A DNA stretch of 62,412 nucleotides, filler included, from Stramenopiles sp. TOSAG23-6 (lineage: Eukaryota): assembly GCA_900128565.1 (NCBI GenBank). It is 18 parts of 18 records of this genome, joined end to end, with 100 filler letters (N's around TTAATTAATTAA, not from the genome) between each part and the next. Parts side by side here need not be neighbours in the genome. Positions count along the whole stretch, not along the records: positions 6,967 to 10,348 come from LT637526.1; positions 10,449 to 13,829 come from LT637527.1; positions 13,930 to 17,310 come from LT637528.1; positions 17,411 to 20,786 come from LT637529.1; positions 20,887 to 24,261 come from LT637530.1; positions 24,362 to 27,734 come from LT637531.1; positions 27,835 to 31,207 come from LT637532.1; positions 31,308 to 34,679 come from LT637533.1; 10 more parts are not named here. The stretch is one strand, 5' to 3'. Within the stretch, counting starts at the first letter, position 1; every line of letters begins with the position of its first letter. The notes beneath the pieces are model-generated. The model was not told the DNA's origin. It worked only from the letters and a program-made list of their open reading frames with translations, and made no database searches. Both the position numbers and the translations under genes were made by a program. Shown in pieces: positions 1 to 62,412 of the stretch.

Positions 1-78
1 TTTTTTATTTTTTTTTTCCGTACGAAATTTTGTACCTAACGATTTTTTTTTTTTTTGAATTATTTTTCCAAAATACAT

Positions 79-522
79 GCAACAGTGTTGGCAATGCTAA
101 CAGCTACAATTCCTCAAAAATTTCAATTTGCAACATTTGACACGTATATTGATCATTTTGAAGTGACGAGTGGTTTGTGTATCCTTACAACAATTCATGT
201 TATAGTTATTAATGGAAATCCATGTAAATTAAAATGGATTTTAGAATGGAATGATGTTTTACATATGAAACTTCATAACAAAATAGATAAAGATAATAAA
301 AGATTAATTCGAAATTCACATATTGAAATATCTGTGATACAAAAAAAGAGAAAAATATCTTTAGATACAATTTTTGGTATATCGAACCGAAATACACGAA
401 ATAATATGGAATATTTACTTGAATATGATTCGGACTTGACACCAACGTATGGTACTGAAATTTTGGGACGTCTTGAAACTGCAAAATCACTTGCATTTTT
501 ACATGCAAATGCAAAAGTATAA
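79..522 (+). CDS. 3'-terminal exon of a large protein, possibly a VPS13-like C-terminal PH-type domain
   Basis: Follows an intron 3' end (TACCTAAC...TTTTTCCAAAATACAT|GCA) and is open to TAA at 522. The LCILTT...LKWILEWNDV pattern loosely resembles the VPS13 C-terminus; the family call is weak. Confidence 0.45.
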   Translation, partial: ATVLAMLTATIPQKFQFATFDTYIDHFEVTSGLCILTTIHVIVINGNPCKLKWILEWNDVLHMKLHNKIDKDNKRLIRNSHIEISVIQKKRKISLDTIFGISNRNTRNNMEYLLEYDSDLTPTYGTEILGRLETAKSLAFLHANAKV

Positions 523-599
523 ATAAAAAAGTCTATTTTTTTTTAATATAAAAAATTATTAAACCCTAACTGAATGCTACATACATACATATATCTTAT

Positions 600-1226
600 C
601 TATGGTTCCCTCCCAGGCCTGGCCGTGGAGTCAACAAACATATTTAACTGTTTAAGAACTTCTTTTTGAATAGAATATGGTAAAAACAATATTGCTTTTC
701 TATTTGATCCTACAGCTATCTTTGCAACTTCAATATCTTGTCTAATATTGGGAGATGCAAATTTAAGGTTCAATCCATCTTGTTGAACAGCTATTTTCAC
801 AATATTCTTATTGCTACGCATTTTCGTAGATAAAAATTGTAGTAAGAAACCATATTTATGCAATGCATCAATAATCACTTGATGGCTGGGCTCAATTAAT
901 GCAAATTGTAATGCCAAAGCATTTTGTAACACTGCAGAGTTGACCACACCCACGTCTTGTTTTAAGTTGTCACACGCAAACTTTAATGCTTTTCCATTTT
1001 GATTCACAGCGGCCAAGACAATTTCTCTATCACATTGTAATTCAGGGAGGAGCCACAGTATTATACCCGTTGTACGTACGGCAAGTAAGAGTAGTTCTCG
1101 GTCATTTTGTAATTCTTTGGATGCTTTTAAAATATTATATCCAGATTCTTGAACGGCAATTGTAACGATATCTTTATACTTACCAAGACCATTTAAATTG
1201 AGTGAAAGTTTTGAATTATATGACAT
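600..1226 (-). CDS. DUF4116 repeat protein
   Basis: Repeated D[RK]EIVLAAVxQNGxALxFA units, e.g. CDREIVLAAVNQNGKALKFA. Confidence 0.8.
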   Translation of the reverse strand: MSYNSKLSLNLNGLGKYKDIVTIAVQESGYNILKASKELQNDRELLLLAVRTTGIILWLLPELQCDREIVLAAVNQNGKALKFACDNLKQDVGVVNSAVLQNALALQFALIEPSHQVIIDALHKYGFLLQFLSTKMRSNKNIVKIAVQQDGLNLKFASPNIRQDIEVAKIAVGSNRKAILFLPYSIQKEVLKQLNMFVDSTARPGREP

Positions 1227-1385
1227 ATATTGTTATACAATATTTTTTTTTATACAATTTGAAATTCATTAATTTTTGTGACATTCTAAAAAAAAATGTT
1301 GAAACAAAGTAGCAAACATTATAAAAATCGTACAAAAAAACGTAAACATGTAGATACAAATACATTATTAAAAACATTACAAAAA

Positions 1386-3369
1386 TCATACAAAAAAAAC
1401 GTAATACATTATGAAAACATACCTATCACCAGATGTCTTTCTTTCCATCATAAGTTTGATATAATCTTCTTTTCGCCATTTCAAAGGTTTCTCCTTACAT
1501 GCCTTATACTTTGGTTTAAACTTTCCAAAGGGTTCTGATGTAATACAAGGAGACTTTTGTAATTTTATTTTTCGATGTTTTTGACAAACATCAAGGAATC
1601 TATCAACATAATTATCACATACTACTCCAGTAGATGATTGTGGAACATCTTTACATGACTGAACCCTAACTTTATCACGACAGTCAACTAAAGTTACTTC
1701 CTGGGGTCTTTTCGCCAAAGGTGGTGGAGGTTTTGGACCAAAAAACTCATCTGTAAAAAGTGGATTTTTAAATTCTTCAATTTTCTTTTTTGCAAGATCA
1801 ACAATTATTTTGTCAGTTTGTAAATTCTTTGCTGCATATTGAATTGCAATTCCAGATTGAATGACTGCAGCTTTTACCATTTCCCGGTCAGCTTGTATAG
1901 ATTCATTGGCAACACTCAAAATTAGTCCATTTGATTGAATAGCGCGGAGAAGAATATTTCTTTCTGGTGAAATTAAGGCAAATTCTATGNNNNNNNNNNN
2001 NNNNNNNNNNNNNNNNNNNNNNNNNNATTCTATGGCATATCCATCTTGAAGGATAGCTGCATTTACAATCTCTACATCTTTTTTCAAATTATCTGAAGCA
2101 TATTCTAAAGCTCTCCCACTGCATTCTACAGCATCTAGTACAAGACTTTTTATATTTCTTAAACGAATTGACGCAAATTGCAACGCAAAACCATTTTGCT
2201 GTACTGCAGCACGTACAATATTAATATCATCTTGGAGAGGACGACAAGCATGAGCTAATTGGTTTCCATCATCAGACACAGCTGCATATAAAACGTCTCT
2301 GTCACAACGCAATCGCAACGGATACTTATTCAGTGATAAAGTTGTATCATAAGACACATCATCCGTACTTTTTCGTTTTTTCATGGATTCTAAAAAATCA
2401 ACCTTTTCTTTACTCTCTTCCCAGATACGGTGTCTGGTGATACATCTTTGATGCAAATGATGACCAATACGCCCCTCTGGACTTTTGCATCGACCGGTTA
2501 ATGTGGCAGGCACACAGATGTCCAACTGCTTGTCAATATACGACGAACATCCTGTGAATTTCAATACACTTGGAATAAGAGACCGTATCGTGAAAAAATA
2601 TTTCAAAAAAAAATCGTTAGGTACAAAATTACGTACTAGTACAAGAATTTAGTTTCAAAAACGAATGATGAAAACGTACACAGTCATCAATTAATATTTT
2701 ACTTGTAGGACTGCAATTCACAAGAGTAATGCCCGATTTTTGAATACCATCGTTTACCCATTTCATTCCAGATTTTGTCCCAGCAAGAAGTCTAGACCCC
2801 CAAAGTTGGCTCAAATAACTCATTCCGGTGAATGGTCCAAATACAACACGTGTCCGCATTTCAGTATTTGGGTGTATCATTCTAGGAGTAGCGCGACGTA
2901 AATTTGCAATCCTGGAGTTGTAATAATCTGGAGTAAATACAATACTGTCACGTTCAGAACTATATATGCTTTCTGGTTCAGGTTCCATTGGAGTGACTAC
3001 GCTTGGAATGAACAACTCTGGTTCAGGTTCCATTCTTGACAGGTACGTATTATGAGGAATGTTACGCAAGTGCATTTCATCTGTTTCTTTCAAATCGCTA
3101 GTATCTCTATGACTCACATCAGGGTGTCGTGTTTGATCATAAAGGGCAAGAGTTCTTACATTTTCTAGAGGAGTGTTGCTCTTAGAAAAGGACAATGCAT
3201 CCAATTCACCTTCAGGTTCCAGTGCAACTTGAGGATCAATAAGGGACTGTTGTACATGACTTTCGGGTGAATATTTTGGATGGACCACCTTTGTACATTC
3301 ACATAAAAATGAACTTTCTAGGAAAACAATTACACAAAGTGTAAGAAACATTCTTAATGATGATTTCAT
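1386..3369 (-). CDS. Signal-peptide-bearing DUF4116 repeat protein (2 exons: 3369-2680, 2582-1386)
   Basis: Hydrophobic N-terminus (MKSSLRMFLTLCVIVFLES). The two listed ORFs join in phase 0 across intron 2679-2583 (GTACGT...GATACGG). DUF4116 repeats (DINIVRAAVQQNGFALQFAS) lie in exon 2, which contains an internal N gap. Confidence 0.7.
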
Positions 3370-3384
3370 TTTGGTTACAAATCT

Positions 3385-3484
3385 NNNNNNNNNNNNNNNN
3401 NNNNNNNNNNNNNNNNNNNNNNNNNNNNTTAATTAATTAANNNNNNNNNNNNNNNNNNNNNNNNNNNNNNNNNNNNNNNNNNNN
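3385..3484. other. Artificial contig spacer N44-TTAATTAATTAA-N44 (first of 17)
   Basis: Identical 100-nt spacers, with stops in all six frames, start at 3385, 6867, 10349, 13830, 17311, 20787, 24262, 27735, 31208, 34680, 38152, 41624, 45096, 48562, 52028, 55493 and 58953. Contig lengths never increase (3384 down to 3360 nt). Confidence 0.98.
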
Positions 3485-5755
3485 CAGAAACAAATACGTC
3501 ATAGAGAAAGAGCCGTAGTTCAAATGGAAAAAGAATTTACTCGGGATGAACGAGAAGCTAGGATGAAAAAAATGTTTGAAATCGCCGACACAGACAATAG
3601 TGGAACTCTTGATAAAGATGAACTTCGAATTTGTCTTCAAAATGCAGGTTTTGGTTTTTCAAAAGCTGAAATAGAGTTTATGGTAGTAGAATCCGATGCA
3701 GATGGCGATGGGGGTGTTGACTTCAACGAGTTTATACCACTTTGTTATGAAATGATGATAGAAAATCTCGCAAAGTCTCTTCCAGATGAAGAAGCTGTGA
3801 AGGCAGAACAAGATGCGTTTAAAAAACAACAACAAGCTGAATGGAAAGCAAATCCAGGAATGCCACTACTACATGGTACACTAGTAGGTCATTGGGAAGT
3901 TATGAGTGATGATAACGGAAATTTATATTATTACCATAGACGATCTCAACAAAGTGTTTGGGATGCTCCAGCTGAAATTTTACAACACGCAGCAAAATTA
4001 GCAAAACGAAATAAAAAAGTTGAAAGACGAACTATATTCGGGGAAGCTGGAAAACTGCGAAAGAAGAAACTAGCCATCGCTGCAGCAAAAGCTGCAGGTA
4101 GAGCCATTGAAGAAAACTTGGGAGAAAAAATAGCACCATCGGTTGCAGCTCAATTAGCATCATTTTCCGCAAAGAAATGGGCATTACGGGCTGCGGTGAA
4201 ATCATCACAGGCGCAATTAGTACTGAATGAACTACACAAAAAACGGCGACAAAAAGAGAAAGAAATGAAAGCACAACAAGAAAAAAAAGAAATAAGCGAT
4301 AGACTTGCCGCAGAAACTCCGAGAGAAGTGCGTGAAGCGCGAGAAATTGAGCGATTAAAAAAAGAAGAACATGATAAGTTTTACCGAAATCGGAAAATGG
4401 TTGAATTAGAAAAGGAGTTATTAGATATATTGAAACACACTAGTTATCCTGCGTCAGAATCAGCTCCTGCAATGGCTCTAGGATGTGGTAAAGGTGCACA
4501 AGAGCCAAAAATACTGGTAGAACTCATGAAACAACTAGTACGTCGTGCTGAAAATAAAGCATATTTTAATAGGACTAATACAGTCTTAGAGTTTGACGCG
4601 GTGAAGAATTGTTTTCAACAAGCGCTTTGGACCTCATGTGAGCGTGGATGGGAGGATACTGTTGCAATATGTGTCAAAGTGGCAAGTGATCCGAGGGAGT
4701 TAGTAAGCCTTGGGAAAAAAAATAATACAGGTGAAACACCACTAGCATTGTCATGTCGACATTTTCGTTTCGGTAATGTAAATACTCTAATGTCTGGAAG
4801 TATAACTCTCTCAAAGCCATGTTTTTCTCGAGGTCGATCTGCGTTACATTGGGCATGTGATGCAGAAGCCAGTAGACTACCATTAAATAAAATGACCCAA
4901 CATGAATCAAAGGAGCAATACAAAAAACGTAAGTTACAAAGGGAAAATGGTGTTCTTGCTTTGGTTAATATCTTAATAGATAATGGTGCAATGCTTGAAC
5001 CACTAGATGACGGTTGTCGGACACCTCTCCATTTAGCAGCGCAGAGAGAAGATTCACGCATTACAAGAGCTCTACTCAATGCTAAAAGTACTCGGAAAGG
5101 CGGAGATAAAAAATATCGCTCAGATGCACAAGCACTTAGAGGAGAAACACCCTTGCACGAGGCTGCAAAGTATGGTCGTGTGGAAAATATTAAATTACTA
5201 CTTGATGCAGGTGCAATTGTAAATTCGCCAACCTTTGGTCGAGAAGATACAGCTGCACATTGGGCTGCTGGTGCAGGACAAACCGAAGCACTCAGAGTTC
5301 TTTTGGATGCAAAAACTCCCGTACATATTCATGATCGATGCGGTAGAGCGCCAATTCATATTGCTGCTGCGAAAGGGCATACGTCGACAATAACTTTGCT
5401 ACTTGAACGTGGAGCTTCTTTAAATGCTCCTGACGGTGGTGGACTGAGTCCTCTACATTATGCTGTAAAAGCTGGACACTTGGATGCAACTATATTAATC
5501 ATAGAAAGTGGTGGCGACCAACATGTCAAGACTCGATCAGGTATGAATTTATTACATCTTGCATCAATGAGAGGGTACTTATTATTAGCACAGAAATTGT
5601 TAGAAAAAGGAGTGGATGCTGAGGAACCAGACAATCGTGGAAGAACACCTGTACAACTTGCAGAAAATCACGGTAAAACGAAAGTGTGTGGGTTCTTTCA
5701 TACTCCACTTGCAAAGAATCTCGCGGCAAGGAACCAACTCGAGAGAATAAATTAA
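3485..5755 (+). CDS. EF-hand + WW + ankyrin-repeat protein (5'-partial)
   Basis: EF-hand loops DTDNSGTLDKDEL and DADGDGGVDFNEF; WW domain (HWEVMSDDNGNLYYYHRRSQQSVWDAP); multiple ankyrin repeats (GETPLHEAA, GRAPIHIAA, GLSPLHYAV). Confidence 0.9.
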   Translation, partial: QKQIRHRERAVVQMEKEFTRDEREARMKKMFEIADTDNSGTLDKDELRICLQNAGFGFSKAEIEFMVVESDADGDGGVDFNEFIPLCYEMMIENLAKSLPDEEAVKAEQDAFKKQQQAEWKANPGMPLLHGTLVGHWEVMSDDNGNLYYYHRRSQQSVWDAPAEILQHAAKLAKRNKKVERRTIFGEAGKLRKKKLAIAAAKAAGRAIEENLGEKIAPSVAAQLASFSAKKWALRAAVKSSQAQLVLNELHKKRRQKEKEMKAQQEKKEISDRLAAETPREVREAREIERLKKEEHDKFYRNRKMVELEKELLDILKHTSYPASESAPAMALGCGKGAQEPKILVELMKQLVRRAENKAYFNRTNTVLEFDAVKNCFQQALWTSCERGWEDTVAICVKVASDPRELVSLGKKNNTGETPLALSCRHFRFGNVNTLMSGSITLSKPCFSRGRSALHWACDAEASRLPLNKMTQHESKEQYKKRKLQRENGVLALVNILIDNGAMLEPLDDGCRTPLHLAAQREDSRITRALLNAKSTRKGGDKKYRSDAQALRGETPLHEAAKYGRVENIKLLLDAGAIVNSPTFGREDTAAHWAAGAGQTEALRVLLDAKTPVHIHDRCGRAPIHIAAAKGHTSTITLLLERGASLNAPDGGGLSPLHYAVKAGHLDATILIIESGGDQHVKTRSGMNLLHLASMRGYLLLAQKLLEKGVDAEEPDNRGRTPVQLAENHGKTKVCGFFHTPLAKNLAARNQLERIN

Positions 5756-5826
5756 ACTACGAAACAACTAAATAAATAAAATAATTCCAGAATATGATTT
5801 AATTTCACAAATAATATTTGTATAAG

Positions 5827-6817
5827 CTAAGTTTCATAGTCACCAATAACGCCAGTCATATTAGCTCGTCGAAGGTTTGCATTGGTAAGGCACGCACCTT
5901 CTAATCTAGCACCTTCTAAATTAGCTCCCCATAAATTACATCCTTTCATGTTTGTACTACTAAGATCGGTACCCGACAGATTACTACCTTCAAGATTTGC
6001 ACCCTTCAGATTGCAACCAGAGAGATCAAAACCACTTAAATTAGCGCCATAAAATATACATCCTTGTAAATTTGCCTTGGTGAATGTGACCCCTTTCAGA
6101 ATCGATCCTTGTAAATTAGCTCTTCTTAGGTTGACACTATTAAAACAAGCATTTGTAAAGTCACAGTTACAGAGCTGAGTTTTTCGAAGGATGGCACCAG
6201 TTAAATCTGCCCCTACTAGATTACTACCATTCAAGGAAGCATTACTCATATCAGCTCTTTGAAGCCTTGCACTAGTTAATATTGAATTCTCTAAATCACA
6301 ATTACGTAAGTCACATTCACTCATGTCAGCTTTAGTCAGCATAGCACCACGAAGTGTAAGCCAACTTAAATCAAGCCCAGTGAGTATTGTATTTGGAAGC
6401 TGCAGTGCTTTATACTCGATCCGTTTTGGAGTCTCTCCTTCATTCGTTAATTTTCCATTGGTATTTTTCCGACTGATATTCTTTGCTAGATATTCATTCT
6501 TAGGTATCAAATCACAATTTATCATCTTTAATAAATCTGATCGATTCAAGATATTCCTATCTTTATTTAATTCTCTAAGTTTTAAATGACATAGATTCAC
6601 TAAACCTCTAACTTGAAAAAATTCTGCTTCTTGGCATATTTGATGAATTGTTATACTGTCATCGGGAAGATATAAAGAACCATCCCTCAAATAATTTAAA
6701 ATATATCGAAAGTGAGTGGGATCTCTATCTAAAAATAAAGCATCAGCGTCATCGTGAGTTGTACTCATAACTTTCGACCTACCACTACACTGAGTGTCTG
6801 GCCTAGTTCTATGTATC
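5827..6817 (-). CDS. BTB/POZ (T1) + pentapeptide-repeat protein, KCTD9-like (5'-partial)
   Basis: BTB_2 motif FLDRDPTHFRYILNYLRDG...EAEFFQV followed by long A[DN]Lxx pentapeptide repeats. Preceded by an intron 3' end (...CATCATACAT|). Confidence 0.88.
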
Positions 6818-7040
6818 ATGTATGATGAAAAAATATTTCAAAAAAAAAAACCTAAATTTGTTAGGTNNNNNNNNNNNNNNNNNNNNNNNNNNNNNNNNNN
6901 NNNNNNNNNNTTAATTAATTAANNNNNNNNNNNNNNNNNNNNNNNNNNNNNNNNNNNNNNNNNNNNTTAATTTTTTTTTTCGTACGAAATTTTGTACCTA
7001 AAAATTTTTTTTTTTTTTGAATTATTTTTCCAAAATAAAT

Positions 7041-8720
7041 ATACCTTGTCTTGGTCAATTAGTTGTTAAAGCTTGTCAACGATACAACCGTAGAAATGGT
7101 AGCTTTCCAGCAACAATTGTCCTTTATCGTCCATCGAATGGTGCAGGACAACAAGAGAGAACGTTGCTCGACGACTTGAAAGTTATTAACATGGCATTTA
7201 AGGATATGGGTGTTTGTTTTATTTCAAATTTTTTCAAATTTTTTTTCAAATTTTTTTTCAAATTTTTTTTCAAATTTTTTNNNNNNNNNNNNNNNNNNNN
7301 NNNNNNNNNNNNNNNNNNNNNNNNNNNNNNNNNNNNNNNNNNNNNNNNAAATTTTTTCAAATTTTTTTTCAAATTTTTTTTCAAATTTTTTTTCAAATTT
7401 TTTTCAAATTTTTTTTTTCGTACATTTTTTCGTAGCTAACTTTTATATATATTTATACATAAATATAATCTACTGTACATGTCCCTGAAGTTCAATTCGA
7501 TGAACATGGTGGAATTAATGCACAATTGAGTACGTGTTAATAATTTAAATGTATTCAAATTTTTTAATAATTTTTTTATTAATTTTTTTTCCATATTTTG
7601 AACTCAAAAAAAAAAAAAAAAATTCAAATATTTTCTTATAAATACATGCAGCGCTCCTCGTCTTGCTCTTATTGAATATTGTACTAATCCAAAGGAACGT
7701 TTTGGAGAACAACGATTGAAGTCGGATGATAAGGTGTATAATGTCCCTGCTGGAACAGTCATTTGTGATCCTGAATTTCAACGTAAAGGTCATGGTTCAT
7801 CTTTTTTTACAGTTTCACATGTACGTTTTTTTTTTTGAGTTCAAAATATGGAAAAAAAATNNNNNNNNNNNNNNNNNNNNNNNNNNNNNNNNNNNNNNNN
7901 NNNNNNNNNNNNNNNNNNNNNNNNNNNNNNNNNNNNNNNNNNNNNNNNNNNNNTTTTTTCATACGAAATTTCGTACCTAACCAAATACATTTTTTTTTTA
8001 AATATTTTTATACAACAAAGGATTCAACATTTGCAGCAAAACCTGTCGCTTTTGATTTAGTGACAGAAAATGTAAAACACGATGACGTCACTTTTTCATT
8101 ATTTTCAAAATTGAAAGATACGCCAAAAGTGGATGAGGATGGTGAACCTGTCGGAATGCATTTCTTTCCATTTGGATCTGGATCATCAAATGATGAATGT
8201 ATGTTTTTTTTTTTTTTTTTTGACGAATAAATTGTCTTATCTTTACTTCAATTGGTCTGGCGCCGTTCGCGTCCCAGCACCATGTACGATAACCCTAACC
8301 CTAATATATACCCCTACAACCCTAACCCTAACGCTATTCCTACTACTATATATATATATATATATATATTTTTTTTATAGTAAATTTTGTACCTAAACTA
8401 AAAAGATTTTTTTTTTTGAAATATTTTTTAAATTTTATGTAAATTGGCACAAAAAGCAGCAGAAGCAATTACAGCTGTGTATGGAAGTACAAACACCGAC
8501 GAAATTCGAATTGCAGAAGCCATTGATCGCGCTGAACATGTTTGTTCCCAATATGAATTTCTGATTTTTTTTTTTTAACTTTTTTAAATTTTTTCTTAAT
8601 TTTTTAATTTTTTTTTTCGAAATATTTTTACAATTAAATTTTTTTATACTAAACGAAAAAAATCGAAAAAAAAAAATGAAATATTTTCACAAAAGATAGA
8701 CACATATGTTTTACTTGTAA
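7041..8720 (+). CDS. Argonaute, Piwi-clade, C-terminal PIWI domain (5'-partial, multi-exon)
   Basis: Exons 7041-7211, 7481-7529, 7648-7820, 8021-8198, about 8220-8283, 8439-8539 and 8700-8720 give PxTIVLYR, NVPAGTVI, FFTVSH, LTNKLSYLYFNWSGAVRVPAPCKLA and terminal MFYL-stop, all PIWI hallmarks. One junction (8199-8220) looks collapsed in the assembly. Confidence 0.85.
7224..7410 (+). repeat. Tandem ~12-nt repeat (CAAATTTTTTTT) inside a Piwi intron
   Basis: Repeated caaattttttt(t) units on both sides of an N gap. Confidence 0.8.
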
Positions 8721-9161
8721 ATAAGCAATAAAAATACTATTGAAACAATGTAAAACCCCCTAAAAATCAATCAATGTACTACTGATTGTTTGCTCATAAA
8801 AAAAAATTGTTTTCAGTTTTTGTTTAATCGATAATAAAAAAAAAAAAAACACGAAACACAAAAAAAGGAATTTCAAAATTTTATTTTTGCGCTTTTTTTG
8901 AAATTTTGTTTTGTTTTCTTGTGTCTAAAAAATGTGTTTTGTGATTTCGTGTATACAAAATAAACAATAATAACAATAATAACAATGATAACAATAATAA
9001 CAAATATTTTTTTTTATTTTTGTTGCAATACATTTGAAAATATATTGTCACATTTCACGCACTACAAAAGATTTCGTGTCCAAGTTTGTTAGTACTATTT
9101 TGTACTTTTTATTTGGAAAAATTGTTTTCCGTGTTTTTGTACACAAGAAACCCTAACCCTA

Positions 9162-9571
9162 TCAACAACAGCCACAGCAACGCTTCGCAATTTTTGTTTC
9201 AGTAGAGCTGTCATGCCAAGTATTGTGAAAAAATATTTCAAAAAAAAAAAACTTAAAATCGTTAGGTACAAAATTATCTACGAAAAAAAAAAAAAAAAAA
9301 TCATTCAAAAAAAAACGTACAGAAAATTCCACAACAACCCATTTGTTCTGATACACTCAGCTGAATACTATTAATATTGATACTTCGGTCACAAACATGA
9401 ATTGTTGTAAAATACGTGAGAAAGTCGCTATAACGCATCCAAAAGCGACCATCATTGGAACCACCACGTTTATATCCTAACTGTCTCCTTATCTTAGGAT
9501 GCTTCTGTTTTAGTGAGGAAACAAAAATTCAAAAAAAAATCGTTAGGTACAAAATTAACTATGAAAAATTT

Positions 9572-9602
<31 letters not shown>

Positions 9603-9818
9603 GTTTAGGTACAAAATTAACTATGAAAAAAAAAACTGAAATTTCAAACATACCTCCCAGCGTTCAACATCCTTATCACTCCAATCTCCTTTCCATTCAA
9701 AAGATCCCCAAGGATTTCTTAGTTGTACCAGTTTTGTTAATCCATCAAGATCATATAAATCATATTCTGTACAAAAATATATATTTTTTTTTTTCGTGTA
9801 AAAAATATTTTTTGTTAG

Positions 9819-9859
<41 letters not shown>

Positions 9860-10253
9860 CTTTGTCCGAAGGCTATCTTTGAAAATAAAATAAAAAACTT
9901 TGAAAAGAGTACAACATACACGACATTGAAGTAAAGAATAGGCATGCCCAGCAACAAGACCAACTTTTTCATCACGTTCCTCTTTCCCTGATGATATTCC
10001 ACATGTACTGTAAAAATGTATTTAAAAAAAAAAAAAAAAAAATTTAAAAAAAAAAAAAATTTTCAAAAAAAAAAAAAAATGTAAAATACATGAAAAAAAC
10101 GTACATCCAATGACAGCGCGTTTATTTAGATAATTCTGTAATGTTTGAAATAACAAATCATCAGGCACTTTATCTTTGCATGTCCGAAACAAAATTTTAA
10201 ATTTCGATTTATGTGGAAGAGTTTCTGTTGAATTTGTTTGACCGCCTGTAAAC
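9162..10253 (-). CDS. Calpain-family cysteine protease, catalytic domain C-terminal half (5'-partial, multi-exon)
   Basis: Spliced exons give FTGG, VIGCGI, GLVAGHAYSLL (catalytic His), LRNPWG (catalytic Asn), WKGDWSD and DGRFWM, ending CCGCC-stop. Introns at 10104-10003, 9919-about 9768, 9653-9505 and 9320-9218. Confidence 0.9.
10003..10104 (-). other. Non-canonical intron GT-AT (calpain)
   Basis: GGA T|GTACGT...ACAGTACAT|GT GGA restores VIGCGI; the AG 5 nt upstream is out of frame. Confidence 0.82.
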
Positions 10254-10501
10254 ATGTATTTTGGAAAAATATTTCAAAAAAAATATATATATCGTTAGGT
10301 ACAAAATTTCGTACGAAAAAAAAATCATACAAAAAAAAAATAAAACATNNNNNNNNNNNNNNNNNNNNNNNNNNNNNNNNNNNNNNNNNNNNTTAATTAA
10401 TTAANNNNNNNNNNNNNNNNNNNNNNNNNNNNNNNNNNNNNNNNNNNNTACGAAATTTTGTACCTAATGATTTTTTTTTCAAATATTTTTCCAAAATACA
10501 T

Positions 10502-11664
10502 ACACAAAAATCAGATCACGAAAAAAGTCATGAATGTTCTCCTGTCTTTCTCCAATTTCTTGATTGTACGTGGCAATTGATGCGTCAATACCCAAATTGC
10601 TTTCAGTTTAACTCCGACTTACTTGTATTTCTAGGTCATCAGTTGTATACTTGCTCTTTTGGTACATTTTTAGGGAATTGTGAGCGACAAGTGTGTTTTA
10701 TTTTTTTTCAATTTCGATTTTTTTTCGTACGAGATTTTGTACCTAACAAATTTTACAAAAAAAATATTTTTTCACAATACAACGTCGTGATATGAAAATT
10801 GAATCGAAAACACCATGCTTGTGGAAGTATGTTACTGGGCCTCAAAAAAGAGATTCATTTTTAAGTCCATACTATCAATGTAAAAGTAAAATTTCTGACA
10901 ACTGTGATAATTCAAATGATGTAAAGAGTTTTAGTGGCGTTTCTAGTTCACCTACTGGATCTACTGTATTGCTACCATATATTTCAACTGTAGTTCGAAA
11001 TTATTCCGTCTGGAGTGATTACTTTTATCGTTGGTGTTCTGTTCCTTCCTATTCATCTCAGATTCCGCCAAGGTCTCGACCTGAAGGTACGTTGACTGAG
11101 TTTGTTAGTGGAGAAAAGAAAATGGAGGTGGGAGTGAAGTGTGCATATGCTTCTGCAGCGGCGGTTATCGTTGGTAGCTCAGTTAATGATTTAAGTGAGC
11201 GTGAAAGATTTGTTGAATCTGCATTGACCATCGCACAAGACAAAATTAAAGAACTTGAAGCTGAATTAATAAGAATAAAATCTCTTGACAAGGTTGTGAA
11301 GGATGCAGAAACAGATAAAATACCAAGTGAAAATTCTTTATTAAACGACACTGGAAATATATCTGTGAATCTCTCTGTAGGGGATTTAGATTTTGAGTCA
11401 GATTTTGACAAGGATCCCAGACCAGATCTCGGACCAAATCTTGCGGATTTAGGCATTTCGGAAAATATTGATGATCATTGTAATAATTCTCAATCAAATT
11501 TCAACGACATGATTAATGAAGTTGACGCTCTTTTGGTACAAGATAATGCTCCTGAAAATCCAGAAACCAAAAATATTTTGGATACAGAAAAAAATCAAAA
11601 AAATCAAAATTCTAATGAAGGTATGGAAAATTCTGAAAATGTATTGACGGAAGTATATGAATGA
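10502..11664 (+). CDS. Myotubularin-related phosphatase, C-terminal part (5'-partial; exons 10502-10690, 10783-11664)
   Basis: SPVFLQFLDCTWQLMRQYPNCFQFN and FGTFLGNCERQR are myotubularin motifs, followed by WSDYFYRW and a coiled coil. Confidence 0.88.
10691..10782 (+). other. Non-canonical intron GT-AA (myotubularin)
   Basis: CAA|GTGTGT...TACCTAAC...AATATTTTTTCACAATACAA|CGT restores NCERQ|R in frame. Confidence 0.8.
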
Positions 11665-12145
11665 ATGAATGAAAAAATCAGAGATGTAGAACAAATGAAG
11701 TAAAATCGAAGAAAATGTGATACCATTTAATAAAAAGAATATAATAAATAAAATTGGTCTAGTTGAAAAAGAAAAATAAAACATATGTCAAATACTATAT
11801 TCAATTTGGGACAAAAAGGGAAAAAATTGAATATCAAATCACGGTAGAAGTTAACCCTAACTTCTACCCGTGATCAAATGAAGTCCTGAGTCAATTTAAA
11901 TGAACCAAATATTTTTTTGATCAAGTGTAAAATTATCTTGTACATCAACATTGGACTTGATATTTTTAGATTATAGTGATAAAATGATATTGTATCATAA
12001 TACAACAAAGAAGTAAACATAACGATTTTTGAGAATTCACAACTCTTCCAATTATATAAAAAAAAATAGANAATAGCAGAGGTACGTTTATATAATGCAA
12101 AGGATACCTTTGCATACCTTTCATATTCTTCATTGATTTTTAATT

Positions 12146-12586
12146 CTATAAGTCAAGTTCATTTTCATCATCACTGCCATCCATATTCTTTATCTCTTCT
12201 TCGAGCTTTTTGATCTGCTGATAGCGACGTTTCTTGGCGATCTCTTTTTGTCTAATACTATTTTGTAACTCTCTCACCTTCATCTTTCCTTTTCCCTTTA
12301 AGTCTCGATGCTTGAATGTTCCCCCAGCCTGTATGACTCGACCAGCCATGATTTCTTCGATATTATTTTTAATGACACCTGTAATCCTTCTCTGTGTCTT
12401 TGCGCCATGTACTTTCTTGCCTGACTTGACATGTCGAACCATGCCTGGGTTCAATTTAGTCAATTTTGATTTTTTCTTTATTTTTGCTTGTCGACTCTTG
12501 TTCCGCGACTTTGCTATTCTATTCCGTTTAATATTTCCGCCTCGACCACCTCCGGATTTTCGTAATTTCCCAGAACCTTGTGCCAT
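12146..12586 (-). CDS. Basic UPF0390/C19orf53-like (DUF2462) small protein
   Basis: Starts MAQGSGKL, K/R-rich, and contains ITGVIKNNIEEIMAGR, which resembles the family's I.K.IE motif. Confidence 0.6.
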   Translation of the reverse strand: MAQGSGKLRKSGGGRGGNIKRNRIAKSRNKSRQAKIKKKSKLTKLNPGMVRHVKSGKKVHGAKTQRRITGVIKNNIEEIMAGRVIQAGGTFKHRDLKGKGKMKVRELQNSIRQKEIAKKRRYQQIKKLEEEIKNMDGSDDENELDL

Positions 12587-12892
12587 TCTTTTGTGTAGTA
12601 TACACTCGTTGAAGTCAAGGTAAATGTGTTGGTAATGAGCTGTTTCTCCACCTACTACTGTTAGTAGGTAACTTCTTATCCTTAGTAGGTACACTCACGA
12701 ACTGACTATTTTTTTGACACGAAATCGAAATCGAAATAACGAAATAAAAATGTCAAGCGCAAACGTTGGCCATCCATGAGTCACCCGAGACATATAGTCC
12801 TATTTACCGTCACTTTACTTAGTAGAATATTTAGAACAGAGAATTCATTGAATACTTTGTTCGGGTTACTTTAGTTTGCGTAATTTGACGCA

Positions 12893-13776
12893 ATGACATC
12901 AAACCCCAAAAGTGCATTAGACGGTAGGTCTAAAATAGGGCATCTTAATTCCGGTGAGGCAAACGAAAATTATTGCACAACAAATACGAAAAACGGTAGA
13001 TCTCAAAAACGAGATGTTCAGAGACACAATTCGAAAAGTAAGCACAATACACAGAGTTGGTCCTCCCAGCGGGGAAATTCTGAAGGAAACAAGTCTAATA
13101 ATCAATATAAGAAGGACAAATATCGTAATAATCCCCAAAGTGCAAATCATGTGAAAAAAGAAGAGGTGCAACAGCTTATTGAAGGTAACTATTCCAACAA
13201 CTCCAACAAGAAACAAAGAACGCGTGGTACTCATATTCGACCAATACGGAATAGCGGCGAAGCTCTTTGTTTACTTGAGGATGTCATTTCTGATCCGAGG
13301 GTAAGACAAAGGTTTAATTTGTCAGACTTTGATTCCAATTCTAAGGAATCTTATAGAAACCCCACGTATGACGAGCAAGTAAGGACATGCGATATACTGC
13401 TTCATCGACTAAGGGTTTTCAAAGAAAGAATTAGAAATCCAAGTTCTCTATTAGTAGACACTTGTAACAAAATAAACCAGAAATACGGATTAAATAAACG
13501 AGAAAGAGGAAACGAGCAAAACAAAAACGTGAGAAATAATTCTCGAAACGTCCAAAAGCATCAGCACAGAAACCCTAACCCTAAACTACAAAAGAAGACA
13601 TCATCAGCATATGGTGGATGGTGTACTGTATCAAGTCAAAAACGCGAGTCAAATCAAGCAGATGTTTGGTCGAATAAAGAAGCTATCTCGGAAGACGCAG
13701 AAGAAACAAAAAGAAATGAGGAAAGAAAAAGAAATGAAGATGCTGCAAAGGAAAATAGAGAAATGGCAGAAGCGAT
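12893..13776 (+). CDS. Hypothetical N/K/Q-rich protein (3'-partial)
   Basis: Long ORF from ATG ending at an AT|GTATGT donor, followed by the start of the intron hairpin motif. Divergently oriented to the 12586 gene. Confidence 0.6.
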
Positions 13777-14278
13777 GTATGTTTTATTTTTTTTTCAATT
13801 TCGAATTTATTTTTCATACGAAATTTTGTNNNNNNNNNNNNNNNNNNNNNNNNNNNNNNNNNNNNNNNNNNNNTTAATTAATTAANNNNNNNNNNNNNNN
13901 NNNNNNNNNNNNNNNNNNNNNNNNNNNNNAATAGTTCACAATCAACGTCAATAGTGAAGATTCCTTTTATGACTGAAACAAAAACAACTACTACTTTTAC
14001 AAAGAAAAGAAAGAAAAGGAAATATAAAAAGAACCATAAATCCAGTGATATCGAATAACTCTATTTGGAAATTTAAAATTGATTCAATAATAAAAAACAA
14101 AAAAAAAACGAAAAGGAATGTACAAATTTTTAATTTTTTTATATCTCCGATTCGGTGATTTTTCAAAACAAAGCTGTAGCTATACGTTACTTTTGAAAGA
14201 GCGTTTTTGTAGGAAGAACATGTATCTTAACCGTCGATTAGCTTGAATTCATTCTACTTTACTATTCTTTCAAAGATA

Positions 14279-14899
14279 ATGTGCTCAAAGTTATTGGCAA
14301 GTCGTATCATTGCATGTGTTTGTTTCACGCTTTTCCTCGCTATGCTATTATTCCACGCAATCGGGTTCGACAAAACACTGGACGAAAAAACGTTTGATTA
14401 CACGTGTCCTCCCGTCGTTCTTACTCCTGGTATTACAAAGGTCGTTATTGCGGAAAAGGAACCTACTATCAAAACGCCTATGGTCCCAACAGCTATCATT
14501 GCAGCAACTGTAAAAGCTACTTGGAAAAGTAATGTATGGATCGGCCTCACTTCCGATGGCGATGCCTATGAAAGGTGCTTTGCGAATGGCTGTGATCCCG
14601 ATGAGGTCAAGTTGATCGCAGGTGGTCCAAAAACAAAACAAACCAAAAGCGTGACGTGGAATGCAAAAACGGGAGATTACTACGTTGTAGTTGGTGTAGC
14701 TTCCGACCTTTGCAAACCTGGAAAAACAATTGACGAGACAGTCGTAATTAAAATCCACGTACAGCTTAGTGTTGCTATGCTCGCAATTTCTATTATTATG
14801 CTTGTACTTTGCATTGCCGTGGTACTCGTACCAATTTATCGAATTCAACGCGAAGATAAAAGTGATCCAGAGACCTTGGAACCATTGTTGTCAGCATGA
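14279..14899 (+). CDS. Hypothetical membrane protein with N- and C-terminal hydrophobic segments
   Basis: Two hydrophobic stretches (IIACVCFTLFLAMLLF; VAMLAISIIMLVLCIAVVLVPI) and a C-terminal dileucine-like EPLL. Confidence 0.65.
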   Translation: MCSKLLASRIIACVCFTLFLAMLLFHAIGFDKTLDEKTFDYTCPPVVLTPGITKVVIAEKEPTIKTPMVPTAIIAATVKATWKSNVWIGLTSDGDAYERCFANGCDPDEVKLIAGGPKTKQTKSVTWNAKTGDYYVVVGVASDLCKPGKTIDETVVIKIHVQLSVAMLAISIIMLVLCIAVVLVPIYRIQREDKSDPETLEPLLSA

Positions 14900-15171
14900 A
14901 TGAAAAGATGAAATGACAGAACTATAAATTACAATAATTGTTTTTGTCAAATGTTATGAGGAAAAATATTTTGATGGTAATAAATTTTATTGTTTTTGTC
15001 ATTATGAGGAAAACTATTTTGTTGATGATAAATTTTATTGTAATATTCAATTTTCGGAACCGATAAATAGTAAGCTTCACTAACCAGCTTGCATTTCACA
15101 AATTTGAAATTTTGGTACAAAAAACATTCAAAATTTCAAAATGAAATTTTTTTTGTCAAAAAAAAAACAAT

Positions 15172-16483
15172 TTACGATTTTCGTCTTTTCTGAGGTTTTT
15201 TATTTGCANNNNNNNNNNNNNNNNNNNNNNNNNNNNNNNNNNNNNNNNNNNNNNNNNNNNNNNNNNNNNTTGCCTTTCTCTTTCTTCTCTTATTCGTTGT
15301 ACAAACCTGACCTTTTCTAAGCATTCCCAAACAAGGACTACATGTGGTACAAAATCCACATGGATGAGCGCATCGAGTTTTTTTTTCACTATGAGCATCA
15401 CAAGATTGACCTCGGAATTGCTTCGGAAATATTGCATCCATTATCTCGAAATTAAACGCCACAGAATACCCACTATCAGGATCTATGCCAATAGAAGTAT
15501 TGTGGGAAATATTTAATTAAAAAAAATCGTTAGGACAAAATTTCATACAAAAACAATGTAGGTAAACAACTCAATTCTGAAAACATACAAGGACATGCGA
15601 ATTGGTGAAACATCTCCGCCCACCTATTTTGTTGAACGTAGGTAATACAGTCACCCCACAATTGTACTAAATGGAGCACTTCGTGCTTCTCAATCGCAGT
15701 TAGACTTGGAAAGGATTTCTCTTTTTTCTTCTTTATATTTTTCTTCTTTATATTTTTCTCCTTTACGTCATCTTTTTGCTTGTTCTTCAACTTTTTCCTC
15801 ACACATTTCAAAAGCCTACAGAAACTCCATTTTGTATTTTTACGAATACACGTAATCTGTCCTTCAGGAACTTTATCGTTAATCCATTTTCCAGCCTGAA
15901 TGGATTTCTTCAAGAAAGTAACTTCACGATTCATCGTGTCACAGGCAACGACTGCATTCTTTTTTTCACATTCTGAATTTACTTTGTTTTCATCCGTATC
16001 TGAATTTCTAAATCCAACTTGAGAATTCGAGTATGCATGTGACTATGTATCTAATTGGCGAATAAAACTTAATTGGTCCATGAAACTTAGATTATAATTC
16101 ATCGTAAAGTTTGTTTCATACCAATCTGGAAATACTGAAGCTACTAGTGAAACATCATTTAGATTTACCTCGGGGTAAGGATAAAAGTTGTGCACTTCTT
16201 CTGAAATAGAAAAATAATACTTTAAATCATCCGCATTGTCTAGCTTTATCCCAGAAAATTGATAAAAATCATCATCAACTAATTCTGGCTTTTGGGAATC
16301 ATCGGTTGTACTAAAGTTAGTCTTCTTAAAGTGATGCTTCATTCGCTCATCACGGAGAACAGAATAACAATACTTAGTTGGACTTTCCAAAGCACGGGTC
16401 TCAAGTACACTGTAACAAGAAGAAGCCCCCATTTCGTTGCAGTCTGTAATATCTTTTCGGGGTGACATAATAATGTAATCCAA
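15172..16483 (-). pseudogene. Cys-rich hypothetical gene with one in-frame TAG and a GT-TT intron
   Basis: ORFs 16483-16043 and 15934-15530 share a frame and are separated only by TAG at 16045-16043. Intron 15588-15495 (CTT|GTATGT...AATACTT|CT) joins them in phase to ORF 15462-15172 (CAHPCGFCTTCSPC). Confidence 0.5.
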
Positions 16484-17410
16484 TTTCGAGCGAAACTTCT
16501 GGGTATCAAAATATTTAAAGAATGCCGAGGTTAATNNNNNNNNNNNNNNNNNNNNNNNNNNNNNNNNNNNNNNNNNNNNNNNNNNNNNNNNNNNNNNNNN
16601 NNNNNNNNNNNNNNNNNNNNNNNNNNNNNNTGTACCAATTTGCTACGGCAAATGTTACCGCGGCTGACGTCATCACGGCACAAATTGTTTCCCACGGCTG
16701 ACGTCAGCCAAAATGTTTTCCCCACAACTGGAACAAAACTGTTGATATCACATAAAAAACTAAAAAAGAATCAGCTATGGTATCTAATTCCCATCATGAT
16801 AAGCTGATATCAGTTCAAAATGAATCCAAGGTGAAATATTGATAGATTGATATAGCATTCAATTAATCGTCATTTGTCTCGGTATGAAAATTTTCANNNN
16901 NNNNNNNNNNNNNNNNNNNNNNNNNNNNNNNNNNNNNNNNNNNNNNNNNNNNNNNNNNNNNNNNNNNNNNNNNNNNNNNNNNNNNNNNNNNNNCAAAGGC
17001 GAATTTGTCTATACAATTACACTATTTGAAATAGTGATAACGTTGGGCAAAAACATGAACATGTTTTACTGAACGAAATATTTTCAAACTGGTTTCTTTT
17101 CTAATTTTTGAAATTCTGCCAAATATTCTTGAAGGAACTTATTAAATTTAAACCAAACAACCATCTAGCATCATACTCTTTCTTTGAAAATGCAAGCCAG
17201 AATGGTAAAACATTTTCTGTACCAACCACAGCAATGGAGCGCAATGTAGTTTTATTTTCATTCGTTTTCATTCAAATAGACAGTGAGTGTGTCTCTCCAG
17301 GTACGGCGAANNNNNNNNNNNNNNNNNNNNNNNNNNNNNNNNNNNNNNNNNNNNTTAATTAATTAANNNNNNNNNNNNNNNNNNNNNNNNNNNNNNNNNN
17401 NNNNNNNNNN

Positions 17411-18085
17411 CATATAGCCACAGGGAATGGGGACGGAAAGGCCGCATCAAACTGGGTGGGAACGTTGCGGTCCACTGCCAAAGGGGCAAGCGGCGGCAGT
17501 GAGGAGGCCTTGGCGAAGGAGAATTCTTCACACAGAAACGATGCCGGAGAACTGATCAGTGATGAAATAACTGGGCAAAACAAGATAGGCCGTCCACACG
17601 GAATTACGGAAAAGAAGGCAGAAAACAAAGATGTGGAGAGTAAGTATGTAGGCAACAAGACAGAAGCTCAAATGACCGGAGTGCCCGTAGGGATGCGACG
17701 CTACAAAGTCAAAGTAGCAATAAACTCAAGCCGGCTTAATTCACCCGGCAAGGCTTATTTAAGGCTCGCAGAAAAACTAGCGACACCCCTGGTGAACGAA
17801 CAGGCCTCTAAATTTAGAATGCGCGACGATACCCCCCATTCGAGAACACGGCTTCACGTGAGCAACGCAAACGATGCAAAAAAGAAGAAAACAGAGGTTG
17901 ACCGCCGCAACCGCCGGCGTGCGTACGGGCATGCCGCTGCTGCCCGATTTAAAGCAGAGAAAGCGAAACGATTAAAGAGAAAAAGTGCGAAAGAAGCTAG
18001 GGAAAGGAACAAAACCGTGCACTCGCACGTTTCAGAAAATGAAGCGAAAGGGCAGAAAAGAAAACCAATTTCGGAAGATCCATGA
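17411..18085 (+). CDS. Hypothetical basic protein (5'-partial)
   Basis: Open frame from the contig start to TGA; K/R-rich; no recognisable domain. Confidence 0.4.
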   Translation, partial: HIATGNGDGKAASNWVGTLRSTAKGASGGSEEALAKENSSHRNDAGELISDEITGQNKIGRPHGITEKKAENKDVESKYVGNKTEAQMTGVPVGMRRYKVKVAINSSRLNSPGKAYLRLAEKLATPLVNEQASKFRMRDDTPHSRTRLHVSNANDAKKKKTEVDRRNRRRAYGHAAAARFKAEKAKRLKRKSAKEARERNKTVHSHVSENEAKGQKRKPISEDP

Positions 18086-18355
18086 TGGTACACCATCACA
18101 ATATTTTTACGAGCGTACGTGATTGTAAAGTACCTGGTATTAATAGTCTATCAGGTACGAAATAGACCGACAAATGTGTATTAAAATATGAGGAACAAAA
18201 GGAGCAGATTAATTTTCGCGGTACATGAGAAAGCTATATAATAAATTTTATTAATATAATAATTATTATAGTCTTCTATTATTATACTAGACTAAAAAAA
18301 AATAACTATAATAGACTAACAGCCAATTTTTTTGATTTTAATTTACTACGAAACA

Positions 18356-18414
18356 AAATTACAGAATCAAGTTAGGATTAGGGTACGAGGAAGCTAAATT
18401 TAATTACTTAAATA
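18356..18414 (+). repeat. Left arm of a 59-bp inverted repeat
   Basis: AAATTACAGAATCAAGTTAGGATTAGGGTACGAGGAAGCTAAATTTAATTACTTAAATA matches the reverse complement of 20268-20326 with 2 mismatches. Confidence 0.85.
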
Positions 18415-18677
18415 TGAGGAAAAGGTAGTAGTATTAAATAATTTTATAGTATAATAATTCTCGTTCATTTTTACCTGTTTCTTACACTTACCGTGTACAA
18501 GTCATCTAATAATTCCTCACAAATAATAAATTGACTTTATATATCATGCCCCCGTTATTTAGTTACTGACATTTCGACATTTCGGTTTACATGAGGATGT
18601 TCGAAGTTTTTACTCTACTTCAGAACGAAGGCTGAATAAATACCACCACCCTCTAAAAGAAACAACCGGCGCTTACA

Positions 18678-20090
18678 ATGCACTGTACCACCCATTTTTC
18701 AGCGATTGGTCTGGTTGCCTTGGTCGTCTTCGTGGTGACCAATGGTGCAGTTGAGGACTGGTACGTTGACAATGGGTTCCCAGCCATTGAAGGGTTGCAT
18801 TTCCCACGTGGGGATGCCATTGCTCATATTGATATCTTAATTGATGATACAGTGTACATTCTTGAATTTTTCCCGAAGAACATGCAGAACACATCTGCAC
18901 GAATCGAACGTGCGACTGAATTCGTTGACAGATATATGGTTGAATTGATAGATAACGATTTGGAGTTCCAGGGCATCAAAGACAGGGAGGGTCAGTTCCA
19001 CGAGATGGAATTGCCCGAAATGAAGATGGAAAGGGACAAAAAAGCCGAACTGGTAGATCTGTTGGCCGATCAAATTTTACAGGAAACAAACGGTCATGCC
19101 CAATCGTACGGAAATGGCCCCATTGCAATTAAGAAAAAATGGAACCACGGGGAAGATTTGATATACCATCGCGGGGCGGTCACGATTGCGCCAAGTTTGG
19201 AGAGATTCGGCGAGTGGGAAGAATATGGAGTAGAAGTAATGTCCGCATTATTGTGCTCAAATAAACCAGAATCTCCGGTGTTTGATGTTGGCGCGAACCA
19301 AGGGTTGATTACCCTTGCGTTGCAAGATTTAAATCCTTTTCTTGAATATCACGCTTTTGAGCCGCAGCGGCACTTGCATGGCGTTATCGTCGCAAACGCT
19401 TTACTGCGTTCCCCTGCTAGGATCTTTTCGCACAACGTTGCGGTTGGGGATAAACGTGAAATTTTTACAATCCCTAAAATAGAGAGGCTTAAAAAGGGCT
19501 CATTTGCCGCTTTCGGCCTTGACCAGGACCAAAACACAGAGTTGTTAAGGGATCTAGGGTCCGAGAAGGTCCAAAGCATTCGCTTGTCTAGTTTTGTATT
19601 TCCTCCTGACCCCTCGACAACATTGGCCCTGAAATGCCCTCAACTTATCAAAATTGACGTAGAAGGGTTCGAAGACCGCGTGATCATTGGGGCAGAAGAA
19701 ATAATAAAACGCTGTCCTAGCCCCCCAGCATTATACTTCGAAAGCCATAAAGGCCGGAACGTCTCAGAGACAATGCAGTTAGTTACGGGGACTTTAAAAT
19801 ATCATCGCTGTTTCCACCACATTTATTCCTACTTTCGAGAGGACAACTTTCATAAGAACGAGAAAGATTTTAAAACGTTCGCTCCTAATTCAGACGCGTC
19901 ATCGAATCTTTTGTGCATATACCAAGAAGGTTGGCCGGACTGTGCCAACAATATCTCTCGGATTGAGGCCGCAATCTTAAAACGCGAGCTGGTACAGGTC
20001 ACGAACCAGACCATGAACAATGCCTCTGTACCAATTTGCAATTTAACACCAATGGAGGCCAACGACGACACTCGCGCGTGGTGTGCGTGA
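18678..20090 (+). CDS. FkbM-family (Methyltransf_21) SAM-dependent methyltransferase with N-terminal signal/anchor
   Basis: Motifs VFDVGANQG, AFEPQ, NVAVG and LIKIDVEGFE; hydrophobic N-terminus; intronless. Confidence 0.9.
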   Translation: MHCTTHFSAIGLVALVVFVVTNGAVEDWYVDNGFPAIEGLHFPRGDAIAHIDILIDDTVYILEFFPKNMQNTSARIERATEFVDRYMVELIDNDLEFQGIKDREGQFHEMELPEMKMERDKKAELVDLLADQILQETNGHAQSYGNGPIAIKKKWNHGEDLIYHRGAVTIAPSLERFGEWEEYGVEVMSALLCSNKPESPVFDVGANQGLITLALQDLNPFLEYHAFEPQRHLHGVIVANALLRSPARIFSHNVAVGDKREIFTIPKIERLKKGSFAAFGLDQDQNTELLRDLGSEKVQSIRLSSFVFPPDPSTTLALKCPQLIKIDVEGFEDRVIIGAEEIIKRCPSPPALYFESHKGRNVSETMQLVTGTLKYHRCFHHIYSYFREDNFHKNEKDFKTFAPNSDASSNLLCIYQEGWPDCANNISRIEAAILKRELVQVTNQTMNNASVPICNLTPMEANDDTRAWCA

Positions 20091-20267
20091 AGCTAAGAAT
20101 TACTACTACATAGATGAAAAAAAAAAAATTATATAATATCTCAAAAAACAATAACATAGTTAGGGTTAGGGGTACGAAGAAATTGTCCACACTGAAAAAT
20201 TCAATTATTTATTTTAATACAAAATGAGAGTCTTCAAACATACTATAAAAACAAGAAAATTGGCTGT

Positions 20268-20326
20268 TATTTAAGTAATTAAATTTAGCTTCGTCGTACC
20301 CTAATCCTAACTTGGTTCTGTAATTT
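20268..20326 (-). repeat. Right arm of the 59-bp inverted repeat
   Basis: Reverse complement of 18356-18414 (57/59 identical). Confidence 0.85.
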
Positions 20327-20945
20327 CGTCTCATTGATGGTTGTCAATCATCATTTTTTTTTTATAGTGGAGTCCATGAACTATCCGGAGCGATATCTGA
20401 ATTGGCATTGCTTGCAGATGAACCGTAATCAACTTCCTCATCCGATATCTCACTCAGAGATAAATCAATCCTTGTACCATCTTCCAAGCAGCGGCTTAAT
20501 TGTTGTTGAGGCCAATCAATTGGAGTCTTGACCAGAACGCGGGGAGGATCTACAATAGAAGGAGATACTGTTCTTGAACTGACACCTTCTTCATATAACA
20601 GCCAATTATTCGTTTTTTATAAGTGTGTGTATGATAGTCAAATAATTACACAAAATTAAAATAATATGGCTTACTATTATTCAATATACAATAAAACACG
20701 CCCCAACTTACTCTACTTGGCTGGTTTCCCCTCCGTGTTATAAACAGGCAGAACGTACCCGCAGTCCCCCCTAGTTCCAGCTTTCGNNNNNNNNNNNNNN
20801 NNNNNNNNNNNNNNNNNNNNNNNNNNNNNNTTAATTAATTAANNNNNNNNNNNNNNNNNNNNNNNNNNNNNNNNNNNNNNNNNNNNAAATTTTGTACCTA
20901 ACAAATTTTTTTAGATTTTTTTTGAAATATTTTTCCAAAATCCAT

Positions 20946-23391
20946 TGGTACAAACTCAAATGATCTTCATTCAGGTGGGAGCAGCATCTGTGGAGGTGGT
21001 AGAAATAGTATAGGACAAATTATTAGTCCTTCACAAGCACAAGCGTATTTTGTTTTGCCCCATTCAGAAAGAACTGCATGTATGTTTTATTTTTTTTTTA
21101 TTTTTAAATTTTAAATTTGAAATTGAATTTTTTTTTTTTTTTTTTTTTTGAAACTAAAAAAAAAAATTTTGAAATATTTTTCCAAAATACATCAGAAAGT
21201 ATGAGTCGATCGTTTGCAGTGTCTATCCCTCATAGTTCAATAACAAGCACAACACGACGAAGTTTATATGGGTCATCATTTACTAATGTACATTTTGATC
21301 AAGAATTTATTATTATTATTTTTACAAAAAAAAAAATTCATATGAAATTTCGTACCTAACAAAAAAATTGAAAAATTGAAAAATATTTTTTTTCACAAAA
21401 CATGAATCCTCATTAAATTTTCCATCAATAATGTCTCAATCATTCGGTCATGAATTTTCTCTATCTCGGTATAATTCAACAATGTCACAAAATATTTCTA
21501 ATTCATTTAACTCTAAATCAAATATTGAATCAAGATTTGAATCAAGATTTAATTCTGTTAATTCTAAATCAAATATTGAATCAAGATTTGAATCAAGATT
21601 TGAATCAAGATTTAATTCTGCTGAATGCTCTAATCGATCAAGATCAAGTCATCACAGTGCTGCAGCTATCAAAAATGAAGAAAAAGTACAAAGAAGTAAA
21701 AAAAAAAAATTACTACCATTGTACGTTGTACAAAGAAAAATAATTTCAAACAATTTTTTTTTTTTTTTTTTACATTTTTTTTTTCGTACGAAATGTTATA
21801 CCTAAGAAATTTCAGTTTTTTTTTTCATAATATTTTCACAAAATTACATACGATCAGGAGCTCAAGAACGAATTGATTGGATTAATGCAGTTGAAGCAGC
21901 ATCAAATAGAAGAGAAACAGAAAAAAAATTATCATTTACAAAATGTGATACATTTGAAAACGAAAACCCTAACTTTACAAAATATATTGACAAAGAAGAA
22001 GAACAAAATTCTTCTACCAAGTATGATACCATTGATTCATTGAACCCTAACCCTAACCCTAACCCTAGTAAAAACAATCAAAACAATCAAAACAATCCGA
22101 CACATGACATAACAGAACAACTTTTACAATTAGCTAAATTAGATCCTTTAGAAATTTTGACACGAAATGAAAAAAAATTAATTTGGTCCAATCGAATTTC
22201 GTATAGAGGTTTGATTTGGACAACACCATCTTTATTTCATAAATTGATACGTTCAATTGATTGGATGAATGAAAATATGTACGTTTATTTTTTCTTCATT
22301 ATTGTAAAAAAATTTTTTTGTAAAAAAATTTTTTTTTTTTGTAATTTTTTTTTTTTTTTAAATTCGTAGTACATTTTCATACCTAACAAAATTGTACATT
22401 TTATTTTGGAATATTGTCTCACAAAACATTGTTAATGAAATGATGAAAGAGGTACCACCTATAGAGTACTGGTTACCCGGTTCTGGCTCTGTATCTGCAT
22501 TAGTACAATCTATTGATAAGCAATATGAGACATCAAATACAACACATTCAAACCCTAACCCTAGATACGATATAAACCCTAACCCTAGATACGATATTTT
22601 ACCAAAATATTTTCCTGTCGCTCCAATAGAAATAATAACACTTTTAGGACCTACTGTTACCCACAAAAGATTTCGTGCATATGCATTACAATGTGTCCAT
22701 CGGGTATGTTTTTTTTTATTTGGGTATGTTTTTTTTTATTTACCCTAACCCTAATAATTTAATTTTTTTTTTTTGAATTATGAAAATTTTATTAATAATT
22801 TTTTTTTATTGAAATAAATTTTTCACAATACATTTATTATGCACAACTGAAGATTTCGTGCTTTATTTACCTCAATTAGTCCAATGCTTAAAAAGTGAAA
22901 TTCCATTTGACATTAAAATTGAAACAACTAACCCTAACCCTAATGAGACGAAAAAACATGATAAAACTTTACATACAAATATTTGTAGTAAAAGTAAAAA
23001 AGTGTTTGTTCAAGATATTAAACACAAAGATGTACATACATGCAATATTGAATGTGATACAGGATTTGATTCATCGACTTCGTATGATACTGTAGTTGAA
23101 GAAGATACTACGTATTTTTTATCATCGTAACAAAAAACAACTTTTTTTTTTTTTTTTTTTTTTTTTTTGTAAATTTTGTACCTAACAAAAAAAATAAAAA
23201 CAAATTTTTGAAATATTTTTTAACAATGCATTAGACCGTTACGTTGGAGACTTTGGTCACCATTGGCTAATTATCTTTGGAAGTATGCAATAGCTAATGA
23301 AACATCCGTTGGGCTTCCTTTATATTGGGCTCTTCAAGTAGAAGAACATGTTTGTGATCATTGAAAAATTTGTACCTAACAAAAACAATTG

Positions 23392-23459
<68 letters not shown>

Positions 23460-24152
23460 ATATATTTGTACCTAACAAAACAATGTTATACTTTTGAATT
23501 ATTATCCAAAGTATATGGTGCTCAACATCCTCTTTTACATTCATTACTTACACGAATGCGGGAAACAATTTTACTAATTCAAACCCAAGAAAAAGTTTGT
23601 ACGTTTTGTGTATTTTTTTTTCAATTTTTTTTTCATACGAAATTTTGTACCTAACGATTTTTTACAAAAAAAAAAAAAAACATATTTTTTTACAATATAT
23701 GGGGCGAATCAGGTTTTTTTGCTACAATTAATCGGAAAATACAATTTGGACAAACCTGTTCTGATGTTTTGTCTTCATGTATTGATGTACATTTAGCTAT
23801 TGCTGTGGGTAAGGTCAAAAAATTAGGTAATAGTGGTCGGAAATGGCGAAATAGATATGTAGTCCTGGTACGTTTTTCAAAAAATGTGATTTTTTTTTTT
23901 TTTTAAATTTTTTTTCGTACCAAAATTTGTACCTAACAAAAAAAATTTTTAAAAAATATATTTTTTCACAATACATTTGAAAGGTCGACTTCAATATTAT
24001 ATATCAGAAACAGCAACAATGCTACAAAGAGACATGCCTTTTGATACTTTTGTCCATTATGAAAATGCTTTACAATTCTTAAATGTAGTACAAATTAATG
24101 GATCAAATTTTTATCCATTCAAAATTATTTTTAAAACAAATGATGATGACAT
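20946..24152 (+). CDS. Phosphoinositide 3-/4-kinase family protein with PH-like domains (internal fragment, 10 exons)
   Basis: Spliced frame gives ERIDWINAVE (PH C-helix), the PIK helical domain (EKKLIWSNR, RSIDW, FRAYALQCV, LYLPQLVQCLKSE, LYWALQVE), a PH motif GKVKKLG..KWRNRYVVL and the kinase N-lobe IIFKTNDDD. Confidence 0.85.
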
Positions 24153-24227
24153 GTATGTTTTTTTTTTTACAAAAAAATCGAATTTTTTTTTTTTTTTTTT
24201 TGTAAAAAAATTTTTTACCTAAAAAAA

Positions 24228-24261
<34 letters not shown>

Positions 24262-24542
24262 NNNNNNNNNNNNNNNNNNNNNNNNNNNNNNNNNNNNNNN
24301 NNNNNTTAATTAATTAANNNNNNNNNNNNNNNNNNNNNNNNNNNNNNNNNNNNNNNNNNNNAAAAACCTGATTATTTGACTTGTATGTTTTCTTACATTT
24401 TTTTTTTTTTTCGTAATTTTTTTTTTTTTTTTTTTTTAAAAAATTTTTTTTTTTTTTTTTTCAAAATTTTTTTTTTTTTGTACGAGAAAAAAAAATCATA
24501 CTAACAATTTTTTTACATTTTTTTCTAAAATATTATGTACAT

Positions 24543-24769
24543 AGTATACGTATACAACAAATTATAAATTCGCGTCGAAGTAATCGTTTATTCATATCCA
24601 TTGCAAAAAACACGAAATCTAAAATATTAAATTCAAAATGTCGTCGTCAAATTTCACAATATCAACAAAAAAAAATATTAGACAATGAAACAAACAAAAT
24701 TCAAAAATTAGAAGAACAAAAAAATAATGTACGCTTTCATTTCAATTTTGAATTTATTTATTTATTTTG

Positions 24770-24805
<36 letters not shown>

Positions 24806-27734
24806 TTTTTAAAAAAAATTTTTTTCCAAAAAAAAAAAAAAAAAAAAAAAAAAAAACAATTTTCAATGAAACAAATATTTTGACTTTTTTTTGTTTTTTT
24901 TGTTTTTTCAAATATTTTTTCACAATGTATCTAGTGATTCAATTAGGTGGTTATATTAAAAATGGTATCGATGGAATCACAGTCACTTCTAATGATGATT
25001 TTGATGATAATTTTCGTTTTCATGAAAATTCATCCTATTTAAATGATAAGAATAATGATGATTTTACTTTTGATTTTAATCATGATTTTAAACATAATGA
25101 TTATTTTAATGATTATTTTCGATTTCTTGAAAATAATAATGATTTTAATAATGATGATGATTTTAATAATGATGAATTTCGATTTGCAATAGAAAAAAAG
25201 GAAAAAATGCTTGTTCGAATAAATGGTGTTATACTATCAGCAGGAAGTTCAATTGAAAGACAAGTACAGAAAAGCGTTATACAACGATTAACAAAAAAAA
25301 AANAAGAAATTCAACAAGAAATCAAAGAACAATCAGAAGAGGGTAATGGTAATGGTGATGATGATGGTAATGATGATGGTAATGGTAATGATGATGGTCA
25401 TGGTGATGATGAAGAAGATAATGAAGATAATGAAGCTAATGATGATAATGATGATAATGATGATAATGATGAAGAAGAAGATGATAAAAAATTTCAATAT
25501 GCAATAATGACACATAATTTCCCACCAATTGGTAAAACGTATGAAAATCAATTAAAAGTGAACAAAAATGATATAATTTTCATTCTTGAAGAATATAAAA
25601 GTGGAGCTAGTGAAAGATGGAGTCTGGCAATGACAATTGATAAAGAGAAAACAGGTTATGTAGCACAATCATTTTACAACATTATAACAAAAGAAGAAGC
25701 AGACATAAAATTAGATGAGGCTAAACAAGAAAAAGCAGCAATGGTTATTCAGTCTGCTTATCGTGATCGTCAAGCAAAAGCAAAACAAAATGAAGCAGCT
25801 ATGGTTATTCAGTCTGCTTATCGTGATCGTCAAGCAAAACGAAATGAAGCAATCGCAGCTGCAGAACAAGCAGCTAATGATTCCGACACCGCTGGTGGTG
25901 GTACTGGTGGTGGTACTACAGATGGTGGTGATTCCGGTAGTACAGATGGTGCAGATGCTGGTGGTAGTACACTACCACAAAAAACAAACCAACCACAGGC
26001 ACCTGGTGATTCCGGTGATTCCGGTAGTACAGATGATACAGATGGTGATGGTGATGATGATGAAGAAGAAGATAATGATGATGAAGAAGAAGATGAAGAA
26101 GAAGAAGATGATGAAGAAGAAGATGATGATGAAGAAGAAGAAGAAGAAGAAGGAGAAGAAGGAGGAGGAGAAACTACTCCTGTAGATGATGATGTTGATG
26201 TTGCTGATTCTCCAGCAGAAGAAGGCATTGGTGATGCTGATGGTGGTGAAGAAGGTGGTGGTGAAGAAGGCAAAGAATCTGTTGGCAATGCAGTTAGAAC
26301 AGATCAAAAAAAAAAAGATGGTGTTGTAAATACAAAACGTATTCTTATTCTTGGAATGAGTTCTGGTGAGTATACACGGACACACCGACCTGATACGCCA
26401 TTACGTGAGAGTTTCAATATTCCAGCGGATCAACATATTGAAATTTATTTCATTGATGATGTNTGTTTTTTTTTTTTTTTTNAAAAAAATCGAATTTNTT
26501 TTTTGTTTTTGGTTTCATACGAAATTTTGTACCTAACAAATTTTTTTCAATTTTTTTTCAATTTTAATTTTTTTTTTTTNGTTTTTTTTTNGTAAAAAAA
26601 TTTTGTATCTAACAAATTTTTTTTTTAGTAAATTTTTAAATATTTTTTCAAAATACATGGAACAGCTTCTGGTGGAGACGGTCCAGGTAAAGTGAAAGAC
26701 AAAGCATGGTACAACGCTCGCAAGTCTGGATCTTCAGAGCCCGACACAATGGACAACAAGACAACACTTTTTGATTACATTGGCAAATTTGACAATTTAC
26801 CAAAAGATTTTACAAACAATTTCTTTGATTTCATCTTAAATGATTGGTCGACAAGCAAATTTTTTCCTCCAGGATTTGGCCTTGTCCTTCAAAACTTACT
26901 ACGACAAGGAGGCCAAATACACATGCAAGATATACTGCCAAAAGTGCCATATGGTTCAGGTCCCGGGGCGAGGTGTATGGATTCTAACCAAGAGAAGTTG
27001 CAACCTCCTAATCAATATGTCATGTTATCTCAAACGATAGGTGGTGGACCTATTTACTGCATAGTAACAAATGATACGACAGTCTGGGATTTGAAGGTTG
27101 GAGTTATAACATTAAAAAACCCTGATCAATCAGCCACCAGCTACGATTCGATTATTGATATGGCAAACAATAGCAACTTACCAAATAATACTGTGGTGAA
27201 GGATATGAAGAAGAAGGTGGGATTCATGTTTTTCCCAGGCACTCCTTTTACCGTCGGTGGAATGTCCTTTGAGGATTTTACAAAAGGTGGTGGTATGAAT
27301 CAACGAATACCTTTTGAAACATATCCATTGGCTTCTTCTCGTTTAAAAAAAGCCGGTCATGAAGCGAAAAATTATGTTCAATTTGCTGCTACTGTAGATG
27401 GTGCTGCTACTGGTGGTGCTGCTGTTGATGGTGATGCTGCTGGTAAGAATCCAGCAAAACCAAATGCAGCTGCAGAACAAGCAGCTAATGATTCCGACAC
27501 TGCTGGTGGTGGTGGTGGTGGTGATGCCGGTGATGCCGGTGGTGGTGCTGGGCCTGCTGGTGATGGGTCTGCTGGTGCTTCTCCAGCAGTAGAAGAAGAA
27601 GAAGAAGAAGATGCTGGTGATGGTGATGGTGATGCTCCTCCAGCAGTAGAAGAAGAAGAAGAAGAAGAAGATGCTGGTGATGGTGATGGTGATGGTGATG
27701 CTCCTCCAGCAGTAGAAGAAGAAGAAGAAGAAGA
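24543..27734 (+). CDS. SH3 + IQ-motif protein with long acidic low-complexity regions (partial; introns 24729-24930, 26461-26658)
   Basis: SH3 (AIMTHNF..ENQLKVNKNDIIFIL..WSLA..KTGYVAQSF), two IQ motifs (AAMVIQSAYR) and D/E/G-rich tracts. Both introns are AT|GT...AT and phase-consistent. Confidence 0.75.
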
Positions 27735-27965
27735 NNNNNNNNNNNNNNNNNNNNNNNNNNNNNNNNNNNNNNNNNNNNTTAATTAATTAANNNNNNNNNN
27801 NNNNNNNNNNNNNNNNNNNNNNNNNNNNNNNNNNAAAAAAAAAAAATTGTAAAAAAAAAATTTAAAAAAAAAATTAAAAAAAAAAAAAAATTAAAAAAAA
27901 AAAAAATTTGAAAAAAACAAAAATGTAAAAAAATTTTTTAAATTTTTTTTGAAATGAAAACGTAC

Positions 27966-28579
27966 GTTGGATTCAACAAGGTAAGAAATCCAGTATAAAC
28001 AAATGATTCTTTGTCACCAGTATAAACAAATGAATTGTCTTTTTGCTTCTTGTATATTGGAGAATGTGTAATATGTGTATTCTCACGTGTCGGTGGTGTA
28101 TAAATTATACTTATATTGTGAAATGTAAGAACTTTTAACATTATGTCTATCTTTAATTCATTTTCATGACATTGTTCATTTTTCATATGAAGTTGTTTTT
28201 GAATGTTTCTTAGTGGATCAAACTTATTAGTAGTAGTAGTATTAGTAGTAGTATTATTAGTAGTAGTATTATTAGTAGTATTATTAGTAGTAGTATTATT
28301 ATTAGTAGTAGTAGTATCAGTAGTAGTATTATTCGTAGTAGTAGTATTATTAGTAGTAGTATCTGTAGTAGTAGTAGTATCAGTAGTAGTAGTAGTATCA
28401 TTATTATCACCACTATTATCACCACTATTATCACCACTATTATCACCACCATTATCAGTGCTATTATCAACTTTGGACGTTTTACGAAAAACTGATGACG
28501 CTATTGTATTAATAATGTTATTATTCAACAAAAGAGCCAAGCATATAATTATTGAGATATGTTTACGAGAAAAAAACAT
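27966..28579 (-). CDS. Secreted-type protein with Thr/Asn-rich low-complexity tract (3'-partial)
   Basis: Hydrophobic N-terminus (HISIIICLALLL), GDNS repeats and TTTNN tracts; ends at a GTACGT donor at 27965. Confidence 0.55.
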
Positions 28580-29424
28580 AATAACTCTACCCTGACGACA
28601 CACTATTAATTATGAAAAACGAATACAAACAATCCCAAACAATACAAAGTTTCACAATACGTACAACAAAATCGTAACACTTAGAAAATCGATTCAAAGC
28701 ACTAGTCTACAGATCTGTACATATGTATAATATANATATGAATGTGATTGTTATGCTAAGAGCTCTATATTAGTAGAGATATTTCTTTAGATCAAAACCT
28801 AAAGTTGAATACAATAATTTCAGAGGAGAAAGAGAAAAACAAATTGCTTTCAAAGAAATAAAAGCAAATAAAGTCTCTCTGCCTCGTTTGGAATCGGAAC
28901 GTCAAATCAACGTCAAATAAAAAAGACTCCTTTCAGGCTTTCAGGTACTCCTTTGCCTCCTTTGAAACTTCAAATAAAAGTCTTGGAATTTCTGATCCTA
29001 AACACAATGACGTTTACGTTTTAGTAAAACTAGAAAGTAATTATTCGTTTTAAAATGAGACTAGTACTACTACTACTAAGGGAGAAGGAGGAGGAGGAGC
29101 AATTTTTGAAATTGAAATTTTAAATTTTCAAGCGCGGCAAATTATTTGAAAAAAAATCTCCTATAACAGTTTTGTGCCACGAAATAATAAGCGTTTCCGG
29201 TGAGAAACACTCAAACAAAAAAAATGAAGGAAAACAGTGTCAAGTCAATGACATTGTTTTGTACAATATTTGAAACGATGCCTGAATTATCAATGAATTG
29301 TTTTGTTTATATACTCGTGAAATTTTTTTTTTTGGAATTTTGTAATTTTGTACCGAAATTTAAAATTTTGTTTACGAGATTTGTATTATTTTTTGGTAGA
29401 GAATTCGTCAAATTTGGCTCTCTT

Positions 29425-29871
29425 TCACTCTGTCATTATACCGCGCTTTTCCATTTTATCACCAAGATTTTTATCAAGTTCGATAGCTTTATTCTTCACA
29501 CAGGTTGCAGCACTCTTTACATTAGAGGAAACTCCATTCTTCTCGTCAAATTCTTTCAAGCTATTGCAAACTTTAGTTTTCGTATTTCCTACCGATGTAG
29601 AGATGCCATGTTTTTTATCAAATGAATTTACTTTATATGTGGCAACTTTTCCAGCACATTTTGCTTTGAGAGAAATATTATGTTTCTTATCAAACGTTTT
29701 GACATCAGACTGCACTTTTGTTACGCTGTCCTTGCAGTTTTGAGAGATTTGATTTTTATCGTCAAACTCTTTCACTTTCTTTGATATAGAATGCTTCTCA
29801 TCAAACTTCTGTGCAGATGCCTTGGCATTTGTTGCTGCCGCTGCAGCGGATTTCTTAAGTTTTGCGAGCAT
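29425..29871 (-). CDS. Hydrophilic repeat protein (FD[EK]K[HN]xISxK units)
   Basis: Five or six imperfect FDEKH/FDKKH repeats; ATG-to-stop ORF. Confidence 0.6.
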   Translation of the reverse strand: MLAKLKKSAAAAATNAKASAQKFDEKHSISKKVKEFDDKNQISQNCKDSVTKVQSDVKTFDKKHNISLKAKCAGKVATYKVNSFDKKHGISTSVGNTKTKVCNSLKEFDEKNGVSSNVKSAATCVKNKAIELDKNLGDKMEKRGIMTE

Positions 29872-30229
29872 GGATTGTTTATGATGTTTTTAAGCTTTTG
29901 AAAAAAGTAGACTCAAAATCGAAAGTGTGGTGGACTAAAAAAAAGTGAGAAAGAAGAGAAACATCAGAAACATCATCAAGAAGCATCGAAGAATGTCAAA
30001 AAAAATTCTTGAAAACGAAAACGAAACACGAAAACACACAAACTTGACTTGAAATTTTGAGCATTCTTGAATTTTTTTTGACATTTTTTTTTTCAATGGA
30101 CAACAAGAACGACAAGTAATATCGAAATACGTTTTTATATTTTATTCTTCAAAAAAACTTATTTGTCTAGCATCAAAAGTTCAGAAAAGACAATTTTACT
30201 ATTACTGGCATTATCATCACACTCAAGAG

Positions 30230-31141
30230 ATGGGTGCTGGAAAAAGTCGATTTCCTGTAGTATCATATAATGAAATAGATGGTACTTTTAGAAATGAAAT
30301 TGAATCTAAGAAGGCTGTCAACCAAAAGAATCAAAAGAACTACAGTAATATAACTTCTAGGTCATTAGCACTTGGTTTCACCTCTGTGAAAGACTTCACT
30401 ACAAGTAATCCTTCACCAAAAGACATATTATCTCAGAAACTTTTCACGACATTGGCAAGTTTATCACCAGGTGATACAATTAGTAAAACTACTTTACATC
30501 AGTGTTTTCCACTTCCAGGTTTACTTGGTCAACGTCTATTTGTCGCTTTTGACGTAGAACATACTGGTGTTGTCAATAAACAAGAATTTGCTGCAGCCCT
30601 AGCTACTTTAACAAGTGGTTCAATTGATGACAAATGCAATTTAATTTTTAGAATGCATGACTTAAATAACAATGGTTACGTAGATGAAACTGAACTTTTG
30701 CTCATGCTTTCAAGTTTTCCGAGTTCTGCACGAAACGTTATTTTGAAGGAAGTCAAATTGGCCCTTCAACTTGGCCATGTCTTCAAACAAAAGCATCTTG
30801 CACGAATTCCGATATTTTATAGACGTTGTGGTTGGTTATTAAAGAAACGGTATAATTTTATTCATAATATATTAGTGACTGGACATTCAAATCGATGGCG
30901 TACGTTTTTTTTTTTTTTTTTCATTTTTTTTTCATACGAAATTTTGTACCTAACAAAAACAAATTGAAAAATTTGAAAAATTTGAAAAAATATTTTTTTT
31001 GACAGTATAGGACGACAATGGTTTGACATTTTTGGTCAATATTTGCGATGGACTGTACAACCACCATGGGGTGAAGCAGGTTCGTGCAATGATGTACAAA
31101 TAAGTAATAAGACAAGTTGGATAGATTTAACATGGTATGAT
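30230..31141 (+). CDS. N-myristoylated calcineurin-B/recoverin-like EF-hand + PH-domain protein (3'-partial; intron 30900-31010)
   Basis: MGAGKS N-terminus, EF-hands (FDVEHTGVVNKQEF; DLNNNGYVDETEL) and a PH start GWLLKK...RWRRQWF across a canonical GT-AG intron. Confidence 0.8.
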
Positions 31142-31314
31142 GTATGTTTTATTTTTTTTTTTTTACAAAAAAATCGATTTTTTTTTCATACGAAATTTTG
31201 TACCTAANNNNNNNNNNNNNNNNNNNNNNNNNNNNNNNNNNNNNNNNNNNNTTAATTAATTAANNNNNNNNNNNNNNNNNNNNNNNNNNNNNNNNNNNNN
31301 NNNNNNNCAATATT

Positions 31315-31347
<33 letters not shown>

Positions 31348-31352
31348 GGGGA

Positions 31353-31407
<55 letters not shown>

Positions 31408-31422
31408 TTTTGCAATACCTAC

Positions 31423-34400
31423 ACATTCCCTTAATAGCTCACACGCATCTGCAGATAAACAAGAAGGAGGTATCGGAGGCGCGACTTTTTCCGATGCAAT
31501 ATGAAACATTGCAGTGATTGGATTTTCAAATTTCTTTTCATGCCATGGATGTATTTTGGAAAAATATTTCAAATTATTTTTTGTTAGGTACAAACTTTTT
31601 ATAAAAAAAACATTCATACAAAAAAAAAATAAAAAAACATACATTCTTTCCCGTTGCCATTTCAATTACAGTGCATGTATTGTGAAAAAAAAAATGTATG
31701 AAAAAAAAACGTTAGGTATGAAATATATTACAAAAACAAAAATTGCAAAAAAAAATTGGAAAGAAAAAAACCTACATGTAATGTAGAAAAANTATTTTTT
31801 TTTNTAAAATTCGTTAGGTACAAAATTTCGTACGAAAAGCAAATTTAAAATTGAAAAAAAAAGAAACCTACATCCAACACTCCAAATATCAGCTTTAGGC
31901 CAATCAACATGCACGTCAATTTCATGATTAAGATGTTTAAATACTTTCATTCCAGCAGTTGGAGATCTTGGACCTGGATTTATTTGCTGTTTTAAAGAGG
32001 CCGAACCCATCCGAATGACCTCTGGAGCCATCCATAATGGTGTCCCTAAAGGAAATTCAATTTGACCTGGTAAACCAAAACTTTCATTTTTACCAATTTC
32101 GAATTTATTTTTGAAACCAAAATTTTCATTTTGATTTTTTGATGTATTTTTTACATGACTGATAGAATGATCATTTTTGTAATGTATTGAAGAATTTTTA
32201 CGGAAACTTGAATATTTCCTTCGTTTTGGTGTCAATTCTTTTAAAGATTTACTTGCCTGTAGTATACGAAGAATATTAATTTTTTTTTGTTAGGTATGAA
32301 ATTTTTACACGAAAAAAATAAAAAAAAATAAATTTAAATTTAAATTTAAATTTAAAAAAAAAAATGGAATACAAAACATACACCAAAATCAGCAAGCTTT
32401 ATGATACCTCTATTACTAATTAATATATTAGCACCTTTTACATCTCGATGTGCTATACCATGATTATGTAAATATTGCAAACCTTTAATGATTTGTCTTG
32501 TGTAGCATTTTAATGCCTTTTCTGGCAAACCTGTAGGAAATTTTTTCAGTAAATCATGAACAGAGCCTCCTGGTAAATATTCCATAAAAATACGCAACGC
32601 CCATCCACAGGTAAGAGAACCATGAGTCATTGGGCTTGGCGTCCGAGTCCAATCTAAACCCTTTCGTGGAATTGATGTNTTGNGAANATATATATATANA
32701 NTTTNTNTTGGTAAATAAAACTCGTTTGGTACATGATGTACTACAAAAATAAACAATACGTTGAAAAAATATATATATAGGAGAATACACCTACATGGAC
32801 TTCTAATACGTTGTAATTGTGACGGCATTACTCCTCCTGGTAAAGGTTGTCGCTCTGTAGCAAAATAGTGCACAATATTCTCATTGGATAAAGCACGCAT
32901 TAATGAAATTTCATCTTGAAGAGTTACCAATTCGCCAGGTCTTGCTAAAGCGGCATCTAGGGATGTGACTTCTATCGGAGGTAACTCAACTTCTTTCATA
33001 GCCATAACTTGTCCATTATCGAGATTTGTTACAACAAAGACTCTACCATATTGACCTTGACCAATACATTTGCCGCGTCTCCAACGGAAAGGTGCTGGTT
33101 GAACCCATGACTTTTCATGTGGACTCAAATGCCGTTTCGGTGGTGTGATGACGCGAAAATTATTATCTTCTTTCAGAATTTCTGTACTCATTAAACCTTC
33201 TGTTGAATCAATATCTTCACTATCATCAGACACGACAACTTTACGAAAAAAATTTGAAATTAATTTACGTTTCATTGTCTTTCTTCTCCATCGAGGTGTT
33301 GTCCATAAAACTGATAATTCTTTAAGATCATCTTGAGTAGATAAATCTATTTGTTCAACAACTGCACTTTGTACTAAAAATTTATCTGGTTTAGCATTTA
33401 TGTCTTCTCTGTCTAGTAATTGTCTAACTTCTTGTTTTCGTATAATAAATTGAACATCTGTCCATTTACCTGGTTTTATAAGACCCATGTATTTTGGAAA
33501 AATATTTTGAAAAAAAAAAATTGAAAAATTTGTTAGGTACAAAATTTCGTACGAAAAAAAAATTTGAATTTCAAATTTAAAAAAAAAAAAANATACATTG
33601 CTGGTCTAACTAAATATCGATCTGGTTGTGTTGTTTTTATCTTAAATGCCACGGATTCTAAGGGTAGTGAATTTTCTAATAAAAGCTGACCAAGTGCACT
33701 TTGTGCTGTGTCTAAAGCAAAATCTATTTCATCTCTTGGTGTGCATCGTAATCTGTACTTTGGGAAAATATTTTAAAAAAAAAAGTGTTTGTTTAAGCAA
33801 AATNTTTTTTTTTTTTAATATATATATATAGCAAAACAATCAAAAATAAATGATGAAATAAAAACATACGCTTTTCTATGACGCATATCGATGACAGCAC
33901 TATTTGTTTTCTTTGAACGAATTCCATGGCGATTATTTTCACGTAATTTTTTATTACTTTGTGTACATATTTTNTGAAAAAATATTTTTTTTTTTTTTTN
34001 TAAAATTTGTTATTTTTGTTAGGTACGAAATTTCGTATGAAAAAAAAATTGAAAAAAATTGGAAAAAATTGATAAAAAATTGAAAAAAAAAACATACCAC
34101 TTTGTTTTTGAATAGTCATTTGTAAAGAAGCAACAGAACTGTTACCAGGAAATGAAGGTAATGACTTACCAGGTGAAAAAATATTTGTGTTTTTCGTGTA
34201 TGGAGATCCAATAGGCGTACCATAAGGAGTTAAAGGTTGAATTTTAAATTTATTTGGCATTGGACAATTTTGTGAAAAATATTTCATTTTTTTTAGGGTT
34301 AGTGGTTTAGTGGGTTAGGGTTAGGATTTGGAAAAAAAAAATGAAATTCATTAGGGTTAGGGTTAACACATACGATCCTCTTGGCGTACTATAAGGACTA

Positions 34401-34679
34401 ATACTATCATTCATATTTTCAATTTGAATGTGACGAATTTTCTTACGACTTTTCATATCTAATAAAGACACATTTTCTAGTACTTTTTTGTTAGGGTTAG
34501 GGCTAGGGTTAGGGTCTGTTGTATTCGGTGTAGGATTTGTTGTATTTTTTATTCTTGAAAGAAGTTTTTCAATTCCTTTACGAAACTTTTTTTTTGTTTT
34601 TGTATTTTTAAGATTCATTACATTATCAACATTATCAACATTATCAACATTATCAACATTATCAACATTTTTATCATCA
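31423..34679 (-). CDS. MSP(VAP)-domain STE11/MEKK-like Ser/Thr kinase (partial, multi-exon), copy 1
   Basis: MSP signature VAFKIKTTQPDRYLVRPAMGLIKPG; kinase motifs GQGQYGRV, MAMKEV, HRDVKGAN, DFGAS, GTPLWMAPE and DIWSVGCTVIEMATG after splicing. Confidence 0.9.
31675..31871 (-). other. Two abutting GT-AT intron units (31871-31776, 31775-31675) with no exon between them
   Basis: GGA T|GTAGGT..TACCTAAC..TTACAT|GTAGGT..TACCTAAC..AATACAT|GC ACT restores DIWSVGCTVIEM. Confidence 0.82.
33487..33596 (-). other. Non-canonical intron GT-AT within the MSP domain
   Basis: GCA AT|GTATGT...AAAATACAT|G GGT restores YLVRPAMGLI (compare VAP YCVRPNSGII). Confidence 0.85.
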
Positions 34680-34786
34680 NNNNNNNNNNNNNNNNNNNNN
34701 NNNNNNNNNNNNNNNNNNNNNNNTTAATTAATTAANNNNNNNNNNNNNNNNNNNNNNNNNNNNNNNNNNNNNNNNNNNNCAATATT

Positions 34787-34819
<33 letters not shown>

Positions 34820-34824
34820 GGGGA

Positions 34825-34879
<55 letters not shown>

Positions 34880-34894
34880 TTTTGCAATACCTAC

Positions 34895-37800
34895 ACATTC
34901 CCTTAATAGCTCACACGCATCTGCAGATAAACAAGAAGGAGGTATCGGAGGCGCGACTTTTTCCGATGCAATATGAAACATTGCAGTGATTGGATTTTCA
35001 AATTTCTTTTCATGCCATGGATGTATTTTGGAAAAATATTTCAAATTATTTTTTGTTAGGTACAAACTTTTTATAAAAAAAACATTCATACAAAAAAAAA
35101 ATAAAAAAACATACATTCTTTCCCGTTGCCATTTCAATTACAGTGCATGTATTGTGAAAAAAAAAATGTATGAAAAAAAAACGTTAGGTATGAAATATAT
35201 TACAAAAACAAAAATTGCAAAAAAAAATTGGAAAGAAAAAAACCTACATGTAATGTAGAAAAAATATTTTTTTTTNTAAAATTCGTTAGGTACAAAATTT
35301 CGTACGAAAAGCAAATTTAAAATTGAAAAAAAAAGAAACCTACATCCAACACTCCAAATATCAGCTTTAGGCCAATCAACATGCACGTCAATTTCATGAT
35401 TAAGATGTTTAAATACTTTCATTCCAGCAGTTGGAGATCTTGGACCTGGATTTATTTGCTGTTTTAAAGAGGCCGAACCCATCCGAATGACCTCTGGAGC
35501 CATCCATAATGGTGTCCCTAAAGGAAATTCAATTTGACCTGGTAAACCAAAACTTTCATTTTTACCAATTTCGAATTTATTTTTGAAACCAAAATTTTCA
35601 TTTTGATTTTTTGATGTATTTTTTACATGACTGATAGAATGATCATTTTTGTAATGTATTGAAGAATTTTTACGGAAACTTGAATATTTCCTTCGTTTTG
35701 GTGTCAATTCTTTTAAAGATTTACTTGCCTGTAGTATACGAAGAATATTAATTTTTTTTTGTTAGGTATGAAATTTTTACACGAAAAAAATAAAAAAAAA
35801 TAAATTTAAATTTAAATTTAAATTTAAAAAAAAAAATGGAATACAAAACATACACCAAAATCAGCAAGCTTTATGATACCTCTATTACTAATTAATATAT
35901 TAGCACCTTTTACATCTCGATGTGCTATACCATGATTATGTAAATATTGCAAACCTTTAATGATTTGTCTTGTGTAGCATTTTAATGCCTTTTCTGGCAA
36001 ACCTGTAGGAAATTTTTTCAGTAAATCATGAACAGAGCCTCCTGGTAAATATTCCATAAAAATACGCAACGCCCATCCACAGGTAAGAGAACCATGAGTC
36101 ATTGGGCTTGGCGTCCGAGTCCAATCTAAACCCTTTCGTGGAATTGATGTNTTGNGAANATATATATATANANTTTNTNTTGGTAAATAAAACTCGTTTG
36201 GTACATGATGTACTACAAAAATAAACAATACGTTGAAAAAATATATATATAGGAGAATACACCTACATGGACTTCTAATACGTTGTAATTGTGACGGCAT
36301 TACTCCTCCTGGTAAAGGTTGTCGCTCTGTAGCAAAATAGTGCACAATATTCTCATTGGATAAAGCACGCATTAATGAAATTTCATCTTGAAGAGTTACC
36401 AATTCGCCAGGTCTTGCTAAAGCGGCATCTAGGGATGTGACTTCTATCGGAGGTAACTCAACTTCTTTCATAGCCATAACTTGTCCATTATCGAGATTTG
36501 TTACAACAAAGACTCTACCATATTGACCTTGACCAATACATTTGCCGCGTCTCCAACGGAAAGGTGCTGGTTGAACCCATGACTTTTCATGTGGACTCAA
36601 ATGCCGTTTCGGTGGTGTGATGACGCGAAAATTATTATCTTCTTTCAGAATTTCTGTACTCATTAAACCTTCTGTTGAATCAATATCTTCACTATCATCA
36701 GACACGACAACTTTACGAAAAAAATTTGAAATTAATTTACGTTTCATTGTCTTTCTTCTCCATCGAGGTGTTGTCCATAAAACTGATAATTCTTTAAGAT
36801 CATCTTGAGTAGATAAATCTATTTGTTCAACAACTGCACTTTGTACTAAAAATTTATCTGGTTTAGCATTTATGTCTTCTCTGTCTAGTAATTGTCTAAC
36901 TTCTTGTTTTCGTATAATAAATTGAACATCTGTCCATTTACCTGGTTTTATAAGACCCATGTATTTTGGAAAAATATTTTGAAAAAAAAAAATTGAAAAA
37001 TTTGTTAGGTACAAAATTTCGTACGAAAAAAAAATTTGAATTTCAAATTTAAAAAAAAAAAAACATACATTGCTGGTCTAACTAAATATCGATCTGGTTG
37101 TGTTGTTTTTATCTTAAATGCCACGGATTCTAAGGGTAGTGAATTTTCTAATAAAAGCTGACCAAGTGCACTTTGTGCTGTGTCTAAAGCAAAATCTATT
37201 TCATCTCTTGGTGTGCATCGTAATCTGTACTTTGGGAAAATATTTTAAAAAAAAAAGTGTTTGTTTAAGCAAAATGTTTTTTTTTTTTAATATATATATA
37301 TAGCAAAACAATCAAAAATAAATGATGAAATAAAAACATACGCTTTTCTATGACGCATATCGATGACAGCACTATTTGTTTTCTTTGAACGAATTCCATG
37401 GCGATTATTTTCACGTAATTTTTTATTACTTTGTGTACATATTTTGTGAAAAAATATTTTTTTTTTTTTTTNTAAAATTTGTTATTTTTGTTAGGTACGA
37501 AATTTCGTATGAAAAAAAAATTGAAAAAAATTGGAAAAAATTGATAAAAAATTGAAAAAAAAAACATACCACTTTGTTTTTGAATAGTCATTTGTAAAGA
37601 AGCAACAGAACTGTTACCAGGAAATGAAGGTAATGACTTACCAGGTGAAAAAATATTTGTGTTTTTCGTGTATGGAGATCCAATAGGCGTACCATAAGGA
37701 GTTAAAGGTTGAATTTTAAATTTATTTGGCATTGGACAATTTTGTGAAAAATATTTCATTTTTTTTAGGGTTAGTGGTTTAGTGGGTTAGGGTTAGGATT

Positions 37801-38151
37801 TGGAAAAAAAAAATGAAATTCATTAGGGTTAGGGTTAACACATACGATCCTCTTGGCGTACTATAAGGACTAATACTATCATTCATATTTTCAATTTGAA
37901 TGTGACGAATTTTCTTACGACTTTTCATATCTAATAAAGACACATTTTCTAGTACTTTTTTGTTAGGGTTAGGGCTAGGGTTAGGGTCTGTTGTATTCGG
38001 TGTAGGATTTGTTGTATTTTTTATTCTTGAAAGAAGTTTTTCAATTCCTTTACGAAACTTTTTTTTTGTTTTTGTATTTTTAAGATTCATTACATTATCA
38101 ACATTATCAACATTATCAACATTATCAACATTATCAACATTTTTATCATCA
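34895..38151 (-). CDS. MSP-domain MEKK-like kinase, redundant contig copy 2
   Basis: Same sequence as copy 1 at offset 3472, apart from resolved Ns. Confidence 0.85.
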
Positions 38152-38258
38152 NNNNNNNNNNNNNNNNNNNNNNNNNNNNNNNNNNNNNNNNNNNNTTAAT
38201 TAATTAANNNNNNNNNNNNNNNNNNNNNNNNNNNNNNNNNNNNNNNNNNNNCAATATT

Positions 38259-38291
<33 letters not shown>

Positions 38292-38296
38292 GGGGA

Positions 38297-38351
<55 letters not shown>

Positions 38352-38366
38352 TTTTGCAATACCTAC

Positions 38367-41300
38367 ACATTCCCTTAATAGCTCACACGCATCTGCAGAT
38401 AAACAAGAAGGAGGTATCGGAGGCGCGACTTTTTCCGATGCAATATGAAACATTGCAGTGATTGGATTTTCAAATTTCTTTTCATGCCATGGATGTATTT
38501 TGGAAAAATATTTCAAATTATTTTTTGTTAGGTACAAACTTTTTATAAAAAAAACATTCATACAAAAAAAAAATAAAAAAACATACATTCTTTCCCGTTG
38601 CCATTTCAATTACAGTGCATGTATTGTGAAAAAAAAAATGTATGAAAAAAAAACGTTAGGTATGAAATATATTACAAAAACAAAAATTGCAAAAAAAAAT
38701 TGGAAAGAAAAAAACCTACATGTAATGTAGAAAAANTATTTTTTTTTNTAAAATTCGTTAGGTACAAAATTTCGTACGAAAAGCAAATTTAAAATTGAAA
38801 AAAAAAGAAACCTACATCCAACACTCCAAATATCAGCTTTAGGCCAATCAACATGCACGTCAATTTCATGATTAAGATGTTTAAATACTTTCATTCCAGC
38901 AGTTGGAGATCTTGGACCTGGATTTATTTGCTGTTTTAAAGAGGCCGAACCCATCCGAATGACCTCTGGAGCCATCCATAATGGTGTCCCTAAAGGAAAT
39001 TCAATTTGACCTGGTAAACCAAAACTTTCATTTTTACCAATTTCGAATTTATTTTTGAAACCAAAATTTTCATTTTGATTTTTTGATGTATTTTTTACAT
39101 GACTGATAGAATGATCATTTTTGTAATGTATTGAAGAATTTTTACGGAAACTTGAATATTTCCTTCGTTTTGGTGTCAATTCTTTTAAAGATTTACTTGC
39201 CTGTAGTATACGAAGAATATTAATTTTTTTTTGTTAGGTATGAAATTTTTACACGAAAAAAATAAAAAAAAATAAATTTAAATTTAAATTTAAATTTAAA
39301 AAAAAAAATGGAATACAAAACATACACCAAAATCAGCAAGCTTTATGATACCTCTATTACTAATTAATATATTAGCACCTTTTACATCTCGATGTGCTAT
39401 ACCATGATTATGTAAATATTGCAAACCTTTAATGATTTGTCTTGTGTAGCATTTTAATGCCTTTTCTGGCAAACCTGTAGGAAATTTTTTCAGTAAATCA
39501 TGAACAGAGCCTCCTGGTAAATATTCCATAAAAATACGCAACGCCCATCCACAGGTAAGAGAACCATGAGTCATTGGGCTTGGCGTCCGAGTCCAATCTA
39601 AACCCTTTCGTGGAATTGATGTNTTGNGAANATATATATATANANTTTNTNTTGGTAAATAAAACTCGTTTGGTACATGATGTACTACAAAAATAAACAA
39701 TACGTTGAAAAAATATATATATAGGAGAATACACCTACATGGACTTCTAATACGTTGTAATTGTGACGGCATTACTCCTCCTGGTAAAGGTTGTCGCTCT
39801 GTAGCAAAATAGTGCACAATATTCTCATTGGATAAAGCACGCATTAATGAAATTTCATCTTGAAGAGTTACCAATTCGCCAGGTCTTGCTAAAGCGGCAT
39901 CTAGGGATGTGACTTCTATCGGAGGTAACTCAACTTCTTTCATAGCCATAACTTGTCCATTATCGAGATTTGTTACAACAAAGACTCTACCATATTGACC
40001 TTGACCAATACATTTGCCGCGTCTCCAACGGAAAGGTGCTGGTTGAACCCATGACTTTTCATGTGGACTCAAATGCCGTTTCGGTGGTGTGATGACGCGA
40101 AAATTATTATCTTCTTTCAGAATTTCTGTACTCATTAAACCTTCTGTTGAATCAATATCTTCACTATCATCAGACACGACAACTTTACGAAAAAAATTTG
40201 AAATTAATTTACGTTTCATTGTCTTTCTTCTCCATCGAGGTGTTGTCCATAAAACTGATAATTCTTTAAGATCATCTTGAGTAGATAAATCTATTTGTTC
40301 AACAACTGCACTTTGTACTAAAAATTTATCTGGTTTAGCATTTATGTCTTCTCTGTCTAGTAATTGTCTAACTTCTTGTTTTCGTATAATAAATTGAACA
40401 TCTGTCCATTTACCTGGTTTTATAAGACCCATGTATTTTGGAAAAATATTTTGAAAAAAAAAAATTGAAAAATTTGTTAGGTACAAAATTTCGTACGAAA
40501 AAAAAATTTGAATTTCAAATTTAAAAAAAAAAAAANATACATTGCTGGTCTAACTAAATATCGATCTGGTTGTGTTGTTTTTATCTTAAATGCCACGGAT
40601 TCTAAGGGTAGTGAATTTTCTAATAAAAGCTGACCAAGTGCACTTTGTGCTGTGTCTAAAGCAAAATCTATTTCATCTCTTGGTGTGCATCGTAATCTGT
40701 ACTTTGGGAAAATATTTTAAAAAAAAAAGTGTTTGTTTAAGCAAAATNTTTTTTTTTTTTAATATATATATATAGCAAAACAATCAAAAATAAATGATGA
40801 AATAAAAACATACGCTTTTCTATGACGCATATCGATGACAGCACTATTTGTTTTCTTTGAACGAATTCCATGGCGATTATTTTCACGTAATTTTTTATTA
40901 CTTTGTGTACATATTTTNTGAAAAAATATTTTTTTTTTTTTTTNTAAAATTTGTTATTTTTGTTAGGTACGAAATTTCGTATGAAAAAAAAATTGAAAAA
41001 AATTGGAAAAAATTGATAAAAAATTGAAAAAAAAAACATACCACTTTGTTTTTGAATAGTCATTTGTAAAGAAGCAACAGAACTGTTACCAGGAAATGAA
41101 GGTAATGACTTACCAGGTGAAAAAATATTTGTGTTTTTCGTGTATGGAGATCCAATAGGCGTACCATAAGGAGTTAAAGGTTGAATTTTAAATTTATTTG
41201 GCATTGGACAATTTTGTGAAAAATATTTCATTTTTTTTAGGGTTAGTGGTTTAGTGGGTTAGGGTTAGGATTTGGAAAAAAAAAATGAAATTCATTAGGG

Positions 41301-41623
41301 TTAGGGTTAACACATACGATCCTCTTGGCGTACTATAAGGACTAATACTATCATTCATATTTTCAATTTGAATGTGACGAATTTTCTTACGACTTTTCAT
41401 ATCTAATAAAGACACATTTTCTAGTACTTTTTTGTTAGGGTTAGGGCTAGGGTTAGGGTCTGTTGTATTCGGTGTAGGATTTGTTGTATTTTTTATTCTT
41501 GAAAGAAGTTTTTCAATTCCTTTACGAAACTTTTTTTTTGTTTTTGTATTTTTAAGATTCATTACATTATCAACATTATCAACATTATCAACATTATCAA
41601 CATTATCAACATTTTTATCATCA
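38367..41623 (-). CDS. MSP-domain MEKK-like kinase, redundant contig copy 3
   Basis: Same sequence as copy 1 at offset 6944. Confidence 0.85.
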
Positions 41624-41730
41624 NNNNNNNNNNNNNNNNNNNNNNNNNNNNNNNNNNNNNNNNNNNNTTAATTAATTAANNNNNNNNNNNNNNNNNNNNN
41701 NNNNNNNNNNNNNNNNNNNNNNNCAATATT

Positions 41731-41763
<33 letters not shown>

Positions 41764-41768
41764 GGGGA

Positions 41769-41823
<55 letters not shown>

Positions 41824-41838
41824 TTTTGCAATACCTAC

Positions 41839-44800
41839 ACATTCCCTTAATAGCTCACACGCATCTGCAGATAAACAAGAAGGAGGTATCGGAGGCGCGA
41901 CTTTTTCCGATGCAATATGAAACATTGCAGTGATTGGATTTTCAAATTTCTTTTCATGCCATGGATGTATTTTGGAAAAATATTTCAAATTATTTTTTGT
42001 TAGGTACAAACTTTTTATAAAAAAAACATTCATACAAAAAAAAAATAAAAAAACATACATTCTTTCCCGTTGCCATTTCAATTACAGTGCATGTATTGTG
42101 AAAAAAAAAATGTATGAAAAAAAAACGTTAGGTATGAAATATATTACAAAAACAAAAATTGCAAAAAAAAATTGGAAAGAAAAAAACCTACATGTAATGT
42201 AGAAAAANTATTTTTTTTTNTAAAATTCGTTAGGTACAAAATTTCGTACGAAAAGCAAATTTAAAATTGAAAAAAAAAGAAACCTACATCCAACACTCCA
42301 AATATCAGCTTTAGGCCAATCAACATGCACGTCAATTTCATGATTAAGATGTTTAAATACTTTCATTCCAGCAGTTGGAGATCTTGGACCTGGATTTATT
42401 TGCTGTTTTAAAGAGGCCGAACCCATCCGAATGACCTCTGGAGCCATCCATAATGGTGTCCCTAAAGGAAATTCAATTTGACCTGGTAAACCAAAACTTT
42501 CATTTTTACCAATTTCGAATTTATTTTTGAAACCAAAATTTTCATTTTGATTTTTTGATGTATTTTTTACATGACTGATAGAATGATCATTTTTGTAATG
42601 TATTGAAGAATTTTTACGGAAACTTGAATATTTCCTTCGTTTTGGTGTCAATTCTTTTAAAGATTTACTTGCCTGTAGTATACGAAGAATATTAATTTTT
42701 TTTTGTTAGGTATGAAATTTTTACACGAAAAAAATAAAAAAAAATAAATTTAAATTTAAATTTAAATTTAAAAAAAAAAATGGAATACAAAACATACACC
42801 AAAATCAGCAAGCTTTATGATACCTCTATTACTAATTAATATATTAGCACCTTTTACATCTCGATGTGCTATACCATGATTATGTAAATATTGCAAACCT
42901 TTAATGATTTGTCTTGTGTAGCATTTTAATGCCTTTTCTGGCAAACCTGTAGGAAATTTTTTCAGTAAATCATGAACAGAGCCTCCTGGTAAATATTCCA
43001 TAAAAATACGCAACGCCCATCCACAGGTAAGAGAACCATGAGTCATTGGGCTTGGCGTCCGAGTCCAATCTAAACCCTTTCGTGGAATTGATGTNTTGNG
43101 AANATATATATATANANTTTNTNTTGGTAAATAAAACTCGTTTGGTACATGATGTACTACAAAAATAAACAATACGTTGAAAAAATATATATATAGGAGA
43201 ATACACCTACATGGACTTCTAATACGTTGTAATTGTGACGGCATTACTCCTCCTGGTAAAGGTTGTCGCTCTGTAGCAAAATAGTGCACAATATTCTCAT
43301 TGGATAAAGCACGCATTAATGAAATTTCATCTTGAAGAGTTACCAATTCGCCAGGTCTTGCTAAAGCGGCATCTAGGGATGTGACTTCTATCGGAGGTAA
43401 CTCAACTTCTTTCATAGCCATAACTTGTCCATTATCGAGATTTGTTACAACAAAGACTCTACCATATTGACCTTGACCAATACATTTGCCGCGTCTCCAA
43501 CGGAAAGGTGCTGGTTGAACCCATGACTTTTCATGTGGACTCAAATGCCGTTTCGGTGGTGTGATGACGCGAAAATTATTATCTTCTTTCAGAATTTCTG
43601 TACTCATTAAACCTTCTGTTGAATCAATATCTTCACTATCATCAGACACGACAACTTTACGAAAAAAATTTGAAATTAATTTACGTTTCATTGTCTTTCT
43701 TCTCCATCGAGGTGTTGTCCATAAAACTGATAATTCTTTAAGATCATCTTGAGTAGATAAATCTATTTGTTCAACAACTGCACTTTGTACTAAAAATTTA
43801 TCTGGTTTAGCATTTATGTCTTCTCTGTCTAGTAATTGTCTAACTTCTTGTTTTCGTATAATAAATTGAACATCTGTCCATTTACCTGGTTTTATAAGAC
43901 CCATGTATTTTGGAAAAATATTTTGAAAAAAAAAAATTGAAAAATTTGTTAGGTACAAAATTTCGTACGAAAAAAAAATTTGAATTTCAAATTTAAAAAA
44001 AAAAAAANATACATTGCTGGTCTAACTAAATATCGATCTGGTTGTGTTGTTTTTATCTTAAATGCCACGGATTCTAAGGGTAGTGAATTTTCTAATAAAA
44101 GCTGACCAAGTGCACTTTGTGCTGTGTCTAAAGCAAAATCTATTTCATCTCTTGGTGTGCATCGTAATCTGTACTTTGGGAAAATATTTTAAAAAAAAAA
44201 GTGTTTGTTTAAGCAAAATNTTTTTTTTTTTTAATATATATATATAGCAAAACAATCAAAAATAAATGATGAAATAAAAACATACGCTTTTCTATGACGC
44301 ATATCGATGACAGCACTATTTGTTTTCTTTGAACGAATTCCATGGCGATTATTTTCACGTAATTTTTTATTACTTTGTGTACATATTTTNTGAAAAAATA
44401 TTTTTTTTTTTTTTTNTAAAATTTGTTATTTTTGTTAGGTACGAAATTTCGTATGAAAAAAAAATTGAAAAAAATTGGAAAAAATTGATAAAAAATTGAA
44501 AAAAAAAACATACCACTTTGTTTTTGAATAGTCATTTGTAAAGAAGCAACAGAACTGTTACCAGGAAATGAAGGTAATGACTTACCAGGTGAAAAAATAT
44601 TTGTGTTTTTCGTGTATGGAGATCCAATAGGCGTACCATAAGGAGTTAAAGGTTGAATTTTAAATTTATTTGGCATTGGACAATTTTGTGAAAAATATTT
44701 CATTTTTTTTAGGGTTAGTGGTTTAGTGGGTTAGGGTTAGGATTTGGAAAAAAAAAATGAAATTCATTAGGGTTAGGGTTAACACATACGATCCTCTTGG

Positions 44801-45095
44801 CGTACTATAAGGACTAATACTATCATTCATATTTTCAATTTGAATGTGACGAATTTTCTTACGACTTTTCATATCTAATAAAGACACATTTTCTAGTACT
44901 TTTTTGTTAGGGTTAGGGCTAGGGTTAGGGTCTGTTGTATTCGGTGTAGGATTTGTTGTATTTTTTATTCTTGAAAGAAGTTTTTCAATTCCTTTACGAA
45001 ACTTTTTTTTTGTTTTTGTATTTTTAAGATTCATTACATTATCAACATTATCAACATTATCAACATTATCAACATTATCAACATTTTTATCATCA
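41839..45095 (-). CDS. MSP-domain MEKK-like kinase, redundant contig copy 4
   Basis: Same sequence as copy 1 at offset 10416. Confidence 0.85.
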
Positions 45096-45195
45096 NNNNN
45101 NNNNNNNNNNNNNNNNNNNNNNNNNNNNNNNNNNNNNNNTTAATTAATTAANNNNNNNNNNNNNNNNNNNNNNNNNNNNNNNNNNNNNNNNNNNN

Positions 45196-46494
45196 ATGGT
45201 CGTTAATGTCTTTCCAAATATTGTNAAAAAATATTTTTTTTTTTTGGTTAAAAAAAACAAAAAAAACGTTAGGTACAACATTTGGTACGAAAAAATGTAG
45301 GTAAAACATTCAATTTTGAAAATGTACAAGTCCCATCTCATCGGCTAAGATGGCACCTTGCCCCATATATTCTTTTACACCGCTCAGACATTCCCAAAGA
45401 AATTGAACATATTGTAAAAAAATATTTCAAAAATTAAAATTTTGTTAGGTACAAAATTTTATACGAAAAAAAAAATATTTCAAAAAAAAAATTAAAATTT
45501 TCTTAGGTACAAAATTTCATACGAAAAAAACAATTCGAAATTGAAAAGAAAACATACACACCTTCTATTTGATGTTGTTGTAAAATGTTTGATAGCCGAT
45601 ATTCAAGAATTGCACATTTTCCATTTTTCTCAAATAATTTACCTTTTGAGGGCGTGTAATTTGCTTTTGTACAATGAATGCTTCCTAGTCCTGGATTTCT
45701 ATTNATATTGTTTTTTCTTTTGTGTGGTGTTGTGACACTGGTGTCTGTAGTTGCGAGAGTGTGAGAAAGTACAAAAAAATCGTTAGGTACAAAGTTTCGT
45801 ACGAAAAATAAAAACATAAATTGAAAAAAAAAATAAATTGCGAAATTCATGATGAAAGTGTACTTTTGTTAGGAAATGGATTTTGAAACTTGCGATTAAA
45901 ATTAGATGTGTTTTTAATTTTCCCCACATTATTGTTATGAGAAGTATTCACATAATTTCCAATAAAAAACTTGCCACTGTTGAACTCTTCATCGGGTACT
46001 TGTCGAACGACTTCGGTTTCCCAATTTCCAACACCTAGAGTTTCACCTTCTTTCATTAGTTGAAATTTGAAACGAGTGACGGCCACACTTTTCCCATTCA
46101 TATTCCGCAGTTCAGCACGATTCTTTGAATTCAAAATAAGAACACCGTCCATGTATGTCTTATGCTTCTTTTTAGAATATTTACAGTACAATACCTCATA
46201 GTATTTCTTGACAACTGGAGCACTAGTAATCTTGTTTATTGTACCATTTGATTTAGTCATACTCGGCGGAACAAATTTGCTTCGCTTTCTACTCACACGT
46301 TTTAATATTGTCTTGGNTTCAGAAANAATTGTAGTGTGAGTGGTTTTCGTGTTGGTACTTCTATTTTCTTTCGAGCAAGCTGTAGAAGATACATTTTTAG
46401 NTGCTTGTACAACATTTGGATTTGAAANTCTTGGTGCCTGAAATGTACTTCGTGATCTACCAAAGCGGCGTCTTTTTAGACCAGATGGATTCAT
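45196..46494 (-). CDS. RAD54B: RAD54B-like SNF2 DNA translocase, N-terminal part (exons 46494-45864, 45744-45558, 45406-45328, 45215-45196)
   Basis: N-terminal KKKHKTYMDGVLIL motif; splicing restores LQQHQIEGVQFLWEC and SNF2 motif I GAILADEMGLGKTL. Exon phases 1/2/0 are mutually consistent. Confidence 0.8.
45216..45327 (-). other. Non-canonical intron GT-TT inside the SNF2 Walker A motif
   Basis: CTT|GTACAT...TACCTAAC...ACAATATTT|GGA AAG restores DEMGL|GKT. Confidence 0.88.
45407..45557 (-). other. Non-canonical intron GT-GT (equivalently GT-AT if slid 2 nt)
   Basis: GGT GT|GTATGT...ACAATATGT|T CAA restores HQIEGVQFLW. Confidence 0.8.
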
Positions 46495-46835
46495 TGATTT
46501 ATACTAATATATATTGTGCTCATTCATTCGATCACTTTAAGAATCGGATCTGATTTCATCACATGACATTGTATCAACATTGTAAATAGATAAAGCAAAT
46601 GACATTGTAGAGAGAGAGAATCAGAGAGTTTTGAATCAAATCTGACTGACAAAAAAATGAGATTTCGTGTTGTAGCGCTGAGAGTTGACTTGCAATGCCA
46701 TCAATATCGGCCACGTTCATCATACTACGAAGAAACCATGCACGCGTGTNTTNCNTNCAGTAGAATGATGTGTAATGTATTATGCACAANTTTNCCCGTT
46801 ATACGCATATAATTAATATAAATTAAGCGTATGAG

Positions 46836-48561
46836 ATGATAGACCTACCAGAGATTAATCAAGTTTTGCATGTCGGTAGTACTTCGTGCTTGACAGGGAC
46901 GACATGTGCGGCTATGAATGATTTTGGTAATTTCCTTNTACAGTTTGAAAAAGACGTACAACTTCATACTTTTAGCAATTTTAAAGCTCTTTGGCGGGCA
47001 TCAAAATCTCTACAAGAAATCCACAATTGTTGTCCATCAAATCATTTTTCTTCTCCCAAAGACTATACTCAAGAAATCTTTGGAGCTGCGCTGCGTTTGA
47101 GTCGATCTACGTCACTAACGAGAAAACCAAGCGTTCAGTGGCAGGTGGGAATAGTTTATATACTTTTTGTCGTGTATAAGACGCAACGTCATACACCCAA
47201 GATACCAATACGAGTGACGCCAGGTATAATGAAGTCANTGTTATCGTTATATAAGGTTTTCCACTCAGGGATTTGTAAAGAAGCGACGGAAGATGTAAAA
47301 TATATTTTTAGAACACTTCTCCAAGATAATGCGTTTTCCTTATCTGCTTTTATTGGTGCTATGTTACCTTGTAATGCCCCTTGTGATAATGATTTCCCTG
47401 GAAGCGTTGGTGATACTGGTATAGATTATGAAGCATTTCGTTTTAGTGATGAAATCAAGNAATTGAAGTCTTCACGTACTAATAGAGGTTTTACAGCTGA
47501 TTCGTATAAAAATAGCATGTCTCTTCTGGGAATTGTTGATATTGAAACTATCAATGCTGCTACATCGGAATATACAAATGCACTGATACAATTAGAAAAG
47601 GCAAAAAATNCTGTNCATGTATCCAAACAACGCCGCAGTCCGTTTTTGCGTCGTTCTTCGTCAAAAGTTAGGAAAAAAGATAATTTACAATTTAGTAAAT
47701 CGAAGTTGATATTTACATCTATAAATGATTGCTTGATGAANAATGGGCTTTTAGTCAATAATTCTGAAGAAAANATGTGTAATATACCTAGTGTGAATCA
47801 TCTACATAGTGTTGATAGTCACATTGTATCGACTAATAATGAGGATGATAATTCGTGTTTCAAATCTACAAAGTTTGATGTTTCCTCTACATCACGAAAT
47901 CTAATGGGAAAAGGTCTGAAGAAAAGTAAACCTAAATTGTCTAAGCGTGAGAAGCGACAACTCCGTCTTTATGGAAATATTTCCGATGAAAGTTTCTCTG
48001 GTGAGGAGGATATTATAGAAAATAATATGAATGACGATATTATAGAAGATAATATGAATGAGGATAGTATAGAAAATAATATGAATGAGGATATTATAGA
48101 AAATAATATGAATGAGGATATTATAGAAAATAATATGAATGAGGATAGTATAGAAAATAATATGAATGAGGATATTATAGACAATAATATGAATGAGGAT
48201 GGTGGTTTGGAATATAGTTCTGATGATGACGAAGCTCTAACCGAAAGTTTATTTTCAACAGTAAAAAATACAAAATGTATTCAAAATTCGTACTCAAACA
48301 TTTCTGACCCTAACCCTAACCCTAACTCACATGATGATTTAGGATCGGATAATGGTTCAATGACTAGAGCAGATGATGTCAACATAACGGGAAATGATAC
48401 TCTACAAATTCATCATTCGTTGGACGTTACACGTAAACGGAATCATATGACTGCATTCACAGAAAGTGTAAAAAAACAGAGTAAAACAAAGCGTCACAAA
48501 AGTAAGGATAAAAAAATAGAAAAGAAAAGTAAATCAANTAGTTCTTCTACATCTAAAAAGC
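46836..48561 (+). CDS. SNAPC1: snRNA-activating protein complex subunit 1 (SNAP43)-like (3'-partial)
   Basis: FSNFKALWR..LQEIH and QVGIVYILFVVYKTQ...KIPIRVT resemble the SNAPc_SNAP43 domain, followed by a disordered tail. Confidence 0.65.
48007..48200 (+). repeat. 27-nt coding tandem repeat (EDIIENNMN, about 7 units)
   Basis: Repeated gaggatattatagaaaataatatgaat units. Confidence 0.9.
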
Positions 48562-48661
48562 NNNNNNNNNNNNNNNNNNNNNNNNNNNNNNNNNNNNNNN
48601 NNNNNTTAATTAATTAANNNNNNNNNNNNNNNNNNNNNNNNNNNNNNNNNNNNNNNNNNNN

Positions 48662-49960
48662 ATGGTCGTTAATGTCTTTCCAAATATTGTNAAAAAATAT
48701 TTTTTTTTTTTGGTTAAAAAAAACAAAAAAAACGTTAGGTACAACATTTGGTACGAAAAAATGTAGGTAAAACATTCAATTTTGAAAATGTACAAGTCCC
48801 ATCTCATCGGCTAAGATGGCACCTTGCCCCATATATTCTTTTACACCGCTCAGACATTCCCAAAGAAATTGAACATATTGTAAAAAAATATTTCAAAAAT
48901 TAAAATTTTGTTAGGTACAAAATTTTATACGAAAAAAAAAATATTTCAAAAAAAAAATTAAAATTTTCTTAGGTACAAAATTTCATACGAAAAAAACAAT
49001 TCGAAATTGAAAAGAAAACATACACACCTTCTATTTGATGTTGTTGTAAAATGTTTGATAGCCGATATTCAAGAATTGCACATTTTCCATTTTTCTCAAA
49101 TAATTTACCTTTTGAGGGCGTGTAATTTGCTTTTGTACAATGAATGCTTCCTAGTCCTGGATTTCTATTNATATTGTTTTTTCTTTTGTGTGGTGTTGTG
49201 ACACTGGTGTCTGTAGTTGCGAGAGTGTGAGAAAGTACAAAAAAATCGTTAGGTACAAAGTTTCGTACGAAAAATAAAAACATAAATTGAAAAAAAAAAT
49301 AAATTGCGAAATTCATGATGAAAGTGTACTTTTGTTAGGAAATGGATTTTGAAACTTGCGATTAAAATTAGATGTGTTTTTAATTTTCCCCACATTATTG
49401 TTATGAGAAGTATTCACATAATTTCCAATAAAAAACTTGCCACTGTTGAACTCTTCATCGGGTACTTGTCGAACGACTTCGGTTTCCCAATTTCCAACAC
49501 CTAGAGTTTCACCTTCTTTCATTAGTTGAAATTTGAAACGAGTGACGGCCACACTTTTCCCATTCATATTCCGCAGTTCAGCACGATTCTTTGAATTCAA
49601 AATAAGAACACCGTCCATGTATGTCTTATGCTTCTTTTTAGAATATTTACAGTACAATACCTCATAGTATTTCTTGACAACTGGAGCACTAGTAATCTTG
49701 TTTATTGTACCATTTGATTTAGTCATACTCGGCGGAACAAATTTGCTTCGCTTTCTACTCACACGTTTTAATATTGTCTTGGNTTCAGAAANAATTGTAG
49801 TGTGAGTGGTTTTCGTGTTGGTACTTCTATTTTCTTTCGAGCAAGCTGTAGAAGATACATTTTTAGNTGCTTGTACAACATTTGGATTTGAAANTCTTGG
49901 TGCCTGAAATGTACTTCGTGATCTACCAAAGCGGCGTCTTTTTAGACCAGATGGATTCAT
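48662..49960 (-). CDS. RAD54B: RAD54B-like, redundant contig copy
   Basis: Same sequence as 45196-46494 at offset 3466. Confidence 0.75.
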
Positions 49961-50301
49961 TGATTTATACTAATATATATTGTGCTCATTCATTCGATCA
50001 CTTTAAGAATCGGATCTGATTTCATCACATGACATTGTATCAACATTGTAAATAGATAAAGCAAATGACATTGTAGAGAGAGAGAATCAGAGAGTTTTGA
50101 ATCAAATCTGACTGACAAAAAAATGAGATTTCGTGTTGTAGCGCTGAGAGTTGACTTGCAATGCCATCAATATCGGCCACGTTCATCATACTACGAAGAA
50201 ACCATGCACGCGTGTNTTNCNTNCAGTAGAATGATGTGTAATGTATTATGCACAANTTTNCCCNTTATACGCATATAATTAATATAAATTAAGCGTATGA
50301 G

Positions 50302-52027
50302 ATGATAGACCTACCAGAGATTAATCAAGTTTTGCATGTCGGTAGTACTTCGTGCTTGACAGGGACGACATGTGCGGCTATGAATGATTTTGGTAATTTC
50401 CTTNTACAGTTTGAAAAAGACGTACAACTTCATACTTTTAGCAATTTTAAAGCTCTTTGGCGGGCATCAAAATCTCTACAAGAAATCCACAATTGTTGTC
50501 CATCAAATCATTTTTCTTCTCCCAAAGACTATACTCAAGAAATCTTTGGAGCTGCGCTGCGTTTGAGTCGATCTACGTCACTAACGAGAAAACCAAGCGT
50601 TCAGTGGCAGGTGGGAATAGTTTATATACTTTTTGTCGTGTATAAGACGCAACGTCATACACCCAAGATACCAATACGAGTGACGCCAGGTATAATGAAG
50701 TCANTGTTATCGTTATATAAGGTTTTCCACTCAGGGATTTGTAAAGAAGCGACGGAAGATGTAAAATATATTTTTAGAACACTTCTCCAAGATAATGCGT
50801 TTTCCTTATCTGCTTTTATTGGTGCTATGTTACCTTGTAATGCCCCTTGTGATAATGATTTCCCTGGAAGCGTTGGTGATACTGGTATAGATTATGAAGC
50901 ATTTCGTTTTAGTGATGAAATCAAGNAATTGAAGTCTTCACGTACTAATAGAGGTTTTACAGCTGATTCGTATAAAAATAGCATGTCTCTTCTGGGAATT
51001 GTTGATATTGAAACTATCAATGCTGCTACATCGGAATATACAAATGCACTGATACAATTAGAAAAGGCAAAAAATNCTGTNCATGTATCCAAACAACGCC
51101 GCAGTCCGTTTTTGCGTCGTTCTTCGTCAAAAGTTAGGAAAAAAGATAATTTACAATTTAGTAAATCGAAGTTGATATTTACATCTATAAATGATTGCTT
51201 GATGAANAATGGGCTTTTAGTCAATAATTCTGAAGAAAANATGTGTAATATACCTAGTGTGAATCATCTACATAGTGTTGATAGTCACATTGTATCGACT
51301 AATAATGAGGATGATAATTCGTGTTTCAAATCTACAAAGTTTGATGTTTCCTCTACATCACGAAATCTAATGGGAAAAGGTCTGAAGAAAAGTAAACCTA
51401 AATTGTCTAAGCGTGAGAAGCGACAACTCCGTCTTTATGGAAATATTTCCGATGAAAGTTTCTCTGGTGAGGAGGATATTATAGAAAATAATATGAATGA
51501 CGATATTATAGAAGATAATATGAATGAGGATAGTATAGAAAATAATATGAATGAGGATATTATAGAAAATAATATGAATGAGGATATTATAGAAAATAAT
51601 ATGAATGAGGATAGTATAGAAAATAATATGAATGAGGATATTATAGACAATAATATGAATGAGGATGGTGGTTTGGAATATAGTTCTGATGATGACGAAG
51701 CTCTAACCGAAAGTTTATTTTCAACAGTAAAAAATACAAAATGTATTCAAAATTCGTACTCAAACATTTCTGACCCTAACCCTAACCCTAACTCACATGA
51801 TGATTTAGGATCGGATAATGGTTCAATGACTAGAGCAGATGATGTCAACATAACGGGAAATGATACTCTACAAATTCATCATTCGTTGGACGTTACACGT
51901 AAACGGAATCATATGACTGCATTCACAGAAAGTGTAAAAAAACAGAGTAAAACAAAGCGTCACAAAAGTAAGGATAAAAAAATAGAAAAGAAAAGTAAAT
52001 CAANTAGTTCTTCTACATCTAAAAAGC
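50302..52027 (+). CDS. SNAPC1: SNAPC1-like, redundant contig copy
   Basis: Same sequence as 46836-48561 at offset 3466. Confidence 0.6.
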
Positions 52028-52213
52028 NNNNNNNNNNNNNNNNNNNNNNNNNNNNNNNNNNNNNNNNNNNNTTAATTAATTAANNNNNNNNNNNNNNNNN
52101 NNNNNNNNNNNNNNNNNNNNNNNNNNNAAAAAAAATTTTTTTTTTGGTTATGTAAAAAATTTTGTATTAAAAAAAAAAAAAAAAAAAAAAGAAAATCACT
52201 TTGGAAAACGTAC

Positions 52214-52347
52214 AGAATGGCTGACATTGCTGCATACCAAGCAATGATAAACATTAGGGAGCAACAAACAAGAACACCAAGCATTGCTGTAGTCCAATGG
52301 AAATAATGCCATCTTGGTCTAAAGCCTGGCGATTTTAAAAGTGAAAG
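52214..52347 (-). CDS. Internal exon of an SLC12 cation-chloride cotransporter
   Basis: Translates LSLLKSPGFRPRWHYFHWTTAMLGVLVCCSLMFIIAWYAA, the SPG[FW]RP..YxxW..LG...C..MF..W motif of SLC12. Flanked by family-type acceptor and donor sites. Confidence 0.75.
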
Positions 52348-52470
52348 AATATTTTGTGAAAAAATTGCACTAAAAAAAAATATTTTTTTTTGTTAGGTAC
52401 GAAATTTACTACAAAAAAAAAAAAAAAAAAAAAAAATAGACAACAGAATAATATTGAATATTCAACGTAT

Positions 52471-52929
52471 AAGCTTTTTCGACCGTACAGCTTCACGAAG
52501 CTTACAATATGCCACATCAAAACGTCGTTGAAAGCCACACATAAGTTGAACTCCTGCTTCTTCACAAATATCGAAAGCATTATAAATACTTGACACAGTC
52601 TCAGATACTGGTTTTTCCGTAAATATCGCTTTTCCATACTTTGCTGCTACTTTGATTAAAGATACATGATATATCGTAGGCGTCGTTATACACACAAGAT
52701 TGATTTGAGAACCTTCTTTTCGAGTAGAATCAAGTTCGAGACATGCTTCTAAAGAAGTATTCCAAGAACAAGAATATTTTTCTGCCATTTGTTGAGCTGC
52801 TTCTTCAACTACATCGACAATACTTACAATCTTACTTTGTGGATGATTAAAGAAAAGAGGTGCACGCAATTTTCCCATCCGGCCAGTTCCGACAAGACAG
52901 ACTCCACAAACTTCATTGACTTTCGACAT
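52471..52929 (-). CDS. Gfo/Idh/MocA (inositol 2-dehydrogenase-like) oxidoreductase, N-terminal NAD-binding half only
   Basis: GVCLVGTGRMG Rossmann motif, ITTPTIYH, FTEKP and MCGFQRRFD; the C-terminal domain is absent. Confidence 0.85.
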
Positions 52930-53168
52930 TTGTTAGTCTAGAAAATATTTAATAAAGAAAGAAATATTTATTCATTCAATGAAAGAATGACTATATAAAA
53001 TCTTATTCTCCCTTGTAAATAAATTAAATTGTCCAAAAATACGAAGAGGTAGCATTAAAAAATATCAAAATTTTGATATTTGACCGAGGTCAAAAATGAC
53101 GTCATTTCCGAATTGAATCTTTACAAAAAGATGGAAAAAAATCAAATTTAAATTTTATTATTTCAAAT

Positions 53169-55244
53169 CTAATTAAAATCAGAAATATTAAATGTATTTA
53201 TGAGATACTCTAGCATTGCTTGTGCATCTTCATTACCAGCTTTAGCCGATTTAGTAAACCATTTTTCAGCTTCTTTTCTATCTACAGCAACACCATCACC
53301 AAAAAAATAACAATTACCAATCTTATATTGTGCGTCACTATTACCAGCATTAGCCGATTTCATACACCACTTGAAACCTTCTTCGTAGTCTTGAGCAACA
53401 CCATCACCACGTAGATAGCATTCACCAAGACTATTTTGTCCATGACTATTACCTGCATTTGCAGATTTAGCATACCACTTGAAAGCTTCTGTTTTGTCTA
53501 CAGCAACACCATGACCACTAAAATAACAATAACCAAGATTATTTTGTCCCATACTATGACCAGCATTAGCGGATTTAGTATACCACTTGAAAGCTTCTTT
53601 TTTATCTTCAGCAACACCATCACCATTTTCATAGCAATAACCAAGATTGTTTTGTGCATCACAATTATCTGAATTAGCAGATTTAGTATACCACTTGAAA
53701 GCTTCTTTTTTATCTACAGCAACACCATCACCAAAAAAATAACAATTACCAAGACTATTTTGTGCATTACTCTTACCGGAATTAGCTGATTTAGTATACC
53801 ATTTGAAAGCTTCTTTTTTATCTTCAGCAACACCATTACCATAAAAATAACAATTACCAAGACAATTTTGTCCAATGCTATTACCTGCAGTTGCAGATTT
53901 CGTATACCACTTGAAAGCTTCTTCTTTGTCTTCAGCAACACCAACACCATTTTCATAACATAAACCAAGACTATTTTGTCCATTGCTATTACCTAAATTA
54001 GCAGATTTTGTATACCACTTGAAAGCTTCTTTTTTGTCTTGAGCAACACCATGACCAATATCATAACAACAACCAATTTCACTTTGAGCATAACTATAAT
54101 CACTATTATCCATAAACATCTTAAATGTTTTTTTATCATCATGTTTATAACCATTCCAACCACCATATGTACATACTGCAATAGCTGTTGGAAAACCAGC
54201 AATAGCAGCAGATTCAATCATTATTTGTCCATTCTCTTGATCAATTTTCTGAAAGTCCTCGCCCCAGTATTTGGCATAACCAAGTTCAAATAAATTCTGT
54301 GCACCTTTATTTTCAATCTTTTGACGTTTCACTGCACTATTAGATGATGATGAACTCGATTTTCGTTTTTTTTCACTACTACTACTATTTGATACTTCAG
54401 GTGGTACATTCTCATCAACGGTATCCTTAAATGATTCCAATGAAGCAGATAGTATTTTCTCCTCTTCTTGAAATGTTTTGGTCAACTTTTTTAAACCATT
54501 TAAACGATCAGTTTGTTTCTTTTGAACTTCAACAATTTTTTTATATTCATTTTCAGCATCTACAATAGCACTCTTTATCTTTTCCATATTTTGTTTTGCA
54601 GCCTCAAGTTGTTTTTCTGCTTCTGGTAACTTTGTCTTTGCATTTTCAACTGCATCTTCTGCTATCTTGACTTTATTTATTTTTTCTTCTTCTTCATCTT
54701 TAATTTTACCTTCTAAAACAACAACAGATTCTTCATTGACTTTTCTCATTTGTTTTATTTTTGAAATCTGTAAAAGCCGTTTATCATTTTTCTCTTTACA
54801 TACAATAGATAATGTATCCAATGCAGATTCAACATCAGTTGTAAAAGTATTAGTATTTGTAAAAAATACTTTCAACATATTCAGACGTGACTTTTCGACA
54901 CAAGCATCAGACTGTGTGACCAACTCTATCATCTGTCTAATCACTGCAATTATGCCTTTTGGAGAGGTTGGTTGGTGACATTGTCGCCACAATAGATCTA
55001 TATTATTGTTATGTTTCGCTTGCTGTTCTCTCCATTCAATACACTGGGATTTACAATTGAAGTTCGTCACAAGGTTTGTATTAGGCAACACTTTGTTTGT
55101 TAAAGGTGAAGTATTTTTTGTACGAAAGTGTTGCATGATTGCCTCTCGTTCATATGTGCGACCATCTGCAGCAACGACAGGATCTTTGTATATATCGTGT
55201 GTAATTGGACACATTAAGTTATCAGGCACATCATTGTTTGTCAT
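53169..55244 (-). CDS. U-box + coiled-coil + Sel1-repeat protein
   Basis: U-box (CPITHDIYKDPVVAADGRTYEREAI..SPLTN) and about eight 36-aa Sel1 repeats (AQNSLGNCYFFGDGVAVDKKEAFKWYTKSA). Confidence 0.92.
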   Translation of the reverse strand: MTNNDVPDNLMCPITHDIYKDPVVAADGRTYEREAIMQHFRTKNTSPLTNKVLPNTNLVTNFNCKSQCIEWREQQAKHNNNIDLLWRQCHQPTSPKGIIAVIRQMIELVTQSDACVEKSRLNMLKVFFTNTNTFTTDVESALDTLSIVCKEKNDKRLLQISKIKQMRKVNEESVVVLEGKIKDEEEEKINKVKIAEDAVENAKTKLPEAEKQLEAAKQNMEKIKSAIVDAENEYKKIVEVQKKQTDRLNGLKKLTKTFQEEEKILSASLESFKDTVDENVPPEVSNSSSSEKKRKSSSSSSNSAVKRQKIENKGAQNLFELGYAKYWGEDFQKIDQENGQIMIESAAIAGFPTAIAVCTYGGWNGYKHDDKKTFKMFMDNSDYSYAQSEIGCCYDIGHGVAQDKKEAFKWYTKSANLGNSNGQNSLGLCYENGVGVAEDKEEAFKWYTKSATAGNSIGQNCLGNCYFYGNGVAEDKKEAFKWYTKSANSGKSNAQNSLGNCYFFGDGVAVDKKEAFKWYTKSANSDNCDAQNNLGYCYENGDGVAEDKKEAFKWYTKSANAGHSMGQNNLGYCYFSGHGVAVDKTEAFKWYAKSANAGNSHGQNSLGECYLRGDGVAQDYEEGFKWCMKSANAGNSDAQYKIGNCYFFGDGVAVDRKEAEKWFTKSAKAGNEDAQAMLEYLINTFNISDFN

Positions 55245-55592
55245 TATCTCAAAATTACTTGAATATTATTTTAGAGAAAGAGACACTATTATAGATTAGA
55301 CTTTTGACTTGTAGTAGGTACGAAGAAGTACTTTTCAGTTTTGACACGTGCTCGTCGAAAAAATATTATTACCCGGTTCACTCAATTTTTGTAATATTTT
55401 TATGACGTCGTCACTGGTCAAGTCTCTCAACAAGGTTATAGAATTGGGAAGGAATGACACGAAATTTGAAAAAAAAAAAATAATTCACCTACNNNNNNNN
55501 NNNNNNNNNNNNNNNNNNNNNNNNNNNNNNNNNNNNTTAATTAATTAANNNNNNNNNNNNNNNNNNNNNNNNNNNNNNNNNNNNNNNNNNNN

Positions 55593-58500
55593 AGCAATTC
55601 ATCATTTTTAAGAGCAATGCGAGTATTCGGACTTGAAAAATCATTAAATAGAAGCTGAGTTGTTGTGACATTTGATAATATACCCACAAATGAATAGCTT
55701 GTTGAAGAACTTGAAGTGTTTCGAGTGTAAACCCTATCACCAGTATCAAAAATATTCATTGCTCCGTTCCCTTTAATTGTAATTTTTTTGGCTCCACTAT
55801 TTGCTGCTTCATCCACTCGCAAACCAGTGTTGGAGTCATTTATTGGATTTGTAGGATCTACCACCACATCATTTAGTCCATCGCATGAGTATTTAAATTT
55901 TCCTTCCTCACAGTAATAACCAGCTGGGCATTTTTGTGGTTCAACATTACTACCTGGGCAATACCAAGCAGTTTCAGCATTCTGTAAGGAAGAATCTGGA
56001 TTTGACGAGTCCCAGATGCATGATTTCTTTTGCGTGGGAGTAGGACAGTACCAGCCAGCTGGGCAAGTATTGCTTTTAAAAGAGCCTTCTGGACAAAAAC
56101 TACCTACTATAGTGCATTCTATCTGCTCTGTAGCCGTTGGGCAATAATGACCACTCAGACAAAGGTTTGGCGACATAGTTCCACTGGGGCAGAAATATCC
56201 AATATTGTCATAGTCGGTTATTGGGTTAGACAAATCTACAGGATCATCAATTGGTGCAGAACAAGAATACTTAAATTTGCCCTCTTCACAGTAAAATCCT
56301 TCAGGGCACATCTGAGGATAATCATTTCCACCTGAACAAAGCCAAGCGGTGGTGGAGTTTATCAGAGTCTGATCAACATTATTTGTGTTCCAAACACACG
56401 ACTTCCTTGTTTTTGCTCCTGGGCAATACGAACCTGGTGGACACTTTGTCATATCCTTACTACCACTTGGACAGTAGTACGCTGAGCCATCATAAATTTC
56501 TCCCCGCTTAACTGCATTATCCATTGAATTATATGGATAATCTGACCACACACCAACCATATTCCCAGGGTCTCCAATAGTTGTACACGAGTTTTCATTT
56601 ATTCTAGCAGGATACCATGTACCAGGCGGATCTAGGGTTTCACAGTCAGACTTTGAAGTACGTTCTGGTAATGTTTTTACAGTGGCATCATCAATACATG
56701 TATCGATATCAACATTAATGTTTCCTATCATACATCCTGAAAAAGGATATGCGCATGAATATTGATACTTGCCATCTTTACAATAAAATCCTTCGGGGCA
56801 TCTTTTAAAGTTTTTTGATCCTACAGGGCAAATGTAGGCAGTTCCATCATATACGCCACCACGAGAAATAATTCCATTACTAGCGTCATATAGTGAACCC
56901 GACCAAGTGCCAGTGCTGTTATTAGGCTCACTCTTCGAAATACATTCAGCTTCATTTGATCGTGCAGGATACCATATACCTGAAGGGTTGTTATTAATGC
57001 ATGAAGTCTTATTTGAATGGGGCAAAATATCAACACCATTGCTTGAGATACACGTTGCAACATCAACATTGACATTTCCAACCATACACCCTGAAAATGG
57101 ATATTTACATGAATATTGAAACTTTCCATCTTCACAATAAAAACCAGCAATACATTGTTCTGCGCTTGAAGAGCCTTCGGGGCAGAAATACCCTGTTACA
57201 CGTGCATCCTCAAAAGAGATAGGGTTAGTCAAATCATAATTTGGTGCATCTAGTGATGGATCAGCACAATTATATTTTTTCTTTCCGTCTTCACAGTAGT
57301 AACCAGCTGTACAAAGCTTTGGTGATTTTGTACCTTGAGGGCAATAGAATCCCAAACTATAATCAAGGATTGCTTTATCTGGATCACCAATCGCAGTTAT
57401 AATAGCACTCTCGCCGCTACCCTGGCCTACAACTCCTATAGCAAAAGTTATTTCCTCGCCCACAGAATAGCCCATACCGCGATTTGACGGATTTACTGAA
57501 CATTGGATAATATCCCCATCTTTTGATATCACAACATCAAATTTTGCACCTGATCCACTTTTACTTGAAACCGAGGAAACCGATGTATATGACCCTGGAA
57601 CATAATTTGTTGAAACGCCACTACAAGATACAGAAGCAGCATTTGATTCTGCATTACTACAACTGTACTTAAACTTTCCTTCGCGACAGTAATACCCTTC
57701 AGGACACAATTCAGGGCTAGTACTTCCACCCCCACAGTAAAATTTGTCAATACATTTAGTTTGGACATGACCCTCCTCGCAGTAAAAGCCAATAGGACAT
57801 TCAATGATAATCGGACCTGAAAATTTATTTGTTATTTCATCCCCACTTCCTTCACCACATATCCAAGATTTATCCTGTCCACCTTCTGTTACTTTTCCAG
57901 CAGCAAGTGGGCTACATATCGTTTCACTTATTCCAACTGGACATTTGCCATATATACAACTAACAGCTTTAGTCGACCCCTCACTGCAAAATGTACCTGT
58001 AGGACAAGTTGTACATACATTTTGGCCAATTTCATTGTTATATTTTCCTTGCTCACAACTTCGACATATATCTATACCATGACAAAGGCCCTTCCAACGA
58101 CAACCAGGAGTTTCTTTACACTTGGACATTCCATCTACGTCTTTGTACATATTGATATTACCACAAATTTCATTTTTATCTAGAGCTGTTCCAACACAAG
58201 ACCCGTGAATCCAAATACGAGAAATATTGGGGGTGATATTGTCAGAGTCATGATCCCATTCCCCTTTACAACTATCTATAGTATTATGAGATTTATCTGA
58301 GCATCCTGGCTGAGTCCGCCATTCACAATTGGATACCTCGCAGTCACTCTGAGACGTCAAGTAACCACATTTTTCAGTCCACTTTCCCGTTAAAGCTTCA
58401 CGACAGCCCAACCAGTCACAATCACCTTTACACATTGTTTCCGTTGTTTCCCCTATATCCATAATTTTAATCTTAATTAATCCATTAAAATTATTATTTG

Positions 58501-58952
58501 CATCGCCCGCTTCAAGAATGTCACCTACACTATATCCATCTCCAGTACTACTGACGTTACAAGAGCTAATCTTGCCGCCACTTATAGTGACGTTCACTGT
58601 AGCACTTTTACCAGCACAACCATTGTCATTGAAACTTGATCTACAAATAGTTTGTACAGATAGATACGTACCATCATTCAATTCCTTTGAGTCGCTGAGG
58701 CAAATAATTGAAACAATACCAGAAGGCATTTGTGAACATTGATTAAAATGATACTGCCCAGTTTGACAAATCTGCATTGGAAAAATTGCAGAACTGGTAC
58801 CTATACTGTTTGCAGCTTCTATATTTACTGAGTATTTATCGGCTGTACTGACAGAAATATCATAAATCTCAGAAGAGCCTACTTCGCACAGGGAAGATTC
58901 ATTGTTGTATGCTAAATCACATCCGTTTCCTACTATTGAACTACACGGCATA
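55593..58952 (-). CDS. Very large Cys-rich repeat (GCC2/GCC3-like CPxGxYC) surface-type protein, internal fragment, variant 1
   Basis: Frame open across the whole contig, with many CPxG[FY]YC repeats. Confidence 0.85.
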
Positions 58953-59052
58953 NNNNNNNNNNNNNNNNNNNNNNNNNNNNNNNNNNNNNNNNNNNNTTAA
59001 TTAATTAANNNNNNNNNNNNNNNNNNNNNNNNNNNNNNNNNNNNNNNNNNNN

Positions 59053-62000
59053 AGCAATTCATCATTTTTAAGAGCAATGCGAGTATTCGGACTTGAAAAA
59101 TCATTAAATAGAAGCTGAGTTGTTGTGACATTTGATAATATACCCACAAATGAATAGCTTGTTGAAGAACTTGAAGTGTTTCGAGTGTAAACCCTATCAC
59201 CAGTATCAAAAATATTCATTGCTCCGTTCCCTTTAATTGTAATTTTTTTGGCTCCACTATTTGCTGCTTCATCCACTCGCAAACCAGTGTTGGAGTCATT
59301 TATTGGATTTGTAGGATCTACCACCACATCATTTAGTCCATCGCATGAGTATTTAAATTTTCCTTCCTCACAGTAATAACCAGCTGGGCATTTTTGTGGT
59401 TCAACATTACTACCTGGGCAATACCAAGCAGTTTCAGCATTCTGTAAGGAAGAATCTGGATTTGACGAGTCCCAGATGCATGATTTCTTTTGCGTGGGAG
59501 TAGGACAGTACCAGCCAGCTGGGCAAGTATTGCTTTTAAAAGAGCCTTCTGGACAAAAACTACCTACTATAGTGCATTCTATCTGCTCTGTAGCCGTTGG
59601 GCAATAATGACCACTCAGACAAAGGTTTGGCGACATAGTTCCACTGGGGCAGAAATATCCAATATTGTCATAGTCGGTTATTGGGTTAGACAAATCTACA
59701 GGATCATCAATTGGTGCAGAACAAGAATACTTAAATTTGCCCTCTTCACAGTAAAATCCTTCAGGGCACATCTGAGGATAATCATTTCCACCTGAACAAA
59801 GCCAAGCGGTGGTGGAGTTTATCAGAGTCTGATCAACATTATTTGTGTTCCAAACACACGACTTCCTTGTTTTTGCTCCTGGGCAATACGAACCTGGTGG
59901 ACACTTTGTCATATCCTTACTACCACTTGGACAGTAGTACGCTGAGCCATCATAAATTTCTCCCCGCTTAACTGCATTATCCATTGAATTATATGGATAA
60001 TCTGACCACACACCAACCATATTCCCAGGGTCTCCAATAGTTGTACACGAGTTTTCATTTATTCTAGCAGGATACCATGTACCAGGCGGATCTAGGGTTT
60101 CACAGTCAGACTTTGAAGTACGTTCTGGTAATGTTTTTACAGTGGCATCATCAATACATGTATCGATATCAACATTAATGTTTCCTATCATACATCCTGA
60201 AAAAGGATATGCGCATGAATATTGATACTTGCCATCTTTACAATAAAATCCTTCGGGGCATCTTTTAAAGTTTTTTGATCCTACAGGGCAAATGTAGGCA
60301 GTTCCATCATATACGCCACCACGAGAAATAATTCCATTACTAGCGTCATATAGTGAACCCGACCAAGTGCCAGTGCTGTTATTAGGCTCACTCTTCGAAA
60401 TACATTCAGCTTCATTTGATCGTGCAGGATACCATATACCTGAAGGGTTGTTATTAATGCATGAAGTCTTATTTGAATGGGGCAAAATATCAACACCATT
60501 GCTTGAGATACACGTTGCAACATCAACATTGACATTTCCAACCATACACCCTGAAAATGGATATTTACATGAATATTGAAACTTTCCATCTTCACAATAA
60601 AAACCAGCAATACATTGTTCTGCGCTTGAAGAGCCTTCGGGGCAGAAATACCCTGTTACACGTGCATCCTCAAAAGAGATAGGGTTAGTCAAATCATAAT
60701 TTGGTGCATCTAGTGATGGATCAGCACAATTATATTTTTTCTTTCCGTCTTCACAGTAGTAACCAGCTGTACAAAGCTTTGGTGATTTTGTACCTTGAGG
60801 GCAATAGAATCCCAAACTATAATCAAGGATTGCTTTATCTGGATCACCAATAGCTGTCACTGTGACAGTTTCGCCACTACCCTGCCCTATAATTTCTGAA
60901 TTGAATGATATATTTTCCCCCACAACATATCCAGTACCAGGACTTGATGGACTCACAAGACAATCTTTTATATCCCCATTTTGAGAAATTTCAAGATTGA
61001 ATTTTGCGCCTGATCCACTACCACTTGATACCGATGAGATCAATTCATATATTCCTGGAACATAATTACTTGAAATCCCAGTACATGATACAGAAGCAAT
61101 ATTTGTTTCTGATCGGCTACAACTGTACTTAAATTTTCCCTCATTGCAATAGTATCCTTCGGGACACAATTCAGGGCTAGTACTTCCGCTTTTACAGTAG
61201 TATTCATCACCACATTTAGTTTGCACATGTCCCTCCTCACAGTAAAAACCAACTGGGCATTCCGTGATGATCGGACCTGAAAATTTATTTGTTATTTCAT
61301 CTCCACTGCCTTCAGGGCATAGCCATGACTTTTGTGGACCTGCTTCTGTAACTTTTCCAGATACATATGCATCACATATAGTTTCATTCATTCCAACTGG
61401 ACACCTACCATATATACAACTAACAGCTTTAGGCGACCCCTCACTGCAAAATGTACCCGTAGGACAAGTTGTACATACATTTTGGCCAATTTCATTGTTA
61501 TATTTTCCTTGCTCACAACTTCGACATATATCTATACCATGACAAAGGCCCTTCCAACGACAACCAGGAGTTTCTTTACACTTGGACATTCCATCTACGT
61601 CTTTGTACATATTGATATTACCACAAATTTCATTTTTATCTAGAGCTGTTCCAACACAAGACCCGTGAATCCAAATACGAGAAATATTGGGGGTGATATT
61701 GTCAGAGTCATGATCCCATTCCCCTTTACAACTATCTATAGTATTATGAGATTTATCTGAGCATCCTGGCTGAGTCCGCCATTCACAATTGGATACCTCG
61801 CAGTCACTCTGAGACGTCAAGTAACCACATTTTTCAGTCCACTTTCCCGTTAAAGCTTCACGACAGCCCAACCAGTCACAATCACCTTTACACATTGTTT
61901 CCGTTGTTTCCCCTATATCCATAATTTTAATCTTAATTAATCCATTAAAATTATTATTTGCATCGCCCGCTTCAAGAATGTCACCTACACTATATCCATC

Positions 62001-62412
62001 TCCAGTACTACTGACGTTACAAGAGCTAATCTTGCCGCCACTTATAGTGACGTTCACTGTAGCACTTTTACCAGCACAACCATTGTCATTGAAACTTGAT
62101 CTACAAATAGTTTGTACAGATAGATACGTACCATCATTCAATTCCTTTGAGTCGCTGAGGCAAATAATTGAAACAATACCAGAAGGCATTTGTGAACATT
62201 GATTAAAATGATACTGCCCAGTTTGACAAATCTGCATTGGAAAAATTGCAGAACTGGTACCTATACTGTTTGCAGCTTCTATATTTACTGAGTATTTATC
62301 GGCTGTACTGACAGAAATATCATAAATCTCAGAAGAGCCTACTTCGCACAGGGAAGATTCATTGTTGTATGCTAAATCACATCCGTTTCCTACTATTGAA
62401 CTACACGGCATA
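59053..62412 (-). CDS. Cys-rich repeat protein, variant 2
   Basis: Matches variant 1 (offset 3460) except in block 60852-61458. Confidence 0.85.

What the first reader, a model, noticed from the sequence alone, without database searches (positions are those of the whole stretch)
1..46494. Genome-wide family of GT-donor introns that mostly do not end in AG
Seen: nearly every multi-exon gene carries about 90-270-nt introns with one architecture: GT(A/T/G)YGT or GTAGGT donor, T/A-rich body, GTACGAAATTTYGTACCTAAC, then AATATTTTT and 10-12 nt to the acceptor. Hand reconstruction of protein frames placed 35 non-redundant introns: AT x21, AG x7, TT x3, and AA, GG, GT, TG x1 each. Known: U2-type introns almost invariably end AG (read by U2AF1 and the catalytic core). 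Large-scale exceptions are reported in few lineages, e.g. Amoebophrya, Fritillaria and euglenid nonconventional introns, with different consensus. Inference: this organism has a spliceosome with a conventional donor and branch site but a 3' splice site that does not depend on AG, with AT preferred. I cannot tell from sequence alone whether this has been described for this taxon.
Basis: partly seen in the sequence, partly recalled or inferred. Interest (0 to 1): 0.95.

Follow-up and report, generated by a model that had tools for sequence, protein, structure and literature searches.

The report
Repeated introns that end in AT
An AT-rich marine protist carries a high-copy family of look-alike introns that start with the normal GT but mostly end in AT instead of the near-universal AG, which would mean its splicing machinery picks the 3' cut site in an unusual way.

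Summary
The window is a chain of about 3.4-kb draft contigs, some duplicated. The 21-nt motif occurs 36 times against 0 expected.

My own reconstruction gave 32 complete introns. All 32 start GT. The 3' ends are AT 20, AG 6, TT 2, and AA, GG, TG, GT 1 each.

Evidence on junctions:
- Frames alone are weak: only 3 of 26 non-AG introns lack any in-frame AG alternative.
- One metatranscriptome contig with 0 mismatches removes two neighbouring introns. No placement of either junction ends in AG, and an AG 5 nt upstream of one site is skipped.
- Kinase, calpain, MSP and Rad54-like homology anchors five more non-AG junctions.

Best reading (about 0.65): these are transposon-like "introner" spliceosomal introns. 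They have a GTAYGT donor and a TACCTAAC branch site. The 3' cut falls 10-13 nt after ATATTTTT whatever the final base, and the last two bases often repeat the upstream exon's end (15 of 32, p=0.0002).

Spliceosome type, branch point and mobility are inferred. My six literature searches found no description of this class.

The parts
2583..2679 (-). Intron c1, GTACGT...ATACGG (ends GG), in a DUF4116 gene
   Evidence: phase 0, 235 and 398 open codons on the two sides. Pfam DUF4116. Frame evidence only.
7212..7480 (+). Intron P2, GTTTGT...GTACAT (AT). It contains an N gap.
   Evidence: Frame evidence only.
7530..7647 (+). Intron P3, GTACGT...ATACAT (AT)
   Evidence: Frame evidence only; the AG at +4 is out of frame with the consensus donor.
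7821..8020 (+). Intron P4, GTACGT...ACAAAG (AG), with the family 3' module. It contains an N gap.
   Evidence: The AG sits 11 nt after ATATTTTT, the same place as AT in other members.
8284..8438 (+). Intron P5b, GTACGA...TTTTAT (AT). It holds two CCCTAA blocks.
   Evidence: Frame evidence only.
10003..10104 (-). Calpain intron C1, GTACGT...GTACAT (AT)
   Evidence: The AT model scores 0.6-5.5 bits above three alternatives against 33 calpain homologues; discrimination is weak (12-13 of 33 score higher) for the two closest.
9762..9919 (-). Calpain intron C2, GTATGT...AGAATAT (AT). It skips an ACAG that ends 5 nt upstream.
   Evidence: The AT model beats both alternatives by 2.1-2.4 bits; 3 of 33 homologues prefer the alternative.
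9505..9653 (-). Calpain intron C3, GTATGT...AAAACAG (AG), with no ATATTTTT module
   Evidence: The Peptidase_C2 profile runs 232-258 in one exon and 266-296 in the next.
9218..9320 (-). Calpain intron C4, GTACGT...ATACTT (TT)
   Evidence: Frame evidence only.
10691..10782 (+). Intron c4, GTGTGT...ATACAA (AA). The upstream exon also ends ACAA.
   Evidence: left slide of 4, with 81 and 293 open codons.
21080..21192 (+). Intron 7-1, GTATGT...ATACAT (AT)
   Evidence: With the consensus donor, the AG at +3 gives an in-frame stop by my reading; one search lists no in-frame option at +3.
21288..21403 (+). Intron 7-2, GTACAT...AAACAT (AT)
   Evidence: no AG between donor+40 and +60 nt beyond the 3' end. 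DNA contig X1 record 2 confirms the letters.
21721..21849 (+). Intron 7-3, GTACGT...TTACAT (AT)
   Evidence: X1 record 5 covers the 3' end with 0 other letters.
22279..22429 (+). Intron 7-4, GTACGT...AAACAT (AT)
   Evidence: The PI3Ka profile ends at the upstream exon. RNA-library contig X3 record 16 retains this intron.
22704..22833 (+). Intron 7-5, GTATGT...ATACAT (AT)
   Evidence: X1 record 7 covers the 3' end.
23112..23231 (+). Intron 7-6, GTATTT...ATGCAT (AT). An in-frame AG 3 nt downstream cannot be excluded.
23350..23516 (+). Intron 7-7, GTTTGT...GTATAT (AT). RNA-supported; it skips an AG that ends 5 nt upstream.
   Evidence: X5 record 30..
23599..23700 (+). Intron 7-8, GTACGT...ATATAT (AT). 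RNA-supported.
   Evidence: X5 record 30..
23868..23976 (+). Intron 7-9, GTACGT...ATACAT (AT)
   Evidence: Frame evidence only.
26461..26658 (+). Intron c8, GTNTGT...ATACAT (AT), with an internally duplicated branch module
   Evidence: 583 and 375 open codons.
30900..31010 (+). Intron c9, GTACGT...GTATAG (AG), with the family module. It skips an ACAG that ends 5 nt upstream.
37737..37845 (-). Kinase-gene intron K1, ending TG (or GT with another donor). Identical copies lie at -3472, +3472 and +6944.
   Evidence: no AG between donor+40 and +60 nt beyond the 3' end.
37439..37569 (-). Intron K2, GTATGT...AAATAT (AT)
   Evidence: The frame is fixed through K3.
37225..37341 (-). Intron K3, GTATGT...GTACAG (AG), with the family module
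   Evidence: The MSP domain starts in the next exon.
36959..37068 (-). Intron K4, GTATGT...ATACAT (AT)
   Evidence: The MSP profile reads 3-50 before and 53-101 after; residue 51 and the split codon fill 51-52. No in-frame AG alternative.
36147..36266 (-). Intron K5, GTAGGT...NACAT (AT). An in-frame AG at +21 is not excluded.
35729..35853 (-). Intron K6, GTATGT...ACTACAG (AG), between DFG and ASK
35147..35343 (-). Intron K7 (AT): two abutting family copies, 35248-35343 and 35147-35247
   Evidence: Homologue P0003 residues 258-267 match 35147-35118 exactly. The AG alternative scores -12.0 bits, with 6 of 115 homologues higher.
35021..35114 (-). Intron K8, GTATGT...ATACAT (AT)
   Evidence: P0001 residues 232-240 and 243-282 flank it without a gap. 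The AG alternative scores -3.7 bits, with 22 of 115 higher.
45745..45863 (-). Intron S1, GTACAC...CTACAG (AG). A copy lies at +3466.
45407..45557 (-). Intron S2, GTATGT...ATATGT (GT; slides to GT...AT), with an internal duplication
45216..45327 (-). Intron S3, GTACAT...ATATTT (TT), in a Rad54-like gene just before the exon that starts GKT
   Evidence: The exon aligns end to end with Rad54 chain 1z3i residues 65-90 (E=0.028). The next exon starts GKT.

Best explanation
The introns are a high-copy, transposon-like ("introner") family of spliceosomal introns in an unidentified AT-rich marine protist. Each copy brings its own signals:
- a yeast-like donor, GTAYGT followed by T's, at its 5' tip;
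- a T/A-rich spacer;
- a short palindrome (GTACGAAATTTTGTAC) running into a CTAAC branch site;
- a 3' module, AAATATTTTT then YCA(C/A)AATAY.

The second cut is made at a fixed place, 10-13 nt after ATATTTTT. There the consensus is Y-A-(T>G): A at -2 is kept, but the last base need not be G.

In about half the copies the last two bases repeat the last two bases of the upstream exon. This fits a short target-site duplication, so that removing the element plus one repeat restores the reading frame.

Shown: the architecture, the copy regularity, two RNA junctions without AG, and several homology-fixed junctions. Inferred: removal by the major spliceosome, the branch point, mobility and the duplication.
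For: - Motif: 36 matches against 0 expected.
- Ends: 32 of 32 introns start GT; 26 of 32 do not end AG.
- RNA: X5 record 30 removes two introns precisely, with no AG possible at either end and an upstream AG skipped.
- DNA check: Logan contigs of DNA run X1 show 0 other letters over the 3' ends of introns 7-2 to 7-6, so AT is not an assembler's error there.
- Kinase: junctions fit homologues without gaps. AG alternatives score -12.0 and -3.7 bits over 115 homologues.
- Calpain: the AT model scores highest on average. A public GT-AG-constrained gene model of the same locus (P0187) scores 19.7 bits lower in 33 of 33 comparisons.
- MSP: the profile is contiguous across K4.
- Rad54-like: the exon ends exactly before GKT.
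- Frame-blind motif end is in frame in 15 of 17 introns (P=4.5e-6).
- Exon-end and intron-end dinucleotides are identical in 15 of 32, against 8.2 by permutation (p=0.0002). Among non-AT introns it is 4 of 12 against 0.69 (p=0.002).
- Copy number: 3607 contigs of X1 lie on this 3.4-kb stretch, with depth piled up in the two bins that hold intron elements. 8 of 28 unique contig ends lie within 120 nt of a branch motif.
- Copies abut or are internally duplicated.
Against: - RNA support is one 223-nt contig from one metatranscriptome. Other RNA-library contigs (X3 record 16, X4 record 24) keep introns 7-4 and the start of 7-5.
- An intron-free allele or strain would look the same as a spliced RNA.
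- Frames alone allow an AG alternative in 23 of 26 non-AG introns.
- The calpain C1 test barely discriminates.
- The exon/intron dinucleotide repeat is absent in 17 of 32 introns, and AT|GT could instead be a splice-site context preference.
- The terminal inverted repeat is only about 4 bases (GTAT...ATAC).
- No transposase, empty site or snRNA was seen.
- Only one related copy turned up in JGI metagenome contigs.
Confidence: 0.65

Rival explanations
1. Conventional GT-AG splicing: the real acceptors are nearby AGs, sometimes with a neighbouring donor, and the AT ends come from placing junctions at the end of a conserved motif.
For: 23 of 26 non-AG introns have some in-frame AG option if donors within 8 nt and AGs up to +60 are allowed. 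Introns 7-6 and K5 have in-frame AGs at +3 and +21. A public gene model (P0187) was built this way.
Against: The RNA contig excludes AG for two introns. AG alternatives lose 12.0, 3.7 and 2.1-2.4 bits against homologues, and P0187 loses 19.7 bits in 33 of 33 comparisons. Three introns have no in-frame AG option at all. A chance motif end would be in frame 1/3 of the time, not 15 of 17.
Confidence: 0.07
2. A transformed minor (U12-type) spliceosome removes them. The 3' module near the end (TTTTCCAAAAT or TTTTCACAAT) would be the branch site. The cut would be measured from it, with a free terminal dinucleotide, as in U12-type introns.
For: The 3' end lies at a fixed distance after the module (10-13 nt; 11 nt in 16 of 22), and the terminal dinucleotide varies. 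A's at -9, -7 and -4 are kept in 28-30 of 32 introns. [quoted passage not shown] Physarum also shows that snRNA and branch motif can co-evolve (bioRxiv 10.1101/2020.10.12.336362, passages read).
Against: No intron has the RTATCCTT donor (0 of 32; positions +5 and +6 are GT). The best branch-like motif, TACCTAAC, lies 33-57 nt from the 3' end. No snRNA is available to test.
Confidence: 0.13
3. The elements are not spliced from RNA. They are mobile DNA that is missing in some alleles or strains, or is cut out of the DNA as ciliate eliminated sequences are, so the "spliced" contig is an empty site.
For: Short direct repeats flank many copies. The RNA libraries also hold unspliced contigs, and the tool warns that DNA can be present in them.
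Against: Two adjacent elements are missing together from one contig that otherwise has 0 mismatches. All 32 introns start GT, with an extended donor and a CTAAC motif, which are splicing signals. DNA run X1 retains the elements. Genes would be broken by in-frame stops or 20-aa insertions if the elements stayed in.
Confidence: 0.07
4. Euglenid or hemistasiid-type nonconventional introns, removed through a stable structure that pairs the two intron ends.
For: The two ends have a 4-base complement (GTAT/ATAC).
Against: Borders are conserved: GT in 32 of 32. Whole-intron folds are no more stable than shuffles (z -0.04 to -1.2).
Confidence: 0.03

Closest known systems
Introner elements (transposon-derived introns, e.g. 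Micromonas, Aureococcus)
   Same: Many near-identical introns in unrelated genes, short flanking direct repeats, and splice signals carried by the element. Details for these two algae are recalled, apart from one sentence in PMC7789003 saying Aureococcus introners always have direct and terminal inverted repeats and canonical splice motifs.
   Different: Those families use canonical sites; here 26 of 32 introns lack AG. The 2025 survey treated 3' sites other than AG and AC as unfamiliar. It dropped families with mainly noncanonical sites when RNA evidence did not confirm correct splicing (PMC12130899, methods passage). A family like this in an unannotated draft could therefore be missed.
Amoebophrya non-canonical introns and introners
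   Same: More than 60% of introns are non-canonical. Some are repeated elements with 3-5 nt direct repeats over the borders, in a marine protist (PMC7789003, passages).
   Different: Amoebophrya shows no preferred terminal dinucleotides, and its introners have 8-20 nt inverted repeats forming hairpins. Here GT is invariant, one 3' consensus dominates, and no stable hairpin is found.
Fritillaria borealis non-canonical introns
   Same: A lineage where most introns escape GT/AG. There, duplicated and diverged U2AF subunits recognise non-canonical 3' ends (PMC13326754, abstract only). This gives a concrete model for AG-independent 3' recognition.
   Different: Fritillaria is an animal, and its main pattern is AG-A(N), so the donor is lost too (as cited in PMC7789003). 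Here the donor is conventional.
U12-type introns, including the Physarum expansion
   Same: The 3' site is set by distance and terminal dinucleotides are tolerant. GT-AT exists as a minor class.
   Different: The defining donor and the near-terminal branch motif are not met here.
Nonconventional introns of euglenids and hemistasiid diplonemids
   Same: Large-scale departure from GT-AG in marine protists (PMC12621601, section 5 and passages; PMC6221363, passages).
   Different: Those lack conserved borders and pair their ends. Here the borders are conserved and the folds are unremarkable.
Yeast-type U2 introns (GTATGT ... TACTAAC ... YAG)
   Same: Strong donor and branch consensus, and a long branch-to-3' distance (features recalled, not tested).
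   Different: The branch motif has one extra C, and the 3' end is YAT rather than YAG.

Membership tests
U2-type GT-AG spliceosomal intron | 5' GT with an extended donor consensus | tested here: met
   GT in 32 of 32. +3 is A in 28, +5 is G in 28, +6 is T in 30.
U2-type GT-AG spliceosomal intron | Branch motif (CTAAC-like) upstream of the 3' end | tested here: inconclusive
   TAYCTAA is found in 24 of 32 introns, 33-57 nt from the end. Use as a branch point was not tested.
U2-type GT-AG spliceosomal intron | 3' terminal AG | tested here: not met
   AG in 6 of 32. RNA excludes AG for 2 introns.
U12-type intron | Donor RTATCCTT | tested here: not met
   0 of 32; positions +5 and +6 are G and T.
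U12-type intron | Branch motif TTCCTTRAC close to the 3' end | tested here: not met
   No such motif was found. The best CTAAC lies 33-57 nt away. The near-terminal module resembles the U12 motif only in part, and that resemblance is my own reading.
U12-type intron | Minor snRNAs present | not testable with these tools
   No genome is held. Rfam found nothing in the window.
Introner (transposon-derived intron family) | Many near-identical copies in unrelated genes | tested here: met
   copies lie in genes for a kinase, calpain, a PI3Ka-domain protein, a Rad54-like protein, a DUF4116 protein and others. High contig pile-up on the two bins that hold intron elements.
Introner (transposon-derived intron family) | Target-site duplication | tested here: inconclusive
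   A 2-nt repeat in 15 of 32 introns against 8.2 expected, p=0.0002. Absent in the rest.
Introner (transposon-derived intron family) | Terminal inverted repeats or a transposase relative | tested here: inconclusive
   Only GTAT/ATAC. No autonomous element was seen.
Introner (transposon-derived intron family) | Presence/absence differences between strains | not tested
   No second genome was available.
Euglenid-type nonconventional intron | No conserved borders; a stable structure joining the ends | tested here: not met

The most novel reading that the evidence does not exclude
In this lineage the 3' cut is not read from the terminal dinucleotide at all. It is measured from a module that the mobile intron carries. 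The spliceosome therefore removes [quoted passage not shown], and any insertion into coding sequence is repaired at the RNA level. That would be a transposon-specified rule for choosing the 3' splice site. It should go with altered second-step or U2AF-type factors.
Probability: 0.3. Interest if true: 0.92.

Novelty: new variant of a known kind. Interest (0 to 1): 0.8.

Why it matters
The terminal AG is one of the most constant signals in eukaryotic gene expression. A free-living protist whose commonest introns keep a textbook donor and branch site, but end in AT, would be a natural experiment. It could show which parts of 3' splice-site recognition are dispensable: the first-last base contact, U2AF1, Slu7 or Prp18.

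It would also tie intron gain by mobile elements to a change in the splicing code.

There is a practical side. Gene callers that demand GT-AG mis-annotate this organism. The public model P0187 reads intron sequence as protein. Published gene and intron counts for such single-cell-type assemblies may therefore be wrong.

Tried and rejected
I then laid one contig, which used the only call. 138 further joints were not shown, so more RNA junctions may exist that I could not see.
- No whole genome is held, so snRNAs and splicing factors could not be inspected. Rfam found 0 matches in the window.
- Metagenome scans: the exact 22-mer gave 0 matches. The degenerate motif gave 9 loci, of which only L007 is a real family member. 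That was too few copies to test the duplication idea.
- A near-length protein search with exon 23703-23867, looking for spliced RNA fragments, found no candidate.
- Single-exon PDB searches gave an irrelevant hit for calpain exon 1 and none for exon 2.
- I first read the gene on the plus strand of contig 3 as Piwi-like from recalled motifs. Pfam found nothing in three of its exons, so I drop that name.
- The palindrome before the branch site folds weakly (-4.4 kcal/mol, z -1.8). Whole introns fold no better than shuffles. I reject a structure-driven mechanism.
- Taxon: the closest named kinase relative is Telonema subtile (61% over 18% of the query). An unnamed EukProt protein is 68% identical to the ankyrin/EF-hand protein. 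Neither names the organism.
- I considered marine diplonemid single-cell genomes. Their introns are described as lacking conserved borders, and the original paper is not held.
- Supplementary files of the papers were not seen.
Full report
**What the window is.** The 62,412 bases are 18 draft contigs of about 3.4 kb, sorted by length and joined by N44-TTAATTAATTAA-N44 linkers. Contigs 10-13 are one sequence four times and contigs 14-15 one sequence twice. GC content is about 24-41%. Pfam finds eukaryotic domains: DUF4116, BTB with pentapeptide repeats, Sel1 with U-box, ankyrin with EF-hand and WW, protein kinase, MSP, calpain, PI3Ka and SNAPC1. No whole genome is held, and Rfam finds nothing in the window. 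DNA runs of a coded "organism A" hold contig 7, and three seawater metatranscriptomes hold small shares of it. I could not name the organism.

**The observation.** The 21-nt motif matches 36 times with up to 3 mismatches, against 0 in shuffles. Working contig by contig with reading frames, I delimited 32 complete, non-redundant introns.
- All 32 start GT, mostly GTATGT or GTACGT, followed by T's.
- Lengths are 92-269 nt.
- 24 of 32 carry TAYCTAA, 33-57 nt from the 3' end.
- In 22 introns ATATTTTT lies 10-13 nt before the end (11 nt in 16).
- The 3' consensus is AAATATTTTT-YCA(C/A)AATAYAT.
- Terminal dinucleotides are AT 20, AG 6, TT 2, and AA, GG, TG, GT 1 each.

Where a family member ends in AG (P4, K3, c9), the AG stands where AT stands in the others. 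Three other AG introns (C3, K6, S1) have the branch motif but an ordinary pyrimidine-rich tail.

**How strong is the placement?** Frames alone are not enough. If donors within 8 nt and AGs up to 60 nt downstream are allowed, 23 of 26 non-AG introns have some in-frame AG option. Independent evidence is therefore needed, and some exists.

1. RNA.
   - Contig X5 record 30 (223 nt, depth 9.9, 0 other letters) lies on 23242-23347, 23515-23597 and 23700-23733.
   - With a GT start the removed pieces are 23350-23516 and 23599-23700, and both end AT.
   - The alignments can slide by a few bases. By my reading of the sequence, no placement gives AG.
   - The first intron has an AG ending 5 nt before the used site, and the second has one 12 nt after it. 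Neither is used.
2. Kinase.
   - Homologue P0003 residues 258-267 match 35147-35118 exactly. P0001 runs 232-240 and then 243-282 across the next junction without a gap.
   - Replacing the AT junctions by the best AG alternatives costs 12.0 bits (6 of 115 homologues score higher). For the second junction it costs 3.7 bits (22 of 115 higher).
3. MSP domain. The profile reads 3-50 before intron K4 and 53-101 after it. Residue 51 and the split codon fill positions 51-52. K4 has no in-frame AG alternative.
4. Calpain.
   - The AT model scores highest against 33 homologues.
   - For C2 the alternatives lose 2.1-2.4 bits (3 of 33 higher).
   - For C1 the two closest alternatives lose only 0.6-1.6 bits (12-13 of 33 higher), which is weak.
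   - A public gene model of this very locus, P0187, was evidently built with GT-AG introns. It loses 19.7 bits in 33 of 33 comparisons because it translates intron sequence.
5. Rad54-like gene. The exon before intron S3 aligns end to end with chain 1z3i residues 65-90 (E=0.028), and the next exon begins GKT. This intron ends TT. That GKT follows at this point in the helicase motif is recalled knowledge.
6. Frame-blind rule. The best match to the terminal motif after the branch site lands in frame in 15 of 17 introns, against 1/3 by chance (P=4.5e-6). "In frame" here is measured against my curated junctions.
7. Assembly check. The AT ends are not an assembler's slip. Logan contigs of DNA run X1 cover the 3' ends of introns 7-2 to 7-6 with 0 other letters. 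That run may be the window's own source.

**Results against my reading.** RNA-library contigs X3 record 16 and X4 record 24 keep intron 7-4 and the start of 7-5. They could be pre-mRNA or DNA in the library. The RNA proof is a single short contig. Introns 7-6 and K5 have in-frame AGs at +3 and +21.

**What else the sequences say.**
- Positions -2 (A in 27 of 32) and -3 (C or T in 31 of 32) are kept. Only the last base changes: T 23, G 8.
- The upstream exon tends to end AT (A 16, T 21 of 32).
- The last two intron bases equal the last two exon bases in 15 of 32 introns, against 8.2 by permutation (p=0.0002). Among the 12 non-AT introns it is 4 against 0.69 (p=0.002). For example, the intron ending AA follows an exon ending ACAA.
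- Copies can abut exactly: K7 is two elements head to tail. Some carry internal duplications of the branch module.
- 3607 contigs of DNA run X1 and 465 and 444 contigs of two RNA runs pile onto the 3.4-kb stretch, with depth concentrated in the two bins that hold intron elements. 8 of 28 unique contig ends fall in an element.
- Whole introns are not unusually structured, and the palindrome before the branch site is weak.
- One metagenome contig (L007) holds a clear family member ending ACAT after an exon ending ACAT.

**Mechanism.** My best reading (about 0.65) is a mobile, introner-like intron. It supplies a strong donor, a branch site and a 3' module. The spliceosome cuts at a set distance after that module, at Y-A-(T>G). 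A short target-site copy often forms the last bases, so excision restores the frame.

The rivals are:
- a transformed U12-type system (0.13), because a fixed distance and a free terminal dinucleotide are its hallmarks, although its defining donor and branch motif are not met;
- conventional AG use (0.07);
- DNA-level absence or elimination (0.07);
- structure-driven nonconventional splicing (0.03).

**Known or new.** Six full-text searches found no paper with this motif and none describing a genome with mostly GT-AT introns. The library lacks most subscription journals, and I saw no supplements.

The nearest systems are introners, Amoebophrya, Fritillaria, Physarum U12-type introns, and euglenid or hemistasiid introns. 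Each differs in a defining respect.

I rate this a new variant of a known kind. If the RNA evidence generalises, it would surprise a splicing specialist.

Noticed in passing
window 8293-8331, 13573-13584, 20160-20171, 22045-22062, 22743-22754, 22932-22943, 37823-37834, 37963-37974, 48308-48325; L007 about 2270-2330: Short telomere-like blocks, (CCCTAA)2-3 or their complement, lie scattered inside open reading frames (read as N-P-N-P) and inside introns. There are 11 unique sites in the window, and they also occur in the related metagenome contig L007.
   Followed up: partly
window 35147-35343 (with three further identical copies): Two family introns abut exactly: the first ends ACAT and the next starts GTAGGT, with no exon between them. 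This would fit a new copy inserting at the AT|G junction that each copy recreates.
   Followed up: partly
window 26461-26658, 45407-45557, 9505-9653: Three introns carry an internal tandem duplication of the T-run, palindrome and branch module (about 58-76 nt), giving two branch motifs in one intron.
   Followed up: no
protein P0187 (locus window 9300-10260, minus strand): A public gene model for this calpain locus uses forced GT-AG introns. It translates about 20 residues of intron, and it runs into the last intron up to a stop. Annotations of this organism are likely to be systematically wrong.
   Followed up: yes
window 8199-8232 (+): A candidate 34-nt mini-intron (GTATGT...AATAAAT) lies before a 17-codon exon, with no branch motif. 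It could be real or an assembly collapse of a T-run.
   Followed up: no
whole window: The record is a chain of length-sorted contigs joined by a six-frame stop linker. One contig is present four times and another twice. The copies differ only in N positions.
   Followed up: yes
window 55593-62412 (-): Two contigs are each filled end to end by one open frame of 1119 codons. They have higher GC, no introns and almost no Pfam match (one weak ephrin-receptor-like hit). It was not checked whether they belong to the same organism.
   Followed up: no
window 52349-52470 (-): A family element lies between the end of an oxidoreductase-like reading frame (a name from recalled motifs, with no tool support) and a membrane-protein-like frame. 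I could not place its donor. It may be a 5' UTR or first intron.
   Followed up: no

Follow-up and report, generated by a model that had tools for sequence, protein, structure and literature searches.

Bursts of intron gain are mainly attributed to introners. These are intron-generating DNA transposons, known for example from Micromonas, Aureococcus and dinoflagellates (PMC9860276), and, as far as the accessible part of that survey describes them, they share with the introns reported here from Stramenopiles sp. TOSAG23-6 (GCA_900128565.1) the occurrence of similar short introns in unrelated genes, inverted ends, a target duplication, and the frame-keeping removal of the element together with one duplicate. 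Described introners have duplications of 3-9 bp and GT/GC/GA-AG boundaries in the same part of the survey (PMC9860276), whereas the apparent duplication here is 2 bp, the duplicate would be the last dinucleotide of the intron, and 23 of 29 introns end in a dinucleotide other than AG. The motif strings of the family were not found in the literature searched or in the accessible supplement to PMC9860276; the sequence files of that survey lay outside the comparison and may list the family.

Other described systems share individual traits with this family. The introner elements of Amoebophrya likewise come from a marine protist, are mostly non-canonical introns, and have inverted repeats as well as short direct repeats across their boundaries (PMC7789003). 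According to the available text on these elements, however, their terminal dinucleotides are not conserved at either end, the inverted repeats measure 8-20 nt and the direct repeats 3-5 nt, and the host genes are GC-rich (PMC7789003), whereas here GTAYGT and CTAAC are kept and the 3' end alone is free. In euglenid nonconventional and intermediate introns the ends pair with a 2-nt stagger, short direct repeats are frequent and a MITE origin is suspected (PMC12501133, PMC4770533), as in the present family; the euglenid CDG/CH'G signature (N3-CDG / CH'G-N5-6), as given in the excerpts at hand, is absent here, and a canonical 5' GT and strong branch motif are present instead. The U12-type introns of Physarum combine a long rigid 5' signal with free 3' dinucleotides, including GT-AT, and a proposed origin by 2-bp (TA) duplication (10.1101/2020.10.12.336362), but in the portion of that account available to us their 5' signal is RTATCYTT and their branch motif TTTGA lies 10-12 nt from the end, whereas here G occupies position +5 and the distance from CTAAC to the end is 33-57 nt. 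Finally, in Fritillaria borealis, which has MITE-derived non-canonical introns, most introns escape GT-AG and the 3' ends are read by changed factors (PMC13326754); in the available extract they are also without the 5' GT that is kept here. On composition or 5' signals, as these partial sources report them, Amoebophrya, the cultured diplonemids (PMC12621601) and Fritillaria do not fit. At the level of detail that the sources offer, the closest systems are introners and Amoebophrya in kind, Euglena nonconventional introns in geometry, and the Physarum U12 expansion and Fritillaria in logic, and none of the systems compared is described there as having, next to a canonical 5' GT and a strong branch motif, a terminus that would be the target duplicate at the 3' side. 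We consider it likely that the introns described here are an introner-like (MITE-like) high-copy family of 90-200 nt, in which the variable end dinucleotide would be the duplicated target copy.

Layout of the introns

The window analyzed is a 62,412-nt pseudo-molecule of short contigs (3.36-3.38 kb, ordered by length and counted as about 24) rather than one locus, and its contig joints are 100-nt N/TTAATTAATTAA linkers (e.g., 3385-3484 and 6867-6966). The contigs at 31308-34679, 34780-38151, 38252-41623 and 41724-45095 are near-identical, as is the pair at 45196-48561 and 48662-52027, and all intron counts take a single copy per duplicated contig. A 3472-nt "tandem array" was discarded as an effect of assembly or concatenation. 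The assembly is fragmentary, with Ns within homopolymer runs in addition to the duplicated contigs. Over its non-N bases the window is about 65% A+T, and it encodes eukaryotic genes in the standard code with matches to Ank/EF-hand/WW, protein kinase, SNAPC1, Sel1/U-box, DUF4116, FkbM, PIK domain, BTB with pentapeptide repeats, VPS13_C and GFO/IDH/MocA, together with calpain exons. The genes that host the introns are unrelated to each other (kinase, calpain, DUF4116, PIK-domain, VPS13-like, EF-hand, and an ORF with a ZGRF1-like domain that shares a contig with the SNAPC1 gene), and the many similar short introns among them show that a family exists. Tandem repeats also occur in the coding sequence: the SNAPC1-like gene holds an in-frame 27-nt tandem repeat of 7.2 copies (48006-48200), and the U-box gene a Sel1 repeat array with 108/324-nt periods (53232-54076).

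Bases 19-78 (+) form the 3' two-thirds of one intron copy, the 5' part of which lies beyond the window start. This part begins with the palindrome GTACGAAATTTTGTAC (20-35), a T variant that could form a 6-bp stem with a 4-nt loop, and continues with the branch-site-like CTAAC (36-40), a T-rich spacer (41-58), the box variant ATTATTTTT (59-67), which has one mismatch to the box AATATTTTT, and the terminal bases CCAAAATACAT (68-78). The 3' terminal block as a whole, ATTATTTTTCCAAAATACAT (59-78), agrees at 19 of 20 positions with the consensus AATATTTTTYCAMAATACAT and places the predicted acceptor at 78|79, after a terminal AT; the open frame at 79-522 matches VPS13_C. The consensus of branch sites is yUnAy/UACUAAC. 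By its match to this consensus CTAAC at 36-40 is a putative branch site, whose putative branch A (position 39) is separated from the intron end by 39 nt.

This layout, which the initial annotation had described, is real and recurs through the window. With at most one mismatch, TACGAAATTTYGTAC has 44 matches in the window against 0.08 expected, a count over both strands that comes down to 17 unique sites once duplicates and strand doubling are removed, and the box AATATTTTT has 69 matches against 10.1 expected. The C variant is indeed a perfect palindrome, as at 7962-7976. Our intron set comprises 29 complete, non-duplicate introns fixed by coordinates, 92-200 nt in length; partial introns at contig ends and gaps are extra to this set. 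All 29 start with GT (GTATGT in 11, GTACGT in 10, GTAGGT in two, and close variants in six), and position +5 is G in the GTATGT and GTACGT introns and in most of the other variants. The predicted ends are AT in 18, AG in six, TT in two, and AA, GT and GG in one each, so that 23 of 29 depart from the AG rule of U2-type introns, with A kept at -2 in 25. Two U2-type traits are present: the 5' GT lies in a U1/U6-type consensus in all 29 introns, and CTAA of the yUnAy type occurs in 24. The earlier statement that most introns carry the palindrome followed by CTAAC was overstated: a reading of the sequence contexts finds the palindrome in 14 of 29 with at most two mismatches. The putative branch A, placed before at 35-55 nt from the acceptor, mostly lies at 33-57 nt, but there are outliers at 79 nt and, spuriously, at 5 nt.

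A copy typically reads, in order, exon (NN), GTAYGTTTT, a variable T-rich stretch, an optional (C)RTACGAAATTTYGTAC, CTAAC, a variable A/T stretch, and the end block. GTAYGTTTT is a yeast-like 5' splice signal. The end block is a rigid 20-nt unit, AATATTTTT-YCAMAATAY-NN followed by exon, also written (TTTG)AAATATTTTT-YCAMAATAY-NN. A model copy of 110 nt, AT|GTATGTTTT ... CGTACGAAATTTTGTACCTAAC ... AATATTTTTCCAAAATACAT|G, lies at 36959-37068 (-); it has the direct repeat AT/AT, and its frame is open over 149/148 nt across the junction, with at most 19 nt in the shifted registers. The copy at 10691-10782 (+) ends in AA after an exon ending in AA (150/150 nt open, shifted registers at most 17), that at 45407-45557 (-) ends in GT after an exon ending in GT and has its palindrome-to-box segment duplicated internally, and that at 15495-15588 (-) ends in TT after an exon ending in TT, by sequence and frame test. 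By the same two means, a copy in the DUF4116 gene (2583-2679, -) ends in GG after an exon ending in GT, and a canonical GT-AG intron with CATACCTAAC and a degenerate terminal block lies at DFG|ASK of the kinase (35729-35853, -). The intron at 37225-37341 (-) has a GTATGT start and the family end block without the palindrome or CTAA, and it ends in AATATTTTCCCAAAGTACAG, with AG in place of the usual AT.

Palindrome, box and end block

The palindrome had been proposed as an RNA stem that presents the branch site, with a lack of covariation named beforehand as the result that would refute it, and the covariation test found none. Across 36 unique modules the 3' arm TYGTAC is near-invariant and the 5' arm decays (position 1 is G in 16, A in 12, T in seven and N in one; C at position 4 and G at position 5 each occur in 17). 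Among 34 aligned copies 69.8% of cells pair against 69.0% in shuffles, with 142 of 500 shuffles equal or better, and the covariation score is 0.100 against 0.098 in shuffles, with a double change in one pair only. The folding of entire introns does not exceed the level of shuffles (z from -1.2 to +0.6). Selection for an RNA stem is not supported by these tests, which have limited power should the copies be young. Within CTAAC the C, the T and both A's are invariant across the 34 aligned modules, and the conserved part of the region is TTTYGTACCTAAC, that is, the branch motif with a 5' extension.

The initial annotation had also taken the box as a ruler that ends usually 11 nt before the acceptor. 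When scored with at most one mismatch, the box does end at 11 nt in 14 of 29 introns, because the 20-nt end block rarely has indels, but it ends at 12 nt in three and 13 nt in two, and in the other 10 it is absent, degenerate or distant (6 to 90 nt). Eight of these 10 introns still end at an ATAY+2-type block. The box is the 5' half of a single ungapped 20-nt terminal block and not a separable ruler. Among the five introns with a spacing of 12 or 13 nt, three (21288, 30900, 21721) have extra bases in the T-run or before TAC, and in all five the cut stays with the terminal ATAY+2 or YAG; the frame is decisive for this register at 21288, 30900 and 35853 and tied at 21721 and 7530. In the intron at 9921-9767 (-), as read from the sequence, a full-length box ends about 33 nt before AG. 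The spacing variants and this intron show the end motif to be a better predictor of the cut than the box. The 3' boundary is fixed 2 nt past the terminal TAY. A GT..AC reading of 9921-9767 (-) was dropped for the better, canonical reading GTGTATGT...ACAG.

These results bear on the explanation in which the palindrome stem presents the branch site while a factor on AATATTTTT, for example a U2AF-like dimer on its T-run, measures about 11 nt to the cut. The spacing falls within 11-13 nt in 19 of 29 introns, the T-run stands at the place of a polypyrimidine tract, and divergent U2AF paralogues read non-AG ends in Fritillaria, according to the available part of PMC13326754, all of which would be consistent with such a measurement. 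We nevertheless regard it as unlikely, given that the stem lacks covariation and would bury the UAC of the branch motif, that at spacings of 12 and 13 nt the cut follows the terminal motif, and that eight of the 10 introns without a usable box end at the ATAY+2-type block. For the introner-like family that we favor, the palindrome would be a passenger of the element, of which the 3' arm alone is kept, extending the branch motif.

Reading frames, homology and RNA contigs

Two lines of evidence, reading frames and kinase homology, support the claim of the initial annotation that the acceptor has a set position within a conserved 3' block and is in most cases non-AG. Acceptors were predicted by the best ungapped match to the 20-nt 3' consensus, and frames were not used. 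The predicted acceptor with the best GTAYGT donor was frame-compatible automatically in 16 introns and after manual frame setting at 26461, 21721, 30900, 37569, 37341, 36266, 35343, 35114 and 10104; the intron near 52368 (-) could not be fitted to its predicted end. In a stricter test each chosen junction was compared with shifts of 1 or 2 nt over 150-nt flanks, where chance gives one in three. The chosen junction was uniquely best in 20 of all 29 introns and tied in six, with a shifted register open longer in three (37341, 9320, 9921); for the 23 non-AG introns the corresponding numbers are 16, six and one; of the 17 non-AG introns in which the frame decides, 16 favor the predicted end. At 9320-9218 (-) the predicted end needs the gene to stop at ...CCGCC*, and otherwise a shifted register is open longer.

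Homology fixes two non-AG ends, both in the kinase gene. At 35147-35343 (-) there is a tandem double element, AT[GTAGG..TTAC]AT[GTAGG..ATAC]AT, consisting of two diverged copies in one kinase codon. When the whole interval is removed, the kinase reads ADIWSVGC|TVIEMATGK with a single Cys. No exon lies between the two copies, both of which fall inside the one Cys codon, and removal could be joint or sequential. The second end belongs to a GT..AT intron that separates TGKN from PW in the kinase domain (35021-35114, -), where removal gives MATGKN|PW and the spacing equals the two residues between ...MATG and PW in the intronless homologue P0019. The non-AG acceptors as a class are inferred from frames and homology of this kind.

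An artefact, in which the copies lie in pseudogenes or misassembled contigs and the real acceptors are ordinary AGs elsewhere, would find some room in the fragmentary assembly with its Ns in homopolymer runs and duplicated contigs, and in the fact that spliced RNA was not seen in the contigs of one metatranscriptome sample. We consider it extremely improbable, since the chosen junctions are open over the full exon or the 150-nt flank in 29 of 29 introns, the kinase motifs join without a gap, and use of the nearest in-frame AG at 35021-35114 would remove the conserved PW from the kinase.

The exact register of the cut can be discussed at the level of individual groups of introns. The 14 introns with a perfect 2-nt repeat can be slid by up to 2 nt, and AT..AC is also a possible reading of them. 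Cleavage before the G of GUAUGU is an established rule for spliceosomal introns. Because of this rule, we favor the register GT..NN over NN-GT..AC in the introns without a perfect repeat, among them those at 23868-23976, 22704-22833 and 2583-2679. A weak argument on register comes from the exon pair 23703-23867 / 23977-24150, which we take to look PH-domain-like (RYVVL|LKGRLQYY); searched singly, these two exons gave no match in Pfam or PDB sequences. A search for homologues of the PIK-domain exon among longer proteins gave none.

RNA data were available as two contig sets from one seawater metatranscriptome sample, the library of which may contain DNA. No intron-sized joints or spliced contigs were seen in these contigs, and this lack of joints is no evidence against splicing. 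A single RNA contig crosses an intron (record 8, 22194-22638), and in it the intron (22279-22429) is still present. Listed joints that skip about 2700 nt were rejected as splicing and are instead other module copies aligned in two pieces. On one 3.4-kb stretch, 497 and 482 contigs were placed from the two sets, and the summed depth over intron modules reaches 3786 and 8519, whereas most other bins do not exceed 7.6; one further module bin has a summed depth of 119.5. The similarity to the other copies ends at 20945 or 20941, which is the predicted intron end. Within 20887-24261 the loose ends of RNA contigs beside the module read ...AT followed by GTAGGTTTT, and ...ACAT followed by GTACG. Other copies in the seawater sample thus have the AT|GT boundary too, and further tandem elements are probably among them. 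A metagenome scan for CTAAC...end-block gave 25 loci, all of them chance matches without the module; viral contigs gave 0 matches to the intron module, prokaryote genomes gave one chance match, in a Bacteroidales MAG, and an Rfam search of the window found no snRNA and no other family.

Direct repeats, inverted ends and the origin of the family

The suggestion of a transposon link in the initial annotation has gained support from a 2-nt direct repeat and from the tandem double element. In 14 of 29 introns the final dinucleotide repeats that of the upstream exon (permutation mean 7.6, P = 0.00045), and the same holds for 13 of the 23 non-AG introns (P = 0.001). AT is common on both sides of the introns, which leaves a large share of the repeat signal to a small number of non-AT cases. 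The rare perfect repeats are AA/AA at 10691, GT/GT at 45557 and TT/TT at 15588; the remaining two rare ends each have one base equal to the exon end, and the perfect repeat is missing in 15 of 29 introns. The complementarity of the GTA and TAC ends, which had also been noted before, is real: at least three pairs form in the register +1:-3 in 21 of 29 introns. These inverted ends are short, with 3 bp firm and about six of eight consensus positions complementary, and the eight introns without 3-bp pairing keep the same register; if G-U pairs count, the flush register pairs even more positions. Covariation of the end pairing at +4 is not supported, a matching change being seen by eye in one of seven GTAC introns. 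Taken together, the direct repeat, the GTA...TAC inverted ends and the tandem element can be read as the duplication of a 2-bp target site. The ORFs scanned contained no transposase domain, and neither an empty site nor a presence/absence polymorphism was found. The evidence for the target duplication is statistical.

We propose that the element would insert with a 2-bp target duplication, most often at AT, and that excision of the RNA, beginning at G1 and running through the second target copy, would restore the frame. The end dinucleotide would be variable because it is the target copy that is removed with the element. The host splicing machinery would tolerate the non-AG ends and probably find the site through the conserved end block, by a T-run that acts like a polypyrimidine tract and/or by pairing with the intron's 5' end.

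A family that is not mobile might instead have reached long rigid splice signals by lineage-wide convergence, as with the fused branch/3' motif of Trichomonas and Giardia. Such a history would agree with the finding that the best-conserved parts of the introns are the likely splicing signals (the 5' signal, TTTGTACCTAAC and the end block) and that the spacers differ in length and sequence. It would leave the 5' arm of the palindrome, intact in many copies, without an obvious splicing role, and 2-nt repeats that include AA, GT and TT, as well as tandem and internally duplicated elements, would not be expected from it; we judge it quite improbable and continue to favor insertion of an introner-like element.

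The mode of acceptor choice is a separate question, for which a T-run used as a polypyrimidine tract, pairing of the end block with the 5' end, and a true branch within the end block are all possible. In a tentative and somewhat unlikely proposal the 3' cut would be set structurally, 2 nt past the GUA/UAC end helix, rather than read as a dinucleotide, which would combine an Euglena-like stagger with a yeast-like 5' signal and branch site. If this were true, the family would represent a living link from ordinary spliceosomal introns to the nonconventional ones of unknown excision machinery, and a 2-bp transposon footprint could become a splice site of any sequence.

The same end pairing is also what a structure-guided, non-spliceosomal excision would use, as proposed for the euglenid nonconventional introns, in which the inverted ends pair and are cut with a 2-nt stagger. 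The register +1:-3 is the one to be expected for such a cut, and N3-CDG ... CH'G-N5 in Euglena implies the same stagger, with slidable introns common there in the accessible part of PMC12501133. This is very unlikely to apply here, however, given that a GT/GTAYGT-type start is conserved in 29 of 29 introns along with the strong branch motif, both of which are missing from euglenid nonconventional introns, that folding does not exceed shuffles, and that the introns without 3-bp end pairing keep their register.

A true branch within the end block would correspond to a minor-spliceosome-like reaction, in which the A's at -9 to -6 serve as branch, the cut is set by distance, and CTAAC is a passenger or an alternative branch. 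A long 5' signal, a conserved motif near the end and free end dinucleotides that include GT-AT are U12-type traits, and the available account of Physarum describes U12 introns that have expanded, with a branch motif at -10 to -12 and a proposed transposon with TA duplication (10.1101/2020.10.12.336362). In the present introns, though, neither the U12-type 5' signal RTATCCTT nor, at 10-20 nt before the 3' end, the branch motif TCCTTAAC or a lineage variant of it was found: +5 is the G of GTAYGT, no intron has the C of RTATCC, the end block is unlike TCCTTAAC or TTTGA at the right place, and CTAAC, 33-57 nt from the end, is too conserved for a passenger. We therefore regard a minor-spliceosome-like reaction as rather unlikely.

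Under the introner-like origin that we favor, this family seems to make up most introns of the organism and to end in AT or in the target dinucleotide. If RNA confirms this, a spliceosome with classic 5' and branch signals would accept almost any 3' dinucleotide in the right block, gene finders that demand AG would mis-annotate most genes of the organism, and the family would offer a clean system for how the second splicing step finds its site, with a rigid end block and natural variants of end base and spacing. The observation in the initial annotation is largely right, and its interpretation is partly supported: it was right about the link to transposons and about a non-AG acceptor at a fixed position, and it was wrong or unproven on the RNA stem and on the ruler role of the box.

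Separately from the introns as a family, the telomere-like motif CCCTAACCCTA occurs 43 times in the window against 0.21 expected, for example at 8293-8336, 22045-22067, 22553-22587, 22743-22753, 37964-37986 (-) and 48308-48324. In the cases checked it is oriented in the sense of the local gene, and some occurrences lie just past gene ends. At 22045-22067 it stands within an open frame and encodes Pro-Asn repeats. In the calpain-like gene, if the intron at 9218-9320 (-) ends as predicted, the coding tail at 9160-9217 (-) reads ...KRCCGCC and is followed by a stop and a TTAGGG-like motif, and an alternative frame continues through the telomere-like motif; the Cys-rich tail might be lipid-modified. 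At 22704-22743 (+) the 5' end of an intron is doubled, with GTATGTTTTTTTTTATTT present twice 20 nt apart, and the first copy alone is in frame with the predicted acceptor. The occurrence of CCCTAACCCTA at 22743 is intronic and provides a CCTAAC.

What the first reader, a model, noticed from the sequence alone, without database searches (positions are those of the whole stretch)
8284..45557. Intron ends look like a GTA...TAC element flanked by a 2-nt target-site duplication (Introner-like)
Seen: in 17 of 28 non-AG introns the last two intron bases equal the last two bases of the upstream exon, and the match follows the local sequence: AT/AT (13 cases), TT/TT (15588-15495, 45327-45216), AA/AA (10691-10782) and GT/GT (45557-45407). 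Only 1 of 7 AG introns shows this. Inside the duplication the consensus ends are inverted: GTATGTTTT...AAAATAC. Known: Introner elements (Micromonas, Aureococcus) are non-autonomous DNA transposons that carry one splice site and co-opt the other from the TSD, normally requiring AG or GT. Inference: these introns arose from a MITE-like element with 2-bp TSDs, and relaxed 3' recognition lets any TSD serve as the acceptor.
Basis: partly seen in the sequence, partly recalled or inferred. Interest (0 to 1): 0.85.

Follow-up and report, generated by a model that had tools for sequence, protein, structure and literature searches.

The report
Repeated GT...AT intron family
Genes of this AT-rich marine protist are interrupted by copies of one short repeated intron that starts with GT but usually ends with AT instead of AG, and short repeats at its borders suggest it spread by inserting itself into genes.

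Summary
The window is about 18 short contigs glued with N spacers, and some are exact duplicates. In the 13 unique contigs I curated 29 non-AG introns.

- **Match rate:** exon(-2,-1) equals intron(-2,-1) in 16 of 29 (12 AT, 2 TT, 1 AA, 1 GT). Shuffling partners gives 9.8 (p=3e-4).
- **Boundaries:** reading frames fit the drawn borders in 18 of 19 determinable introns. One marine RNA contig shows two introns spliced out. Neither can be drawn GT-AG.
- **One family:** a profile finds 38 copies, all sense to the flanking ORFs, including four of the five AG introns. Each copy carries GTAYGTTTT, a CTAAC branch-like box and a YAC-AT end.

The 3' AT is mostly a fixed signal: 22 of 29 introns end in AT, and 10 of those follow an unrelated exon dinucleotide. 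So "any TSD serves as acceptor" is too strong. The direct-repeat signal rests mainly on the seven introns that do not end in AT. The inverted ends are only GTA/TAC. No transposase, empty site or antisense copy was seen.

Best reading: an Introner-like, spliceosomal-type family with a GT...AT (minority GT...AG) code. It is a new variant of a known kind.

The parts
2583..2679 (-). Family intron, GT..GG; upstream exon ends GT (half match)
   Evidence: Frame consistent; profile hit.
1225..1422 (-). Intron GT..AT; upstream AG (no match); no core box
   Evidence: Frame consistent.
7212..7480 (+). Intron GT..AT; upstream GT
   Evidence: Frame undetermined but best frames agree.
7530..7647 (+). Intron GT..AT; upstream GA
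   Evidence: Frame consistent.
7821..8011 (+). Family intron GT..AT; upstream AT. An alternative in-frame AT acceptor lies at 7990. Contains an N run.
   Evidence: Frame consistent; profile hit.
8284..8438 (+). Family intron GT..AT; upstream AT; 5-nt direct repeat ATGTA; holds CCCTAA repeats
   Evidence: The 3' end was chosen by reading; frame undetermined.
10003..10104 (-). Intron GT..AT; upstream AT (calpain-like gene)
   Evidence: Flanking exon maps to Peptidase_C2 positions 203-223. The ORF-length heuristic was undetermined.
9762..9919 (-). Intron GT..AT; upstream GT (no match)
   Evidence: Exons on both sides are colinear with Peptidase_C2 203-223 and 232-258, with no residue missing.
9218..9320 (-). 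Family intron GT..(TT). The 3' end is doubtful and may stop at TAC (9220). Upstream CT.
   Evidence: The only frame-inconsistent case; profile hit.
10691..10782 (+). Family intron GT..AA; upstream AA (direct repeat ACAA)
   Evidence: Frame consistent, 80 and 293 open codons.
15495..15588 (-). Family intron GT..TT; upstream TT (direct repeat CTT)
   Evidence: Frame consistent.
21080..21192 (+). Family intron GT..AT; upstream AT. An in-frame CAG lies 3 nt further on.
21288..21403 (+). Family intron GT..AT; upstream AT
   Evidence: Frame consistent.
21721..21849 (+). Family intron GT..AT; upstream TT
   Evidence: Best frames agree.
22279..22429 (+). Family intron GT..AT; upstream AT
   Evidence: Frame consistent. 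Also seen unspliced in an RNA-library contig of run X3.
22704..22833 (+). Intron GT..AT; upstream GG (no match)
   Evidence: Frame consistent.
23112..23231 (+). Family intron GT..AT; upstream AC. An in-frame TAG lies 3 nt further on.
23350..23516 (+). Family intron GT..AT; upstream AT. The cut can slide over ATG.
   Evidence: RNA-library contig X5 record 22 joins 23347 to 23515 with 0 mismatches.
23599..23700 (+). Family intron GT..AT; upstream TT is kept in the RNA. The cut can slide over TG only.
   Evidence: The same X5 contig joins 23597 to 23700 (table 8).
23868..23976 (+). Family intron GT..AT; upstream TG (no match)
   Evidence: Frame consistent.
24729..24930 (+). Intron GT..AT; upstream AT
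   Evidence: Frame consistent.
26461..26658 (+). Family intron GT..AT; upstream AT; two core boxes
   Evidence: Frame consistent, 385 and 358 open codons.
34265..34373 (-). Intron GT..TG; upstream TC (half match); holds CCCTAA repeats
   Evidence: Frame consistent.
33967..34097 (-). Family intron GT..AT; upstream TG; direct repeat GTA
   Evidence: Frame undetermined.
33487..33596 (-). Family intron GT..AT; upstream AT
   Evidence: Frame consistent.
31675..31871 (-). Two head-to-tail family units, each starting GTAGG, removed as one GT..AT intron; upstream AT
   Evidence: Frame consistent; two profile hits.
31549..31642 (-). Family intron GT..AT; upstream AT
   Evidence: Best frames agree.
45407..45557 (-). 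Family intron GT..GT; upstream GT. It can equally be drawn GTGTATG...AT. Two core boxes.
   Evidence: Best frames agree.
45216..45327 (-). Family intron GT..TT; upstream TT. The 3' border is not testable because the contig ends about 20 nt later.
9505..9653 (-). Family member with an AG end (GT..AG); upstream AG; two core boxes
   Evidence: Frame consistent; profile hits; Pfam colinearity.
32257..32381 (-). Family member ending TAC-AG; upstream GT
30900..31010 (+). Family member ending TAT-AG; upstream GC
33753..33869 (-). Probable GT..AG intron ending TAC-AG; upstream GC
   Evidence: Frame ambiguous.
45745..45863 (-). Probable family member ending TAC-AG; upstream AA
   Evidence: Frame not determinable because of an N nearby.
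1..78 (+). 3' part of a family intron cut by the contig end. Similar cut 3' parts lie at 6818-6866(-), 6967-7040(+), 10254-10348(-), 10449-10501(+) and 20887-20945(+). Five end in ..TAC/TAA/TCC-AT.
13777..13829 (+). 5' part of a family intron cut by the contig end. Similar cut 5' parts lie at 24154-24261(+), 31142-31207(+), 27835-27965(-) and 52128-52213(-).
34780..45095 (.). Three further exact copies of contig 31308-34679, with its introns at +3472, +6944 and +10416. 48662-52027 is likewise a copy of 45196-48561. These are duplicates, not independent introns.
   Evidence: identity 1.0, ignoring N.

Best explanation
These are copies of one family of short introns (92-269 nt, about 16% GC). 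They are Introner-like and have multiplied through the protein-coding genes of an AT-rich marine protist whose taxon I did not determine.

**Anatomy.** Each copy carries its own splicing signals in one orientation:
- a 5' splice site GTAYGTTTT;
- a box TTTCGTAYGAAATTTTGTACCTAAC, whose CTAAC lies 31-53 nt from the end and looks like a branch site;
- a T-rich stretch and a GAAATATTTTT box;
- a 3' end Y-A-C followed by two more intron bases, normally AT, sometimes AG, rarely others.

**How it works.** The cell removes the RNA from the G of GTA to 2 nt past the TAC. The most likely machine is a U2-type spliceosome whose second step accepts YAU as well as YAG. This step is inferred.

**How it spread.** The two bases after TAC repeat the end of the upstream exon more often than chance. 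This fits insertion with a 2-nt duplication, preferentially at AT. The intronic copy would then be held at, or driven to, AT because it is the acceptor, while the exonic copy is free to change. The duplication is inferred from statistics on 29 introns, not shown by an empty site.

**Shown versus inferred.** The family, the borders and the excess of repeats are shown. The spliceosomal mechanism, the DNA-level insertion and the later drift to AT are inferred.
For: **One family.**
- The core motif occurs 48 times against 0.29 expected.
- A profile built from the last 78 nt of 22 introns finds 38 hits in the unique contigs, 16 of them outside the training set. These include 4 of the 5 AG introns.
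- Mean pairwise identity is 67%, range 45-88%.

**Borders.**
- An RNA-library contig (223 nt, 0 mismatches) joins 23347 to 23515 and 23597 to 23700. Neither intron can be drawn GT-AG.
- Frames fit the drawn borders in 18 of 19 determinable introns, where 1 in 3 is expected by chance.
- Calpain exons are colinear with Peptidase_C2 across two introns.
- Only 6 of 29 introns have an in-frame AG within 12 nt, and one of these is refuted by the RNA contig.

**Signals.**
- G1 and T2 in 32 of 33, A3 in 28, Y4 in 31, G5 in 28.
- -3 pyrimidine in 33 of 34, -2 A in 29, -1 T in 32.
- A CTAAC-like box lies 31-53 nt from the 3' end in 23 of 28 introns.
- AG members end TAC-AG or TAT-AG in the same register.

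**Asymmetric, spliceosome-like.** All 38 profile hits lie on the strand of the flanking ORFs. This is my reading.

**Direct repeat.**
- 16 of 29 matches against 9.8 expected, p=3e-4. Non-AT matches 4 against 0.69, p=0.002.
- A repeat of 2 nt or more in 22 of 28 against 16.7, p=0.002.
- Upstream AT occurs in 12 of 29 (41%), against 9.4% before exonic GT.
Against: - In 10 of the 22 introns that end in AT, the upstream exon dinucleotide is unrelated. Four of these differ at both bases. A simple TSD does not predict this, so the explanation needs an added assumption of selection or conversion of the intronic copy to AT.
- The TSD signal rests on few introns. There are four non-AT matches, of which two are firmly frame-supported, one weakly, and one is untestable.
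- AT is its own reverse complement, so the 12 AT/AT cases cannot separate a direct repeat from an extension of the inverted ends.
- The strict inverted repeat is only GTA/TAC. A flush register with G-U pairs actually pairs better (6.2 of 9) than the 2-nt-overhang register (4.8 of 9).
- No transposase, antisense copy, clearly intergenic copy or empty site was seen.
- Splicing is shown by one assembled contig from one metatranscriptome. Other contigs from RNA libraries are unspliced (X3 across 22279-22429; X4 into 22704).
- No snRNA was found in the window, so the machinery is untested.
- I curated the intron table by eye, aware of the hypothesis.
Confidence: 0.55

Rival explanations
1. There is no duplication at all. 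The intron is a fixed unit GTA...TAC-AT that spreads at the RNA level, by reverse splicing into transcripts followed by reverse transcription and recombination. It prefers sites that follow AT. The upstream AT is a recognition preference and the 3' AT belongs to the intron.
For: - 22 of 29 introns end in AT whatever precedes them, including 10 with an unrelated upstream dinucleotide.
- All 38 copies are sense to the genes, and none is seen outside intron positions (with my reading). RNA-level insertion predicts exactly this.
- No transposase was found in the window.
- The inverted ends are very short.
Against: - It does not explain why the seven introns that do not end in AT copy the upstream exon. 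Four are identical and three match at one base, with non-AT matches at 4 against 0.69 expected, p=0.002.
- Those repeats extend to 3-4 nt (ACAA, CTT, TGT).
- Head-to-tail double units (31675-31871) and internal core duplications point to DNA-level events.
- Sense-only orientation is also expected from selection, because only one orientation carries the branch box and the T tract.
Confidence: 0.17
2. The match is only two independent preferences: an exon-side AT|GT context and an intron-side AT acceptor. The four non-AT matches would be chance or mis-drawn borders.
For: - 12 of the 16 matches are AT/AT.
- Upstream -1 T (24 of 33) and -2 A (18 of 33), and 3' AT, are each strongly preferred on their own.
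- One non-AT match is untestable and one can be redrawn as an ordinary GT..AT intron, 45557-45407 as GTGTATG...AT.
Against: - Shuffling partners keeps both preferences and still gives only 9.8 matches against 16 observed (p=3e-4).
- Shuffling gives 0.69 non-AT matches against 4 observed (p=0.002).
- All 12 introns with upstream AT end in AT.
- The register-free repeat test is also significant.
- The AA/AA and TT/TT (15588-15495) introns are firmly frame-supported.
Confidence: 0.13
3. These are euglenozoan-type nonconventional introns. They would be removed by a non-spliceosomal route that reads a helix formed by the two intron ends and cuts with a 2-nt offset.
For: - The register in which +1 pairs with -3 is the same as in the published Euglena code N3-CDG...CH'G-N5-6|R (PMC12501133, passages seen).
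- Short direct repeats that make introns slidable are typical there and are present here.
- The first exon base is a purine in 22 of 34.
- Marine diplonemids are reported to be rich in non-GT-AG introns (PMC12621601, PMC6221363; passages only).
Against: - The 5' end is a conserved spliceosomal-type GTAYGT, unlike nonconventional introns.
- There is no CAG/CTG pair at +4..+6 and -8..-6.
- Six introns fold no better than shuffles (z from -0.04 to -1.44), and the ends pair in 1 of 6 minimum-energy structures.
- There is no covariation at +4/-6.
- Only one orientation occurs, although the termini are near-symmetric. This points to the internal asymmetric signals, the branch box and the T tract.
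- Family members with a normal AG sit in the same register.
Confidence: 0.1

Closest known systems
Introner elements of Micromonas and Aureococcus, and introner-like elements generally. Seen as passages of the review PMC11282704. Details of the primary papers are recalled.
   Same: Many sequence-related short introns in unrelated genes. Sense orientation. Short inverted ends and a short direct repeat at the borders. The element brings its own 5' splice site and internal signals.
   Different: Those use canonical GT/GC-AG, with the AG or GT co-opted from a 3-nt or longer TSD. Here the acceptor is AT, the repeat is 2 nt and imperfect (16 of 29), and the acceptor is often not a copy of the exon end. 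Transposon origin is not shown here.
MITE-derived non-canonical introns of the tunicate Fritillaria borealis (Henriet et al. 2019). Known to me only through passages of PMC11282704.
   Same: Mass gain of repeated introns with TIR and TSD and with non-GT-AG borders. A ...TAC motif sits at the 3' junction. The proposed explanation is adaptation of the U2 spliceosome.
   Different: Fritillaria's main classes are AG-AC and AG-AT, with an exonic TAC before the intron. Here the 5' end is a canonical GTAYGT and only the last base departs from AG. This organism is an AT-rich protist-like genome, not shown to be a tunicate.
Introner elements among the non-canonical introns of Amoebophrya (PMC7789003, passages)
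   Same: Repeated non-canonical introns with direct repeats overlapping the exon-intron borders. No transposase explains them.
   Different: Amoebophrya has 3-5 nt direct repeats, 8-20 nt inverted repeats forming hairpins, highly variable borders and apparently no U1. Here the borders are uniform (GT..AT), the inverted ends are 3-4 bp, and no significant fold is predicted.
Nonconventional introns of euglenids and non-canonical introns of hemistasiid and marine diplonemids (PMC12501133, PMC6221363 and PMC12621601: passages, plus sections 5 and 9 of the last)
   Same: Non-AG ends, slidable borders with short direct repeats, a 2-nt offset between the paired ends, and a suspected MITE origin. Canonical diplonemids have a (G)/GTATG 5' site.
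   Different: Those lack conserved terminal dinucleotides and depend on extensive, in hemistasiids G/C-rich, end pairing. Here the ends are conserved, AT-rich and barely pair.
Rare GT-AT introns of animals, both U2-type and U12-type (PMC1557818, passages)
   Same: The same terminal dinucleotides. This shows that both spliceosomes can process GT-AT.
   Different: There they are a handful per genome. Here they are the majority class (22 of 34 curated introns, counting the 5 AG ones). The 5' site and the branch distance do not fit the U12 type.

Membership tests
Introner / introner-like elements | Many sequence-related intron copies in unrelated genes | tested here: met
   38 profile hits in 11 of 13 unique contigs. 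The genes include calpain-like, PI3K-like, kinase and others. Mean identity is 67%.
Introner / introner-like elements | Target-site duplication flanking the element | tested here: inconclusive
   16 of 29 identical 2-nt flanks against 9.8 expected, p=3e-4. However, 10 AT-ended introns have unrelated upstream bases. No empty site was available.
Introner / introner-like elements | Terminal inverted repeats | tested here: inconclusive
   The first three positions (GTA/TAC) pair in 29, 27 and 21 of 29 introns. Beyond that only A-T-rich partial pairing is seen, with a mean of 4.8 of 9.
Introner / introner-like elements | One splice site carried by the element, the other (AG or GT) co-opted from the TSD | tested here: not met
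   The acceptor is AT in 22 of 29 and is unrelated to the exon end in 10 of those. The element carries both a 5' site and a 3' YAC-AT consensus.
Introner / introner-like elements | Lineage-specific positions or presence-absence polymorphism | not tested
   No related genome, no gene-structure resource and no DNA contig lacking an intron was at hand. Table 5b was not given.
Introner / introner-like elements | Cognate autonomous transposon | tested here: inconclusive
   No transposase domain was found in 24 ORFs or exons scanned. The window is only about 44 kb of unique sequence.
Euglenozoan nonconventional introns | No conserved terminal dinucleotides and no spliceosomal-type 5' site | tested here: not met
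   G1 and T2 in 32 of 33, G5 in 28 of 33. 3' -2 A in 29 of 34 and -1 T in 32 of 34.
Euglenozoan nonconventional introns | Stable secondary structure bringing the intron ends together | tested here: not met
   Six introns give z from -0.04 to -1.44. The ends pair in 1 of 6 minimum-energy folds.
Euglenozoan nonconventional introns | CAG at +4..+6 and CTG at -8..-6, with 3-nt and 5-nt spacers | tested here: not met
   The consensus is YGT at +4..+6 and MAA at -8..-6. Only the 2-nt offset is shared.
Euglenozoan nonconventional introns | Short direct repeats that make the borders slidable | tested here: met
   22 of 28 introns have a repeat of 2 nt or more.
U12-type (minor) introns | 5' site [A/G]TATCCTT | tested here: not met
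   +5 is G in 28 of 33 and +6 is T in 30 of 33. The U12 consensus is recalled, not taken from a call.
U12-type (minor) introns | Branch box TCCTTAAC close to the 3' end (about 10-26 nt; recalled) | tested here: not met
   The box is TACCTAAC, 31-53 nt from the end.

The most novel reading that the evidence does not exclude
In this lineage the major spliceosome has shifted its preferred acceptor from YAG to YAU. It places the 3' cut by the end of an invasive intron family (TAC+2) rather than by the dinucleotide itself. A mobile element that duplicates 2 nt on insertion can then turn almost any exon site, best an AT site, into a precisely removable intron. The acceptor is later polished to AT. 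This would be a natural case of splice-code change driven by an introner.
Probability: 0.3. Interest if true: 0.8.

Novelty: new variant of a known kind. Interest (0 to 1): 0.62.

Why it matters
How new introns arise, and how far the spliceosome's rules can bend to tolerate them, are open questions. Known cases are Micromonas and Aureococcus Introners, Fritillaria, Amoebophrya and the euglenozoans. Each of them either keeps GT-AG or loses recognisable signals altogether.

This family is an intermediate. It has a textbook 5' site and a branch-like box, but its acceptor is AT, with AG members in the same register. It also shows a statistical trace of a 2-nt insertion duplication.

If this holds genome-wide, it gives a clean system for three questions:
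- what fixes the 3' cut;
- whether G(+1)-U(-1) can replace the usual G-G contact;
- whether acceptors are optimised after insertion.

Practically, gene finders that assume AG acceptors will mis-model most genes of such organisms.

Tried and rejected
- The whole genome is not held.

**Attempts to get more copies.**
- One scan of metagenome contigs with a two-part pattern gave 19 loci. On reading them, none carries the element: they are chance matches, with GC up to 0.43.
- Scans of viral contigs and genome contigs with a 21-nt core pattern found 0.
- A stricter three-part pattern matched only 2 places in the window, so I did not use it on collections.

**RNA.**
I then laid one contig.
- Most joints reported there link the two element copies at 209xx and 236xx. 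I read these as other family copies, not as splicing.
- Parts without cover are not used as evidence.

**Protein search.** A search with a PI3K-like exon, meant to find spliced products spanning mismatched junctions, found no candidate in the 50-161 aa range. Longer forms were not searched.

**Other scans.**
- Rfam at gathering threshold gave nothing.
- The ESM Atlas gave only generic marine-eukaryote U-box/Sel1 clusters and no usable taxon.
- Pfam did not recognise the three exons I read, from recalled motifs, as PIWI-like.

**Automatic intron calling.** Open-frame pairing and AT-rich segmentation were too noisy, so I curated by eye.

**Introns left out of the counts as uncertain.**
- 8199-8226: a 28-nt poly-T segment.
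- 8540-?.
- 24383-?.
- The c16 intron near 52466-52347, which has two possible 5' sites.

**Readings rejected.**
- AT...AC borders: the RNA contig keeps the exon TT at 23599.
- U12-type: the 5' site and the branch distance do not fit.

**Papers not seen.** Gawryluk et al. 2016 is not held. Supplements of all papers were closed. They may hold intron logos that bear on novelty.

Full report
**What the window is.**
It is AT-rich eukaryotic DNA, 27-39% GC per 4 kb. It is not one locus. N44-TTAATTAATTAA-N44 spacers occur every ~3.47 kb and split it into 18 contigs of 3384 down to 3360 bases, in falling order of length.
- Contigs 31308-34679, 34780-38151, 38252-41623 and 41724-45095 are identical apart from N.
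- So are 45196-48561 and 48662-52027.
- 55593-58952 and 59053-62412 are 96% alike.

That leaves 13 unique contigs, about 44 kb. All counts below are de-duplicated.

Two small DNA runs hold contig 20887-24261. Parts of it occur in three seawater metatranscriptomes and one marine metagenome. So this is a marine organism. I did not determine its taxon. Rfam found nothing and the Atlas gave only generic marine-eukaryote clusters.

**A real repeated element.**
- The 13-mer TTAGGTACAAAAT, with at most 1 mismatch, occurs 48 times against 0.29 expected.
- In gene orientation the unit reads GTAYGTTTT ... TTTCGTAYGAAATTTTGTACCTAAC ... T-run ... GAAATATTTTT[CT][CA]A[AC]AATAC-AT.
- A profile built from the last 78 nt of 22 introns finds 38 hits at E<=0.01 in 11 of the 13 unique contigs. 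Sixteen are outside the training set.
- Mean pairwise identity of those 78 nt is 67%, range 45-88% over 231 pairs.
- By my reading of the ORF list, every one of the 38 hits lies on the strand of the flanking ORFs and between ORFs. I saw no antisense copy and no copy clearly outside an intron position. Non-genic sequence in the window is limited.

**Are they introns, and where are the borders?**
- *RNA.* One contig from an RNA library (X5 record 22; 223 nt, no mismatch) lies on 23242-23347, 23515-23597 and 23700-23733.
  - The first skip can slide over ATG and the second over TG.
  - Neither can be drawn GT...AG. Both can be drawn GT...AT.
  - In the second, the RNA keeps the exon's TT. This excludes the alternative XY...AC drawing.
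  - This is one assembled contig from one sample. Other RNA-library contigs are unspliced: X3 spans 22194-22638 and X4 runs 12 nt into intron 22704.
- *Frames.* For the 29 curated non-AG introns, drawn from the G of GT to 2 nt past the TAC-like end, the best upstream and downstream frames are joined correctly in 18 of the 19 cases where both are clearly determined.
  - One case is inconsistent: 9320-9218, a last exon, where the intron may end at TAC.
  - Ten are undetermined. Chance is 1 in 3 per intron.
- *Homology.* Three consecutive exons of the calpain-like gene map to Peptidase_C2 positions 203-223, 232-258 and 266-296. No residue is missing across intron 9919-9762.
- *AG alternatives.* Only 6 of 29 introns have an in-frame AG within 12 nt of the drawn end, and one of these is refuted by the RNA contig.

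**Signals.**
The 5' profile has 33 junctions and the 3' profile has 34. One 5' row, 24152, was mis-registered by 2 nt and should be 24154.
- Exon side: -2 A in 18 of 33, -1 T in 24 of 33.
- Intron 5' end: G 32, T 32, A 28, C/T 15/16, G 28, then T x4.
- Intron 3' end: -3 C 23 and T 10, -2 A 29, -1 T 32, all of 34.
- First exon base: G in 18 of 34.
- A CTAA[C/G/A] box lies 31-53 nt from the end in 23 of 28 introns.

Introns are 92-269 nt long (median 120) and 16% GC.

Five further introns end in AG:
- Three are frame-supported: 9653-9505, 32381-32257 and 30900-31010.
- Two are probable: 33869-33753 and 45863-45745.
- Four of the five end TAC-AG or TAT-AG, and four carry the family core.

AG and non-AG introns are therefore one family that differs in the last base.

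The last two intron bases equal the last two exon bases in 16 of 29 introns: AT 12, TT 2, AA 1, GT 1.
- Shuffling the 3' partners gives 9.8 matches (p=3e-4). It gives 0.69 non-AT matches against 4 observed (p=0.002).
- An earlier run on 28 introns gave the same picture. For the 21 introns with independent support it gave 13 of 21, p=7e-4.
- Without fixing the register, 22 of 28 introns have a direct repeat of 2 nt or more across the junctions against 16.7 expected (p=0.002). Fourteen have 3 nt or more against 9.2 (p=0.005). The excess is on the exon side of the 5' junction.
- Upstream AT (41%) is four times the exonic background before GT (9.4%, n=976).
- Of the AG introns, 1 of 5 matches.

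**What the match does and does not mean.**
The two sides are not symmetric.
- The intron ends in AT in 22 of 29, but the exon ends in AT in only 12.
- All 12 introns with an exon AT also end in AT.
- The other 10 AT-ended introns follow AG, GT, GA, GT, TT, GG, AC, TT, TG and TG, which look like background.
- The seven introns that do not end in AT track the exon. Four are identical and three match at one base, so 11 of 14 positions agree. This tally is by hand from the table.

AT is its own reverse complement. The AT/AT pairs therefore cannot tell a direct repeat from a longer inverted end. Only the non-AT cases do, and they are direct: AA/AA, TT/TT and GT/GT, not complements.

Of these four, 10691-10782 and 15588-15495 are firmly frame-supported. 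45557-45407 is only weakly supported and can also be drawn as an ordinary GTGTATG...AT intron. 45327-45216 cannot be tested.

**Most likely mechanism.**
The conserved GTAYGT, the CTAAC box at branch-site distance, the T-rich tract, the pyrimidine at -3 and A at -2, AG members in the same register, and strict one-strand occurrence despite near-symmetric termini all point to spliceosomal removal with a relaxed last base (YAU as well as YAG). This is an inference.

The known contacts of the 3' AG with the 5' G and the branch A are recalled, not tested here.

End pairing is weak.
- Six introns fold no better than shuffles (z from -0.04 to -1.44). The ends pair in 1 of 6 minimum-energy folds.
- In the 2-nt-overhang register 4.8 of 9 positions pair. 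In a flush register with G-U pairs 6.2 of 9 do.
- There is no +4/-6 covariation.

For the spread, the data fit insertion with a 2-nt duplication favouring AT. The intronic copy would then be held at or moved to AT as the acceptor, while the exonic copy drifts.

A weak trend agrees with this. Six of the 7 non-AT-ended introns still score as family members, against 5 of the 10 mismatched AT-ended ones (hand count, partly circular because many were in the training set).

An RNA-level spread without duplication explains the 22 AT ends and the orientation just as well. It does not explain the non-AT matches.

No transposase was found. Tandem units (31675-31871) and doubled cores (9505-9653, 45407-45557, 26461-26658, 23350-23516) show DNA-level duplication inside introns.

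**Comparison with what is known.**
The family works like an Introner. Micromonas and Aureococcus Introners, Fritillaria, Amoebophrya and euglenozoan nonconventional introns all share parts of the picture (passages of PMC11282704, PMC7789003, PMC12501133, PMC6221363 and PMC12621601). None has this combination: a canonical 5' site, a branch box, a dominant AT acceptor and a 2-nt imperfect repeat.

GT-AT occurs in animals only as a rarity (PMC1557818).

Marine diplonemid single-cell genomes are reported by others to be dense in non-GT-AG introns. The primary paper is not held and supplements were closed. I cannot say whether this particular family has been drawn before. My searches found no paper describing a GT...AT introner family.

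**Verdict.**
The finding is a new variant of a known kind. Interest is 0.62.

Noticed in passing
whole window; spacers at 3385-3484, 6867-6966 and so on to 58953-59052: The window is a chain of about 18 contigs of 3384 to 3360 bases, sorted by length and joined by N44-TTAATTAATTAA-N44. Four contigs (31308-45095) and two more (45196-52027) are exact duplicates. 55593-58952 and 59053-62412 are 96% alike. Any count across the window must be de-duplicated.
   Followed up: yes
e.g. 8293-8330, 9151-9161, 13573-13583, 20161-20171, 22045-22067, 22553-22587, 22743-22753, 22932-42, 34352-34514, 48308-48324: Short interstitial telomere-like repeats (CCCTAA)2-4 occur 28 times against 0.01 expected. They lie inside introns and inside open reading frames, where they read as N-P-N-P-like runs. 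They are mostly on the sense strand. The repeat contains the same CCTAAC as the intron's branch-like box.
   Followed up: partly
8199-8226 (+): In a gene whose exons I read (from recalled motifs) as PIWI-like, a 28-nt GTATG + T18 + GACGA segment must be skipped to keep the frame. The motif reading is ...E|YKLSYLYFNWSGAVRVPAP. This is either an unusually short non-family intron ending GA or a homopolymer length error. It was left out of all counts.
   Followed up: partly
20887-20945 and 23599-23711: The element parts of this contig have summed word depths of 3,400-8,500 in two seawater metatranscriptomes (X3, X4). Hundreds of short contigs there run on into different flanks. The family is therefore very abundant in those RNA libraries, as unspliced RNA, excised intron or DNA carry-over.
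   Followed up: no
core of most copies, e.g. 10307-10318 (-), 33545-33556 (-): The conserved core begins with a perfect 12-nt palindrome, TTTCGTACGAAA, just upstream of the TTTTGTACCTAAC box. GTAC recurs at the 5' site (GTACG), in the core and near the 3' end.
   Followed up: no
31675-31871 (-), 9505-9653 (-), 45407-45557 (-), 26461-26658 (+), 23350-23516 (+): Several introns hold two head-to-tail units or two core boxes. In 31675-31871 both units start with the rare variant GTAGG. This points to local tandem duplication rather than two separate insertions.
   Followed up: partly
55541-58951 (-) and its near-copy in 59053-62412: An uninterrupted ORF of more than 1,100 aa has no Pfam family above threshold, only a weak Ephrin_rec_like hit at E=7e-4. 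It has no family intron, in contrast to the neighbouring intron-dense genes.
   Followed up: no

Follow-up and report, generated by a model that had tools for sequence, protein, structure and literature searches.

Repeated GT-AT introns in a gene fragment of the marine eukaryote Stramenopiles sp. TOSAG23-6

Results

Layout of the locus

The window analysed was a stretch of 62,412 nucleotides of Stramenopiles sp. TOSAG23-6 (assembly GCA_900128565.1), composed of 18 parts joined end to end. The part derived from LT637530.1 (positions 20887-24261) carries a plus-strand gene fragment of this AT-rich marine eukaryote, with nine look-alike introns and an intron density of 11 introns in 3.4 kb. The contig stops at 24261, and the later pieces of the window are other contigs. 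At its start lies the 3' part of an upstream intron truncated by the contig boundary (20887-20945; branch box TACCTAAC at 20895-20902, end ..CCAAAATCCAT), which the RNA runs show to be a repeat of high copy number, with a summed depth of ~3400-3800. At its other end the 5' part of the next intron (24153-24261; GTATGTTT) is truncated in the same way.

Exon a (20946-21079), a single open frame, is followed by intron 1 (21080-21192; 113 nt, GTATGT..ATACAT), exon b (21193-21287), intron 2 (21288-21403; 116 nt, GTACAT..AAACAT) and exon c (21404-21720), which is Ser/Asn-rich and contains a 51-nt tandem repeat. Intron 3 (21721-21849; 129 nt, GTACGT..TTACAT) precedes exon d (21850-22278), in which a putative PIK helical (PI3Ka) domain starts and which includes an in-frame (AACCCT)4 repeat. 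Next come intron 4 (22279-22429; 151 nt, GTACGT..AAACAT), exon e (22430-22703) and intron 5 (22704-22833; 130 nt, GTATGT..ATACAT), whose donor lies within a 20-nt tandem duplication. Exon f (22834-23111) would continue the PI3Ka domain with an LPQLVQ motif and is separated from exon g (23232-23349) by intron 6 (23112-23231; 120 nt, GTATTT..ATGCAT). The remainder comprises intron 7 (23350-23516; 167 nt, GTTTGT..GTATAT), exon h (23517-23598), intron 8 (23599-23700; 102 nt, GTACGT..ATATAT), exon i (23701-23867), intron 9 (23868-23976; 109 nt, GTACGT..ATACAT) and exon j (23977-24152).

The gene had been labelled a PI3/4-kinase in the initial annotation, and this label proved weaker than had been stated: two exons match PI3Ka weakly, and no PH match was obtained. 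Exon d matched the Pfam PI3Ka profile at positions 2-59 (E 3.1e-6; 27.2 bits, below the 31-bit cut-off) and exon f matched positions 106-124 (E 0.017; 15 bits), beginning at exon residue 5, so that the profile positions of the two matches are collinear. A PDB search aligned exon d with the p110alpha helical domain (E 0.04). No PH family was found at E<=1, six of the eight exons tested had no PI3K or PH family match in Pfam, and no catalytic domain lies within the contig. A word search with exon d among longer proteins gave no match, PDB yielded nothing usable for exons e, f and g, and a metagenome locus search recovered no relative. When the conserved 63 aa of exon d were used in a full HMMER scan, the lone match was a bacterial coiled-coil protein, which was discarded as spurious.

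Reading frame and alternative junctions

Removal of the nine GT..AT introns yields a single stop-free frame across 20946-24152, as had been proposed, and the remaining two frames of the spliced sequence contain many stops. All nine introns end in AT (CAT in seven, TAT in two), and the AT end set by the motif is in phase with the donor in every one, where chance would give one in three for each (5e-5). It was also correctly noted that the CAG immediately 3' of intron 1 (21193-21195) would create a stop if used as acceptor; the first exon ends in ..GCA T, and the junction would therefore read TAA (T+AA). The statement that only intron 6 has an in-frame AG alternative had to be amended. This intron is the only one with an adjacent alternative, an in-frame TAG at +3 nt that may be the acceptor instead, but with the donor fixed, in-frame and stop-free AG acceptors within 45 nt were present at introns 1 (+27), 6 (+3 and +18) and 8 (+12). 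When the donor was allowed to move, some GT/GC..AG alternative within 45 nt kept the frame open for eight of the nine introns, intron 2 being the exception.

Other readings of the sequence were tried and rejected. AT-AC boundaries fit introns 1, 2 and 4 alone, in which the exon ends in AT and the intron in ACAT, and TG-TA boundaries fit only six of the nine. TAA as a sense codon was dismissed on the evidence of ~690 codons with no in-frame TAA, TAG or TGA.

Sequence build of the introns

The donor is GT in all nine introns, and has the form GTAYGT in six; the other three have GTACAT, GTATTT and GTTTGT. Alignment revealed a module order common to the nine, consisting of a GTAYGT-type donor, a T-run, a branch box and a 3' box. 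The sequence (G)TACCTAAC or a near variant lies 39-50 nt before the end of eight introns, intron 5 having only TAATAAT. Downstream of the branch box there is an A-rich spacer and then the 3' box, GAAATATTTTT-CA(C/A)AA(W)-YAT. In every intron, between one and four earlier YAT triplets past the branch box are bypassed. The introns have a GC content of 9-18% and are depleted in AG (6 AG vs 118 AT in 1137 intron bases), with none from the branch box to the intron end in 7/9. The only inverted repeat at the intron ends is GTA/TAC (3 bp). Three of seven minimum-energy folds show pairing between the first 4-5 bases and those just before the final AU, and the folding z-scores (-0.50, +0.82, -2.57, -2.71, +1.01, -0.04 and -1.44) indicate no consistent common structure.

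RNA evidence

A seawater metatranscriptome contig of 223 nt (run X3, record 22) matched 23242-23347, 23515-23597 and 23700-23733 with 0 mismatches. The two stretches that it leaves out, 167 and 102 nt long, correspond exactly to introns 7 and 8, so that exons g, h and i are joined. This junction evidence comes from one contig of one run and covers two of the nine introns. The junction is ambiguous by 3 nt for intron 7, whose possible ends are AT..AT, TG..TA, GT..AT or TT..TG, and by 1 nt for intron 8, whose possible ends are TG..TA or GT..AT; none of these includes AG. The RNA junctions avoid both the AG at 23510-23511, 5 nt before intron 7 ends, and a CAG 12 nt past the end of intron 8.

The remaining seven junctions are predictions from frame and motif logic. 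For introns 1, 2, 3, 6 and 9, no contig in the three RNA runs covered the junction, which is uninformative either way. Unspliced RNA-library contigs extend across intron 4 (X1 record 8) and also 12 nt into intron 5; RNA libraries may contain DNA. Most joints detected (20909-20946 to 23613-23631) were disregarded as cross-matches from one copy of the intron repeat to another. The summed depth in two RNA runs was ~3400-5000 for the 3' intron modules vs 2-10 for the exons of the PI3Ka-type gene.

AT and AG acceptors in the window

A second gene of the window, a kinase on the minus strand (31308-34679), behaves alike. Excision of five AT-type and two AG-type introns gives an open frame of ~750 aa, and the product aligns with the homologue P0001 without gaps across two AT junctions in subdomain IX (E 9e-16), this conserved subdomain being restored to the residue. 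For the kinase intron with its donor at 34373, neither YAT nor YAG was in phase. Among the well-supported introns of both genes, 14/16 end in AT and 2/16 in AG, all 16 have a GT donor, and the last three bases are YAT in all 14 of the AT type. These counts refer to hand-checked chains in the two contigs for which the whole exon chain could be verified, and broad automatic intron scans were too noisy for a count over the whole window. Four more AG-ending candidates were identified by phase alone (9653 to 9505, 9320 to 9208, 15588 to 15483 and 30900 to 31010). AG is thus used as well, in introns that belong to one sequence family with the AT type.

AT had been described as the default acceptor, with a nearby AG ignored when it is at the wrong distance. 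As a majority rule the former holds (14/16), but AG is used as well. That a nearby AG is ignored is shown by RNA at introns 7 and 8; for introns 1 and 6, which had been named, it is predicted. Distance was not supported as the cause, because the interval from branch box to intron end overlaps between the two types (39-56 nt for the AT type, 37-45 nt for the AG type). Sequence context accounts for the choice of site at least as well, since it is the closing YAT of the conserved 3' box that serves as acceptor, earlier YATs being bypassed.

The exon upstream of 8/14 AT-type introns likewise has AT as its last two bases (P 4.5e-5), which leaves the junction ambiguous by 2 nt. This hints at duplication of a target site or pairing of the ends, as opposed to recognition of signals alone.

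A repeated intron family

The branch box TACCTAAC occurs in the window in 13 copies on the plus strand and 36 on the minus strand, each followed by the same 3' box, and the same intron family is present in other contigs of the window. At BLAST E<1e-5, 141 of 231 intron pairs were similar (100 with the low-complexity filter on), and 107 of the 141 pairs were between contigs. Ten shuffled sets gave 0-3 pairs unfiltered and 0-1 filtered. Introns of separate genes are thus significantly alike by the operational test for introners (BLAST E<1e-5). A 20-nt intron motif had no match in metagenome contigs or in viral contigs, and its one match in a Bacteroidales MAG was set aside as probably due to chance. 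An Rfam scan of the window gave no hits.

Discussion

The occurrence of GT..AT introns in this gene is confirmed. These are probably introns of the major (U2-type) spliceosome that belong to an introner-like family, with YAT rather than YAG as the normal 3' end. The YAT that closes the conserved 3' box would be the joining point, nearby AGs and earlier YATs being skipped, and the introns would be copies of one family that fills other genes too. Since they are copies of one sequence family, the AT end was probably inherited from the founder. The 3' splice-site recognition of the organism would then tolerate or prefer an AT end. Branching would take place at the adenosine of TACCTAAC, and a terminal pair G(+1)/U(-1) would replace G/G. 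U2AF-like factors may have adapted, and the family may have spread by transposition. We infer the spliceosomal mechanism itself from these sequence signals.

Several alternatives were weighed against this interpretation. If donor and acceptor had simply been mischosen, the introns could be ordinary GT-AG or GC-AG ones; such pairs within 45 nt keep the frame in 8/9 introns, often through the second GT of GTAYGT, and at intron 6 a TAG lies merely 3 nt on. The RNA contig contradicts the AG alternatives, which would make intron 7 158 nt long instead of the observed 167 and intron 8 114 nt instead of 102, and intron 2 has no GT/GC..AG alternative at all. Moreover, the AG alternatives are unrelated non-consensus sites, whereas the GT..AT reading gives the same conserved motifs in 9/9. 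Residues inside Pfam/PDB matches would be lost if intron 4 used its alternative donor at -28 or intron 5 its alternatives, and in the kinase gene it is the AT junctions that restore subdomain IX exactly. This explanation is therefore highly improbable. The introns might instead belong to the minor-spliceosome (U12-type) class, in its rare GT-AT subtype, much expanded in number as in Physarum. The U12 branch box is TCCTTAAC, to which ACCTAAC is similar, and flexible 3' ends are known for U12 introns. Neither the U12 donor [AG]TATCCTT nor a branch box ~9-15 nt from the 3' end was found: the donor is GTAYGT(T), and the branch box is 39-50 nt from the 3' end, compared with 9-12 nt in Physarum U12 introns according to the accessible text. 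The Physarum GT-AT introns, which have identical terminal dinucleotides, differ in donor, branch consensus and branch distance, and are described there as a small minority (17% of the 0.8% of introns that are non-canonical; 10.1101/2020.10.12.336362). With nine GT..AT introns in a row, and AG-ending members that share donor and box, a minor-spliceosome origin is very unlikely.

Nonconventional, transposon-derived introns of the euglenid, hemistasiid diplonemid or Amoebophrya type, in which paired intron ends and flanking direct repeats set the cut in place of the splice-site dinucleotides, would agree with a repeated family. A direct repeat AT|GTA...TAC-AT| is present in 8/14 AT-type introns and doubles as a 5-bp inverted repeat (ATGTA/TACAT), the first 4-5 bases are paired in 3/7 minimum-energy folds, and Amoebophrya introners are reported to carry direct repeats of 3-5 nt and inverted repeats of 8-20 nt (accessible text of PMC7789003). 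The ends are invariant here, however (GT 16/16, YAT 14/16), whereas the published cases, as far as their available descriptions go, have no dominant dinucleotide (PMC12621601, PMC7789003). End pairing does not exceed 3-5 AU-rich bp, the z-scores show no consistent structure, the exon AT is missing in 6/14 AT-type introns, and both the donor and the branch box are strong and of the spliceosome type, which makes this origin unlikely. As for removal at the DNA level, the RNA contig could mirror internal eliminated sequences or intron-less alleles, given that DNA may occur in RNA libraries and that contigs with and without intervening sequence were both found; the two observed joints also have short direct repeats (ATG, T). 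A constant boundary repeat such as TA is absent, introns 5, 6 and 9 have no repeat, and the introns carry splicing signals in the form of a GT donor, a branch box and a T-tract. We consider this scarcely credible, and ciliate-type TA-bounded eliminated sequences were rejected because their boundaries do not match.

The interpretation as U2-type introns of an introner-like family was then set against known systems. Constrained introns of the yeast type have GTATGT, TACTAAC and YAG as their signals, and strong splice signals usually accompany few introns. The introns described here resemble them in the GTAYGT donor and the near-invariant TAC(C)TAAC branch box, and differ in the YAT acceptor, one extra C in the branch box, a branch-to-end distance of 39-50 nt and the very high intron density (11 introns in 3.4 kb). 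Introner elements are known from Micromonas, Aureococcus, dinoflagellates and many TARA genomes (Gozashti et al. 2022, PMC9860276). Similar introns in unrelated genes, apparent high copy number, an aquatic host and the possession of own splice signals are shared with these elements as they are described. The published families have GT, GC or GA donors, the accessible text names no acceptor class other than AG, and family GC is given as 20.9-83.3% (PMC9860276), compared with 9-18% here; in the present introns, neither a clear target-site duplication nor long terminal inverted repeats were demonstrated. Candidates discarded on comparison were Mirusvirus introns, which are GT-AG, the Acanthoeca TARA introners, with 54-61% GC in the two family rows available, and eupelagonemid/hemistasiid introns, which are described as GC-rich with ends that are not conserved.

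The literature search found no lineage with GT-AT introns and no TACCTAAC branch motif. AT-ending introns are a rare habit, so far described mainly in one planktonic tunicate group, and the closest precedent is that of the Fritillariidae larvaceans. In Fritillaria borealis and F. pellucida the introns are reported to be removed by a U2-type spliceosome and 3'AT is the commonest end; it accounts for 44% of ends in F. pellucida and for 34% in F. borealis, a species whose introns belong chiefly to the AG/AC and AG/AT classes, with only 5% GT/AG (Soo et al. 2026, PMC13326754, in its accessible text). Fritillariidae introns are also treated by Henriet et al. 2019, as cited in PMC13326754 and PMC11282704. 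In these accounts the last three bases are nearly always YAY (YAT in 14/14 AT-type introns here), and YAY often precedes the donor (5/14 here, where the exon ends in AT in 8/14). Further similarities to the published descriptions are a U-rich tract, removal by the major spliceosome (predicted for the present introns), a link to transposons or introners, and a marine plankton host. The 5' end differs, being GT in 16/16 with a strong GTAYGT here, a contrast that rests on the classes published for F. borealis; a GT/AT class may occur in F. pellucida, F. haplostoma or A. sicula. The near-invariant TACCTAAC box and the long conserved 3' box also set the present introns apart from those described in Fritillariidae.

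It is possible, although we advance this only tentatively, that in an AT-rich marine protist with no relation to tunicates the major spliceosome has independently shifted its preference from YAG to YAT, and that one introner-like family, with its own GTAYGT donor, TACCTAAC and YAT, drove the change through thousands of copies in most genes. If true, this case would add a second natural experiment on AG ends, and a cleaner one, in which only the last base differs. The AG intron end is among the most conserved of eukaryotic gene signals, and why it is AG is still debated. Large-scale breakers of the AG rule are few (euglenids, some diplonemids, Amoebophrya and Fritillaria), and most of them alter both ends or drop the consensus; in the present introns the last base alone is changed, next to donor and branch signals of textbook strength. 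The AG-ending siblings within the family would offer a clean contrast for studying U2AF1-like recognition and step-2 proofreading. Gene finders restricted to AG would mis-annotate nearly all genes of TOSAG23-6, and the high-copy intron family could serve as a marker for locating the organism in ocean data.

The window contains no taxonomic marker. Its gene content does not resemble that of tunicates, with DUF4116 repeats and a U-box+Sel1 protein whose nearest Atlas clusters are diatom or haptophyte. For two window proteins the nearest Atlas clusters are protist, fungal or plant and not chordate, which is weak evidence. The window also encodes a BTB+pentapeptide protein, the best homologue of which is a EukProt protein with 51% identity.

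Nine GT..AT introns in the PI3/4-kinase-like gene

The PI3/4-kinase-like gene fragment occupies the plus strand of the contig at 20887-24261 and contains nine introns (21080-21192, 21288-21403, 21721-21849, 22279-22429, 22704-22833, 23112-23231, 23350-23516, 23599-23700 and 23868-23976), all of which open with GT and close with AT (CAT in seven, TAT in two). Their removal gave one stop-free frame from 20946 to 24152, and the remaining two frames were stop-rich. As every exon is open in one frame only, the donor phase limits the acceptor to one third of positions; the AT closing the conserved 3' motif was in phase with the donor in all nine introns (chance 5e-5). Both contig ends also cut an intron: the one at the start closes with ..CCAT at 20945, and the one at the end opens with GTATGT at 24153. 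The termini and the single stop-free frame agree with the initial annotation, which had chained nine GT..AT introns into one open frame, and the pattern is real and far beyond chance.

With the donor fixed and the acceptor sought within 45 nt, in-frame, stop-free AG alternatives were present for introns 1 (+27), 6 (+3 and +18) and 8 (+12). The earlier claim that intron 6 alone has an in-frame AG alternative is therefore valid for an adjacent AG, but not otherwise. For intron 1, it had been correctly noted, from sequence and phase, that the CAG just downstream would create TAA if used as acceptor. When the donor was also allowed to move, a GT/GC..AG pair was available for eight introns, and none for intron 2. 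The alternative intron 4 donor at -28 would delete residues inside the Pfam PI3Ka and PDB matches of the flanking exons, and the intron 5 alternatives would likewise cut residues within such matches. Word search, PDB, metagenome loci and a HMMER scan yielded no usable relative of the divergent protein.

RNA evidence

Three runs (X1, X2 and X3), all seawater metatranscriptomes kept as contigs, matched part of the stretch. One X3 contig (record 22; 223 nt, 0 mismatches) covered 23242-23347, 23515-23597 and 23700-23733, omitting 167 and 102 nt, an exact match to introns 7 and 8. Because of shared letters, the first joint is ambiguous by 3 nt and the second by 1 nt; both joints are compatible with GT..AT, and an AG end is impossible in any register of either. 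This contig excluded 23354-23511, the only GT..AG alternative for intron 7, and the GT..AG alternatives for intron 8 (to 23712). Neither the AG 5 nt upstream of the intron 7 end nor the CAG 12 nt downstream of the intron 8 end was used. Junctions of two of the nine introns are thus visible in RNA, and the other seven share the identical strict pattern.

An X1 contig (record 8) was unspliced across intron 4, and an X2 contig (record 16) extended 12 nt into intron 5. These either speak against efficient splicing or represent pre-mRNA or DNA in the library. Summed RNA depth was approximately 3,400-5,000 over the intron 3' modules versus 2-10 over the exons of the gene, and the family therefore appears to be present in very high copy number in the organism carrying it there.

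Intron anatomy

All nine introns could be aligned into one common set of modules: a 5' end GTAYGTT, a T-rich stretch of variable length (T-runs up to 61 nt), TTCGTACGAAATTTTGTACCTAACAA, an A-rich spacer, and a 3' end GAAATATTTTTT-CA(C/A)AA-W-YAT. A distance of 39-50 nt separates the CTAAC core from the intron end; in this interval seven introns contain no AG, and one to four earlier YAT triplets are bypassed. One of the bypassed triplets sits in a conserved GAAATAT, found exactly in six introns. Over the 1,137 nt of all nine introns, AG occurs 6 times versus 118 for AT. Folding of the seven introns of at most 150 nt gave no consistent common structure (z-scores -2.71 to +1.01), and at most 4-5 AU-rich pairs between intron ends.

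Individual introns presented further features. Intron 7 (23350-23516) has two TTTGTACCTAACAAAA boxes, one near the 5' end, separated by the 61-nt T run. Intron 5 has its donor within a perfect 20-nt tandem duplication (22702-22741), so that an identical GTATGT donor occurs twice at a spacing of 20 nt, and only the first copy fits the phase of the AT acceptor. A perfect palindrome, TACGAAATTTCGTA, takes up the 14 bases directly before CCTAAC in some intron copies, for example at 21341-21354 and ahead of the boxes at 7974 and 44441 (minus strand); the commoner version has one G-T mismatch.

The intron family beyond the PI3/4-kinase-like gene

The window comprises 18 contigs of 3,360-3,384 bp ordered by size, not a single locus. 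They are joined by 100-nt N/TTAATTAATTAA linkers (3385-3484, 6867-6966, and so on to 58953-59052), and adjacent pieces therefore need not adjoin in the genome. Some contigs are near-identical copies (31308-34679, four; 45196-48561, two; 55593-58952, two), differing mainly at single N positions. The DNA is AT-rich; in the PI3/4-kinase-like gene, GC content is 32% in exons and 9-18% in introns. Long intron-less frames at 18657-20090, 3485-5752, 53172-55265 and 55592-58951 encode an FkbM methyltransferase, an EF-hand+WW+ankyrin protein, a U-box+Sel1 protein and a 1,150-aa protein; their GC content is higher (approximately 39-41%), and their contigs mostly lack the intron motif.

The box TACCTAAC with the same 3' module was found 13 times on the plus strand and 36 times on the minus strand, in most contigs. 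The contig at 31308-34679 carries a minus-strand kinase gene, in which removal of seven introns (five AT, two AG) gave an open frame of approximately 750 residues; the product aligned without gaps to homologue P0001 across kinase subdomain IX (E 9e-16). Two AT-type junctions fall in this subdomain: the first interrupts the Cys codon in ..DIWSVGC.., and the second follows ..TGKN. The junction following ..ADFG is AG-type. The first intron (34265-34373, donor 34373) has neither an in-phase YAT nor YAG; its end, if aligned by the motif, would be ..ATTG. A 'twin' intron at 31675-31871 (minus strand), repeated in the three duplicate contigs, consists of two full copies head to tail (96 and 101 nt, each GTAGGT...ACAT), with zero exon sequence between them.

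Four further candidate introns ending in AG were assigned by phase alone, one being collinear with a calpain profile. Among intron pairs, 141 of 231 were similar at E<1e-5 (100 with the low-complexity filter), versus 0-3 (0-1 filtered) in ten shuffled sets, and 107 of the 141 join different contigs. By this similarity, AT-ending and AG-ending introns form one family. The 20-nt intron motif had no match in the metagenome and viral contigs scanned, and a single match in a Bacteroidales MAG was probably due to chance.

Splicing mechanism and acceptor choice

Several features point to the major spliceosome: the strong GT donor, the yeast-like branch box, the T-tracts, precise removal in RNA, and the existence of AG-ending siblings that share donor and box. 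Processing as minor-spliceosome introns does not fit, since ATCC is missing from the donor and the branch box is 39-50 nt away from the intron end instead of about 10 nt; nor does nonconventional excision through pairing of the intron ends, as the termini are uniform and the pairing is minimal.

AT is the usual acceptor, as proposed in the initial annotation, closing 14 of 16 introns in the two contigs, and nearby AGs are indeed ignored, as the bypassed AG of intron 7 and CAG of intron 8 demonstrate. The accompanying explanation, that such AGs lie at the wrong distance, was not supported: box-to-end distances are 39-56 nt in AT-type and 37-45 nt in AG-type introns and thus overlap, and the conserved 3' box accounts better than distance for which YAT is chosen. 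In 8 of the 14 AT-type introns the preceding exon likewise closes with AT (P 4.5e-5), which could reflect a preference on the donor side, duplication of a 2-bp target site by a mobile element, or a short ATGTA/TACAT pairing.

Relation to known non-canonical introns

In the literature searched, GT-AT introns as a lineage feature were limited to scattered single cases and a Physarum U12 subtype. The closest known system is that of the Fritillariidae larvaceans. Their commonest acceptor is 3'AT, with a share of 44% in F. pellucida and 34% in F. borealis (PMC13326754); their introns nearly always close with YAY, YAY often precedes the donor, and a U-rich tract is present. The same source and PMC11282704 describe splicing by the major spliceosome, whose U2AF paralogues have diverged, and name introner transposons as the suspected source. 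The YAT end, exon-end bias and family character are common to both systems. However, the present introns have GT at 16/16 donors and strong branch and 3' boxes, whereas the F. borealis 5' end is mostly AG. The few taxonomic hints in the window, which do not include a marker gene, point away from chordates; if the contigs derived from a sequenced Fritillariid, the GT..AT system would already be known. GC contents in the published introner catalogue (20.9-83.3%; PMC9860276) lie above those of the present introns. Overall, the introns are probably non-canonical introns of the major spliceosome that end in 3'AT and stem from an introner-like family.

Telomere-like repeats

Telomere-like CCCTAA/TTAGGG hexamers (33 + 33 in the window) occurred at 22043-22067, 22550-22597, 22932-22943, 22743-22754 and 48308-48325, and on the minus strand at 34291-34362, inside the first intron of the kinase gene. 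In coding exons they are in frame and encode Asn-Pro repeats; they also lie in introns, and exon e has them inside a perfect tandem duplication of 24 nt. An intergenic element of approximately 165 bp (20153-20317) is flanked by imperfect 19-nt inverted repeats composed of TTAGGG-like units followed by GTACGAAG, and thereby resembles a miniature transposon whose ends are telomere-like.

What the first reader, a model, noticed from the sequence alone, without database searches (positions are those of the whole stretch)
31675..31871. Two complete intron units back-to-back with a zero-length exon in kinase subdomain IX
Seen: between GGA T and GC ACT (G-C-T of DIWSVGCTVIEM) lie two units of 96 and 101 nt. 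Each has its own GTAGGT donor, TACCTAAC and TACAT end, meeting at TTACAT|GTAGGT. Their bodies differ, so this is not a simple assembly duplication. Inference: either recursive (ratchet-point) splicing at a non-AG site, or a second element inserted at the AT duplication of the first (AT-unit-AT-unit-AT), as the TSD model predicts.
Basis: partly seen in the sequence, partly recalled or inferred. Interest (0 to 1): 0.8.

Follow-up and report, generated by a model that had tools for sequence, protein, structure and literature searches.

The report
Two transposon-like introns side by side
Two copies of a mobile, intron-forming DNA element sit directly next to each other inside a kinase gene of a marine eukaryote, and both must be cut out exactly, at ends that lack the usual AG signal, to restore the protein.

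Summary
On the minus strand, 31871..31776 (96 nt) and 31775..31675 (101 nt) are two complete members of one intron family: NN|GTAYGT, T-rich stretch, TACCTAAC core, ...CACAATAC tail, then NN|exon. They abut with no exon base between them, inside codon Cys of DIWSVG|CTVIEM.

Joining the flanking exons gives an open 649-aa frame. It aligns without a gap across this site to a homologue, P0003. Removing only one unit gives an early stop.

The family behaves like an introner, a transposon that becomes an intron:
- 28 cores lie in about 45 kb of unique sequence.
- Contigs break at the core.
- In 13 of 23 units the 2 nt before GT equal the last 2 nt of the intron; shuffles give 5.4, P about 1e-5.
- The 3' end is AT in 12, AG in 5 and other in 6 of 23, always 2 nt after the tail.

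The two units are no more alike (0.68) than family background. I therefore favour two insertions at one AT site over a local duplication.

Recursive splicing is possible from the sequence but untested: the RNA-library contigs I could see were unspliced. With this intron density, a tandem pair is roughly what chance allows.

The parts
31872..32256 (-). Exon C of a MAP3K-like kinase (DFG|ASK... to ...DIWSVG, last base T is the first base of the Cys codon)
   Evidence: Boundaries by motif positions. Weak Pkinase match at profile positions 142-173. Aligned to P0003.
31776..31871 (-). Unit 1, 96 nt: donor GTAGGT 31871-31866, core TACCTAAC 31820-31813, tail TACATTAC 31785-31778, terminal AT 31777-31776
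   Evidence: Identity 0.79 to the leave-one-out family consensus. Nearest relative is the unit at 10691-10782, 0.82.
31675..31775 (-). Unit 2, 101 nt: donor GTAGGT 31775-31770, core TACCTAAC 31718-31711, tail CACAATAC 31684-31677, terminal AT 31676-31675
   Evidence: Identity 0.70 to the family consensus.
31776..31777 (-). The single AT between the units (the zero-length exon lies after it). The other two AT copies are 31873-31872 (end of exon C) and 31676-31675 (end of unit 2).
   Evidence: Read from the sequence and tabulated.
31643..31674 (-). Exon D, 32 nt, (C)TVIEMATGKN
   Evidence: Gapless alignment to CTLIEMASGEM of P0003.
31549..31642 (-). Next family intron, 94 nt, AT|GTATGT...CAAAATAC AT|
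   Evidence: Its junction is verified against P0003.
31423..31548 (-). Exon E (PWHEKKFENPITAMFHIAS...), followed at 31422 by a further GTAGGT intron that runs off the contig
32382..32674 (-). Exon B, kinase core (HRD...DFG)
   Evidence: Pkinase E 1.9e-21, profile positions 73-143. Used as query.
32795..33486 (-). Exon A (MSP-like N-terminal part and kinase subdomains I-IV)
   Evidence: Pkinase profile positions 3-66. Aligned to P0003.
32257..32381 (-). Family intron with an AG end (GTATGT...TACCTAAC...TACAG)
   Evidence: DFG|ASK junction verified.
32675..32794 (-). Family intron, AT|GTAGGT...AT|, with a decayed core (TACCAAAC)
33487..33596 (-). Family intron, AT|GTATNT...CAAAATAC AT|
35147..35343 (-). 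The same two units in the second copy of the contig. Further copies lie at 38619-38815 and 42091-42287. These are not independent.

Best explanation
The 197 bases are two separate copies of one short, non-autonomous, intron-forming mobile element (an introner-type family of about 95-130 nt). Both were inserted at the same AT dinucleotide of the kinase gene. The result is AT-unit1-AT-unit2-AT with no exon base between the units.

Each unit brings its own donor (GTAGGT), its own branch-site core (TACCTAAC) and its own 3' tail. In this family the cut at the 3' end falls 2 nt after the tail, on the duplicated target dinucleotide. That dinucleotide is usually AT, not AG.

Shown: both units are full family members; the family carries locus-specific 2-nt duplications; exactly these 197 nt must go to restore a conserved kinase sequence.

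Inferred: removal is by the spliceosome at the RNA level. My committed reading is that each unit is recognised as an intron of normal family size. They are then removed in two steps, unit 1 probably first as it is transcribed first. This is a recursive splice at a non-AG zero-length exon. One-step removal from donor 1 to the end of unit 2 would serve as a working alternative. All routes give the same mRNA.

I put about 0.75 on the double-insertion origin, about 0.85 on precise RNA-level removal, and only about 0.5 on two-step removal being the main route.
For: Family membership:
- Both units align over their whole length with 13 other units.
- Identity to the consensus is 0.79 and 0.70.

Mobile-element character:
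- 28 TACCTAAC cores lie in unique contigs, against about 1 expected for the whole window (tally mine).
- Several contig ends lie in or next to the conserved core stretch just upstream of TACCTAAC, e.g. at 13829, 20887 and 31207.
- In a seawater DNA run the summed depth of the core bin is 110867, against about 6 over unique exon sequence. This is rough and is not a copy number.
- All 23 curated units are in the sense orientation of their flanking reading frames.

Target-site duplication:
- 13 of 23 units have the 2 nt before GT equal to the last 2 nt of the intron. Shuffles give a mean of 5.39, with about 1 shuffle in 100000 reaching 13.
- Four of these matches are not AT: AA, TT, GT and AG.

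Precise removal:
- Eight joined exons give an open 649-aa frame with 52.9% identity over 682 columns to P0003. The alignment is gapless at 6 of 7 junctions, including WSVG|CTVIEM and GKN|PWHEKKF.
- Unspliced, or with only one unit removed, the frame stops at aa 196, 164 or 193.

Non-AG ends are real:
- A Rad54-like exon ends ...ILADEMGL, aligned to 1z3i_X residues 65-90.
- The next exon starts GKT, after an intron that ends TT.

Position of the 3' cut:
- It lies 2 nt after the tail in 10 of 12 units's automatic frame pick.
- An eleventh, the 34097 unit, fits by my re-reading, which one search's open frame supports.

The cut is at GT, not 2 nt upstream:
- The AG-type family intron 33869..33753 has flank GC, and P0003 keeps the Ala that only the GT cut encodes.

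Independent insertions rather than duplication:
- Unit 1 against unit 2 is 0.68, within family background of 0.62 +/- 0.065.
- Unit 1 is closer to a unit in another contig, at 0.82.
Against: - No spliced RNA was seen. The three informative RNA-library contigs are unspliced: X8 record 18, X7 record 16 and X8 record 24. They may be pre-mRNA or DNA carried into the libraries.
- GTAGGT donors occur only in this gene: 31871, 31775 and 32794, plus GTGTAGGT at 31422. This clustering fits local copying or duplication as well as it fits independent arrival.
- Ten of 23 units lack matching flank dinucleotides, so the duplication is often decayed or the model is incomplete.
- Unit 1's tail (TACATTAC) departs from the consensus at two of eight positions. 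One of these departures is seen in no other curated unit. This would fit a tail that is no longer used, i.e. one-step removal.
- Four other introns hold two cores but one donor and one tail. Inner signals can therefore be dispensable.
- The terminal inverted repeat is only GTA...TAC, and no autonomous element was found.
Confidence: 0.7

Rival explanations
1. One functional intron of 197 nt. The pair is removed in a single step from the donor of unit 1 to the end of unit 2. The inner tail, the inner donor and one branch site are passengers that will decay.
For: - Introns of 149-198 nt with two cores but a single donor and tail exist in the window: 9505-9653, 23350-23516, 26461-26658 and 45407-45557.
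- Unit 1's tail is the least consensus-like part of the pair.
- The mRNA product is identical, so nothing selects for the inner signals.
Against: - Both TACCTAAC cores and the inner GTAGGT donor are intact.
- Each unit has the normal family length of 92-132 nt for single-core units.
- Short-intron systems usually pair a donor with the nearest branch site and 3' end. This is general knowledge, not tested here.
Confidence: 0.4
2. Local tandem duplication. A single inserted unit with its flanking AT was duplicated by slippage or unequal exchange, and the copies then diverged.
For: - The AT-unit-AT-unit-AT layout is also what duplication between the two AT copies would give.
- Both units share the GTAGGT donor, which among 23 curated units occurs only in this gene.
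- The intron 45407-45557 shows a clear internal duplication of core plus spacer.
Against: - Unit 1 against unit 2 identity is 0.68, no higher than unrelated family pairs. Unit 1 is closer, at 0.82, to a unit in another contig.
- Lengths differ (96 against 101 nt).
- The regions upstream of the core are unlike.
- The units stand at different distances from the consensus, 0.79 against 0.70.
Confidence: 0.15
3. Not RNA introns. The units are cut out of the DNA, as with ciliate eliminated sequences, or the gene is a dead copy riddled with insertions.
For: - Only unspliced forms were seen in RNA libraries.
- The flanking direct repeats recall precise DNA excision.
Against: - The units carry a conserved spliceosomal donor and a CTAAC branch motif.
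- Five of 23 end in AG at the same position.
- All are in the sense orientation.
- The exons are otherwise intact over 649 aa with 53% identity to a homologue. This is not expected for a dead gene.
- The boundary repeats are AT and others, not TA.
Confidence: 0.05
4. Assembly artefact that chained two alleles or two loci.
For: - The assembly is fragmented.
- It breaks at the family core.
- It holds duplicate contigs and ambiguous bases.
Against: - The only sequence shared by the two unit starts is ATGTAGGTTT, which is too short to mislead an assembler.
- A contig from a different study covers unit 2, the junction and 18 nt of unit 1's own tail. That is under the tool's 31-letter bridging rule.
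Confidence: 0.03

Closest known systems
Introner elements that carry the 5' splice site and take the 3' splice site from the target-site duplication (Chrysochromulina family; Micromonas pusilla IE1). Passages read in PMC9860276 and PMC11282704. Huff et al. 2016 is recalled, not read.
   Same: - A short multi-copy element sits in many genes in sense orientation.
- It carries its own donor.
- The last intron bases are one copy of the duplicated target.
- Removal restores the uninterrupted coding sequence.
   Different: - The duplication here is 2 nt and mostly AT, so most copies end in AT, TT, AA, GG and so on rather than AG.
- The described families have duplications of 3-9 bp that supply AG.
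- No clear inverted repeat is present.
- I found no mention of tandem copies in the passages read: 'tandem' occurs 0 times in PMC9860276, PMC12130899 and PMC11282704.
- Supplementary tables of introner families could not be opened, so this family may be listed there.
Recursive splicing at ratchet points, i.e. zero-nucleotide exons, in Drosophila and vertebrate long introns (recalled, not read)
   Same: - A 3' splice site is directly followed by a donor.
- After the first step the upstream exon is joined to a regenerated donor. Here that is again ATGTAGGT.
   Different: - Known ratchet points are YAG|GTRAGT inside very long introns.
- Here the site is ACAT|GTAGGT between two 100-nt units of transposon origin.
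- No intermediate has been seen.
Stwintrons, the spliceosomal twin introns of fungi (search listing and abstract starts of PMC9024468, PMC12403724, PMC8469720)
   Same: - Two introns occupy one intron position.
- Consecutive splicing reactions are needed or possible.
- Sequence-similar copies spread within a genome.
   Different: - In a stwintron the inner intron interrupts a splice signal of the outer one, so the order is forced.
- Here the units lie side by side, every signal is whole, and any order or a single step works.
Non-canonical introns of Fritillaria borealis with divergent U2AF paralogues (abstract of PMC13326754)
   Same: - A spliceosome has to accept 3' ends that are not AG on a genomic scale.
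- A transposon origin is suspected.
   Different: - There about 95% of introns escape GT/AG at both ends.
- Here the donor is a good GTAYGT and only the last two bases vary.
- U2AF could not be examined here.
Nonconventional introns of euglenids and diplonemids (abstract and passages of PMC12621601; passages of PMC6221363)
   Same: - Non-canonical borders.
- Short direct repeats at the junctions.
- A suspected MITE origin.
   Different: - Those lack a U1-type donor, and their ends pair in a stable structure.
- Here the donor is conserved.
- No consensus structure is predicted: 0 pairs, and z-scores from -1.44 to +0.82 for 8 units.

Membership tests
Introner (transposon-derived spliceosomal intron family) | Many sequence-similar introns in unrelated genes | tested here: met
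   28 cores lie in unique contigs (tally mine). 15 units were aligned, with 0.57-0.84 identity to the consensus. Hosts include a kinase, a Rad54-like helicase and DUF4116-type repeat genes, as read from the ORFs.
Introner (transposon-derived spliceosomal intron family) | Each copy sits at an intron position and its exact removal restores the coding sequence | tested here: met
   6 of 7 kinase junctions are gapless against P0003; the seventh lies in an insertion. The Rad54-like Walker A junction is also verified.
Introner (transposon-derived spliceosomal intron family) | Footprint of transposition: target-site duplication and/or terminal inverted repeats | tested here: met
   The 2-nt duplication is present in 13 of 23 units against 5.39 by shuffling, P about 1e-5. 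The inverted repeat is only GTA...TAC, which is inconclusive.
Introner (transposon-derived spliceosomal intron family) | Presence/absence differences between strains or orthologues | not testable with these tools
Introner (transposon-derived spliceosomal intron family) | Spliced out of RNA | tested here: inconclusive
   Only contigs were available. Those shown are unspliced, and 48 further joints were not listed.
Recursive splice site (zero-length exon) | 3' splice site directly followed by a donor that is regenerated after the first step | tested here: met
   The junction reads TTACAT|GTAGGT. Exon C end plus the unit 2 donor gives the same ATGTAGGT as before.
Recursive splice site (zero-length exon) | AG at the ratchet point | tested here: not met
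   The site ends in AT.
Recursive splice site (zero-length exon) | Intermediates or separate lariats in RNA | tested here: inconclusive
   No intermediate appears among the pieces listed. Raw reads were not on offer.
Stwintron | Inner intron interrupts donor, branch site or acceptor of the outer intron | tested here: not met
   Both donors, both cores and both tails are whole and in series.
U12-type (AT-AC) intron | Donor RTATCCTT and a TCCTTAAC branch site close to the 3' end (features recalled) | tested here: not met
   The donors are GTATGT, GTACGT and GTAGGT. The core end lies 31-50 nt from the tail end, i.e. 33-52 nt from the 3' end.
Euglenozoan nonconventional intron | No conserved donor; intron ends paired in a stable structure | tested here: not met
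   GT occupies the first two bases in 23 of 23 units. No consensus pairs are predicted. Folds are no better than shuffles.
Ciliate-type eliminated sequence | TA-bounded, removed from DNA, absent from expressed-genome DNA | tested here: not met
   The boundary repeats are AT, AG, AA, TT and GT. The units are part of the assembled DNA contig. The metagenome depth over them sums other family copies, so it is not direct evidence. DNA-level removal itself was not tested.

The most novel reading that the evidence does not exclude
In this organism the 3' splice site is not read as AG at all. It is measured as a fixed 2-nt step beyond a tail motif that the transposon itself carries (...TTTTTYCACAATAC), so an element can become a working intron at any target dinucleotide. 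The tandem pair is then a natural non-AG ratchet point, spliced recursively. It would be the first case in which a mobile element supplies its own ruler for the second step of splicing.
Probability: 0.3. Interest if true: 0.85.

Novelty: new variant of a known kind. Interest (0 to 1): 0.6.

Why it matters
Introners are the best current explanation for bursts of intron gain. The described families still depend on GT/AG, often by borrowing AG from the duplicated target. Here homology shows working introns whose last two bases are simply whatever the target was: AT in 12, AG in 5 and other in 6 of 23 units.

If RNA data confirm this, the organism would show how far 3' splice-site choice can be detached from AG while the donor and branch site stay ordinary.

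The tandem pair is a compact natural substrate for three questions:
- Are two abutting units removed one by one or together?
- Which signals of the inner boundary are used?
- Does re-insertion at the duplicated target drive intron growth? The two-core introns in the same window look like later stages of that process.

The pair itself is not a rarity that demands a special mechanism. With 155 AT sites in five exons and 5-10 units per gene, I estimate 0.13-0.58 such pairs per gene under random reuse of flanking AT sites (rough, ignores selection).

Tried and rejected
RNA evidence:
- Read laying on the twin copy 34892-36150 gave no spliced joint among the 15 joints shown.
- All 15 link the core region of one unit to that of another (for example 35045 to 35278) with sides of 18-30 letters. 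They occur in the DNA run too, so I read them as cross-matches of other family copies.
- 48 joints were not shown.
- No RNA contig covered exon B, and X9 covered no unique exon sequence.
- None of this says anything about splicing.
- The caps of the look-up of sequencing runs and read laying are spent.

Whole genome and earlier notes:
- No genome is held for the window.

Public DNA collections:
- A gapped tandem pattern did not complete four times.
- The simpler junction pattern returned 120 loci. None of them has a family core beside the match, so they are chance hits and the single metagenome scan was wasted.
- The 22-nt core found nothing in viral contigs or genome contigs.

Protein searches:
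- Exon C found nothing in either the longer or the near length class.
- An exon of the contig-6 gene found nothing. That search was meant to test cut positions at two mismatched-flank introns.
- PDB searches with exon C and exon E found nothing.
- Pfam found nothing for two exons I read as a PH domain, so I dropped that argument.
- The protein atlas gave only generic kinase clusters and no taxon.

Other:
- Rfam found no family in the window.
- RNA structure bringing the ends together is rejected.
- The pair itself could not be folded because of N.
- Reading the introns as AT...AC, with cuts 2 nt upstream at both ends, gives the same mRNA wherever the flanks match. I consider it less likely because of the AG-type intron 33869..33753, but it is not excluded for the AT type.
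- Lineage of the organism: not established. I make no claim beyond this: exact pieces of the gene occur in a seawater DNA run (X4 records 7 and 8, 0 other letters).
Full report
WHAT THE WINDOW IS. The 62412 bases are not one stretch of chromosome. They are 18 contigs of 3384 to 3360 bp, sorted by length and joined by 100-nt linkers (N44-TTAATTAATTAA-N44). The contig with the finding (31308-34679) is present four times and differs only at four N/base positions. The four copies of the tandem (31675-31871, 35147-35343, 38619-38815, 42091-42287) are therefore one observation. No whole genome is held.

THE OBSERVATION. The gene is on the minus strand.
- Exon C ends ...GAT ATT TGG AGT GTT GGA T at 31872.
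- Unit 1 runs 31871..31776 (96 nt) and unit 2 runs 31775..31675 (101 nt).
- Exon D starts GC ACT GTA ATT GAA ATG at 31674.
- Each unit starts with GTAGGT, holds an exact TACCTAAC (31820-31813 and 31718-31711) and ends in ACAT. The junction reads TTACAT|GTAGGT.
- AT stands before, between and at the end of the units.
- TACCTAAC occurs 49 times in the window against 1.25 expected; by my tally of that list 28 are in unique contigs.
- ATGTAGGT occurs 15 times against 1.38.

THE UNITS ARE INTRONS THAT MUST BOTH BE REMOVED.
- Exon B matches Pkinase (E 1.9e-21, profile positions 73-143). Exon A matches positions 3-66.
- A search of 1.84 billion representatives with exon B found P0003 (2399 aa, 71% identical over the exon). 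Its only record is source eukprot, name g3140.t1.
- Joining eight exons by coordinates gives an open 649-aa frame. It aligns to P0003 residues 479-1120 at 52.9% identity over 682 columns.
- Across the finding the alignment is gapless: VDWPKADIWSVG|CTVIEMATGKN|PWHEKKFENPITAMFHIAS against VDWDKADIWSVGCTLIEMASGEMPWHDKKFENPISAMFHIAS.
- Three further kinases show the same continuity.
- Left unspliced, the frame stops at aa 196. With only unit 1 removed it stops at aa 164, and with only unit 2 removed at aa 193.
- No AG lies at or near either 3' end. The next AG after unit 2 is 29 nt into exon D (read).

THE FAMILY. Fifteen units from seven contigs align end to end.
- The layout is GTAYG, a T-rich stretch, TTTCGTACGAAATTTTGTACCTAAC, a spacer, (GAA)ATATTTTTTCACAATAC, then two more bases before the exon.
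- Units 1 and 2 are 0.79 and 0.70 identical to the leave-one-out consensus. The family range is 0.57-0.84.
- Several contig ends lie in or next to the conserved stretch just upstream of TACCTAAC, as expected for a high-copy repeat.
- In a seawater DNA run the bin holding the core collects a summed depth of 110867, against about 6 on unique exon sequence. In two RNA libraries the core figure is about 19000. These figures sum all copies and possibly other organisms, so they are only a rough sign of very high copy number.
- The kinase contig alone holds ten family introns in 3.4 kb.
- All 23 curated units lie in the sense orientation of their flanking frames.

WHERE THE 3' CUT LIES.
- Reading frames on both sides require the intron to end exactly 2 nt after the 8-nt tail in 10 of 12 units's automatic frame pick.
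- An eleventh, the 34097 unit, fits by my re-reading, which one search's open frame supports. One unit (9320..9218) does not fit.
- The last two bases are AT in 12, AG in 5, TT in 2, and GG, AA, TG and GT once each, of 23.
- Two non-AT cases are backed by homology.
- First, a Rad54-like exon (45405..45328) aligns to 1z3i_X residues 65-90 and ends ...ILADEMGL (E 0.028). The next exon begins GKT. The intron between them (45327..45216) ends TT after flank TT.
- Second, the AG-type family intron 33869..33753 has flank GC. P0003 keeps the Ala (RHRKA|L) that only a cut at GT encodes, not a cut 2 nt upstream.
- I therefore read these introns as GT...NN rather than NN...AC, at roughly 3 to 1. For the AT type the two readings give the same mRNA and only lariat data can decide.

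TARGET-SITE DUPLICATION.
- In 13 of 23 units the two bases before GT equal the last two bases of the intron.
- Shuffling the 3' dinucleotides among units gives a mean of 5.39, and about 1 shuffle in 100000 reaches 13.
- Nine matches are AT/AT. Four are AA, TT, GT and AG, which shows that the match is locus-specific and not only a shared liking for AT.
- Ten units do not match. They include four of the five AG-enders. Either the flanks have changed since insertion or the model is incomplete.
- The only inverted repeat is GTA...TAC.
- No RNA structure links the ends: 0 consensus pairs, and z-scores from -1.44 to +0.82 for eight units.

ORIGIN OF THE PAIR.
- The layout AT-unit-AT-unit-AT is what a second insertion into one of the duplicated AT copies gives.
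- The units are 0.68 identical, inside the family background of 0.62 +/- 0.065. Unit 1 is closer (0.82) to the unit at 10691-10782 in another contig.
- Unit 2 is further from the consensus than unit 1. This fits unit 2 as the older resident and unit 1 as the later arrival at the upstream AT, but that order is only suggested.
- Against fully independent arrival: GTAGGT donors occur in this gene only (31871, 31775, 32794, and GTGTAGGT at 31422), against none in the other 20 curated units. This points to local copying within the gene.
- A plain tandem duplication followed by divergence remains possible. I give it 0.15.
- An assembly artefact is unlikely. The two unit starts share only 10 nt. A 153-nt contig from another study covers exon D, unit 2, the junction and 18 nt of unit 1's own tail (X8 record 18), although 18 letters are under the tool's bridging rule.

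IS IT MORE THAN CHANCE?
- As a sequence pattern, yes.
- As an event, not clearly. Exons A-E hold 155 AT sites. With 5-10 units per gene, random reuse of the two AT copies flanking an earlier unit predicts 0.13-0.58 pairs per gene (rough, ignores selection).
- Every inserted unit also creates an AT|G site at its own 5' side. AT|G is the commoner context among the reconstructed empty sites: by my reading, 6 of the 9 AT/AT units have G as the next base, counting the two tandem units separately.
- Four other introns in unique contigs hold two cores but one donor and one tail. They may be older stages or internal duplications.

HOW IT IS PROCESSED.
- Nothing was shown at the RNA level. The RNA-library contigs I could see are unspliced: X8 record 18 (31644-31793), X7 record 16 (31848-32113) and X8 record 24 (31855-32038). 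DNA may be present in such libraries.
- The 15 joints shown link the core of one unit to that of another with short sides. They occur in the DNA run too, so I take them for cross-matches between family copies.
- From the sequence, three routes give the same mRNA: unit 1 then unit 2, unit 2 then unit 1, or both at once.
- After removal of unit 1 the donor context is again ATGTAGGT, so the site qualifies as a zero-length exon.
- I commit to two-step removal as the main route, because each unit has the full signal set and the normal family size. I hold this at about 0.5. The slightly decayed tail of unit 1 and the two-core introns speak for the one-step route.

COMPARISON WITH KNOWN SYSTEMS.
- Closest are introners that carry the donor and take the 3' site from the duplicated target (passages of PMC9860276 and PMC11282704). 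This family differs in its 2-nt, mostly AT duplication, and hence its non-AG ends.
- It is not U12-type, not a stwintron, not a euglenozoan nonconventional intron and not a Fritillaria-type intron (see the membership rows).
- My literature searches and the passages read showed no description of GT...AT introners or of tandem introners.
- Supplementary tables were closed and one relevant paper was not held. Prior description therefore cannot be excluded.

VERDICT. It is best read as two insertions of an introner-type element at one AT site. The pair is of moderate interest in itself. The larger point is the family's 3' ends, which are fixed by position and not by AG.

Noticed in passing
whole window; linkers e.g. 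31208-31307, 34680-34779: The window is an artificial chain of 18 contigs sorted by length, with N44-TTAATTAATTAA-N44 linkers. Contigs at 31308, 34780, 38252 and 41724 are the same sequence. So are those at 45196 and 48662, which differ by one N.
   Followed up: yes
55593-58952 versus 59053-62412: Two contigs are identical except for a block (57392-57998) with 146 differences. They could be two alleles, two paralogues or alternative assembly paths. They are GC-richer (0.39) and hold no family core.
   Followed up: partly
45216-45327 (-): A family intron ending in TT splits the Walker A motif of a Rad54-like helicase (ILADEMGL|GKT). It is the clearest homology-backed case of an intron that is neither AG- nor AT-ended.
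   Followed up: yes
31871, 31775, 32794, 31422 (-): GTAGGT donors occur only in this kinase gene. The other 20 curated units use GTATGT, GTACGT and similar. This suggests copying of introns within one gene.
   Followed up: partly
9505-9653 (-), 23350-23516 (+), 26461-26658 (+), 45407-45557 (-): These introns have two TACCTAAC-type cores but one donor and one tail. The last shows a clear internal duplication of core plus spacer. They may be decayed tandems.
   Followed up: partly
34293-34364 (-) and 34490-34514 (-): Telomere-like CCCTAA repeats lie inside a family intron and inside coding sequence, where they encode PNPSPNPN. Similar NPNPNP runs occur in the ORF 21806-22369.
   Followed up: no
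3485-6866, 17411-20786, 55593-62412: Contigs with GC 0.38-0.42 carry long uninterrupted ORFs (ankyrin-like repeats, as read from the ORFs; a 477-aa ORF) and no family core. The AT-rich contigs are full of family cores. These may be different genome compartments or different organisms in one assembly.
   Followed up: no
32256-31872 (-): The kinase has an insertion of about 60 residues in the activation segment, between DFG-ASK and GTPLWMAPE. It is also present, but different in sequence, in the homologue P0003.
   Followed up: no
35270-35311 (copy of 31798-31839): The bin with the family core collects a summed contig depth of about 1.1e5 in a seawater DNA run and about 1.9e4 in two RNA libraries, against about 6 on unique exon sequence. 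The element is very abundant wherever this organism, or relatives carrying the family, occur.
   Followed up: partly
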